Source: Psammoneis japonica (Eukaryota). Taken from it: 38,865 bases of DNA. How positions within the stretch are numbered: position 1 is the first letter of the stretch; each line of letters starts with the position of its first letter. The translations under genes were made by a program, and so were the position numbers. Location: the NCBI GenBank assembly GCA_008632985.1, contig QPGO01000003.1:930001-968865 (forward strand), read 5' to 3'. The notes below the pieces were generated by a model. The model had not been told where the DNA came from. It did not search any database and worked only from the letters and a program-made list of their open reading frames with translations. Positions 1-38,865 of this stretch are shown here, piece by piece.

Positions 1-546
1 ACACCTGTTCCCACTTTGGAAATGCCCCACTCTGCCACACTTGCCACTCATTGCACTCTTCATTGTCATCTGACACATGGTGTTTCTTTTTCATTGATCG
101 CACTGAGCATGCTTTTCTTCGCCCAGTCCTCCCATGGTCCTGCCCAGCCCATTCGCGCTTGCTGAACTTGCCATCTGCCATGTTTTTCCGCATCAGCCAT
201 GACACCTTGCTGCCACTTGCCATGTCCGCTTTCATGAGAAATTTTGCCTTTGGGAACAGCTCTCTCCGTGCCATCTCTTCCACCTCTCTCTTCAGCGATT
301 GGTGATCAGTGGCAGCCCCCAACCGCTGCAACACTGCTGTTGGCCTCGGGCCATTGGGCACTGCCTCTGCCCCTGCCGCATCCTTCTTTGCAGCTTTCTT
401 CCTCCTTGTTGACTCATTGCATCATTGTCAGTTCCTTCAGTTGCCAGAATCGTGTGGTGCAACAGGTCTTCAAAGGAAGACCGGCTTTGCACAATTTCAA
501 ACCTCTTTCTTGACACTCTGATGGTGACACTGCTTCCCCTCATCAT
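1..546 (-). pseudogene. Degenerate hypothetical ORF remnant running off the window start; probably an accessory gene of a transposon
   Basis: ORF 292..546(-) continues after a frame break into ...KREVEEMARRELFPKAKFLMK..., which looks protein-like. It lies in the TpA-depleted compartment. No family recognised. Confidence 0.3.
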
Positions 547-744
547 GCATTTTTAACTGGCATTTCTTTCCAAAACAATCACATTTGGCAATGTTCATGG
601 TTTTTTTTTTGAAAACAACATCCTTGGTTGCATTTGTTCAAATTCAAGAGATGAAATGTTCAGTTCAAACAGTGTGGTTAATTGTTGATGATGAACTTGA
701 CATGCAACTTGATTGTTGCATTTGAAACTTTTAACCACACAGAT

Positions 745-2030
745 TCATGCATGAACATCAATCCCTTTGAAGGGCTGAAGTTTGCACCCATGCACTCTTA
801 ACCTCTGATTGCTGCTTGGCGCCAAAATTGATCTCCAGTCCACTTCTTCCACAGCGTCCTCCTTGAAATGGACAATGACAAAATTGCTGCACCTTTCCTT
901 GCACGAGCAATCAGTCATGTGATCAAATGCATTTGTCACCTCACAAACACAACCAATGAAATGCTCGACATGATCATGATGGATCTTTTCTTTCTTCATT
1001 TTTAGATGATGTCTCCACCATTGTCTCTCCTTCTTGTCCCCACAATGACAGTTGGAATCCTCACCTGATTCCATTTTCTCAATGATCTCCAATGTCCAAT
1101 CATTGACCGCCCTTGGTGTCAATTCAAAGAACTCCAATTCATTGCACCGCCACAACCTGTGGGGTTTGTCTTGCATGAGTTGTTGCTCAAACAATTCCGC
1201 CAGCTTCCTGGCATCAAATGCAACACCCTTTCTCTCCACAACCAGTGAGTGCACACCTCCCAAACCATTGTCCAATGAAAGCAGTCCGCATCTCCCGCTT
1301 TGGTCCATTCCACAGGCAGGCAAGCCAATGGTTGAGTCTTCTCTCAATGCATCAACGTCTTGCTTGTCAATTGCCAAACAAAGCTTGCCCCCCCTTGACC
1401 CAGCAGCTAAAAGATCTAGCACCTCATTGTTGTGACAGTTGTTCGACCAAAAACGGTTTTCCTTGCCTGTCCGGGTGTGTTGCTGTTAAGCTCCAATGCT
1501 GCCGGGTTCTGTGAGCATTCCTTGCACGCTCAATGATCTCACTTGCATGCTCGTCATTGTTGTGAATGGAGAACATGGCGTGGGTGGCATGCATGTGTTC
1601 CCCCACTTCTTTGCTCCATTCCTGCATGTCCTCATGCACCTTGCTCATGATCCTGCCCTTGGTTTCCCACAATTCCTTCCATTTTTCCTTGACGGTTTGT
1701 TCTTCCCTCTCTGTGTTTTTCCAACAAATCTTCCAAATTCCATCAACAGATGGAGGGTCTTTGCCCAAGTCACTCCTTGAGATGCTGCTGCATGACCCAA
1801 TTAAACAAAACATGTCCATGCAGTCTCTTTGCAGGTGCGGGTCCCAGGAGTGTTCCTTCCTCCCCGTGCCAAACAAGCAACTTGGCTCTTCTCATCTCCA
1901 TCTTTTCTTCTTTTCTCTCTTGTTTCAGACTGTTCGCCTCTTCAAATTTCTTTGAGTGGTCATCAGGCCAGCGTGCCAGCAACAAATTGTTCTGGATGAC
2001 AGAATCCATGGTTGAACTGCAGGTCACTTG
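745..2030 (-). pseudogene. Degenerate, frameshifted hypothetical ORF (Lys/Glu-rich), divergent from the Plavaka-like transposase
   Basis: Chained minus-strand ORFs 1770..2027, 1424..1876 and 745..1422 have charged, protein-like composition and no Tyr. An AT-richer spacer follows at 550-745. Confidence 0.35.
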
Positions 2031-3941
2031 TCAAATTGTTGTGGTGCGGATGTTGCTCTTGATGCATTGAAACCATGCCAGCAGAGCCAACGGCCATGGA
2101 ATCACAGTTGTTTTTTTTACCGTGCATGCAAGGAAAAGAACTGACAGTGAGTGGTGACCACATTCCAACTCACTCTTTCCTTGGAATTGGCAACTCTCAC
2201 ATTGTCATCAATTGTTCAATCTGAAAGCATTTGATGACCCCAATGCATGCTTTTGACAGGGAACTGTGAAAGCACTCATTGATGCAAAGAAACAAATGAG
2301 CGCAATTTTTGCACCAATTTTGTGTCTTGTTTCCTGTTGCCCCTCACCACACACACCGTTTGCATGACCAAACCCAAGCAGGAACCATTTGCACCATTGT
2401 TCTCACCAATGCGCTGCTGTTTGTTGCCACAAAACCTGCAAAATGGAGCTGCTCAATTCCAACAATGAGGGTGAAGAAGCAACTGCCTGTCCTTGTTGCA
2501 AGCAGTCATTCCAGCGCATGCTTGGTCACTTAAATCGCAATCCACAATGCCTCTCTGTTGCTCATGAAATGGCAAACTTGGCGGGTCAAGATGCATCGTG
2601 ACCCGCCTTGTTTCCTGATGATTGAGTCAAAGTGGTTGGTCGGTGGAGCACCTCTGGGAATGCAAACATTTGGCACGGAAGTTCCAGGGGATTCAATTTG
2701 TCCTCATTGTCAAACGACACTTCCGCACATGGATTGAGACGATCCAGACAAGGAGCCTCTGTTTCCAATGTTTGCATGAGCAGTTCCACAGGGGCATCCA
2801 AACAACCATCTGACGCTCCATGGTCACCAGCATTCGAAGACAACATGTCCCCTCTCTCCTCCATCTGTGGCAAAGACAAGGACAATTTCATGTCACTGGA
2901 GATGCTTTCAGACAAAAGCAGCGATTCAGAAGCGAGCTCTTTTGCCGCACTTCCAGACATCACCATGGATTGCTCTGCCAACAATGAGGCAGATGATGTG
3001 CAATCATCTCAAGGGGATGGGTCCTCCCTGTTAGATGACAGCAGATTGGGCAAAATTTGCCAATGCCCAGCCGAGGTTGCCTTCACCGGCTTGTCATCAT
3101 TGAGCAACCCAAACAGGGCCTGTGCGGAGCTGAGCAAGCTGACAGATGACTGCAGAGCGCCGCTCCACCTGTGCGATGACATTGTCTCATTTGTCGAAGG
3201 GCGCTGCGGCATTGCATTCAAGCTTGGCACTAAAATGCCTTGTCGCGGTGCACTGATGGAAACTCTTTCCAAATCATTTCCCAGACTAGAACAAGAGATG
3301 ATCCCGGTCAACCTGGAAAATGCCAGTGGCCAATGTGGTGTGAAAACGGCAATGGTGCCACGATGGAACTTCAAAGAAGTGCGCCAATCACACATGTCAG
3401 ACACTCACACATGGGTGAAGAAAAGCAATCTTGCAGACCCAGCCCATCCTTTTGGCATGTGTGTTGCCAAGGGCTCAGATGACAAATGCATCTTGGCCGG
3501 AGAGTGGCACAGGAGCATGCATTTGGCTGGAGTCAAGGATCCACTGAAACAGTTCCTGGAAAGTTTGACAGTTTGTGTTGACAAGACAGCACAGACAGCT
3601 TTGATGGGATCTTCTTGTGGAGAATCTGTGACAGTGACCTCAGTGCATGTGGCTTTCAAACAGTGGCACAACAAGGCAAAGTGGCTTCTGCAGCCAAACA
3701 GCAGTCCAATGCGTGCAAGTTGGAAAAGGGGCAAAGTCTTCATGACCACCACAAGCTTTTAAAAACCACACTTCAGCCTCTGCTTGATGCAATGGAGTGG
3801 GGCGGCTTCAGGTGTCATGTGCAATGAGGAGATGAGATCCGTTCCCTGCATGTGATTCCAACCACAATCCTGATCAACGGGGGTGCAAAGAGTGGAGACT
3901 GCCCAGTGGGAAGGTGCGGTGCAAAGAGTTGTCATCAACGT

Positions 3942-4118
3942 TCATGGACTGGCGGCATCAGGACAATTTAATGGACATCTAGGACAGATGACAATCGTGT
4001 GCTAGATGAGAAAGAAAGTGAGCAAAGGAGAGATCATCGGATCTCTCCATGCTGTCTGTGCCAGTCTGCCAGTCTGTCCAACACAAGGGAGTGCACTCCC
4101 CATCTCGGATGTCTGTCA
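3942..4118 (-). repeat. 3' LTR (177 bp; carries an extra 8-bp CCAGTCTG duplication)
   Basis: Aligns end to end with 6406-6574. Confidence 0.9.
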
Positions 4119-4127
4119 CCCTCCCCT
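4119..4127 (-). promoter_or_regulatory. Polypurine tract
   Basis: AGGGGAGGG immediately upstream of the TG of the 3' LTR on the minus strand. Confidence 0.75.
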
Positions 4128-4147
4128 GATGAGCAATGCAATGCTCA

Positions 4148-6206
4148 TCAAGAAAAGAAGCGACAATCCAAATAAAATGAGAGGACCAGAACAGCAGAAC
4201 AAAGAAGAGCGCCAAAAGAAATGGCCAAGACTTGGTCCACAGACACAACAACAACCAACAATGATGTCCCATCAAGTGACGAGCATGTCGGGAATGAAAC
4301 ATCCACCCCGCGATCAACGCATCGGTCTTCGACAAAAAATGTCAAAGGCAGTTCCCAACAAATCTTTTGGATGAATTGAGTCATGCACCAAAGAACAATT
4401 TCGTCAATCCACAAACAATCGACTGCAATGGGACATTCTGGCAAGTCATCCTGTCGCCAAAATTCATCGGAAGAGATGGGGCCAAAAATTGGAAATCCAC
4501 CATTGCAAGTGACACGTTGAAAATGAAGCAACAGCATCCCACCTGGCAAACCAACACTTCTGCCACACTTTGTGTTGCCCTTGAAAAACACATTGGAGAA
4601 ACAAAATGCATCACAAAAAAGCTCAACATCAGAAGAACAGTGACGCATCACAGGTGAGGATTGCACGGCATTCAAAACATGGTCATCAAGCAAGGCATCT
4701 TGGTGGAAAGCAGAATTCTCAACAGCCTGACATGCATCCTCTGCGCCACAGGAATCCCTCCCCTGATCAATGAATGCAGGGTCATCATCGGGGATGGTCG
4801 ACAGGTCAGGAGTGCCAGGAAAAATGCCATTTGACACAACAATGGTCTTGACAGCAAAGGAAAGAGGTGACACTGGAAGAGTTGGTGTGATGGTCAAGCT
4901 TGCACACTTCCTCTGCACAATGTTGCTCCCTCCCTTGATCAGAAAAGGAAGAATCATCATCAGCAATGGTGGACAGGTCCGGAGCACCATGGAAAGTGCA
5001 CACACGACAACGGTCCTGACAACAGAGGAAAGAGACGTGGCAGCAGAAGGTGGTGAGACGCCGTGGCCCTCTTTCACAACCACCCTGCTTCTGTTGGTCT
5101 TGCTTGGACAACAGAAGGAATGACGGCATCACACATCTGAAATTGATGATGGCCAAACCAAAAATCCAAGTGCAAATTAACTTGACAACCAACAGATGAC
5201 AGTGGCGCATGGGTGGCAAGCAGCTTGGGTGCAACCTTGGCAACAGAGGGCAGTCCATCCTGGAGGTGAATGTGACCATCTTTGTGTGGAACAATGGGTT
5301 GGCCAGAAGCAAAAAAATTCAGGGTCTTGTGCAGGCAGGAGCAGACGTTGGCAGGAAGCACCATTGATTTGGCAGGAAGTTCGAGGGATCCAGCATCAAC
5401 AACTGCAGATGGCTTGTCCTCAGGCTCCACAACAGACACAGCAGACTTGACATTCAAGGAAGTGGTGTCCACAGGGTCCATCTGAGCATCCATGGCGAGT
5501 GCATCTGTGACATGAGATGCAACAGTGGCGCCAGTGTCACATGCAGTGGACCCAGCAACTGGGCACAATTTGCACTCAGTGTGTGCATGAGAAAGCAAAA
5601 AAATCTTCAACCCATTGGTCATGGCTTGCCTGTGCTCTTTTGGACCAGGTGAATGAGTGGCCAAGGTTTTGGCAAGATCTTCAGGAGTGGGTCCTGCAGT
5701 GGCAGATGACGGAGGTGAAGAACTTGGGGCAGACAATGAGTTTGGATGCAGGACATCAAGGATGTCATCCCAACAATCACAACACTGAAAACCAGGACGA
5801 AAATGGAGACGAGTGGTCCCAACATGTGTCGTTGTGGTGTCATGACCTTCCGAAATTGCTTTGATCATAGATTGGCAAGATTCAGACCAACCTGAGAACC
5901 TTGAGGAGTGGCCACAAAGAGAGGAGTCTTGTCTGTGAATGGTCCAATGCACGTGAGATCTTTGGTCAGTGCAGCTTGGGGAATGACAAGGTTCTGAACG
6001 ACCTCATGACAGAAAACAGCAGCGGCATTGCTCTTGAGGCCTTGAGGAGCAAATCCATCTAGAAGTTCTTCAGGAGCAGGCATCTTGTCGGAACAAAGGA
6101 CGCTCAGGCAATGATGGGCTTCAGGTGAGTGATGCTGAGGGTTGAACTCAACCAGCGTCGACTTGATCTTGGTCAAATCGACGGCAGCTTGGTTTTTGTT
6201 CACCAT
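4148..6206 (-). pseudogene. Frameshifted internal ORF of the LTR element; no RT, integrase or protease motif seen
   Basis: Starts MVNKNQAAVDL at 6206 and continues through ORFs 5074..5952, 4806..5312 and 4148..5083. Contains an internal duplication: FLCCQD...APDLSTIADDDSSFSDQGR / FLCCQD...TPDLSTIPDDDPAFIDQGR. Confidence 0.5.
4755..5060. repeat. Diverged tandem duplication, period ~175 bp, inside the LTR element ORF
   Basis: TCCCCTGATCA...TCATCATC...ATGGTCGACAGGTCAGGAG (~4759) versus TCCCTTGATCA...TCATCATC...ATGGTGGACAGGTCCGGAG (~4931). Confidence 0.7.
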
Positions 6207-6395
6207 GGTTGTGTGGAAAAAATCAAATTTCCACGTGGAGCTCTGGCATGTGTTCTGCGGTGGTCGTCCGATCACAAATCAAGAGGCAAAAAAACAGCTG
6301 CGACAATGATGATGATTTCAACAAAGAGAGGTTGCCAAGTCACACAACGGGCGTTGCAGCAGAGGAGCACAGAGGAAGAGGAACAGCGCACTGCT

Positions 6396-6405
6396 GCTCA
6401 CAACC
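6396..6405 (-). promoter_or_regulatory. Primer-binding site, tRNA-iMet anticodon-arm type (Ty5/copia style)
   Basis: Minus strand GGTTGTGAGC abuts the 5' LTR and matches the Ty5-type PBS GGTTATGAGC except for one TA->TG change. Confidence 0.7.
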
Positions 6406-6574
6406 TTGCAGACTGGCGGTGTCAGGACAATCTAACGGACATCTGGGACAGATGACAATCGTGTGCTAGATGAGAAAGAAAGTGAGCAAAGGAGAGATCA
6501 TCGGATCTCTCCATGCTGTCTGTGCCAGTCTGTCCGACACAAGGGAGTGTGCTCCCCATCTCGGATGTCTGTCA
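6406..6574 (-). repeat. 5' LTR (169 bp)
   Basis: Aligns end to end with 3942-4118. Confidence 0.9.
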
Positions 6575-6940
6575 AATGTTGCTCCCGTTTTTGCATGATG
6601 GGATGCAACGACCTTGACGACCCTTGGAAGGAATGCAAGCTGGTCCATGCTGGCAACTTGTTGCAAGTTCAGGACAAGGCCAATGACAAAAGTCTTGATG
6701 ACAGAAAGAGGAGTCACTGGAGGGAACAACTGCGCCACATGAAGCAACACAATGTTTCGACCAACAGCTTGCTGGGTGCGGACTTTGGCGAGCAACCATT
6801 TGGGGTCACTCTTTCCATGACCAGCGACATGATGCACCCACATGAAAATGACACTCTGAAAAGGGAGACAGGTGTGTTTGCAGACAGCATGACTGACTCG
6901 GTGAGAAGCGAGGCAGGGCGGGCTCCAGCCCCAGTGGCCG

Positions 6941-9900
6941 CCCGTTCTGATGTGACGACTTTCTTTGTGTGACATGTTACATCAATTTTCCAGTGAAAAA
7001 GTGTGTAGAATTCTGCTTTGATGTGACTCTTCATGTGCTTTTGTGCCAGCTTTCTGTGTGTCAGTCAATGTGTTTGGCTGCATTCCTGGGTGTGTCTGAT
7101 TTGTCACCACAGCGACCTCTGCAAAATCTCGATCGGATGTTGCGCCAAAAAAGCCAAATGCTTGGATCAATGCAATGAGGTTGAGGCAACAATGCAATGA
7201 GGTCAAAGGATGCAAATGGCGTTGAACTGTTTTTCTTGCACTTCTTCTGCCTTGCCCCACCTCATGCTGGGCCATCCACTGAGAGTGTTGAGCTCTCACA
7301 TCAGCTGTGATGTTGCCTTTCTTCTCACCATTGCACCTCACCATTTTGCACTCACTTTGCTTGTGCATGTCCAAGCGCTGGTCTGTCTTACAAAGGGGTG
7401 CACCACACCCAGAACAATGCCAACAAGTGACGCCCCTTGTGTTTTTGTTGCTGGCAGGTCCAACCAACCGACACATCCAACATGTTTTCTGGAGCACAGA
7501 TCCCGTGTGCCACTGTCCATGCTTTGTTTGCTCCTTCTTGGTTGCAGCTCTTGTTGTTGCACCGTCACTGTTGGCAACTCGAACGAGCTGAATGTTTTTG
7601 TTTGAATCGATGTGCCGAACCCCAGCAGCTGCACAGTGAGTGTCGTGCTCACTCAGTTTCTTGAGGTGTTTGCACATTGAGTCTGCAAACTTGCAAACAC
7701 TCATTTCACCACACTTGTTCTCATCATAATTTCGATGCATGTGGCGACAATCAATGATGCATTCACCTGTCAGAGTTGTCAGCAATTGGAGCCAGCAATC
7801 TTTTGCAGGCCGTGCTTTCTCCAGTGCAAGAATGGCCTGTCGTTGTTTGTTGTGTTCATCGATCAATGGCGGACATTCATGAATGAAATCCGCAAGCCTG
7901 GGACGCGGCAGCTCCTTTGATTCAATGCTTCCATGCTCATCTTTACAATTGGAAACATGGGGCTTGTCAGCTGGAAAAGTGAGACTGCAAGTGGACACCA
8001 TGTGCGCCACACTCGAGTTGCTCCAGGCATGCACCAACGCAACAATTGGTGTCTCGGATGTGGTTGTCGACACAACAACCCAATGACCCAAAAGATGCCC
8101 ACCGTCTTCACCACACCATGCCACTGAAATGTGCTCCAAGTGTTTCTTTGGGCAGAACTTGGCATTGTTCTTGACGATGAATGTTGAATGCGTGCCAAGA
8201 TTCTTGTGCAATTCTGTGCAAGATGGAACACTCCCAAACCAGGCATCTCCACCAACCCAGGAGACTGATTCTCCATTCTCACCTTTTGCACCCTCAACTT
8301 GCCAGAGGGCCTCAGCAGCATGAGCTTGCATGGGGGAGTCATCCGGCAAATGTGATTGTTCCCCAAACCATTTCTTTGCCTGTTGCTTTTCTGGCTGCTG
8401 AACAATGTCTTGGTGGATGAGAATCCCCGAGATGCACTCAATGCCATTTTTGAACATGGTGCCAAGTGGCACTGGCTTCCTCGGCTCAAAGGCACAATTT
8501 GGCAGGCCACCAAACTTTGAGGTGTGCGGCGTCCAAGCAGACATTGACTCACCCAACATCAACCGCACAACAGCCTTGAGCAGCGCCCAAGGCTTTTTGT
8601 TCATCGACATCATGCATGGCAAAAATGCATCCCATGGTGCATCACACTTGTCAAGATGCCAATGCTTTTTGTCCACCCATGCACACGTGGCAGCGCTCTT
8701 CCAACACTTGAACACCTTCATGTTGATGCACTGTCCAAAATCTTGGTGCTTGCTCAAGCCGTCTGATTGCCCTTTTTTCCACAAATTCTCTGCACCATTC
8801 TCAACCTGTGTCACACCAGCAATCAGAAGAGTGCAGCACTGCTTCACAAACCAATCAGGATCTTCCACCTTCTCGTCACAAAATTTTCGACCAAGCATCT
8901 TGTGAGTGTCATGATGCGGCACCCTTTCATCATCCAGGCACTCATCAACAATTTTTGCATGTCCTGTAACATCAGGGAAGAGATGCTCAAAGAATGCATC
9001 AACAATTGGATTTTCGAAGTTCACGTGACTCAACTTTGGGCCCGGCGTGGTTGGAACAGTGAACGGCGATTCGGTGATGCACTCCATCTCACCGCGCACT
9101 TTCCACACTGTCATTTGGTTGGTGCATCCCTCACGCCCATGCGGCATGCTCACGGATTCCTTCTTGGAGATCTCTTCATCTGCAAGTTTCAAAAAATCAG
9201 CAAGATGCTGCTGCTCCGGTGACAGTTTCTTGGGTTTCTTTGGGGGAGGCTCTGCATCATCAAACTCATCAAATGGCAACTCTTCCTTGCCATTCTTGAC
9301 AACTTTCACATTTTTGCTAACAACAAGCACATGTTTTTCATCCTCAGGAAGAATGTCAAAATCAATTTTCCACCCGGTGGTTGAATTTCCGGCTTTGATG
9401 GTTCCACAAAAAAGCACTTGGTTTCCTGCCACTTTTGGCATGCACTGCCTCTGTGTGTCTGTCACCAGGGCATGAAACAAGCAATGCCGTGTCACTTTGC
9501 ACCACTTGCCGATTCCCATTCAGCCACCGCCAGGGCCAGTGCACTTCTTGTTCTTTCTTGAAGTCATGGGATGTGTTTTTGAAGATTTGTTGCTGCCATT
9601 GCTTGCTGGTGGGCCCAAGTCTCCCTCATTGTTGTCATCGCGCTGCGCACGTGCTCCAGGAGACCTGTTGCGTTTTGCTGTTTGGGCATGTCACCTCTCT
9701 CCAAAGTTGGGGCTGCATGAGTTGTCGTCAAAGGAGGTGGAACAACTGTGTCAGGTGGAGAAACTGGTGAATGAGCTTCAACGGGGCCGTCGGGAGCATT
9801 CACGTCGGACGTCATGGTTGATTCGAGCAAAAAAAATTTGTTGGACGCACCATGAAAGCGGCACGATGACATCAACAAAACCTTGCAAGATTCTGAAGTT

Positions 9901-10059
9901 TCTTGCCTTGTGCCCCTCTTCCATTGAACATTGGCTTGCAGCTGAGCAACAATCAAAAGTCCAAAGAGCTTTGGACAAAGTTGCACAGAGTTTCCAAAAA
10001 TGGCCATTTTTGATGTGATGTTTGATGTGACATTTTCAAAAAAATCACATCAGAATGGG
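6941..10059 (-). mobile_element. piggyBac-superfamily DNA transposon (dead), 3.1 kb, with 15-bp TIRs
   Basis: Left TIR CCCGTTCTGATGTGA (6941-6955); right TIR is the reverse complement of CCCATTCTGATGTGA (10045-10059). Subterminal TGATGTGA repeats at both ends. Encloses a piggyBac-type transposase. The canonical TTAA flanks are not present. Confidence 0.85.
6982..9519 (-). pseudogene. piggyBac-like transposase (DDE_Tnp_1_7 type) with C-terminal Cys-rich domain; true N-terminus probably at ATG 9815 across a frame break
   Basis: Motifs L(G)ESMSAW.P....GGLP...F.PRKP.PLG, GDAWFGSV, IDEHNKQRQ..LALEK and CWMC...CWHCSGC..PLC. The first catalytic Asp (DES) reads Gly. Only one Tyr in 845 aa. Confidence 0.85.
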
Positions 10060-11695
10060 TGACCTGGGCGGGCATGGCCTTTGTCTTTTGCCTGTTGTTG
10101 CTGATGAAGGAGGGTCGTGAGGCATGTGTCCCTTGCTTCAGCAAGGAAGACACAGAGGAACCATCTGTTCCCTTGGGCCACCGCATGCCAAAATTCCAAA
10201 TGGACCATCACTGCATTCCCCAAGAGTGCAATCTGAATGGCAACCATCTGCCAGGCAAGGGGGAATCTGGTGACGATGCATCCGATGGTCCCTGCAAGAC
10301 TGACCATTCTGTGAGAAGCAGCAACAATGATTCAGAAAATGATGGAGAGGGCAAGCGCAAGTGCACCAACAAAAAGAGACACCCAATTAGATGCAGCATT
10401 TGCCAGCACATCAAGTCACTTGAAGACATGCCTGCATTTCATGTGTGGTGCAAGCTGGGCAACCCGCCTGGTGACAGAAACGACCTTCACAAGACATTGA
10501 AAAAAAATCGATTGCTGATCACTTGCACAGTCCATTTCTCCCCAAGGCACAAAGGTGTGGGGTGGAAGCTGCAAAAAACTCCATGAGTTGATGCACTTGC
10601 CCACATTCCTGTTCTTCTTCTGCCATGCCATGAATTTTGACACTGATGTTGGTGAACCACTGTTGAAGGACTTTTTCAAATTGCCATTGGCAATGGCTCA
10701 ACAGTGCAGCTTTGATGTCTTCTCAGGCCAGGTTGCATCTTGCACGGAAGACCAAATGAGAGTGCATCATGCCATCTCTGCTGATCCATGGATCGCAAAC
10801 AAGGTGGATCACAAAATCTGTTTGGTGGGTGAGTTGGTGCAACACCATCTGGGTGGGTCCTCACACTTGTTGAAGCACAATGCAGCAAACAAGGCTGTTT
10901 CATTCCTCTGGATGGGGAAACAAAAACAATGCCAGGTGCACCCAGTGCTCCTGAACTTTGCAGGCAAAAAGTGGAAGGACTGTGTTGGTGACCAAGAGAG
11001 CCAATCCAAAAGCATTCTTTGCAAAACTGAGCATTGCAACAAAAACAGAATGGACACTTGCCATGCACACCCAGACTGCAGCAGTGAAGGCACCATTCAC
11101 GACTGGGCAAATGTTGACTTTGGCACTCAGCGCAGTGATTTGTTCTTCCCTTCATGGCTTCATTCTTTCTTTCAAAGAGATTCAATGGTGAGTTGTTTGC
11201 AATTGTTCATCCTCCTTGCACTCACCAGGTGGACAAGTGCACCATGGTGGAATGCCTGCAACACACCAACCTTGTCAGTCATTGGCAATTGGACCAAGTA
11301 AAAAACCAAGATTTGTCCACACCGAAAAAAACAATTTGTTCTCCAAAACCATTTTTGGTTCCCATTGAAGCAGTTGGAGACAAATTGCTGGTTTGCGAGG
11401 AGCAACCATGCATTTTTGAGTCACACGACAGGACAAAGCACATTTGGGCAACTCAAGACAGGAGAAAAACATGGGCGGACAAGTTTCACAAAAGTGCGTG
11501 ATGGCAGTTTTGACACTGACAAATGAAAACAGCAATGTAAAATTTGACAGTGTGATGGAGCATCACATTTTCCAGGACATGCGCAATTTTGGAAACCCAC
11601 AACAAAACCAGGACAAGGATCACTCACCCAATTTAAGGAATTGCAGTTGCACCTGAAACAGAGCAAGTGGAATTCACAATCCTTGCACGGCAATG

Positions 11696-14600
11696 TCATT
11701 CGTCAATGAACAGATCCAGAAAGCACCTGGGCCATCCGCCAAGGCAGCTCTGCCAATTTGCCATTCTTCTCTGGAAGGAAAAGAAATTAAATGGCTTCTT
11801 CTGGTCATGACTCTGAAACTGCTTGAGGAATTCTAGGACATGGTCCCTTTCTGTTTCTGAAAGGGAGGCCCAAATTTCCTGTTCCGTGACACCCAAATGC
11901 AGGGCTTCCTGGTTGGATGGTTTTCCAAGCCAACCCCCCCTGTCCTGCTCTGCAATTTCAAGGGATGACTGGCAAATTGTGACTTTGTCCATCACCATTT
12001 CGTGGGTCATGCATTGAATCAGCACATGTTCTTCTGTGTGCTCCAAGTTGCGCACGACTTGGGTGAGGGACCACAGGTTGCATGGGACTGTGATGCGACA
12101 CCTTTCAAACTTCGGATGCAACAATGATTGCATCATCTCTTTCAGGTTTTTGCAGAAAAAGCGATTTCCAAAAGACGTCGGCTGCCACTCCCCACGTTGC
12201 ATTCAGCAGCAGTCCATGCAAATCTGAGCAAATCCACTCTGCTTAAAATCAATCTCACTGCCAAATCGTGACTTCATGTGATTGACAAAATCCTTGGCAG
12301 AAATGTTGCAATTCAGGTGGTGGGTGGCACTTCCATCCTGCAGAGAGACAGTGTGCACCTCAACAGCAGCGTTTGTGTGGAGGTCCTCTGCAACTTGACA
12401 CCTTGCCTCATCTCTGTGTTTGCCACAGCCTCCACCCCACAGTCAGAACAAAGCTTGTCATGGGACAGCTCTGCTGCATTGACAGGCCTCATCATGCACA
12501 GCCACAGGATTTTGGTGCTGCCGTCTTGATTGGGGAGCATCAAAAAAATTGAAACAAGAGTCTCACATGAGCCACAACCACAGTCGACAAACGAGTCAAA
12601 CAGAACAATGAGAAAATGGAATGTGACAATGTGAGACTTGTGCTAAAGTTGCATCCATGCATTCACTCACATCCAGATTGGGATTTTGTGTGAGGTCAGG
12701 TGCCTTCGCCCGAGTGTTGGTTGCATCAACAGACACCTCCTCATCATCCAGAGTGATGATGGGTGCGCAGCAATCCAGTTCGTCACATCCGTCAACCCCA
12801 TGCAACAATTGGTGACTTGTGGTCTCTGCTCCCTCACTTTCTTTGTTGAGGGAGGATTCTTCCATCAAGGAGTTTAGTTCATTGTCTGCCACAAGTCCAT
12901 CATGTGTCAAGGATTCGTCCATGTCTGATGCTCCCTGCAACAAGTTTAATTCATTGTCAGCTGCAAGTCCATCATGTGACAAGGAATCCTCACTGTTGGA
13001 TGCTCTAGACCAGGAGTCCAATTTGTTGTCAGCTGCAATTCCATTGTGAATCATTGCAACTTTTTGCTTGCACAGGTTTGGGTCAGAGTCAACACACTCC
13101 ACTGTTTGGTGCTCTGTCAATCCACAGGGCTTGTGCAGACGCTGACCTGGGGGAGAAAATGTGAACAGGTCTTGCCCTGAACATGGACCATGGAACACAC
13201 AATTGAACATGTGGGTGCAGCGATTGTTGGCATTCTCACAAAGTTTGTGCTCTGTTCTGTTCCAACCATGCTCTTTGGTCCCGGTCTCCAATGACATCCG
13301 TTGGTGCATGAGCAGCTGTTCTTCTGGGTTGATGTGGGCCAGTTAAGTGGCAGCTCCAGAATTGAAGACAGGATGCACCATGTTGTTCAAATGCGGGTGG
13401 TCCTTCACTGCAACACTGGACAGTGCAAGACAATGCAGCACCAACATGAGATGAATCTTGCTGAAATCTGCTCCCCGGTGTGCTCAAACATCACAGGCAG
13501 CCTTGCAGTGTTGTCCCATTAAATTGGGACAGAACTCTTTTGTGATCATGTGTTTGTTGATCCAGCCAAAGCAGTGCTGCACAGATTTCATCAACCACAA
13601 GGTCGACTGGGTTGTTCGTGGTGCTGGTGCACCTGTCATCAACAAAAACCTCACCAAACTTCTTGCAGGTCAAATTGGCAGGGCCAATCCCACCCACCTG
13701 TGGGTCTCCAAACAACACGCCAAATTCATTCATCAAGCAATTGGCAAATTGCACAAATGGGTCCGCGCCTTCACAACACAGGTTGGGCAGGCACTTGTCC
13801 CCAACATGGCAGAAGTGGTGGCATCCCGTCAGACAACCGGCAAGGACAGCCAATCTTGTGACTCATTTTGTGGGTCAGGCCCAGATTGGCACACAATGTT
13901 CTTGAAACAGTGCAGAACTGTGGCTGGGGCAGACAAGTGAAAGTCCCTGATGGGGAGTGCAGGGAACTTCAACCAATCCATGTGCACATGGGGGATGTCA
14001 CCACCTCTGCCAATGACAACATTGTTCCACGGCCTGCTGTCATTCAGCAAGAGATGCTTGAATGCACTGGAGGACAGTGGGAAGTCAGGATGGGTGGGAC
14101 CAATGTGTTGCAGGTCCATGTCTTGAAGCACAAAGTCAAGCTGAGCTTGATTGTGTTGCACCCAAGTCAGCATCGGCTTCACATCTCACCTGTCATCACA
14201 GCATTGACCGATGTGACTTCTGCCATTGGTGACTGCCTTGAAGGACTGCCAAAGGCATCCACAACAAAGAAACAACTGGCGGCTGTTTTCCCACAGGTGC
14301 AGTTTTTTCCATCAAAGTGTCCATCACAGAATTGACCACGGGACACGCACAATCCCTGCATGGTGACGTCCTCCCGTTTGAAATGCAGACAACCCATTTC
14401 ATCGCACAATGCTTTCAAATGCTCCTTGCACCAAAGCAACCAGTTGAACGGTGGAGGATTGCTCAGTTTCCAAAGCTCCACCTCATTCTTGCAAAGCTGA
14501 GTCAAGTTGAGAATGTCTGCAACCATGGCCTTGATTTTGGATGACTCGTTGGAGTCAAAGTTTTTGTCAGGCTCGAAAACATCAAGACCACACGTGGCCT

Positions 14601-16600
14601 TGGGTTTAGCTGATTTGGTGGAGCCAGGCTCCTTTGGATGATGCAAGCACCCAGCACAGCTGAACTTGATCCTTCATCTGTCTTTGGACTCAACGGCAAG
14701 CGATCTGTCACGTTTTAGATCAGACTCGCCCTTCAACAAAATAAAAAGCAAGAGGGTGGGAATGCACACATGAAGGCAACCAATGTGCCCTTTGCACAGA
14801 GAGTTGGCTTGTTGGGCAATGGAGAGTTCCTCCAAGCAGTGATCCAGGTGAGGAGGGCACTCAGCTCTGACACAGGAGGCGGTGGTGGGATTGCTTGTGG
14901 GAGTTTTGTTGGAAAAGATGTGCCAGTTTTCCCTCAGGTTGTCTGCAAGGCAAAAGTCAGCAGCGGAATGGCGCAGCACATGCTTGGTGTTGGTCGCCTT
15001 GTCAATGATGTGAAGGCATGACACATGGGCAGCAACTTCCTCTGAGGCAACAGAACAACACTTGGACGGGTCAAAGTGCTGGCAGAGAGTGGACTTGTCC
15101 AGCCACGACATGTCGTTGGGGTCCAGTGGAGGAGACAATGCAACCGAGCATTTTCCGGCAACAACTGGCCAAGAGGTGGGCAGCTTGGAGGTGGGACCTT
15201 TTGAGGAAGAAGGAGATTTTGCCGAATCTGCAGTTTCTGACAAAGGGGAAATGTTGGCGCAGTGAGAGTGCAGTGCACCTCCCTGGATGACAGCACATTG
15301 CCAGACAATGGAGGACGTGCTGGGTTTGAGTGTGATGCAGGCCTGGACTTCTTGTTGTGGACAGTCAAAGAAGGCTCTTGTGGTGTGCATGATGACAACA
15401 GGAGAAAAAATGGACAAATGAGAAAAAGGATGCACACAGGAGGTGAAGGAAAAAGGGCACATGCTGTCACACAAACAGGTGTCATCTTTGCGTGTCCTCC
15501 TGATGTTGCGTTTGGTTTTGGATTGATGCTCTCATTTGTTGTCATCATCCATGCAGTCAGCCCTCTGACCACACATTCTGCAACAAAAAATTGTGAGCAA
15601 TTTGCTGTGCTTGGGTTGTGTGCCAGGTTGCTCCTTGGGACAGCGCTTCCCAAGTTCATGATTCAACGTGCAATTGATTTTTTCTTCGTGCACCTCCCAA
15701 CGGGCAAGGGAAGCACCTGCCAACATCACAGAGTTCTTTGTGTTGCTGATTTTGTCTGGTGTGAGGAATTCCTTGACATTGTCTGCCTGGGATCCCGGGC
15801 AGTTAGAATTGCACAAGACTGGAAAGCTGTCAACAAACATGCACCACTCCTTTTGGGCATTGACATGGCAAAAATCTGCACAAACCAACAGTCAAAGTCA
15901 TTTGGTTTGTGCTGGACATGACACATGACGATTTTGGTGACAAAGCATGCACTGTGAAGGTCTTGTGCACGGTCGTTGATCAATTCTTGGAGGTTTTTGC
16001 ACCGTAAAAAACGGAAACAAGGCTTGCTAGAAACAGGATCATTTGGGTCGTCACCAGCAATGATCATGTGAACAAATTCTACCATGGCTTTGATGCTGCG
16101 GTGAAGTTGCACGAGGTGCTCCTCTTCTTCAACTGTCTCTCTGGGCAACTTTTGGAGAAATGGAGAGCTTCCTCCAAATTTCGATGATGAAGGACATGCT
16201 CACCTTTCAGCGCACGGGAATTCTTCAGGGACCAACCATGAGTCTGGATGCAAGACCAAACATCAGGGCAGCCAAGAGTTTTCCTGATGATGTTGTTGGT
16301 GCAGATGACTTCCATGACATGTGGAATTCAACACAACTTCAGCTTGTGGCAAAGGAAGGGAAGAGTGAGAAATTGCAGAGAGGGAGTCCATTTTGTTGTC
16401 TCCAAAAACTGCTGTTTGAATGCACACATTGAAATCAAGCTTTTGAGCTTGGGACCAAACAACTCCATTCCAAAACCATTGGCAAAATGTTCTGTTTCAT
16501 CAAAATCAACCTCATTGGGAAATTGGAAGGAAGGGTCAGGGTCAACCTCATCGCGGGACGGGGTGAAGTCGTTGATGACCGCCATGGCAAGAAGTCAGTT
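11696..16600 (-). pseudogene. Very large (~4.9 kb) frameshifted ORF of unknown function, copy 1
   Basis: Chain of minus-strand ORF pieces: 16328..16585, 16079..16315, 15726..16148, 15532..15888, 14674..15474, 14179..14646, 13829..14182, 13491..13853, 12596..13309, 12313..12543, 11696..12202. The 13790-16527 part is collinear with the 673-aa ORF of copy 2. Confidence 0.55.
12869..13048 (-). repeat. 72-bp (24-aa) coding tandem repeat, ~2.5 copies
   Basis: HNGIAADNKLD / HDGLAADNELN / HDGLVADNELN; the His codons begin at 13048, 12976 and 12904 on the minus strand. Confidence 0.85.
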
Positions 16601-17130
16601 GTAAAATGCACGTGAATCACAACAGCACATGCTCAGGTCAAATGCAGTTTGGGGGACAGGATGCACTGTTGTGAAATGCGCAGACAATTGCGCATGTAGA
16701 ATGAGTGCTTGAAACCGGGTAGAGAGCCAGGCACTGAAATTCTGGGAAGTGCTGGAAAAATGAGGCCAGAAGTGCACATGGGGGTGACTTGGGTGCAGAG
16801 GACATGCCAGCCACTGCGGCGAGGCATGTGGGAGGTGCAGCTGTTGAAAACAACTGTCAAAGATGACATTTCAAAATGAATGCGATGTTGTCATCAAATT
16901 GCAATGTGACAAAATCAAGCAAAGGACAAGTTTAAATTGATCAACAAAAAACAACAAAAACAAACAGGCAACAAATGTCCACATGAAACACCACAAATGA
17001 AGGCAGTGCATTGTTCACTTTTACTTTCTAAACAAAAGTTCAACATGCATGCCATCAATTGGCACAAATTGTGCAAAGAGAGTTGAACACCACTGCACTG
17101 CAGCCTCTGATGGAATGATTGCAACCAACA

Positions 17131-17470
17131 CATTGGAACTCACTTTCTCCTTTCTGCAGATCAACTTGACTTGGCAATCTTTCATGCACACTCAAAGCAA
17201 TCAATGACCCCAATGCATGCAATTGTGTGTTGCGTTTTCCTTGCTTCCCAACACAGCAATCCACCCTCTTTCCTCTTTCCACGATCTGACCAAGTGATGC
17301 CATTGCTCCACAACCACAGTTGTGCAATTCACAACACTGCATTGCCGTTTTTCAAAATGGATGGCAATGGTGTTTGGCAGGGTGAGGATGGGGTGGTTGC
17401 ATGTCCGTGTTGCAAATGATCATTCACTTGCATGCTTGCCCATTTCCATCACAACCTGCAATGTTTTTGG
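17131..17470 (+). mobile_element. 5' fragment (upstream region plus zinc-finger N-terminus) of a second Plavaka-like element related to 2161-2560
   Basis: Shared upstream blocks CATT..AACTCACT...CCTT and ATGACCCCAATGCATGC, then CAAAATGG. Protein ACPCCK*SFTCMLAHFHHNLQC versus ACPCCKQSFQRMLGHLNRNPQC. Confidence 0.65.
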
Positions 17471-17579
17471 TCACTCATGAGAAGGCCAACTTGCTGCATT
17501 GAGAGCCTGTCACCCCCTCTCCCCATTGCCAGATGTCTCCATCAATGTTGTGGATTGAACTTCCCCTTCCAGGAATGGA

Positions 17580-20361
17580 GACACTTGTCCCTGACACAGT
17601 GGAAGTGGCAGTGTTCTGTGGGACAACTGGCAAGAATCGGCAGTCTCATGACTTGTTTTGGGTCTGGCCCAGATCTGCGCACAATGTTTTTGAAGCAGCA
17701 GAGCACTGTGACTGGAGCCAACAAATGAAAGTCCCTCACAGGGAACAAGGAGAACTTCAGCTGATCCATGTGCACATTGAGAAGTCCTGTCTTGCTGCCA
17801 CTGCCAATCACAACATTGTTCCATGGCCTTTTGTCATCCAGCGAGAGATGCTTGAATGTGCTGGCAAAGAGTGCGATGTCAGGATGGGAGGGACCATTGT
17901 GTTGCAGGTCCAAGTCTTGAAGTGCAAAGTCAAACTGAGCACAATTGTGGTGCATCCAAGTCAGCATCAACTTCATGTCAAACATGTCATTGCAGTGTTG
18001 ACCAACGGGACTTCTGCTGTTGGTGACTGCCTTGAAGGACAACATCTTGCCACATGTGTCCATGACAAAGAAACAAGCTGCGGCTGTTTTCCCACATTGA
18101 CACCAGGTGCAGTTTTTGCCGTCAAAGTGTCCATTGCAGAATTGACCACAAGATGTGCAAAATCCCTGCACAGTGACGTCCTCCCGCAGGAAGTGCAGAC
18201 AGCCCGATTTGTCACACAAAACTTTTGAGTGCTCCTCATGCCAAAGCAAGAAGTTGAATGGTGGCGGATGGCTCAGTCTCTGGAGCTCAACCTTGTTTTT
18301 GCAAAGCTGAATCAAGTCAAGAATGTCTGCCACCATGGCCTTGATTTTGGAGGACTCATTGGCATCAAAGATTTCATCAGGATTGAAAACATCAAGACTG
18401 TGTGTGGCCTTGGGTTCAGCTGATTTGGTGGAGCCAGGCTCCTTTGGATGATGCGACTGCCCGGCATGACCAAACTTGACCCTTTGTCTGTTGCCAGACT
18501 CAACTGCAACCGATCCATCTTGTTTTGGATTTGACTCACCCTTCAGCAAAATGAAAAGCAGAAGGGTGGGAATGCATGCATGAAGGCACCCAAAGTGGGC
18601 TTTGTGCAGAGTGTTTGCTTGTTGGGTGATGGAGATTTCCTTCAAGCAGAGATCCAGGTGAGCAGGGCACTCAGCTCTGACAAGAGAGGTGGTGGTGGGA
18701 TTGCTTGAGGGAGTTTTGTTGGAAAATGTGTGCCAGTTTTCCCTCAAGTTGTTTGCAAGGTAAAAGCCAGCAGCGGAATGGTGCAGCACATGCTCAGTGT
18801 TGGTGGTGGCCTTGTCAATGATGTGCAGGCGTGACACATGGGCAGCAACTTCCTCTGAGGCAACAGATTGACACTTGGACGGGTCAAAGTGCAGGCAGAT
18901 GGCAGACTTGTCCAGCCACAACATGTCATTGGGGTCTGGGGGAGGAGACAAAATTTCCAAGCAATTTGTGGAAACACCCAGCCAAGAGGAATGCCATTTG
19001 GAGGGAGGACCTTTGAGGGGAGAAGAAGATTTTGCCAGATCCATGATTTCCAACAAGGTGAGGATGTTGATGGCAAGAGCACGGTGCACCTCCCCAGACA
19101 ACATCACATCACAAGATGCCAGAGGAGGTGCTGGGTTCAAGAGTGACTTGGTCTTGACCTTCTTGTTGGGGATGGTCAAGGAAGGCTCTGGCGGGGCACA
19201 CAAAGTCAAAGGATCCATGAGACAACAGATGCACACAGGCAGCCAGTGAAGGCAAAGGGGGAGGGGGTGCTTGCCATCATGCAAACAGGTGCCATCTTTG
19301 TGGGTCCTCCTGATTTTGTTTTTGTGGGTCCTCCTGATTTTGCACTTGGTTTTGGATTTGCAATCTTGTTTGTTGTCATCATCCATGCAGCCAGCCCTCT
19401 GATCATGCATTCTGCAATGAAGCATTGTGAGCTGCTTCCCACACCTGCATTGCACACCAGGTTGCTCCTTGGGACAGCGCTTCCCAAATTCATGATTCAA
19501 CATGGAATTGATTTTTTCTTCGTGTGCCTCCTGATGGGCAAGAGAATTGCCTGCCATTGTCACAGAGTTCTCAATGTTGCCAAGTTTGTCTCCTGGGAAC
19601 CCCTTGTTGATCTTGTCCTCCTGGGAAGCCAGTTCACTGGAATCACATGTGACAACAAAGCTGTTGATGAACAGACACCACTCCTTTGGGTGTTGACAGG
19701 TGAAACATCAGCATGAACCAACAGCACATGTCCTTGGGTTTGCACTGGATGCAGCGCATGACAATTTTGGTGACAAAGCATGTGCCGTGAAGGTCATGTG
19801 CTTGGTCATTGATCAATGCTTGGAGATTTTTGCACTGCAAAAAATGGAGACAAGGTTTGCCAGAGACAGGGTCATTTGGGTCATCACCGGTGATGATCGT
19901 GTGCACAAAGTCCACCATTGCCTTGATGTTGCGGTGAAGCAGCATGCGGTGCTTCTCTTCTTTTTCTGTCTCTGTAGGAACTTTGGAGAAATGGAGAGCT
20001 TCCTCCAAATTTTGATGTCAAAAACCACATTCACCTGCTTTCAGCATGCAGGACTTCTTTGTGGACCAACCACGAGTCATGATGCAGGACCAAATGTCTG
20101 GGCATCCAAGAGTTTTCCTGACAATGTTGTTGGTGCGGACAACTTCTGTGACATGTGGAATGCAACGTGACTTTGGCTTGTGACAAAGGAAGGGCAGAGC
20201 AAGGAACTCTGGAGAGAGGGACCAATTCATTGTCTCCAAAAACTGCTTTTTGGATGCACGTGTTGAAACTGTTCTTTTGAGCTTGGGTCCAAACAACTCC
20301 GCTCCAAAGCCATTGGCAAAACACCCCAACTCATCAAAATCACACACATCAGGAAATTGGA
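17580..20361 (-). pseudogene. Large unknown ORF, copy 2 (diverged direct repeat of ~13790-16527)
   Basis: ORFs 17542..19563 and 19643..20008 align with copy 1 (e.g. HHPKEPGSTKSA.PKAT, GQFC.GHFDGKNCT, RPWNNVVIG, GDDPNDPVS.KPC). Carries a private 24-bp tandem duplication at 19297-19342. Confidence 0.75.
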
Positions 20362-20803
20362 CGTTCAATGAACCATGGCAGTTGGGTGCGGGGCAACCAC
20401 ATGCTGGTGTCATTTGTGAGGGAGGCAGCAGATGTGATGTTGGAGGAAGGGAGGCATTGGTGGAGTTCAAGGTTGAGTTGTTTGAGGACAATGCTGAGAA
20501 CTGGTGCCACAAAAGGAGAGGCAAGAGGGCGTCCTTGGCAGAATCCTTCGGGTTGAAGGAAGGAATGCCATGTGCTGGTGGGGTCTCAATGCCAACATTC
20601 ATTGGGAGCATTGCAGAACAGGTCAAAAAGGTGCAGCAGGTGTCAGAATTGGGGGATGTCATTGAGTTGTTGGCAACGGCCTGTTCCAGCTCCAGGTGAT
20701 CTGCGCGGGTTCGATTCCCATCATTTGGCAATTTGTGCATTCAGCGCATTGAACTTTTTCAAAATCCATTTTTTGCCAAATCGAAGGGCAAGTGCACACT
20801 TTG

Positions 20804-21258
20804 CTTGTTGAGGTCATTTGGGTCTTTGTGAAGGGCAATGAAGCAGTTGGAGGAGAGGATGGCGTGCATGTCAGGAGGGATGGAGTTGGTGAGCAGGAGG
20901 AGCAGAAGGTCACGGAAGGCCAGGAGATGGGGACGGATTTGTGTCATGGTGGGTGCAGAGGTTTTGAAAAGTGCACATGCTTTGAGCAGGTCCATTGAGT
21001 CTGCAAAAGGTCCAGCCACAGTTGCTGGTTTGCATTTGCTCAGTGCCGAGAGTGGGTTGTCTTCAGAGATGTCAGGTGTGCCGGAGGAGGAGGGGGATGA
21101 CGGGTGTTGTGAGTGTTGGCTGTTGGATGATGTTGGATGTGGGGTGGGTGCAGAGATTTGATGACTGCAATTCTGTTTTCATCCACAGCAGCAATGGGGA
21201 GGTTGGATGTGACTTGATGGCAGGCAACTAAATTGTCCCAAGTCACCATGGCAGCCAT
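20804..21258 (-). mobile_element. Degenerate fragment of a CRE-like non-LTR retrotransposon related to the element at 33236-38865
   Basis: AGPFADSMDLLKACAL...RPHLLAFRD..LLLL.NSIP...SNCFIALHKDPNDLNK aligns with AGVFADSTDLFKSCAL...RPCLSSFRE..LLLLHGSIP...SNYFVALHKDASDLNK. TSNLPIAAV...IKSLHPP aligns with TSALPVAAV...ILKLYPP. Confidence 0.85.
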
Positions 21259-21459
21259 GTTGCAAGTGTGGCAATGATTTTTTCAGCAGAAAATCACGAG
21301 CCATTCTGGCCAAATTCAAGCCAAAAAGGAGCAACTGATCACTCTCAATCCTGCACAACTGGCAGGAAAAATTGTTTGCCACGCAAAAGGCCAAAGTAAA
21401 AGACCAAAACACAAGCAATGAGACATGACAAGCAAGTTGCACATTCAACAACATGCACA

Positions 21460-23300
21460 CCCATTGTGACAACTCCGTCCTCCTGACAAGCGACCCCACA
21501 ATGAAACCCTTGTCAAAGTCAGTCACACTGGGGTGAGCTTTGAAATCCTTGACAAGTTTTTCAATTGCTTCCAGAGACATGGCATCCTGCTTGATCTCTT
21601 GAGAGGCACCAGGCTGTGAAAAAACCATGCAAGCACAAATGTGTCATTGAGCACATCAAGACAACTTGCGGATTCTCTTGGCAGTGAGTGCATCGGCCAA
21701 CAATTGTTCTTGCACCAGCACTCTAAAGTTCTTCTTCCCCCTTTTCCTTGACAAAGGCAGCAGATGACAGCATTGCTTTGCCAATCCCCAGGACCATTTG
21801 TCTGTGCCCTCCGCAGCCATTTCTGGATGACCCTTGGGCATTCGATTGACTGTCACACCCATTTTTTGACCCATCATTTGCAACAATGTCTCCTCATTCA
21901 TGAAATCATCACAGGCAAACATCAAGTGTGGCAGAGATGTGGACTCATCAATCTCACCATCTTCACCTTTTGCTCCATCCATTGTGTGCTCACTGGTGGG
22001 GTTGTTTGGATCAATGAATCCAAGCTCACACAAAATTTGCTTTAAGCCTTTTCCTGGCTTGCAGCACCATCCACACTTCACTTTTTGAACCATTTCTTCT
22101 ACAGGCACATTGCCAATCTTGGCTGCATCACAATCAACTCATCCTTTTTCTTGCCCCTGATGTTCTTGATGTTCTTTTGAAGGAGTTTTTCATGGAGTTC
22201 AGGGTGCAAAAAAAACTTCTGAGTTTCAGTTTCTCCTGCAACAGGTGTGTCATGCTTCTGGGCTTGTCGTTGCTCCAGTGTCATCCAATGTGGTCCATCA
22301 TCATTGTTGCCAAAAAGCATTGTCTGTGCTGACCCTGCAGATGGCATGCCAACAGCCTCAGCACAAGGGCCTGAAAGCCCTCTGCCCAGAGAACATCAGT
22401 GGGGTGCATTTTGCTCTGGTCACTGCCAACTTCTGCATTCATCGCACATTTGTTGTAAATCAGTCTGCTGGCTCTCTGCTTGTCATGCCTGCAAGAATGG
22501 TCAAAGAGGAAATGACAATCAAGCTGCAGATGCATGACCTTCAAACAATCAACACAATCCTCCAGCTGGGCCAACATGTGGTTGTGGTTCCAGCAGCCTT
22601 CGTTGTTCACTCCATGCTCAAACTCTTGAAGAAATGGGCTCTCAGTCAGTTTTGGCTTCTGTTGCTTTTTGCCAAGTGCCACTTCTGCAGCTTCTTCATT
22701 GGTGCAGCATTTGCCTGCATGAGTTGCACTCATCTCCTCAAGCTTCTCTTGTGTCACATCAGCATCATGCATGAGGCCAACCTTGCAGCACTGGAACAAG
22801 GACTCCATTGTGCCTTCACCATCATCTTTTGGCATCAGAGGTCTTTTGCCATTGGGGCCTGACCAAGATTTTGTGCTGAGCAAGTTTTGCTTTAAAATGG
22901 CTTTGTCTTGTCCAAAGATCAGAGCTGGCTTTTCGTTTGGGTCCTTGCACACGCTTTTGCTCCCCCCAAATTGCACAAAACACTCTGTCTCATTTCAGCC
23001 GTTTTTCCTTTGAAATTTCCAAAATGCCCCGCAAAACAAATTGCGGTGATTGGTGTTTCCCAAATGTGGGTGTCAGCTGTGGCAAGAAATGTTGTCCCGC
23101 CTTGAGTCATGTCAACTCTCCTCAAGAATTGTCGTGCTGTCTGGAGTTGTCTCGTCGTTGTGTCTCAAATGGTGTTGTCTCATTGTTGTGCTCTGTTCTC
23201 AGCAAAAGGGAGCAGCAGCACTTGTGGATGCAACAACATTTGGGGGAGCTCTCAATGTCTCATCCATTTGACAGGATGAACAATTTTGCCTTGAAGGCAT
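21460..23300 (-). mobile_element. Dead IS630/Tc1-mariner-related DDE transposase (long-insertion type); the element may extend to ~24,300
   Basis: GQD(K)A..KQ...SW....RPLMPKDDGEG.M; EHG..NEGCW...M..QLEDCVD; FLFDHS..H; KGLKQILCE.G; DFMNEETLL; PKGHPEMA.EG...WG.AK; IEKLVKDFKAH...DFDKGF. Multiple frameshifts. No TIRs found. Confidence 0.7.
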
Positions 23301-24613
23301 TGTCTTGCACTGGAGGTCATTGAGAAGAAGTTGCAGACATCTGAATGATGGCTGGCTTTCACAACAATGAACAAGGTGGGAGTCAAAGCTCGAGGAAGGA
23401 TTGCAAGTGCAACAGAATTTTTTGAGTCTCTGGACACAATGTGATGTGTCTCAGTGTGAAGCATGTGTGAGACATCTTGGTCTCATCTGCTGCTGTGTTG
23501 CATGCCAAGAAAAGGACACAAACACTGCCAAGTAAAGGACACAAACACTGTGGGGTGTGCTGGTGTGGCACGCAAATGTGTTTCTCTGGAAAGCAGCAAG
23601 CTGGTGCATGAGGAAGAAGCAGCACCAGTGCAAGCAGTGTGGATGGCAAGACACTGGGAGAGGCAGTGCCATCATCATGGCATTTGCCCAGATTGGGCTG
23701 CAACTCACATGAAGTGACACACATTTCAATGTGTCTGCTTGGCGAAACTTCGTTTGCTGCAATCACGAAGGTTTTGTTCCCATCTGCAATCTTCTTGTGA
23801 AAACAAAACAGTGCCCACGCATCCATGGACTCACAGTCCTCTTGTGCAGGTTTTGTCCAGTGCTCCTTGGGTCTCATTTTTTGATCCTCCGTTGTCGAAC
23901 CACCGCAGCAGTTGGGGCGTTTGTCACAATCAAGAGCAGCCCAGCACGAGCACAGGCGCACAAGGAGAAATGAGCAGGCGGCAAACACGAGCTCAGACCA
24001 ATCTTCCTCTGATGGCACTTCTGGAACAGTTTTGTTTTGAACGCTCCAAATGACACCATGAATGGCTTCCAAAGCTGTGATTTGCCCAGGCTCAAGACGA
24101 GTGCTTCAAGCATCTGAGCTCACAACGACCATCTGGCACACGCTGACACCACAAACACCTGAACCATGGCCTGCTCCAACAGGTGCAAGAACATGGACAG
24201 GGGAAACAATTGAGAAAAAAGATGCCCAAGAAGGCATGACAGTCATCTTGAAAACTGAACAGAATGAAGTGGGACATGGCGCCATGTCAAACGACCATTT
24301 TTTGAAATGGTCAAAAACGTGCGTGACCATCCCGCCTTCGTTCCTCGCAACGAATTCCACGTGGAGATTTTGAAAACTTGCCACCGATAACCTTCCATCG
24401 ATCATCATGCGTTTCCAGTTTCTGCTCGCATCGCGATTTTCTCGTTTCTCGTCCATCATCATATCATCAACCTTGGCTCACTGTCTCTGCAATCCAAACA
24501 CAAAGAGCCACCGGCATTTCACTTTGTATCGGTATTGAAAGCACTACGATTCTCGAGCTTGGTGTCTCATTATAAGCATCAAAAAGTTCTCGAGAAAGAA
24601 TTGGAATAGAAAA

Positions 24614-26083
24614 ATGAGGAACATTCTGCTTTCTCTCTGCGTGTTTGGGAACCTCTACGCGGGCACTACAGCTGCAGCTACAAAGGAAAAACAACCCCCA
24701 CAACAGTCTACCTATTCCACTCGCACTGCACGCCGTGAACGCAACTTGGATCATTGGGATGCCGAGACCCTGGCATATTATCTAGGTGTGGATGCCAACA
24801 CGGGCGAACCCATCAAGGACGCCCCCTATGCCGGCACGGACGCGGCCGTCATGTTTTATTGCCTCGTGGTGCCGCAACTGTCACGCCTTTGCTCCATCGT
24901 GGGATGCCATTGCGACTTATATTCACGCTGGAACGGTTCAATCCAATCTCATCATGGCGTTATTCGATTGCGAGTTGGACTATCAACACTCGAAACTCTG
25001 TTCTGCCGCGGGGGTCAGGCACTATCCAACCATGATGTACATTGGTTCCGGCCCATACCACGATACGGATCCCATTACACGCCTAGTAGTTGGTAAAGAC
25101 AAGAGCGCTGGTCCTGCGGGAGCAACCAAGCTACCCAGAACTGTCAAGTTTCAGGGCAATTGGAAATTGCCCGATTCCGTTTTGGATTGGGTACGATTTA
25201 TGCGCAGCCTTTCGAAATGGCATTATCAAACGACTCATGGATTCTTGAGAATCTTGCGAGAGGGACTGTTGGGATTTATTTTTAAATCGTCCAAAAAGAA
25301 GGCTGGACAAGAATCCTGCCGGTTGGCATTCCTCCACAAATGTCGCTGTCAACAGCCACAACCACTCCATTGTCCTCGTCGTCAACGGTTCCTCGTGGCG
25401 ATGCAGCTTCGTCTGGCAGTGCGGGCCCAGAACAGACTGGCTTGTTGGAACTTCAGCTCAAACAGGCCAAGGAGGAGGCCAAGAAAATGTCCAGGCTGGT
25501 GTCACACACCAGTGTGTTGATGAGCTCCGTCTTGTTGCCTCCCAAATCCAACATGACAGAACGTGGCTATGTCGACGTTTTCATGGAAATGAAAGATCAT
25601 TGGAAGGACAAGGCGCCGGAGAAACAAGTACTGAAAGCTTGCATGATGGAATTGTCGGCGGATTATTGCAGTCGCTTGACGACCCGGGTCGTGACAGACT
25701 ATGTCGACGCGACTCCCGTGACGGAAATTCCCGACGATATGAAGGTGATTGAAGAATTGCTACGGAAGCAAATCGAAGAGCAAGAACCCTTTTGCAACCT
25801 GATGGAAGAGTGCGTCAAGACGGAGTTTGCCAAAAAGGAATGCCAAAGCCCGACGTGTCCCTTTCAACAAGATGTGGCATGCCGGTACTTGACCGCGTGC
25901 ATGGACGAATCCATTCAAACCGAATACGCCGTGGCATTGGGATTCATCAAGGAAGGAGAAAAGTTCGGTAAGGGTGCAGCAGCTGCTACAGCTGCAGCAG
26001 AAGAAGCCGTCAATGCCACAGAGACGACACCACCCAGTGACACGGCTGCGAAAGCCACTAGTACAGGTGCATGGGGCGTGTAG
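24614..26083 (+). CDS. Secretory-pathway thioredoxin-fold protein (WCRNC motif); two apparent 1-nt indels (~24860 and ~25316)
   Basis: Signal-peptide-like N-terminus; AVMFY|ASWCRNCHAFAPSWDAIA; DCE...LC...GV.HYPT; Cys-rich C-terminal part. Normal TpA, CpG and Tyr content. Confidence 0.8.
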
Positions 26084-26175
26084 GCGAGCTAAAGGACGAG
26101 AAATCAATAATTTTTGGATTCAATGATTCTTGGTGCTATAAGGATTTTATACACGGTTCCATGCGTCCCTAGGAA

Positions 26176-26754
26176 TTACTCTTCTTTGTAATCATCACCC
26201 GCACCGTCAGCTAGTTTCTCCTTAACTTCCACTCGGATTTCATTCACGTCATCTCCCTGCAGCTGATCTCGCATAAATTGACACTCGACACGCAAATTGA
26301 CTTGCTCCAACGCTCCACGAATGATTCCACAATAAATGTTTGAATAATGTAACTTTTCTGCCGAATTAGGCAACTCACAAAAGAGCGCCAGAGGATTTTC
26401 GTATATATACAGAGAAAAGGCATTGTCGTTTTCGTGTAAATGCACGTCGCACGATATTCCCAAAAACATGCGAAATGCCGTCTTGGCCACCACTTCAGCC
26501 GTATCCTTGAGAGACGTACAGGTGGGAACCGTCATGCCGTGTTGTTCCGACTTGGCGAGGAACTCATCGACGCATCGGATCCCAATGGAGTAGCCCATCT
26601 TTTCTAATTCCTCATTGACTTTTTCATAGTCTTCATAGTCCCGTACCAGTTCCGTCACGAGAGAGCCATACGTCAATGCAAATAGTTCGGCGTTAGCCTT
26701 GGGCATTTTCGTCCAGAGGGCGTGGCCCGACGCGGCGGCGACGGACTTGCTCAT
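26176..26754 (-). CDS. BET3: TRAPP complex subunit 3 (Bet3), 192 aa, intronless
   Basis: NAELFALTYGSLV..LVRDYED...VNEELEKMGYSIGIR.VDEFLAKS; ENPL..F.ELP; YSNIYCGIIRGALEQV; D.L.GDD.NEIRV. Confidence 0.96.
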   Translation of the reverse strand: MSKSVAAASGHALWTKMPKANAELFALTYGSLVTELVRDYEDYEKVNEELEKMGYSIGIRCVDEFLAKSEQHGMTVPTCTSLKDTAEVVAKTAFRMFLGISCDVHLHENDNAFSLYIYENPLALFCELPNSAEKLHYSNIYCGIIRGALEQVNLRVECQFMRDQLQGDDVNEIRVEVKEKLADGAGDDYKEE

Positions 26755-26929
26755 GGTGGGTTTGAGGTTGTGTGTTGTGTTGTGTGTTGCATTGCGTTTC
26801 ACCGTATGCACCTCAGACGCGGGCACCAAATCTATGTCATGAAAAGTTATAAAGACAAACAGGCAAGCGTCTGGAACAAGTGCGGCACACAATGCGACAC
26901 AAACGTCTTGTTTTCATGGGAGCCTCCTT

Positions 26930-28985
26930 AGATGCTGAACATTCAGCAGTTTGTTTGGAGGCCGCAGGCAGGAGGCTGCTTCTGGCAGCTTTGCAGGCAG
27001 CCCTTGTGTGGCTTTGAAGTCTTCCATCTCATTGGCTTGGTGACCAGAGCAATGTCACTTCTCTCCTGCAACAGTCTTTGAGCTTTGACCTCGCCTCTTC
27101 TCTGGTGTGAGCCCACATGCACAAATTTGAAGGAGTTGGAGTTGCAGGACAGCCAAGAAGATGCAGCTTGCTCTCTCTCATGTTCTGCAGAAATCTGTCA
27201 ACTGCAGCACAGATCTGGTGGTCATTTTGCTTTTTTGGAATTTGGCTCAGCAGCTTTCACAGAAGTGGGAACAAGATGAGCAATCCAACCCACTGAATCG
27301 AATCCAATGGCAGCATTCTTTCAGATGAGATCTCAATTTCTGGTGTGGGTGCTGCTCCAGCTCTGTCCTTCCATGGTTGCCCGGGTGTTTGCTTTGTCAT
27401 TCCCAGCCCAACACATGACCTTCTTGTGCACATCAATGGCAAGACTCTCATCATTTTTGGCAGTGCCATTTCTGCAGGCAAAGTTGGTGTTTCAATGTTG
27501 CTGTCCTTGCTGCTGTTTGCCATCATGCTCTTTCTCCAGCCCCTTGTTCTGTTGTGGCCATTGTTGTTGTTGCTGTTCCCATCATTGCCATTGACTGGAG
27601 TGCTTGTTTTTCGTTGCTTTGCGTGTTTCTCCAAAAATTCCTCTTTTCTTCTGTCAAGGGTGTGTCATGGCAACAAGCTTTGCAAAATTCCTCATTTGTT
27701 GCCAGAGAGGTGCCGCCCCTTTCAAACACTTGATCAATGATGCAAGCACAAAATGCACCAGCTCTCAAAGCAGCATCCTCCCATTCTTGCTCCAGACATT
27801 GCTGCCTTTCATCAAGGTTGGCATCTAAAAACACAGCAATGGAACTCATTTCCCATGGTCTCTCCATGCAAAGGTGTTGGATGTCATCAAGGCTCTGGGC
27901 ACTCTGTGTGAGTTGCAGATGACCAGTGTCATTGCTCATTGCATTGTGCATTGTTTTGGATCTTGCGGCTCTGACTGCAGATGAACTGAGAATGCTGCCA
28001 TCATCTGTTGTTGTCGTGTTGTGTGTTGGTGCATGCATGGAGCAAGTTCCGATGTGGCAATGGTCCATCCCTCATTGGAACTTTGCTTGTGATGTGTGAC
28101 CACTGATGCACACACCTTGCTCTGACCACTCTTCATCATCTGTGGGATGACGCACACAACACTCCTACCCACAATCACAAGATGGCTGGTTTTTTTCATT
28201 TGGCTGCACCGCTGCTTTCATCTGTCGGCAAGGCATTGTCTCACATTTTCCATCACAGCACCAGCATTCACCACACCTTGGTTTTTCACACACGTGCATG
28301 GACACCTCCTGCAAAGTTACTCAGCAAGATGGGAGGTGCCTTCTGTCACTGGAGCTGCTCTCTTGCCAGGAGCACTGTGTTCTTTGACCTCTCTTTTGCC
28401 CCTTGGCTTTTCCAAGAGCACATTTGCTGTCCATCAGTCTCATTTTCACACCAACAGGTGTGTCACAACCTGCAATCCACCAGCTGCAAAGAGGGGGTTG
28501 CCAGGAGCAGCACCATGTGTTTGAGCTTTATTTTGCCACAGATCCCTGGACTTGGCCCAGAGCACTGTTTTCTCTCTGGCAGCCTCATTTCCACACCATC
28601 AGGCATGTTGCAGACTGCAAACTGCCTCTGGAAATCCTTTGCATTGAACAATTGCATCCGCTGGTGCATTGGACCTGCAAGCACAACCAATGAAAAAAAG
28701 CTGAGCGCTCCATGTGTGGATGTGCCAGCATGTTGACAAATGTGAAAAGCCTTCTGACCAGCTGTGCAAGAGATTGGGACAAGAGGACTGCTGGCAGAGC
28801 AATGGACATTCCCTCCTCTCTGTCTGCTCTTTCACTTTGGAGGCACATCTCAAGAGAGAGCCTTTGTGTCTGCCGCAGCCATTGATCTGTGGTTTTGGTG
28901 AAGATCCGAATCTTCCCGAGCCACTGTCTTCATTGGCTCTCATTGTTGTTGGCCAATCACTTCTTGCGCCATCAAAAAGAGGCAA
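26930..28985. other. 2-kb TpA-depleted island between normal genes; probable degenerate repeat or duplicated gene (minus-strand ORF remnants)
   Basis: About 5 TA dinucleotides in 2 kb by eye, with TG/CA excess. No TIR, LTR or transposase motif recognised. Confidence 0.6.
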
Positions 28986-29528
28986 GTCGTAAAACGAAGG
29001 AAAAAGAAAGAGCTTTCAGCAGTGTTGCCAATTCCTCCGAGAACATGCAAGCTATGGTAGAGCAAATAACATTGCCTAGCTCATGACATGTTGTAGATAG
29101 TGCGCACACTACTATTGTAGAGGGGCAAGTCGCAAAGGAGATACGCGAGGACTCAAGCAATCGACGAGTTTTGTACGGAGGAGTCGATTATGCACTCGCG
29201 ACGATTTGGGAAATCAGAAATCCTACTCTTATGCCACAACCACACTGTTGTTATTGAAGCATACGCCTCCGTTTCAAGACTATGCTACGGTTCGAGCCAT
29301 GACATCATCGAAGGACCGGAGGAAGTATACGTGAAAGATCGCATAGAGGCATCCTGATTGGGATATGTGCGAAAAGAAGGAATGCCTGGGGTGTATCCTT
29401 CCACTCATATGACAGGTCGATGATTGCTTCATATCTGGAAGAAAAGAGGGGCTACCAATACCGTCTTTACCAGCCAACGCAAAAGCTAGATTTTCAAAGT
29501 TCGCCACCGCTTGACGACATTGACTCCT

Positions 29529-30773
29529 CTAACGAAACCCAAACAAGTGACCTCGAACGTCTTGGCCCTTTTCAATTCTGGGAACAATCTCCTTGTATGC
29601 AACGAGCTTGTAACCGGCCTTGGCGGCGGCCTCGACGGCGTGTTGCTTGGTATGCGCAAAACGCCCAGACGAAAGCAGTCTCCAGCCGAGTGGTGCTTCC
29701 TGGTTTGTGGCTCGTTCACAGGAAAAGACAAGCTTGCTGTGCCTGGTGGCGAGACTGGCAAAGGTTTGAAGGATCTTGTCGAGTTGTCCAAAGTATACAA
29801 ATACATCTGCAGCGACAATGAGGTCAAATCCTTGTGCATTGTTTGCATTGACAACGCCGGGAGCACCAAGGGTATTGTCGAGAGTCATGTCCTCTAGATC
29901 CAGCGCCAGGAGGCCTTGGTAGAGTGGTTCGCCGCCGCTACCTGTCTCCTCGTCCAGTCCACATCCCGACGTCGTGGTGCATTTGGAAGCGATATCTAGC
30001 ATTTTCTGCGAGGCGTCTACCCCTACCATGGGTCCGCTGACAAGTGGTCGCAGATACCGGCCTGCTAGTCCCGTCCCACAACCCGCGTCGAGTGCCGCCT
30101 GATAGGAAGTAGAAAACGACAACAACAACTCTTTTGCCATGTCACCCACCATGCCGGGTACCTTGTATTCGAGACTTGCGAGTTTGGCGTCAAAGCTATC
30201 CGCAAAGCTATCAAACAATTCAGCTACAAATTCTTTTGGTTTGCGCTTGTGCACGGTTGTTTCACCCGTAATTTTCTGTAGAAATTCTTCTGCCTGTACA
30301 TGATTGGCATTGAGCGTGACGGCATTTCGTAGCGAATTCTCGGCATTTTCGACACACAATTCTCTAGATGGCGACGAAGCTTGAGTGACAGTCTCGGCTC
30401 CAATCAACAAGGTGTGAGGGTCCAGTGCTAATTGCTTGCAGTCATCGCTCGTCAGCTCGGACAGGGACTTGCCATAGCATAGTACAGCTCGGCCAGAGCC
30501 GCGTCCCGCTCTGCGTTTTCGCCCTCGTGAATGGTCGCCTTTTCGATCGCCAAAATACCTTCTTCCATTCCACCACAAGCTCCAATCGATTTCTAGTCGT
30601 CTTCTCAAACTCTTGCAGTAGAGACTGCGAAAACGAGTGCCATGGTTTGTAATTGCGCCGTTGGAAGCACGCCAAGCTCCCATGGTGGAACGAAACAGCG
30701 CCTCTGTCGACTCGTTGTCCTGGGCAGAAGAACGCTTGATGAAAATCAAGCATATCACGAAGAAGAGCTTCAT
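29529..30773 (-). CDS. Class I SAM-dependent methyltransferase (COG4976-like, TPR-associated type) with signal peptide; N-terminal part probably frameshifted
   Basis: FVAELFDSFADSFDAKL..LEYKVP; ALDAGCGTGLAG; VGVDASQKML; FDLIVAADVFVYFG.L; SGRFAHT. Hydrophobic N-terminus MKLFFVICLIF...SSA-Q. Confidence 0.88.
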   Translation of the reverse strand: MKLFFVICLIFIKRSSAQDNESTEALFRSTMGAWRASNGAITNHGTRFRSLYCKSLRRRLEIDWSLWWNGRRYFGDRKGDHSRGRKRRAGRGSGRAVLCYGKSLSELTSDDCKQLALDPHTLLIGAETVTQASSPSRELCVENAENSLRNAVTLNANHVQAEEFLQKITGETTVHKRKPKEFVAELFDSFADSFDAKLASLEYKVPGMVGDMAKELLLSFSTSYQAALDAGCGTGLAGRYLRPLVSGPMVGVDASQKMLDIASKCTTTSGCGLDEETGSGGEPLYQGLLALDLEDMTLDNTLGAPGVVNANNAQGFDLIVAADVFVYFGQLDKILQTFASLATRHSKLVFSCERATNQEAPLGWRLLSSGRFAHTKQHAVEAAAKAGYKLVAYKEIVPRIEKGQDVRGHLFGFR

Positions 30774-31446
30774 ACTAGCCTTTTTCAACAATATATGCTC
30801 GTGAGACAGCTTTCTTATTATAATAAGAGGGGATGCGTCGTGCGTATGTGCGTTGCACGTCGCGCACGTCCTCTTGCGTCCGACAGCTATCCAGCCATGC
30901 GTGAGCTGATGATCATTGATTCTTCAAATGTTGGTAGAAGTAACTCAGATCACGATGGTCGAGGCAACTTTGAAGAGTAACTTAATGAGAATAGAAGGCC
31001 ATTGGGTTCCCACAATGGTCTCCAACGCCCCTGCGCTAACCACCGGCATCAATAAAGCAAAGGGAGGCAAAGGGCGTTCACGTCTTTGCCGCCACCAAAC
31101 TCACGACCCAAAAGCGCGGGAAACTCAATTACAAATGCACTTTTATTTTGAAAATCGCTCATCTGGTGTATGTGTGAGTTTAGGACCTACTGTATGCGTG
31201 GTGGTATCATTGATCATGATGTGGTTCCCGCCCGCTTGAGCTGGAAATGAAAGCAAAAGCTCAAGATATGTCGGAGTAACAACTCTGCCGCAAGAACATG
31301 AAGCCTTATTTCGATCGATGATGCACGACTGAGGAATTTCGATCCTACCGCACTGATTTCACACGCGGATGAACGGTCGATGTGCGAATGGCAAACGGCG
31401 AGAACACTCGATGCTGACTCCCTAGCTCACAAAATCAAAGAGCTTG

Positions 31447-32236
31447 CTAACACAAAAGAGAGAAACCGGTGAATGCATGAGAAGTGGAGGTTGTGATCGC
31501 TGCATGCAGAGACTGCAAGGCGGGTGACCACATTGTCCGAAAAGACCCTTTCTTGGTTTTCACGCTATCCTTGCTGAACGGAACAGTGAAGGCCTGGGCA
31601 CGGTCCTCCAACACAACGAACAGAGGCTTGTCGAGGGGGCGTCGATCTGAACGATTATCGAATTGAGAATCGCACGGAAACATCGAGCGCCGTTGTCGAT
31701 CGTGCGCGAAACAAGTTGCAGGACAAAGGACCAGCCTAACAATTGTCAGTTCTTGGATGACAACGGCGAGAAATTTGCACGCGAGTGTGATTGCGGTGAG
31801 GAAAGCAGCCGTGTTCAGGTGGACGATGTTGATAACTGGATCCACGGCCATTAAAGAGCAAAACAGCTGTGCGGTTGTGAAGGGAATCTCAAGCAGGACG
31901 GAAGGCACAAGGCAGGCACTAGTGTTGATGGAGCTTTTGCTGGTCCGCCTGGAGCAGTCCTCGTGCAATTATGGCGGCGGGTACGCCGAGGAAGTGATTG
32001 GTATATGCGAAAGTCGCTCCGTCATCGCAGAAACGACGTCTAGGAACAGTGCCGTCATGTCTGTACTCTCCGATCCAAAATAGCGAATCGAAGACAACTT
32101 GTGAATAGATTGTCCTTGGCGTTGCAGGGACGAAGCCGACGATACCGAAGCTCACGGATCCTAGCTGCACCAATTGGAGCCCCGGGGCGTATACTTCGTC
32201 ATCTTTGATGCCCAGTTGCTTTGGCTTCAATTCCAT
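31447..32236 (-). CDS. Possible hypothetical gene (frame uncertain)
   Basis: Overlapping ORFs 31919..32236 and 31447..31968 in DNA of coding-like, normal composition. No motif recognised. Confidence 0.25.
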
Positions 32237-32522
32237 AAGGATTAAATGATTGGAAGAATGGTAGCAGTGTCAGAATGGATGGAGCAAAGAAATAAGGAAA
32301 AGCAACGCTTTCGTAACACCTACCAACATACGGTCTACCGGGTAGACTGGAAGATCCGTTTAACGCAAAACGCCCGTTGGATTACCACAAGTGAGTTCAC
32401 CTCTGTAGAATAGATAGCAAATCGATGGTGATGCAAGCCTATTTTTGTCTATTTCAAATGGTACAACGAACTGACAAGATCTGGGCCGTTCTCTCCGTGC
32501 GTTCATTATGCAGCCGACGCTG

Positions 32523-33136
32523 TTATTCTTCACTTTGTTGCCTCACAAGAATCGGTGATGCCATATGTAGAATCATGTACCAACTTCCACCTTCTCTTCG
32601 ATACACATTTAGCGCTTCCAGCTGCCCTCCACCCGTCGTCTCTTCGATACAGCTACACATTGCAGTGTGCCCAGCAATGTCAATCTTGACACGCGATGGC
32701 TCCACCGTAAAGGCTGGACCCTGAAAAATCTGTGCCCACGAATCCATTATTGCATCTTTTCCCTCTATACATTCCATACCCGGATGGATACATCTTACAG
32801 CGTAGCTGGATGATTCTTCACTCCATAATTTTTTCATTCCTTCATAGTCTCGATTTGTGAAGGAGTCGTAGAATTGAACTTGTGCTTTCCTAATGCCAAA
32901 CTCAGCTGCAGTCTTTGCGTTTGAATTTCCTCCTCAAGTTCCTTGCGTCGATTGGAATCTTTCGTCGTTGACGACAACTCGGCTTCCAACAGTGGCAGCT
33001 GAAGGACGGGGTCACCATCCATGGAGGAAAGCCTCAGCGCGTGTGGCTTGCCGGCTTTTCGGGGGTGTTGTGGCACGAACGCCCCTGAAGGACAATTCAA
33101 TCCGAACAAAACAAGCAAGAATGCAATCAAAGACAT
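32523..33136 (-). CDS. Plastid-targeted SnoaL-like (NTF2-fold) protein; one apparent 1-nt deletion near 32925
   Basis: MSLIAFLLVLFGLNCPSGA-FVP is a bipartite ASAFAP-like presequence. The corrected frame reads NAKTAAEFGIRKAQVQFYDSFTNRDYEGMKKLWS...CIHPG...G...I.DSW.QIF...NVYRREGGSWYMILHMASP. Confidence 0.82.
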
Positions 33137-33258
33137 CGAAAACGACTCTGGCTTTGTATCTAAAATGCCGTCGGCACCTGACAAGAGGAGCGATAAATGA
33201 ACAGCGATGATGGGCTTTTGGTGCGGTGTATGGTTTTAAAATAGAAGATTAAGGAAGC

Positions 33259-36200
33259 CTATGTAGAGCGGAAGGTAACAGCAGAGGGAGGCACGGAGGT
33301 AGCTGTAGAGACGGTAGAGTAAAAGGGTCGATGGACGCAAGACGAAGGGCGTTTTGTGGAAGGTATGGGTGAGGAGGGGGCAGGGAGAGAGGAGGTGAAT
33401 CGGAGGATGTGCGTAGAAAGGTGAAGAACAACGTTGTAGCCAAGAGTTTGGGTGGCCCACTGGGATGGGGTGGCTGTACGGTAGGTGCTTCCAAAGCGAT
33501 CGGCGGACAGGCGACGCCATGCGGAGTCAGCAGAGGGAAGGATTGCAGACGGAGACGACAAAGCGTAAAGGAAGGCGGAGTAGGAGGCATCGGAGTGACG
33601 AAGGTCAGAGGAAGAGGACCAGGGTGGCTTGGGCTGAGAGCAGACGGGGGGGAATGTAGAACCAAAGAGCAAGCGGTGGGCAAAGTAGCCGAGACCACCA
33701 AGGTGATCGACAGTGAAGGGGAGCAGGAAGATGCCATTGTTGTCAAGCGAAGAAACAACAAGGGATCCATCGGCAGAGGGAGTAGAGGGGCCAAGAAACT
33801 TCAATCTCGCGCTCGAATGGTGTGCCTCAGTTAAGATAGGAGAAGAGGGGGCAGGCAGACCTGGAGGAGGGCGAGAGGAAGCTTGAGGGACGGTGACGTC
33901 CACTGCAATGTGGTGATGGCGGGAGGGAGCGGAAAGGGAGGCGGGAGGGGGGATAGAAATGCCGACATCGGCGGGACGGAGAAGCGGGCGGGTGGGGAGC
34001 AGGTTGGTGGGTTCAAGATGAATGTCATTGGGGGATCGACAGAACTCTGCAAGAGGACCCAAAGTTTGGGCTAGGATGAAAACAGTGTCACGGAGACCAT
34101 TGGAAAGCTTGGACTTGTGAGCACGGCGGCAAGAAAAGGCATGATCACCACAGGCGTCCAGAATGGCATGGCCACAGGGACAGGGAGTGTTGACAAGGGA
34201 CGGAGGAAGGATGGGGAGACGAAGCTTACGAAGGGCGGCGACAGCGCAAGCGTCCGAAGAAAGGCGGGAGCTTGGAAAGCGACGAGAGAAGGAATGAAGA
34301 GGAAGGCTTGTAAGCGGAGATAGCAATGAAGGGAGTGAAGATTGCACGTCGTAAGATGAGTTAGCAAGGATGGAGGTCACTGCTTGTTGCTGATGTTCAT
34401 GGCAGAGACGACGGGCCAGGCCGGGGAGAGTGGCCGATTTAACCAGGGCAGCCAAGGAAGAAGAGGAAAGGGTAGAGGCGGAAGCCAGAACGGGAGCATG
34501 ACGGCGGAAGAGCGTATAGAGGCGTAGGGAAGAGCGAGGGTTGGACCAGGAAGACAGGGAGAGCCGAAAGCAGCGTGGAAGGGAAACAGAAGCGCCAGAT
34601 GGCAGGCTGACACCGTGCGAAGCAAAGCGGAACGAGCGGAGAAGCGACACCAAGAAGGAAGGAATGGCGGCAGCTGTGGGGTCCCGGAGACCAAACCCAC
34701 CTGAGGAGGCAGGAAGGAAGGCGATGGCAATAGAGTGGTCGGGAAAAGGAGCGGCAAAGGAAGTGACGTAGTGTAGAAAGCGGTGAGCAACGGTGAGGAG
34801 GAAATCTTGAAACGGAGAGGTCCAGAGAAAGGGGTCGGAAGGATTGTCGGGGTCGAAGTTGCAGCAGAAGTCAGCTCCAAGGAGGTGAGCAGAGGATGGA
34901 ACAAAACAGTGCTTGAAGAGTTGAGCCTGGGTTTGTTTGTCATGGAGACGGGTGAGAAGCATGTCAACTTTGTCGGAGAGAGTAGAGGAGGTGTCGGAGA
35001 GGAAGGAGGTGGCGAAGTCGTGGGAGCCGAGGGGCTGTCCAAGGAAGCGAACACCAGAGGTGAGTTCGGGATTGTAAGAGGGGTCATTGGCAGGGTTTAA
35101 GAAGGAAAGTGCAGCACGGAGAAAATCGGCGCGGGAAGGGGGAAGAGTGGGGATGGGGCTGACACCGGTAATGGAGGTGAGGATCTTGGTTTTACGGAGG
35201 TTGAGGGAGATTCCGCAGGGGGCACCGAGGGCGGAGAAGCGTTCAAGGAACCATGGGAGTACAGAATGGGGAAGGAAAGCGTGAGCATCGTCAATGTAGG
35301 AGCCAACTGAGACAGAGGAACGGCCAGGGATACGTTCTTGAAGTTCTTGGTTAATCGGACGAAGAACCAGAGAGAGGACTGGGCTGGCGAAGACAGGGCC
35401 GAGAGGGCATCCTTGGGCAAATCCCTCTTCTTGAAGAAAGGAGCCCCAGGAAGAATCGGGTCGGCGACACCAACATGTGTTGGAACTTTGATGTAGAAGG
35501 TCAAAAAAAGGAAGCAGAGGATGAAAGGCAGGGGTGGAAGTGAGAACGTGTCGACAGGCATCTCGAGATGCTTCGTTGAACATGTTGACGAGGTCAAGAA
35601 GAAGAAGAGCCTTGGTAGAGTCGGCAGAAGAAAGATGTCGTTCAATGTTGGCAAGAGCAGAGTGTATGAGATAATCGAGGCCGCCTTTGACACCAATGCC
35701 AAACTGGCCATCTGGGAGGAGGTATTCGGCAAATGCAGAACCAAAGAGAGTCATGACGACGGAGCCGGCGATGCGACGAAGAGCAGTGCCGACGCCAATG
35801 GGGCGAAGCTTGTTGAGGTCGCTGGCATCTTTGTGCAAAGCGACAAAGTAGTTCGAAGCAAATAAGGAATGGACGGAGGAAGGAATGGAGCCGTGGAGCA
35901 GAAGAAGGACAATCTCACGAAAGGATGACAAGCAGGGGCGTTGAGCAACACCTGTTGGGGTTTTGGTAGAATGGAGGGCGCAGGACTTGAAAAGGTCGGT
36001 AGAATCAGCAAAAACACCGGCAGCAGTCCCAGGCTTACATTTGGAGAGAGCGGAAAGAAGAGCATCGGAGGAGAGCTCAATAGGCTCATTATGAAGGGAG
36101 GAGGCCGAGCGAGTTGAAGGAGGATTAGGCAGGTCGGAGGGGTGCAGGCGAGGAGGGTAGAGCTTGAGGATGACAGGAAGGCGCTCAGGAGCAACGGCAG

Positions 36201-36990
36201 CAACAGGAAGCGCAGAGGTGAGCTTGGAGTGGGCCGAGTGAAAGTCATCTTCGTCGGCACAAACTTGAGCGGAGCAGCAACAGGTGGAAGCAGAAAAGTC
36301 GGGGGAAGATGAGGAGAGGCGTGGCGCATGGGAGCAGGCTTCATGGTAGAGTTGGCGAATGCAGCCACGGCGGAAGAGGGACAAGCGGGAGGCAATGGCA
36401 GGGCCAAACTTGGAGCGTGGCGGGACAGGAGCAAGAATGAGAGCTTCAAAGAGTAAGAGCAGCTTCCAGAAGGGAGCAGAGTCACGTTGCCACGTAGGAA
36501 TGAGGCGGGAGGGGTTAGAGAGAGGCTGGGAGGCGGCCAGTGCCCAGCTTGTCACATGATGAAGAGCAGAGCAGAGTTCCTTGCGGGCGGAGGACGAGAG
36601 CTTGAGGCGGCAGGAAGCCCGGAAAGGCGGAGGCTCGAGTGCAAGAGCATGGAGCCATTGTAGCGAGGGGCCCCAGTCACCTAGATTATGGAAGGACGAG
36701 AGAACAATGTCAGTGTCAAGGGAAGAGCGAGGAGCGAAGTGCTTGTTCTGCAAGTGATTGCGAAGGTGGGTGGTAGACAGGCAGGTGCATTGGCTGTGAT
36801 CACAATGCCTGCAGACATGCAAACCAGCGGCATCGAAGAAGGACGTAGGTGCATGAGAAAGCGAGAGGCGGGGATGCTCCTGGCAAAGATGGCTGCGCAC
36901 AGAAGCAGGAAGGGATGATGCATCAATGGAAGGAGGGGACCAGGAGCAGAGTGGGCAAGTTGGCGGGGCACGGGCTTCGGTGGGTTCCAC
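33259..36990 (-). CDS. Retrotransposon polyprotein: two C2H2 zinc fingers, reverse transcriptase, Cys/His motif, REL endonuclease
   Basis: CPLC...HLCQEH; CRHC...HLQNKH; LRPIGVGTALRR; QFGIG; LDLVNMFN; GFAQGCPLGP; YIDD; GISLNLRKT; LGQPLG; GGFGL; CPCG...GDHAFSC; RPADV...VDVTV. Confidence 0.92.
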   Translation of the reverse strand: MEPTEARAPPTCPLCSWSPPSIDASSLPASVRSHLCQEHPRLSLSHAPTSFFDAAGLHVCRHCDHSQCTCLSTTHLRNHLQNKHFAPRSSLDTDIVLSSFHNLGDWGPSLQWLHALALEPPPFRASCRLKLSSSARKELCSALHHVTSWALAASQPLSNPSRLIPTWQRDSAPFWKLLLLFEALILAPVPPRSKFGPAIASRLSLFRRGCIRQLYHEACSHAPRLSSSSPDFSASTCCCSAQVCADEDDFHSAHSKLTSALPVAAVAPERLPVILKLYPPRLHPSDLPNPPSTRSASSLHNEPIELSSDALLSALSKCKPGTAAGVFADSTDLFKSCALHSTKTPTGVAQRPCLSSFREIVLLLLHGSIPSSVHSLFASNYFVALHKDASDLNKLRPIGVGTALRRIAGSVVMTLFGSAFAEYLLPDGQFGIGVKGGLDYLIHSALANIERHLSSADSTKALLLLDLVNMFNEASRDACRHVLTSTPAFHPLLPFFDLLHQSSNTCWCRRPDSSWGSFLQEEGFAQGCPLGPVFASPVLSLVLRPINQELQERIPGRSSVSVGSYIDDAHAFLPHSVLPWFLERFSALGAPCGISLNLRKTKILTSITGVSPIPTLPPSRADFLRAALSFLNPANDPSYNPELTSGVRFLGQPLGSHDFATSFLSDTSSTLSDKVDMLLTRLHDKQTQAQLFKHCFVPSSAHLLGADFCCNFDPDNPSDPFLWTSPFQDFLLTVAHRFLHYVTSFAAPFPDHSIAIAFLPASSGGFGLRDPTAAAIPSFLVSLLRSFRFASHGVSLPSGASVSLPRCFRLSLSSWSNPRSSLRLYTLFRRHAPVLASASTLSSSSLAALVKSATLPGLARRLCHEHQQQAVTSILANSSYDVQSSLPSLLSPLTSLPLHSFSRRFPSSRLSSDACAVAALRKLRLPILPPSLVNTPCPCGHAILDACGDHAFSCRRAHKSKLSNGLRDTVFILAQTLGPLAEFCRSPNDIHLEPTNLLPTRPLLRPADVGISIPPPASLSAPSRHHHIAVDVTVPQASSRPPPGLPAPSSPILTEAHHSSARLKFLGPSTPSADGSLVVSSLDNNGIFLLPFTVDHLGGLGYFAHRLLFGSTFPPVCSQPKPPWSSSSDLRHSDASYSAFLYALSSPSAILPSADSAWRRLSADRFGSTYRTATPSQWATQTLGYNVVLHLSTHILRFTSSLPAPSSPIPSTKRPSSCVHRPFYSTVSTATSVPPSAVTFRST

Positions 36991-38639
36991 GAGGCGATGA
37001 GATCGCGGAGGGAGTCGATGTCAGGGGCTGCAGCCCGGATGGCTTCTTCGTAGAAAGGTTGCCAGGTAGAAAGGCGGGCCGGGCAGCAAGTGCCCACGAA
37101 GGCATCAAGGACATCCAAGAGTTCCATCTCGCGCTGGGACTGCTGGGGAGAAACCGAGTCATCAGATTCAGTCTGCACAATTGCATCGGGAGCGGTGGGG
37201 GGGGGAGAGGTCTGCAAAACTACGGCAGGAATGGCGGGGGGCGGAGAGAGAGTGTCGGGAGAAGAGTGGGGACATTTGGAGGGAGGAGGCTCGGTGGTGA
37301 GGGAGCGGGCTTGGGGAGGATGGGAGGAAGGAGATGCAGCAGTGGGGAGCGGATCTTGGGGCTTGGGGAGCTGCCAGTCTTGAGCAAGCAGCTCAAGGGC
37401 ACGACACGAGAAAGAATCTCGAGAGTTTGCGGGCGGCTGAAGAGCAGCAGAGGCGTAGGATGGGGAAGTCATGCTGTCGTCATGGGTAGATTCCGCCACA
37501 GAGGTGAGGAGATCCAAGGGAAAGCCGGGATGGTTGTGCAGGTTGGCATCCATGAGAGCAATTGTGCATGGAGACGGGAAAAAGAGCAGCTTGCACTTGA
37601 TTGGGAGGGAGTCATGAGCAGAGAAGATGGGGGTGAGGGAGTGAAGATTGGTTGTGGCAAGGAGACGACTGATGCCAGGTTGGGTGAGAGGAAGAAGAAG
37701 ACGGTCAGAGACAACCACTTTCATGTTGCTCTGACGTGAAATGAGCTCGGAGAGGGCGTTGTAGGTGGAAGCAAAGTTGGCCGGGGCTGGGAAGGGAATG
37801 ATGGCAGCAGAGGTCCCCAGGATGGAGAAGGAGGCAGGTGGCGCATTGGATGGATTAGTGACATGAAGCAGGGTGTTCCAGACGGCATCGGAGGCAGCAG
37901 AAATGTAAAAAACCGGAAGAGAGCGGCGTCGGGCCTGGGCCGAGTTAGCGGGGTGTTGCGAAGGACGAATTCCAACGAGATTGGGAAAGGTGGGACAGTC
38001 TCGGAAGGATTGAAGGATGGGATTGGTCACAGTGCTGGAGATCTTGCCAACAAGGAAGGAATAAAGGCGGGATAGAAGAAACTCAGAAGTGCGTCGAGAA
38101 GAACCGTAGAGGGTTGGAGAGGGGCCAGCAAGGACACCATGAGCCTTTTCTTCGAAAGAGTTGCAGGCCGGGATCACAAAGGTGCAGTGCCGAGCCCAAG
38201 GATCATCCACAGCCGAAACCGGAGAGAAGTCAGGGTGGAGAAAATTGGAAGGGGAGCTGGCGGAGCGGAAGGGGGTGAAGTGCGACGTAGGGTGCAGATG
38301 CCATTTCTGAAGGAGAAAAGAGAGTGCTTGGCTGCGGAAGGATTCGAAGGAAAAGGTGGTGCCGTCGGGGGTCACCGGGTGAAGAGCAACGTGAAAGTAG
38401 GACGCCCACTGATTCTGGTGAGGATAGGAGCGCTTCTTGGTTTCGGCAAGCGTCACAGAGCCAAGAGTGAGGAGGAGCGGAGAGACGCGCCGGCTGTGAT
38501 GCTTTGGCGTCTTAAGAATGATGTCACGAATGACATCAGACGTGAGAGCAATGGCAGGCACGTCAGGCAGGTCAGTAGGATGAAGGACCTGAGCTAAAAG
38601 CTTAACATCAGCAGGAGGAGCGGAGGCGAGAGTAGACAT
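36681..38639 (-). CDS. Upstream ORF (ORF1, or the N-terminal part of a single ORF) of the CRE-like element
   Basis: Open from ATG 38639 (MSTLASAPP), with a Pro/Ser-rich linker. Overlaps the RT ORF by ~310 nt; a 1-nt shift near 36992 would fuse the two. Confidence 0.65.
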   Translation of the reverse strand: MSTLASAPPADVKLLAQVLHPTDLPDVPAIALTSDVIRDIILKTPKHHSRRVSPLLLTLGSVTLAETKKRSYPHQNQWASYFHVALHPVTPDGTTFSFESFRSQALSFLLQKWHLHPTSHFTPFRSASSPSNFLHPDFSPVSAVDDPWARHCTFVIPACNSFEEKAHGVLAGPSPTLYGSSRRTSEFLLSRLYSFLVGKISSTVTNPILQSFRDCPTFPNLVGIRPSQHPANSAQARRRSLPVFYISAASDAVWNTLLHVTNPSNAPPASFSILGTSAAIIPFPAPANFASTYNALSELISRQSNMKVVVSDRLLLPLTQPGISRLLATTNLHSLTPIFSAHDSLPIKCKLLFFPSPCTIALMDANLHNHPGFPLDLLTSVAESTHDDSMTSPSYASAALQPPANSRDSFSCRALELLAQDWQLPKPQDPLPTAASPSSHPPQARSLTTEPPPSKCPHSSPDTLSPPPAIPAVVLQTSPPPTAPDAIVQTESDDSVSPQQSQREMELLDVLDAFVGTCCPARLSTWQPFYEEAIRAAAPDIDSLRDLIASWNPPKPVPRQLAHSAPGPLLPLMHHPFLLLCAAIFARSIPASRFLMHLRPSSMPLVCMSAGIVITANAPACLPPTFAITCRTSTSLLALPLTLTLFSRPSII

Positions 38640-38865
38640 GATCAAGCGGGAAGAGAAAGTTGCAGAGAGTCGTTGTTGTGTGCGGATCGCCAAAAACAGC
38701 GACAAGGTCACAGAACGTGTAGAAAGATAGGAGGAGGGAAGGTGAGGGCATGACGTGGGCAATCGTACACGAATGATCGTAGAGGATGCATAGAAACATA
38801 GGGAGGAAGGCACAAGCAGAAGCGCGAAGGGAGTCATGGAAGAGAAAAGGGGCAGTAGAGAGGGC

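Follow-up and report, generated by a model that had tools for sequence, protein, structure and literature searches.

Sharply bounded loss of TpA in mobile DNA of an apparent diatom genome, probably the result of host-driven TpA hypermutation

In the 38,865 nucleotides analyzed here (the window), TpA is almost erased from two blocks of DNA. We consider it probable that a host-driven process of TpA hypermutation, which turns TpA into TpG or CpA, is responsible, and the window is probably its end state in silenced mobile DNA, where the process would have run to saturation and stopped no more than about 100 bp from genes. The features are:

1..24300, no strand assigned: TpA-free, CpG-poor degraded mobile DNA (composition, bin scan and depth in the public run X1).
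6982..9519, minus strand: 845-aa remnant of a transposase ORF of piggyBac-like type (DDE_Tnp_1_7), containing a single Tyr (PF13843, homologs).
13789..16527, plus strand: first copy (A) of a 2.8-kb repeat whose family is unclassified (pairwise alignment).
17579..20361, plus strand: copy B of the same family (pairwise alignment).
24400..26900: unaffected host genes, a thioredoxin-domain gene on the plus strand (PF00085) and BET3/TRAPP at 26179-26754 on the minus strand (PF04051, E 4.5e-37).
26930..28990 (approximate), no strand assigned: second block, also TpA-free and CpG-poor, which separates BET3 from the methyltransferase gene (composition, X1 depth).
29529..30791, minus strand: unaffected host methyltransferase-domain gene (Methyltransf_12/25/31/11).
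33200..38865, minus strand: retroelement with a long RT ORF (33259-37020) and an intact YIDD motif (RVT_1, E 2.2e-8).

The TpA loss is confirmed and has sharp edges. Base composition predicts 1624 TA in the main block (1-24300) and only 67 are observed (observed/expected, o/e, 0.04), in line with the original prediction, which had counted about 60-70 by eye against more than a thousand expected. The large TG/CA excess that it described is also found, with 2586 TG against 1516 expected (o/e 1.71) and 2712 CA against 1517 (o/e 1.79). CG is reduced to 442 from 1417 (o/e 0.31), a loss of 69% compared with about 96% for TpA. The TA o/e is at most 0.10 in all 24 one-kb windows from position 1 to 24000. 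The block runs past the left end of the window, and its right edge, at about 24300-24390, can be resolved to about 100 bp using 100-bp bins: the last TA-free bin is 24201-24300, CpG density rises from 24301 and the next TA is at 24388. The genes between and after the two blocks show TA o/e of 0.33-0.67 and CpG of 0.9-1.1, as had been claimed for the adjoining genes; the values are 0.33-0.60 and 0.9-1.0 in 24400-26900, and 0.63-0.66 and 0.93-1.11 in the methyltransferase-domain gene, which begins about 540 bp past the edge of the second block.

Summed X1 depth is 101-5309 over 10001-23340 compared with about 38-64 over 23341-30000, and therefore most of the main block is repetitive. The second block (TA o/e 0.02-0.06, CpG 0.13-0.23, just 5 TA) is covered by one 4323-bp X1 contig with a depth of 58.8, equal to that of the flanking genes, and is now single-copy. 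This block does not appear in the original prediction. More than one kind of element is affected, as is this present-day single-copy block.

In the six frames of the main block TAA and TAG together occur 110 times versus 1239 for TGA, and because of this scarcity many long spurious ORFs are found. Among the 78 stop-to-stop ORFs of at least 110 aa in TA-free DNA, the piggyBac-like ORF was the only one with a TE-related Pfam match (E<=0.1), which does not bear out the LTR element and LINE fragment that had been proposed inside 1-24300. The 845-aa ORF itself matches PF13843 with an E-value of 1.7e-3 and 18.2 bits, under the 22.4 cut-off (passed by two of six tested homologs), and has 1657 homologs at E<=1e-3, the best at 3.9e-146. 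Its single Tyr, the single one in the 673-aa ORF (721 aa from stop to stop) and the nine in the 192-aa BET3 were recounted with the same result.

The piggyBac-like family gives a direction to the change. At 13 columns with Tyr in at least 50% of 33 Tyr-normal homologs, the 845-aa ORF has six His, five Cys, one Trp, one Val and no Tyr; when the threshold is lowered to 30% (26 columns) it has 12 His, seven Cys and again no Tyr. The codons at the replaced positions are CAY for His and TGY for Cys, and control columns are conserved (Trp 12/13, Cys 10/10, Phe 13/21). The ORF has been inactivated via TAY to CAY/TGY changes. The original prediction of conserved Tyr positions reading as Cys or His holds in this family, the only one that allows the comparison, since the 721-aa ORF has no homolog and the other ORFs have no TE Pfam match. 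When TA-normal relatives are aligned with TA-poor ones, their TA faces TG or CA at 29/47, 35/73 and 30/46 sites, compared with 2/17, 2/14 and 3/12 in the opposite direction. Among the first 60 homologous proteins listed, 52 have more than 1.2% Tyr, and at 70 of 80 related metagenome loci the whole-locus TA o/e is at least 0.49, which shows that TpA loss is not intrinsic to this transposon superfamily.

Copies A and B of the 2.8-kb repeat share 77% identity over 2731 aligned columns and differ by 110 adjacent CA/TG double differences. No other class of double difference exceeds 12, and a CpG model with a uniform rate accounts for only about 44 of the 110. The CA/TG doubles are best read as one ancestral dinucleotide mutated independently in the two copies. 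The 721-aa ORF (17545-19707, minus strand) overlaps copy B and has no protein homolog at E<=1e-5 and no Pfam family. Within the window, polarisation comes from one protein family (19/26 columns) and this one repeat pair, and the alignments show that the direction is TA to TG/CA; the remaining TA-free DNA lacks identifiable homologs. The products are roughly strand-symmetric, both as His versus Cys and as TG versus CA.

Decay of 5-methyl-CpG, which affects methylated transposons in diatoms among others and also yields TpG and CpA, has taken place in the same blocks, but it cannot remove TpA. In P. tricornutum, TEs including piggyBac carry H3K9me2/3, H3K27me3 and DNA methylation (PMC4504042). 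The main block lacks 1557 TA and 975 CG and has an excess of 2265 CA+TG, and CpG decay alone is insufficient because it covers at most about 975 of this excess. Moreover, piggyBac relatives on metagenome contigs, one of them from a raphid pennate diatom, have lost TpA within sharp boundaries while keeping their CpG; at locus L027 the block has TA 0.08 and CG 0.75 with flanks of 0.63 and 0.79, whereas locus L063 has CG 0.05 with a normal TA of 0.61. These comparisons show that TpA loss is separable from CpG decay and, with the Tyr columns, the 110 doubles and the mass balance, they support the core of the original prediction, a host process distinct from CpG decay that turns TpA into TpG/CpA in silenced or mobile DNA and runs opposite to fungal RIP.

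The surviving TA are not a random sample. In the main block 43 are in YTAR context, 24 are mixed and none is RTAY, compared with 36, 130 and 74 in the genes of the window (chi2 73, p 1e-16). By next base, TAA, TAG, TAC and TAT number 40, 21, 9 and 1 in the TE DNA and 44, 54, 65 and 77 in genes. Four metagenome blocks give YTAR/mixed/RTAY counts of 17/9/0, 9/5/0, 23/28/2 and 9/7/0. The TG and CA precursors have equal frequency in R__Y and Y__R contexts, and therefore the bias reflects TA removal and not TA creation. TpA removal is flank-dependent, being fastest at RTAY, which is fully erased in the block, and slowest at YTAR. A single-strand rule of 'A in T-A-Y' is weakly suggested, as 72 sites are informative and 46 of them fit it (p=0.024).

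The retroelement at the right end is only mildly TpA-poor (TA o/e 0.17-0.69, CpG 0.67-0.95), and its RT ORF has 16 Tyr and 59 His in 1253 aa. Its TA contexts (mixed 72, YTAR 16, RTAY 9) differ from those of genes (130/36/74; p=1.4e-4), and the TpA-removing process may have only begun in this element. Being a TE is not sufficient for TpA erasure, because this element, 4 kb away, is unsaturated.

A mechanism that fits these data would be an A:T to G:C change that strikes TpA on both strands of silenced mobile DNA. The agent would be an enzyme recruited to heterochromatin, on the same DNA that bore 5mCpG long enough for the CpG loss seen here. TpA editing would be much faster than CpG decay, and therefore young elements should be TpA-free and CpG-normal, as the metagenome diatom contigs may represent, while old ones should be poor in both, as the window blocks would be. 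For the chemistry we tentatively prefer a TadA/ADAT2-like deaminase that acts on DNA and turns the adenine of T-A into inosine. TadA/ADAT2-3, which acts on tRNA A34 after U33, and the ADARs share the A to G outcome and the 5' T/U neighbor. To our knowledge, no natural enzyme performs chromatin-targeted adenine deamination in chromosomal DNA. The preprint of Mettrop et al. (bioRxiv 10.64898/2026.01.13.699255, 2026), in its available text, proposes the same chemistry and cites reports that ADAT2 homologs act on DNA. In P. tricornutum, TEs including piggyBac carry H3K9me2/3, H3K27me3 and DNA methylation (PMC4504042).

One other option keeps a targeted process but places it on the thymine of TpA, which a TET/JBP-type dioxygenase would turn into 5-hydroxymethyl- or 5-formyl-uracil; mispairing with G or misrepair would then give T to C, read as TpA to CpA and as TpG on the opposite strand. 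Dinoflagellates carry 5hmU in place of thymine, with a preference for TpA, and 5-formyluracil can pair wrongly with G. Because TA is palindromic, T to C fits every result as well as A to G and the two are indistinguishable from sequence alone; the flank rule can equally be written as R-T-A or T-A-Y. Yet, we know of no such thymine modification in diatoms, and the preprint authors prefer adenine deamination, by homology only (Mettrop et al., 2026); we regard this option as rather unlikely. Error-prone Pol-eta patch repair in methylated chromatin, with A to G changes arising as a side effect when 5mC deamination mismatches are processed, would explain why TpA-free and CpG-poor blocks coincide within about 100 bp in the window. 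However, the WA motif of Pol-eta would strike ApA too, and AA is not depleted in the main block (o/e 1.23). Metagenome diatom elements also lose TpA without CpG loss, other loci with heavy CpG decay keep it, and 96% removal is hard to attain as a by-product; this explanation is improbable.

ADAR-like A-to-I editing of transposon RNA, followed by reverse transcription into DNA, is largely refuted and we give it almost no weight. The best-documented affected element is a DNA transposon, both strands are about equally changed (His 12 versus Cys 7, TG 2586 versus CA 2712), and non-coding and single-copy DNA is affected to the same degree. ADARs prefer a 3' G, whereas here Y is preferred over R. 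They typically prefer a 5' U, as fits the signature, but the changes seen in Bigelowiella natans occur directly within an integrated DNA virus that is transcriptionally silent (Mettrop et al., 2026, available text). It is also hardly credible that the elements were TA-poor from their origin, through a horizontal source or selection against a TA-reading nuclease. Eight of the first 60 homologs listed are Tyr-poor, so TA-poor relatives exist elsewhere, but these lie in sharply bounded blocks within TA-normal diatom DNA. Alignment to TA-normal relatives shows the asymmetry described above, conserved Tyr to Cys is an unusual substitution, the same sites were resolved differently 110 times in the two repeat copies, and the loss is common to unrelated non-coding DNA. 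A sequencing or assembly artefact, such as systematic miscalls at a modified base, is very unlikely. Indel discrepancies between the window and X1 at 25314, 26101 and 29038 are typical of an unpolished long-read consensus, but six X1 contigs, totalling 5897 bp within 13932-24663, match the window with no differences and no gaps, and the 4323-bp contig has nine differences, none of them inside 26930-28990. X1 is not the same consensus as the window, because indels and SNPs differ in genes, though it may come from the same organism or sample and the match is not fully independent. The signature occurs also in unrelated metagenome assemblies.

Host-driven TpA hypermutation has a close parallel. 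In the rhizarian B. natans, NCLDV and virophage DNA integrated into the genome undergoes localized hypermutation from TpA to TpG/CpA, which was measured de novo in mutation-accumulation lines. Of 231 mutations in the two viral inserts, 230 were A to G or T to C, and every GC-biased one lay at TpA; the rate, in an insert that is single-copy and transcriptionally silent, was about 6e-7 per site per generation (Mettrop et al., 2026). As far as the available text goes, substitution type and dinucleotide target are identical, only foreign or mobile DNA is changed, TpA depletion with CpA/TpG gain occurs in clusters of 1-kb windows enriched in DDE and RT domains, and single-copy DNA can be a target. 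The original view that no characterised pathway has this signature is thus outdated for the phenomenon, and 'repeat-targeted' goes beyond the data, as our second block has single-copy depth and the NCLDV insert is single-copy too; the target is better described as silent or foreign chromatin. The systems differ in host, a chlorarachniophyte there and a diatom (Stramenopiles) here, as judged from one protein, BET3, whose nearest named homologs are all diatoms. They differ in saturation (TA o/e 0.04 here versus 0.45 in the B. natans NCLDV insert), and the available preprint text mentions neither CpG loss, strong and coincident here, nor a flank analysis that could match our RTAY-over-YTAR rule.

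Fungal RIP is likewise a heritable, irreversible point-mutation defence that makes transitions at one dinucleotide, destroys ORFs and spares adjoining genes, but its C to T change at CpA makes TpA, while the process here removes TpA and yields CpA/TpG. RIP depends on duplication, on the sexual stage and on the RID/Dim-2 machinery. APOBEC3 in vertebrates is similar as a deaminase-type hypermutation in dinucleotide context against mobile or viral DNA, yet it makes C to U on single-stranded cDNA with strand asymmetry, whereas the changes here are A:T to G:C, symmetric and in DNA transposons in place. The signature described here would point to a genome defence based on DNA editing, for which the only other report so far is a 2026 preprint on an alga of another lineage.

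The first 24,300 nucleotides of the window, which we call the main block, contain 67 TpA dinucleotides against 1624 predicted by base composition (observed/expected, o/e, 0.04), with o/e values of 0.31 for CpG, 1.71 for TpG and 1.79 for CpA and with the remaining dinucleotides all within ~25% of expectation. The original prediction had counted TA by eye and had noted the TG/CA excess; both are borne out, and its tyrosine counts are exact (845-aa ORF 1, 673/721-aa ORF 1, 192-aa BET3 9). TA o/e is 0.10 or less in 24 of 24 consecutive one-kb windows up to 24000, and in the same windows TG and CA are each at 1.43–2.04, with a mean of the two of at least 1.59 in every window. Such TpA-poor, TpG/CpA-rich windows are those described for Bigelowiella natans (Rhizaria) in the available text of a 2026 preprint, and 24 consecutive bins are of this type here, bearing in mind that our o/e may deviate slightly from the Rho of that preprint. 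In six frames the main block has 110 TAA and TAG codons vs 1239 TGA codons and, because TAA and TAG are nearly absent, it is crowded with long meaningless ORFs.

The right border of the main block is sharp: 24201–24300 is the last TA-free 100-bp bin and CpG density goes up in the next one. A second block of the same composition, absent from the features first listed, lies at ~26930–28990, and the edges at ~24300, ~26930 and ~28990 are resolved to ~100 bp. Genes that lie between the two blocks or beyond the second lack the signature, as had been claimed (TA o/e 0.33–0.67, CpG ~1). With these sharp edges, normal genes and a piggyBac-like relic inside the block, the change is restricted to foreign or mobile DNA and host genes are spared.

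Features of the window
6982–9519, minus strand: divergent piggyBac-like transposase relic (1657 homologs, E down to 3.9e-146)
13789–16527 and 17579–20361: unclassified repeat, two copies (A and B), 77% identical to each other
Between and after the blocks: spared host genes of normal composition (thioredoxin-domain gene, BET3/TRAPP, methyltransferase-domain gene)
33200–38865: retroelement; RT ORF of 1253 aa with intact YIDD, overlapped in another frame by an ORF of 718 aa

The piggyBac-like ORF scores 18.2 bits against Pfam DDE_Tnp_1_7, below the cut-off of 22.4, which was passed by 2/6 homologs tested (P0001 with 26.7 bits and P0009 with 39.2 bits) while 4/6 fall short. It is the only one of the 78 ORFs of at least 110 aa in the block with a TE-related Pfam match. 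No match to RT, integrase or gag was found at E<=0.1 among these 78 ORFs, and the LTR element and LINE fragment that had been predicted inside 1–24300 were not confirmed. The 721-aa ORF of the unclassified repeat has no homolog at E<=1e-5 among the proteins of 396–1262 aa searched. A 172-bp direct repeat, 90.7% identical, is present at 3947–4118 and 6411–6574, the second copy a short way downstream of the piggyBac-like ORF; this may be terminal sequence of the same transposon family.

The direction of change can be read from the piggyBac-like ORF, which was aligned to 33 homologs of at least 500 aa with normal Tyr content. Where Tyr is the commonest residue at >=50% (13 columns) the window has His in 6, Cys in 5, Trp in 1, Val in 1 and Tyr in none, and at >=30% (26 columns) it has His in 12, Cys in 7 and again no Tyr. 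The His and Cys codons are CAY and TGY, both one-step products of TAY, in keeping with the earlier claim, for this one protein family, that conserved Tyr positions read Cys or His (19/26 columns). Control columns are mainly retained (Trp 12/13, Cys 10/10, Phe 13/21). At conserved Arg columns 4/13 now read Trp (2) or Gln (2), the mark of CpG decay; both TpA change and CpG decay have therefore acted. Copies A and B of the unclassified repeat differ by 110 adjacent CA<->TG double differences vs at most 12 for each other double class; at each, one ancestral palindromic dinucleotide was resolved in opposite ways in the two copies. A uniform-rate model ascribes ~44 of the 110 to CpG and the remainder to TpA, a figure that is model-dependent. 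By mass balance the TA deficit is 1557, the CG deficit 975 and the CA+TG excess 2265. An excess of TA->TG/CA, and not CpG transitions alone, is thus found in one protein family and one repeat pair of the window, and in the piggyBac-like columns as well as in related elements the substitutions are A->G or T->C within TpA, which yields TpG/CpA. No clear strand asymmetry relative to the transposase ORF was seen (His 12 vs Cys 7).

The TA that survive in the main block are not a random sample of contexts, as seen when they are classed by their flanking bases.

Context of TA dinucleotides
Surviving TA in 1–24300: YTAR 43, mixed 24, RTAY 0
TA in the window's genes: YTAR 36, mixed 130, RTAY 74

The difference between TE DNA and genes is strong (chi2 73, p 1e-16), and it extends to trinucleotides: TAA, TAG, TAC and TAT number 40, 21, 9 and 1 in TE DNA and 44, 54, 65 and 77 in genes. 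Four metagenome blocks show the same pattern (YTAR/mixed/RTAY 17/9/0, 9/5/0, 23/28/2 and 9/7/0), and in polarised pairs TA was retained at 0/42 RTAY, 9/103 mixed and 7/21 YTAR sites. Because TG and CA occur equally often in R__Y and in Y__R contexts, the flank bias reflects removal and not re-creation. A stricter rule, in which A is hit in T-A-Y alone, is weakly suggested by the sequence counts (46/72, p=0.024). At saturation, product trinucleotides give no information (TGY/TGR 1.17 in TE DNA vs 1.13 in genes). Of the 67 surviving TA, 19 belong to TTAA, which is the target site of piggyBac, and 9 to CTAG. These two are palindromes of the YTAR type; those of the RTAY type, ATAT and GTAC, are absent from 1–24300.

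The neighbouring retroelement (33.2–38.8 kb, 56–58% GC) has a TA o/e of 0.17–0.69 and keeps most of its TA, with a shortage of RTAY (9/97 vs 74/240 in genes, p=1.4e-4). This sequence pattern may mark a young element in which TpA editing is at an early stage; codon bias at 56–58% GC is an alternative explanation of the shortage.

One question is whether the loss of TpA arose in sequencing or assembly. X1, a public sequencing run whose contigs were compared with the window, contains 88% of the words sampled from 20001–30000. Six X1 contigs covering 5897 bp within 13932–24663 show zero differences from the window, and a 4323-bp contig spans the second block with its 9/9 differences outside 26930–28990; the identity at these sites is to be read with the reservation that X1 may derive from the same sample and its reads may be non-independent. 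Within genes X1 and the window differ by SNPs and indels, and so they are not one consensus. The same TpA-poor signature recurs in unrelated metagenome assemblies, and an artefact is unlikely. Summed X1 contig depth is 101–5309 over 10001–23340 vs ~38–64 over genes, so that most of the main block is repetitive; the second block is at single-copy depth. The peak of 5309, vs ~59 for single-copy genes, is at 20673–21339, the most abundant repeat in the part compared with X1, which is unclassified. Exact-match X1 contigs in the repeat block (13932–24663) have a depth of 28–36 and the gene contig (24960–29278) one of 58.8; the repeat block may be on one haplotype only of a diploid cell. The thioredoxin-domain gene is broken into overlapping frames (24786–25520 and 25286–26083), which an additional C after 25314, present in X1 contigs at full depth (58.8/58.8), would probably join; this mismatch is likely to come from a 1-bp indel error in the assembly of the window or from a difference between strains, and similar indels between X1 and the window are at 26101 and 29038.

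Scanning metagenome contigs with the family alignment gave 80 loci related to the piggyBac-like ORF, 70 of them with a whole-locus TA o/e of at least 0.49. Sharply bounded TA-poor blocks are found in 9 loci representing ~5 elements (L025/26/27, L062/64/65, L036, L035 and L057). In locus L027 the block at 5000–10000 has TA 0.08 and CG 0.75 and its flanks have TA 0.63 and CG 0.79, which is TpA loss without CpG loss; the converse is seen in L063, L022, L029 and L069, with CpG 0.05–0.20 but TA 0.61–0.78. Three TA-poor elements align to TA-normal relatives at 67–80% DNA identity. Sites with TA in the normal copy read TG/CA in the poor one in 29/47, 35/73 and 30/46 cases (94/166 in total), and the reverse holds in 2/17, 2/14 and 3/12 (7/43 in total). 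An intrinsic composition of the elements, by which their lack of TA would have preceded any mutation, is an unlikely explanation.

Within L027, 10 short inverted repeats were found, none at the edges of the TA-poor block, and no TIR or TTAA ends were found. L025, L026 and L027 are near-identical versions of one diatom locus; of 35 variable columns 11 show a single TA<->TG/CA difference, and CA<->TG doubles account for 2 events. The single differences cluster in two ~350-bp divergent patches (L027:4632–4981 and 7149–7498), which on their sequence could reflect ongoing editing at the block edge or paralog/assembly chimerism, and for the latter reason were not used as proof of ongoing or patch-wise mutation. 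Among piggyBac relatives of other metagenome organisms, L042, L063, L022, L029 and L069 have CpG 0.05–0.20 and TA 0.46–0.78, and in their hosts methylation of these elements appears to occur with no accompanying TpA editing.

Among named homologs, those nearest to the window's BET3 all come from diatoms (Cyclophora tenuis 72%; Cyclotella, Thalassiosira, Ditylum and Odontella 60–66%); the best unnamed match is at 78%. The window's genes are uninterrupted ORFs and, judged by its protein matches, the window is not from Bigelowiella. The host of L027 is a raphid pennate diatom, since the L027 enolase is 91% identical to that of Seminavis robusta. The signature is thus present in at least two diatoms, the window being assigned by one protein, BET3.

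The data show a DNA-level, strand-symmetric, TpA-specific A:T->G:C process with a tetranucleotide preference. It is bounded in blocks with chromatin-like borders, is independent of CpG decay and hits more than retroelements and more than currently repetitive DNA. The Tyr columns, the repeat pair, the mass balance and the relatives all support the original prediction in its core, a separate TpA->TpG/CpA process. Decay of 5mCpG does leave its trace, as CpG loss and TpG/CpA gain are also seen in the window (CpG 0.31 in the block vs ~1.0 in genes), yet it was rejected as the whole cause because it cannot remove TA, because of the mass balance and because L063, L022, L029 and L069 are CpG-poor with normal TA. 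We propose that TpA is converted by an enzyme recruited to silent chromatin. Old elements show long-term CpG loss and those presumed to be young do not, which fits rapid erasure of TpA and slow decay of CpG, both directed at this same chromatin. In Phaeodactylum tricornutum, TEs including piggyBac carry H3K9me2/3, H3K27me3 and DNA methylation, according to the portion of the source available (PMC4504042). As for the chemistry, we favour adenine deamination, with somewhat less than even confidence, because enzymes of the TadA/ADAT type match both in outcome and in the 5' T. Modification of thymine could give the same result since TA is palindromic, and is rather improbable. Pol-eta-type repair is unlikely, as AA shows no depletion and the process does not depend on CpG, and so is ADAR-type RNA editing followed by reverse transcription, as the DNA affected includes a DNA transposon and single-copy non-coding sequence, with both strands equally hit.

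The prediction had stated that no characterised pathway was known with this signature, but the phenomenon has been described once. In the available text of the preprint, 231/302 nuclear point mutations of B. natans mutation-accumulation lines fall in integrated NCLDV and virophage DNA, the NCLDV insert being single-copy and transcriptionally silent; 230/231 are A->G or T->C, the GC-biased ones all on TpA, at ~6e-7 per site per generation in some lines only, the de novo process of this type being characterised by ~1e-7 to 1e-6 in some clonal lines (bioRxiv 10.64898/2026.01.13.699255). In the B. natans genome there are 124 clusters of windows poor in TpA and rich in CpA+TpG, in which DDE and RT domains are enriched, and the authors propose, from homology alone, an ADAT2-like DNA adenine deaminase; CpG, flank, context, trinucleotide and diatom are nowhere mentioned in the text as available (bioRxiv 10.64898/2026.01.13.699255). 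The NCLDV insert has a TA o/e of 0.45, whereas the main block, at 0.04, is saturated. In the literature searched, as far as its text was available, no diatom report of the signature was found and only this preprint describes it; the other matches are papers on fungal RIP, the opposite change. RIP makes C->T at CpA (G->A at TpG) and raises TpA, whereas in the main block TA is 0.04, CA 1.79 and TG 1.71. RIP also acts on duplicated sequence only; the main block is mostly repetitive in X1, yet 26930–28990 is at single-copy depth, bearing in mind that saturated copies may by now be too divergent for the 90% threshold used. As far as the preprint text allows the comparison, the window is a supported diatom instance of the same process, the observation being confirmed and the interpretation supported, and it adds a new host lineage, saturation, the coincidence with CpG loss in old elements and the flank rule.

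We tentatively suggest, at odds somewhat against, that a dedicated editor of double-stranded chromosomal DNA, guided by chromatin, exists in diatoms and, given the chlorarachniophyte case, perhaps in much of the SAR supergroup. It would convert T-A to T-G/C-A, with R-TA-Y preferred, and serve as a rapid and irreversible genome defence that mirrors fungal RIP in function; as catalytic subunit it would have an uncharacterised natural DNA adenine deaminase or thymine modifier. If true, the enzyme is specified as one that targets TpA, prefers RTAY over YTAR, acts on both strands and keeps to sharp chromatin-like borders, and base-editing technology would have an interest in a natural enzyme that edits A:T->G:C in chromosomal DNA. 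Repeat annotation in diatoms would also be affected, as Tyr codons and TAA/TAG stops disappear from saturated elements, which gain long false ORFs and evade Pfam (77/78 ORFs here have no TE-related match), and fast TpA loss vs slow CpG loss would serve as a clock. To our knowledge, genome defence by point mutation has hitherto been considered a fungal speciality, with the opposite chemistry. Among marine primary producers diatoms rank with the most abundant groups, and with such a defence in them two or more deeply separated lineages of SAR would possess one.

Follow-up and report, generated by a model that had tools for sequence, protein, structure and literature searches.

Flank-dependent loss of TpA from probable mobile-element DNA in a diatom-like genome

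We analysed a window of 38,865 nucleotides, by which we mean the whole stretch of DNA at its full length. Two blocks poor in TpA and CpG lie in it beside host genes and a LINE-like element:

1-24250: main TpA- and CpG-depleted compartment, with 67 residual TAs; it contains the interval 540-23540
6982-9519, minus strand: piggyBac-like transposase ORF of 845 aa (Pfam DDE_Tnp_1_7, E 0.0017)
13868-16487, minus strand: paralogous copy 1 of the 721-aa repeat family, frame broken (77-83% identity to 17656-20321)
17545-19707, minus strand: copy 2 of an uncharacterised repeat family, a 721-aa ORF with 90 homologues at E<=1e-3, the best of them at 9e-79
24251-26934: control host-gene block (per-kb TA obs/exp 0.33-0.60, CG 0.90-1.02)
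24786-25517, plus strand: thioredoxin-like gene (Thioredoxin, E 2.9e-7)
26179-26913, minus strand: TRAPP subunit gene (TRAPP, E 4.5e-37)
26935-29045: second depleted block, a 2.1-kb insert in the intergenic space that separates the TRAPP gene from the methyltransferase gene, with 5 residual TAs
29046-33000: control host-gene block (per-kb TA obs/exp 0.39-0.67, CG 0.93-1.11)
29529-30791, minus strand: methyltransferase gene (Pfam match)
32526-32933, minus strand: SnoaL-like gene (Pfam match)
33250-38865, minus strand: LINE-like element with a reverse-transcriptase ORF (RVT_1, E 2.2e-8)

The depleted compartment was drawn from a 200-bp map and consists of 1-24250 and 26935-29045 (26,361 bp, 72 TA); it is broader than the interval 540-23540 of the original prediction. 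Across these two sharply bordered blocks (26.4 kb) the observed-to-expected ratio (obs/exp) was 0.04 for TA, 0.30 for CG and 1.75 for CA/TG; within 1-24250 the per-kb values ranged from 0.00 to 0.10 for TA, from 0.09 to 0.58 for CG and from 1.6 to 1.9 for TG/CA. Borders could be resolved to about 100-200 bp. The right border of the main block lies between TA 23533 and TA 24388, and in the second block the map gave 0-1 TA and 0-6 CG inside versus 5-12 TA and 8-16 CG just outside. The genic control comprised 24251-26934 and 29046-33000 (6,639 bp, 239 TA, TA obs/exp 0.56), and its four host genes sit in blocks of normal TA and CG content. The density of TA in the depleted compartment was 7.6% of that in the genic control (72 in 26,361 bp versus 239 in 6,639 bp), so that about 93% has been lost. 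Among the matches listed, the best named relatives of the methyltransferase were diatoms, which held this place for two window proteins in all; Bigelowiella was absent from the named rows among the 120 matches listed. Pfam scans revealed no deaminase gene in the window.

The residual TAs occupy a narrow set of contexts. According to the original prediction, about two thirds of them are YTAR, most others are GTAA, GTAG, TTAC or CTAC, and ATAT, GTAC, ATAC and GTAT are missing; the counts bear this out. Positions 1-23540 contain 67 TAs, all at >=554, and 43 of these (64%) are YTAR (19 TTAA, 9 CTAG and 15 TTAG/CTAA). The others are GTAA/GTAG (13), TTAC/CTAC (7) and ATAA/ATAG (4), and ATAT, ATAC, GTAT, GTAC and YTAT all have a count of 0 among the 67. 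The positions it had named carry the expected tetramer within one base (TTAA at 554, 679, 732 and 22893; CTAG at 1417, 3980, 6060, 11834 and 13006). When the NTAN classes were compared between compartments, the 72 TAs of the depleted DNA fell into 44 YTAR, 28 mixed (RTAR and YTAY) and 0 RTAY, versus 36, 130 and 73 among the 239 genic TAs (chi2 70.2, p 5.6e-16; Fisher p 2.4e-10 for RTAY and 1.1e-13 for YTAR). The residual TAs are thus far from genic proportions, RTAY being the most depleted class, and the flank pattern is confirmed. Two of the sites (6433 and 6467) descend by copying from 3969 and 4003, in a 122-nt repeat of 96% identity, and the result is unchanged by this. A runs had been described as intact, arguing against a general WA signature. 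AA/TT obs/exp was indeed 1.23 in depleted versus 1.16 in genic DNA, and Pol eta WA mutagenesis, which would turn A to G at AA as well as at TA, was rejected on these values.

The direction of the loss was read from the proteins encoded in the depleted DNA. At E<=1e-5 the piggyBac-like ORF has 144 homologues, of which the best shares 43% identity across 87% of the query. It is single in the window, with a tblastn match only at 7288-9654; its contig depth is that of single-copy DNA, and it is no less depleted than the repeats. Summed contig depth over the 721-aa ORF at 17545-19707 was 289-948 versus 34-59 in single-copy parts, and 0/10 of its top homologues had a Pfam family. Tyrosine makes up 0.1% of the piggyBac-like ORF versus a mean of 3.3% in the 120 homologues listed. 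At its 23 Tyr-majority columns we found His 10 times, Cys 6 times, other residues 7 times and Tyr never, and at 12 such columns of the 721-aa ORF there were 6 His, 4 Cys, 1 Tyr and 1 Leu. His or Cys therefore now stands at 26/35 Tyr-majority columns (16/23 in piggyBac and 10/12 in the repeat family). Alignment of the two paralogues (2,733 columns, 431 transitions, 188 transversions) contained 110 TG/CA swaps versus 8.3 +/- 2.7 (maximum 19) in 1000 column shuffles, and three further TG/CA swaps were seen against other genomic copies. Because the Tyr columns have turned into His or Cys and the copies differ by 110 TG/CA swaps, these results demonstrate that the loss of TA was mutational, from TA to TG/CA. 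Alternatively, the elements might have been poor in TA natively or through selection, or the assembly or base calling might have erred at modified bases; many genomes are short of TA, and the genic DNA itself has a TA obs/exp of only 0.56. Such a non-mutational origin is scarcely credible in the face of the His and Cys at conserved Tyr columns and of TG/CA swaps at 13 times the shuffled count; moreover, 8,493 nt of depleted DNA recur with 0 differences in seven listed contig pieces, assembled from k-mers of one public DNA run, although this run may be the assembly's own and hence not independent.

TA 18761 is a survivor, since it forms part of a Tyr codon in a column that is Tyr in 23/23 homologues, and TA 7944 is new, since it results from G-to-A in a Glu codon that is invariant in 50/50 homologues and has become a Lys codon after T. 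TA 7727 may also be new, to judge from a His-majority column that is now Tyr, and TA 7389 is a residual TA at a conserved codon. Some of the residual TAs are thus survivors and some are new mutations, the latter having been missed in the original prediction. Could the residual pattern merely reflect how new TAs arise, by C-to-T at CA and G-to-A at TG, mostly in Y..R and A-rich settings? TA 7944, and perhaps TA 7727, did arise in this way, and an equilibrium model of creation and destruction yields the same flank order. However, no class is short of source words (254-915 TG+CA each), yet RTAY is at 0; by deviance, the survivor model (7.7-9.9) is the better fit, against 15.5 (p 0.017) for the equilibrium model; TAs 18761 and 7389 stand at conserved codons; and the partly depleted LINE, which still has many TAs, shows the same class order. 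We consider this explanation quite improbable.

In a Poisson half-site fit, the loss exponents by the base 3' of A were 0.06 for A, 1.10 for G, 1.88 for C and 3.67 for T, and this fit was greatly superior to a uniform rate (LRT 141-150, p about 1e-30). The order was retained with a uniform baseline (0.63, 0.97, 1.77 and 3.31 for A, G, C and T) and in the creation/destruction equilibrium model (relative rates 1 : 2 : 5.6 : 39). T exceeded C significantly under two baselines (LRT p 2.5e-5 and 3.4e-4), which upholds, under the two-half-site model, the proposed order TAT > TAC > TAR; a model with only purine or pyrimidine flanks was rejected (p 9e-11 and 3.7e-4). The size of the difference between A and G varied with the baseline (p 1.5e-8 versus 0.07) because TTAA is scarce in genes (6 in 6.6 kb). 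An additive model was adequate for the 10 classes together (df 6; deviance 7.7, p 0.26, and 9.9, p 0.13). Ranked by the base 3' of A, loss thus runs T > C > G > A, and the two flanks are independent. The rule also reaches the next base, a feature that had escaped the original prediction: TAAA accounts for 43/74 surviving TAA half-sites (Fisher p 7e-8 versus pool) and TAGA for 26/42 surviving TAG half-sites, so that TARA is protected.

TAY had been proposed as the preferred substrate. The survivors cannot establish this, because a 5'-RTA-3' rate model or duplex recognition of RTAY gives the same counts. Only the products discriminate between these readings, and they are divided. In bulk, against the 6.6-kb genic DNA as baseline, RCAR was in excess over RTGR (index 0.60, bootstrap 95% 0.14 to 1.05, P(<=0) 0.005), which corresponds to about 80:20 for TAY. 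By class, the index was significant for GTAR (1.13) and not significant for ATAR (0.20, 95% -0.67 to 0.84), and for RTARA it was 1.33 (95% 0.45-2.63). ATAR is the class for which TAY predicts the largest effect. Polarised events at site level, on the other hand, were near even, at about 12:10. Tyr codons after a pyrimidine, for which TAY predicts Cys, had become Cys 7 times and His 6 times (3:3 in piggyBac and 4:3 in the repeat family, states common to both paralogues being counted once), and nine sites with TA kept in one paralogue gave the TAY-predicted product in 4 cases, the opposite in 4 and an uninformative one in 1. The proposal thus draws support from the bulk products and none from survivors or single sites, and we advance the reading of 5'-T-A-Y-3' on one strand at a time tentatively, at somewhat under an even chance.

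The near-even outcome at single sites (Cys 7 : His 6; 4:4 at the paralogue sites) is what would be expected if the whole R-T-A-Y tetramer set susceptibility in the duplex and each adenine had about the same chance of being changed, there being no single-strand TAY motif. Alternating R-T-A-Y would be the easiest to open or bind, and T-run/A-run junctions the hardest. The survivors fit duplex recognition equally, the empty RTAY classes being unable to split additive from multiplicative flank effects, and protection up to the second flanking base on both sides is as expected of A-tract structure. A symmetric process does not, however, predict the excess of RCAR over RTGR (0.60, P(<=0) 0.005; RTARA 1.33), and we find duplex recognition unlikely. 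The modified base could also be the thymine. In some protists modified thymines are concentrated at TpA, and thymines, once oxidised, mispair with G. Since TpA is self-complementary, A-to-G in TAY is T-to-C in RTA on the other strand, and all counts would fit equally well a thymine hydroxylase-like enzyme marking the T of 5'-R-T-A-3', which is then copied as C. The authors of a study of Bigelowiella natans read their live data as adenine deamination, also without proof (bioRxiv 10.64898/2026.01.13.699255), and we regard the modification of thymine as improbable.

The LINE-like element is partly depleted, with TA obs/exp of 0.22-0.62. Its class-wise depletion correlated with the rates fitted in the saturated DNA at Spearman -0.61 (p 0.06) overall and at -0.75 (p 0.013) in the part 36001-38865. 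The element is possibly at an early stage of the same TpA process.

Starting from the observed depletion, its sharp borders, the direction TA to TG/CA and the order and independence of the flanks, we propose a reading which, taken whole, seems to us rather probable. The depleted blocks would be mobile-element DNA that a diatom-like eukaryote has silenced in its nuclear genome; they contain a piggyBac-like transposon together with unclassified high-copy repeats. They would have undergone locus-restricted, nearly saturating A:T to G:C transitions at TpA only, alongside CpG decay. The flanks act separately: on either strand the base 3' of A ranks T > C > G > A, and protection is greater still where the next base is an A (TARA). 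RTAY, with its alternating purines and pyrimidines, would be lost first and YTAR, above all TTAA and T-run/A-run junctions, last; the leftover TAs would be slow-context survivors together with fresh G-to-A/C-to-T mutations persisting only in slow contexts. The agent would be an enzyme that works on chromosomal DNA within silent chromatin, in the simplest case an adenine deaminase, and the process is probably of the same kind as that live in B. natans mutation-accumulation lines. We favour action on DNA in place because the piggyBac DNA transposon, at single-copy depth, is as depleted as the repeats, and because in the B. natans lines 230/231 mutations of hypermutable regions were A-to-G/T-to-C, all at TpA (bioRxiv 10.64898/2026.01.13.699255). 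The strict neighbour rule of the remaining TAs would then serve as a fingerprint for the mutator.

ADARs favour a 3' G, and TAG is among the slow contexts here, which argues against ADAR-like editing of transposon dsRNA transcripts, fixed by reverse transcription so that the elements arrived already mutated. Sharp borders would suit such pre-mutated inserts, and a U before the edited A is usual for ADAR (bioRxiv 10.64898/2026.01.13.699255). However, the piggyBac DNA transposon is fully affected, CpG decay within the same borders points to chromatin state, and in B. natans it is resident DNA that mutates, in the course of vegetative growth; RNA editing is thus very improbable.

The order T > C > G > A found no match in the four deaminase preferences that we compared, those described for TadA, fungal ADAT2/3 and amphioxus ADAT2 and that of ADAR. 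ADAR hyper-editing likewise gives A-to-G clusters with a 5' U preference, but its substrate is RNA; the process here has reached a DNA transposon and non-coding flanks, and it is slow at TAG. TadA, ADAT2 and ADAT3 share with our process the U or T 5' of the edited A and are single-strand readers; the order here, TAT > TAC > TAG > TAA, is unlike theirs. The analogy with TadA, which the original prediction had drawn, did not hold. TadA has UACG as its core and favours Y at -2 (YUACGAA; PMC11472039), while TAT was lost faster than TAC here (p 2.5e-5 and 3.4e-4) and YTAC is among the better survivors (16 TTAC/GTAA and 7 CTAC/GTAG remain). The connection with the ApT context of eukaryotic 6mA, which had likewise been suggested, gains no support from the present data. 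A preference like that of fungal ADAT2/3 (Tad2/Tad3) mRNA editing for UAG (PMC11087585) was rejected, TAG being slow (loss exponent 1.1 versus 3.7 for TAT), as was one like that of amphioxus ADAT2 (BjADAT2), which deaminates DNA and prefers GAA for A and TCG for C (PMC10354150), AA being undepleted. Inside the borders of the blocks, decay of 5mC at CpG would explain the CG obs/exp of 0.30 and some of the CA/TG surplus; it cannot remove TpA and thus leaves the loss of TA unexplained.

Fungal RIP is similar: it too hypermutates mobile DNA by transitions, at restricted loci and under a dinucleotide rule, resembles a genome defence, destroys reading frames and can be traced by a dinucleotide index. 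RIP itself, C-to-T mostly at CpA, makes TpA (PMC2621366) and was rejected, the direction being opposite here (TA 0.04, CA/TG 1.75); the piggyBac copy is at single-copy depth. The closest parallel is TpA hypermutation of integrated giant-virus and virophage DNA in B. natans, which is already known from one 2026 preprint (bioRxiv 10.64898/2026.01.13.699255); here it is found in a diatom-like genome, at saturation. The preprint reports a mutation rate raised about 1000-fold in living lines, names an ADAT2 candidate and defines clusters by cut-offs of 0.43 for TpA and 1.52 for CpA+TpG; its main text gives no flanking context for the mutations, which its mutation table S2 could hold. Our blocks pass both cut-offs (TA 0.04 versus 0.43, CA/TG 1.75 versus 1.52), with the same direction (Tyr to His/Cys at 26/35 columns, 110 TG/CA swaps versus 8.3) and the same restriction to mobile DNA (host genes spared, borders of 100-200 bp). 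In both systems TpA alone is hit, giving TpG/CpA, in foreign DNA only and within local borders, and the clusters in B. natans where TpA is scarce and CpA+TpG abundant likewise include DDE transposase and reverse-transcriptase domains. Unlike in B. natans, a chlorarachniophyte, the best named relatives of two proteins here are diatoms, the targets are transposons and repeats, CpG is also depleted inside the same borders, and TA obs/exp is 0.04 versus a Rho of 0.45 in the NCLDV region of that species.

The window is divided into compartments that differ strongly in TA content and are nearly equal in G+C (0.483 in depleted DNA versus 0.492 in genic DNA). A scan at 200-bp steps shows abrupt borders, which TA loss and CG loss have in common. 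Rfam and tRNA scans gave no matches.

Compartments and elements of the window (obs/exp, observed over expected dinucleotide ratio)
1-24250 and 26935-29045: depleted DNA, 26,361 bp; TA obs/exp 0.04, CG 0.30, CA/TG 1.75
24251-26934 and 29046-33000: genic DNA, 6,639 bp; TA obs/exp 0.56, CG 1.02, CA/TG 1.19; thioredoxin-like, TRAPP subunit, methyltransferase and SnoaL-like genes
33250-38865: intermediate DNA, TA obs/exp 0.22-0.62
33250-38865, minus strand for the ORF: LINE-like element with an RT ORF of 1243 aa rich in Ser, Leu and Pro; TA partly depleted
6982-9519, minus strand: piggyBac-like transposase ORF, found once in the window; 144 homologues at E<=1e-5
17545-19707 and 13868-16487, minus strand: repeat with a 721-aa ORF in two diverged copies; 90 homologues

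The closest named relatives of the genic methyltransferase were from the diatoms Chaetoceros, Thalassiosira, Corethron and Seminavis and the raphidophyte Heterosigma (50-66% identity), and those of the transposase from Seminavis and Thalassiosira; no relative of either protein in the protein database came near 100% identity. We accordingly treat the source organism as a diatom-like stramenopile; the TRAPP protein placed it no further than Eukaryota. A possible small depleted islet lies within the genic block at 25401-25600 (TA 1, CG 6 and TG+CA 40 in 200 bp). Residual CpG in depleted DNA is also flank-dependent: relative to genic DNA, GCGC (0.63) and CCGC/GCGG (0.49) have kept the greatest density, and ACGC/GCGT (0.16) together with TCGA and TCGC/GCGA (both 0.19) the least.

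The TA depletion is the product of mutation, and its direction is from TA to TG or CA. Tyr accounts for 0-0.3% of residues in the ORFs of depleted DNA and Cys plus His for 7-13%; elsewhere, Tyr reaches 2.4% in the genic methyltransferase and averages 3.3% over 120 piggyBac homologues. A MAFFT alignment of the piggyBac ORF with 50 homologues, out of 120 listed, had 23 columns in which Tyr was the majority residue; there the ORF carried His 10 times, Cys 6 times, another residue 7 times and Tyr never. The repeat family, aligned with 32 homologues, had 12 Tyr-majority columns, which held His 6 times, Cys 4 times, and Tyr and Leu once each. Over 2,733 aligned columns, the two copies of this repeat show 431 transitions and 188 transversions. 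Adjacent TG/CA swaps, 110 in number, make up 220 of the 431 transitions; 1000 column shuffles yielded 8.3 +/- 2.7 swaps and never more than 19. Such a swap arises when the two copies resolve an ancestral TA or CG in different ways; a hand estimate based on the remaining CG sites assigns about 44 of the swaps to CG ancestors and the others to TA.

The full set of 67 TAs in 1-23540 was tabulated by flanking bases (Y, pyrimidine; R, purine). YTAR accounted for 43 (TTAA 19, CTAG 9, TTAG/CTAA 15) and the others were GTAR (13), YTAC (7) and ATAR (4), with no RTAY and no YTAT. Over the whole depleted DNA, the 72 TAs were split into 44 YTAR, 28 mixed (RTAR or YTAY) and 0 RTAY, versus 36, 130 and 73 of the 239 TAs in genic DNA. 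The residual classes are clearly not proportional to the genic background (chi2 70.2, p 5.6e-16), which bears out the original prediction that YTAR is kept and RTAY is gone.

We then described the loss by a half-site model in which the exponent for N1-TA-N2 is f(N2) + f(complement of N1), expected ancestral counts being the genic TA fraction multiplied by the number of identically flanked Y-R dinucleotides in depleted DNA. The fitted exponents were 0.06 for f(A), 1.10 for f(G), 1.88 for f(C) and 3.67 for f(T), and the fit reproduced all ten strand-collapsed classes (deviance 7.7, df 6, p 0.26). The data rejected a uniform loss rate (LRT 141, p 2e-30), equal rates for T and C (p 2.5e-5) and a model that knows only purines and pyrimidines (p 9e-11). 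With a context-blind baseline, the exponents became 0.63 (A), 0.97 (G), 1.77 (C) and 3.31 (T); their order was unchanged, and the difference between A and G was then non-significant (p 0.07). A model of equilibrium between creation and destruction also retained the order, with relative destruction rates of 1 : 2 : 5.6 : 39, and fitted worse (deviance 15.5, p 0.017). The next base matters as well: TAAA makes up 43 of the 74 surviving TAA half-sites (Fisher p 7e-8 versus the pool) and TAGA 26 of the 42 surviving TAG half-sites, and survivors therefore sit at junctions of T runs and A runs. The resulting rule, TAT > TAC > TAG > TAA with TARA protected and the two flanks independent, provides a fingerprint for any candidate enzyme.

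The residual TAs are of mixed origin, since both survivors and newcomers are found among them. TA 18761 lies in a Tyr codon at a column that is Tyr in 23/23 aligned homologues, and TA 7389 spans a conserved Cys (49/49) and a Lys-majority position (22/49); both look like survivors. TA 7944 is new, the product of a G-to-A change in the codon for a Glu shared by 50/50 homologues, and TA 7727 may be a C-to-T change at a His-majority column. Residual TAs of either origin persist only where destruction is slow.

In the LINE-like element, the classes rank as they do in depleted DNA, with ATAT at 0 versus 10 expected and TTAA at 6 versus 2.9. Class by class, its depletion followed the fitted exponents (Spearman -0.61, p 0.06, for the element as a whole; -0.75, p 0.013, for 36001-38865). 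This class order lends weak support to the flank rule, the composition of the element being skewed. On its plus strand, purines make up 68% of the bases (counts for 33001-38865: G 2291, A 1697, C 992, T 885), with a GC skew of about 0.4 and an AT skew of about 0.3, and GTAG accounts for 41 of 100 TAs.

Which strand carries the attacked base was asked of the products. The original prediction had taken 5'-TAY-3' as the preferred substrate, that is, an adenine hit on the strand where a pyrimidine follows. Loss is summed over both strands, so this rule and its mirror image, RTA, give identical survivor counts; recognition of the whole RTAY tetramer as a duplex does so too. The products differ: TAY predicts YTGY from YTAY and RCAR from RTAR, and RTA the reverse. 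In bulk, we compared depleted with genic DNA for a surplus of RCAR relative to RTGR, scaled by RTAR loss, with a 500-bp block bootstrap. The index was 0.60 (95% 0.14 to 1.05, P(<=0) 0.005), corresponding to about 80:20 for TAY, and rose to 1.33 (0.45-2.63) for RTARA. The signal came from GTAR (1.13), the value for ATAR being non-significant (0.20, -0.67 to 0.84).

Individual sites were less one-sided. At Tyr codons following a pyrimidine, where TAY predicts Cys, the Cys:His ratio was 3:3 in the piggyBac ORF and 4:3 in the repeat family, counting states common to both copies once; after a purine, where all models predict no bias, Cys 7-8 stood against His 11-13. Nine sites at which one paralogue kept the TA gave 4 events as predicted by TAY, 4 opposite and 1 uninformative. 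In one case, an Ile-majority ATA before G became ACA, which fits TAY; two further ACA-before-G cases lie at Val-majority columns and are doubtful, and Ile/Val polarising was given little weight. Counts of discordant sites between the paralogues were left out of the strand-split estimate because TA and CG ancestors are inseparable there. Overall, the site-level tally was about 12:10. The bulk test and the site-level events each exclude a strongly asymmetric RTA rule, and an RTA reading of any kind is very improbable. Only the bulk test speaks for a strongly asymmetric TAY rule. Symmetric recognition of the TpA tetramer in the duplex, with which the near-even site-level tally agrees and the bulk index does not, is a serious possibility. 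TAY is our tentative reading, at somewhat under even odds, with a small share left for other explanations.

The mutation alters what can be recognized in depleted DNA. TAA and TAG being gone, it accounts for 51 of the 74 frames of >=130 aa that run from stop to stop in the window, and gene callers would over-predict here; the only frame with a believable family match was the piggyBac one, whose Pfam match reached only E 0.0017 despite its 144 homologues. Family detection is weakened because the encoded proteins lack Tyr. A word-indexed protein search with a 673-aa ORF found no match, and an exhaustive search found the 90 homologues; in a 1.84-billion-protein library, the best homologue of the 721-aa ORF had 45% identity, and the 10 top homologues scanned contained no Pfam family. 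A "de-mutation" step, comparable to deRIP in fungi, would restore such elements. Relatives of the repeat-family ORF in a metagenome scan amounted to 40 pattern matches, none confirmed. The stretch was present, as contigs, in one sequencing sample only. Summed contig depth in one DNA run was 130-5294 over 10.3-23 kb versus 34-59 over the piggyBac and genic parts; this depth is not copy number, and it suggests that 10.3-23 kb consists of high-copy repeats. Of 160 variants relative to the contigs of that run, the 40 listed included none at a residual TA. Depleted DNA also contains a 72-nt unit in two tandem copies (12855-12998, 76-82% identity) and a 122-nt direct repeat (3947-4068 and 6411-6532, 96% identity), much younger than the other duplication, whose copies share the residual TA pairs 3969/6433 and 4003/6467.

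A general WA polymerase signature, already doubted in the original prediction, is unlikely because AA/TT is undepleted (obs/exp 1.23 in depleted versus 1.16 in genic DNA). RNA editing followed by retro-copying is likewise unlikely: a DNA transposon is fully affected. The borders common to TA loss and CpG decay point to a silent, presumably methylated chromatin state, which would be the setting of TpA loss. Judged from sequence, the modified base may be either the adenine or its paired thymine, which are equivalent in this respect.

Such a process has been observed live once, in Bigelowiella natans. According to the preprint on it (bioRxiv 10.64898/2026.01.13.699255), two integrated viral regions took 231 of the 302 new mutations in B. 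natans lines; 230 of these 231 changed A to G or T to C, invariably at TpA, and not every line was affected. Outside these regions, the genome contains 124 clusters poor in TpA, and the authors propose an ADAT2-like DNA deaminase. A full-text literature search found TpA hypermutation reported in this preprint only, and none in diatoms. The preprint's main text has no flanking-base analysis, and its supplementary mutation table may hold such data. The present case is new in its lineage, in the saturation of the loss, in having transposons as targets, in the coupling of TpA loss to CpG decay and in its flank rule. That a diatom-like genome carries the signature at saturation suggests that TpA hypermutation is widespread among marine protists, in which case it would shape their transposon landscapes.

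The flank order differs from the preferences of the three adenosine deaminases compared. The likeness originally drawn to TadA is weak, as this enzyme prefers UACG or YUACGAA (excerpts of PMC11472039). Fungal Tad2/Tad3 prefers UAG (excerpts of PMC11087585), whereas TAG is a slow context here, and the preference of amphioxus ADAT2 on DNA for GAA and TCG (excerpts of PMC10354150) does not match our flank order either. It is conceivable, though we consider it doubtful, that Rhizaria and a diatom-like stramenopile share a chromatin-targeted genome defence that deaminates DNA adenine, a mirror image of fungal RIP, whose enzyme would have a specificity of its own (5'-T-A-Y-3', with TARA refractory) unlike that of TadA, ADAT2/3 or ADAR. 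In that case, the enzyme would amount to a naturally occurring A-to-G editor that acts on chromosomal DNA at a defined motif.
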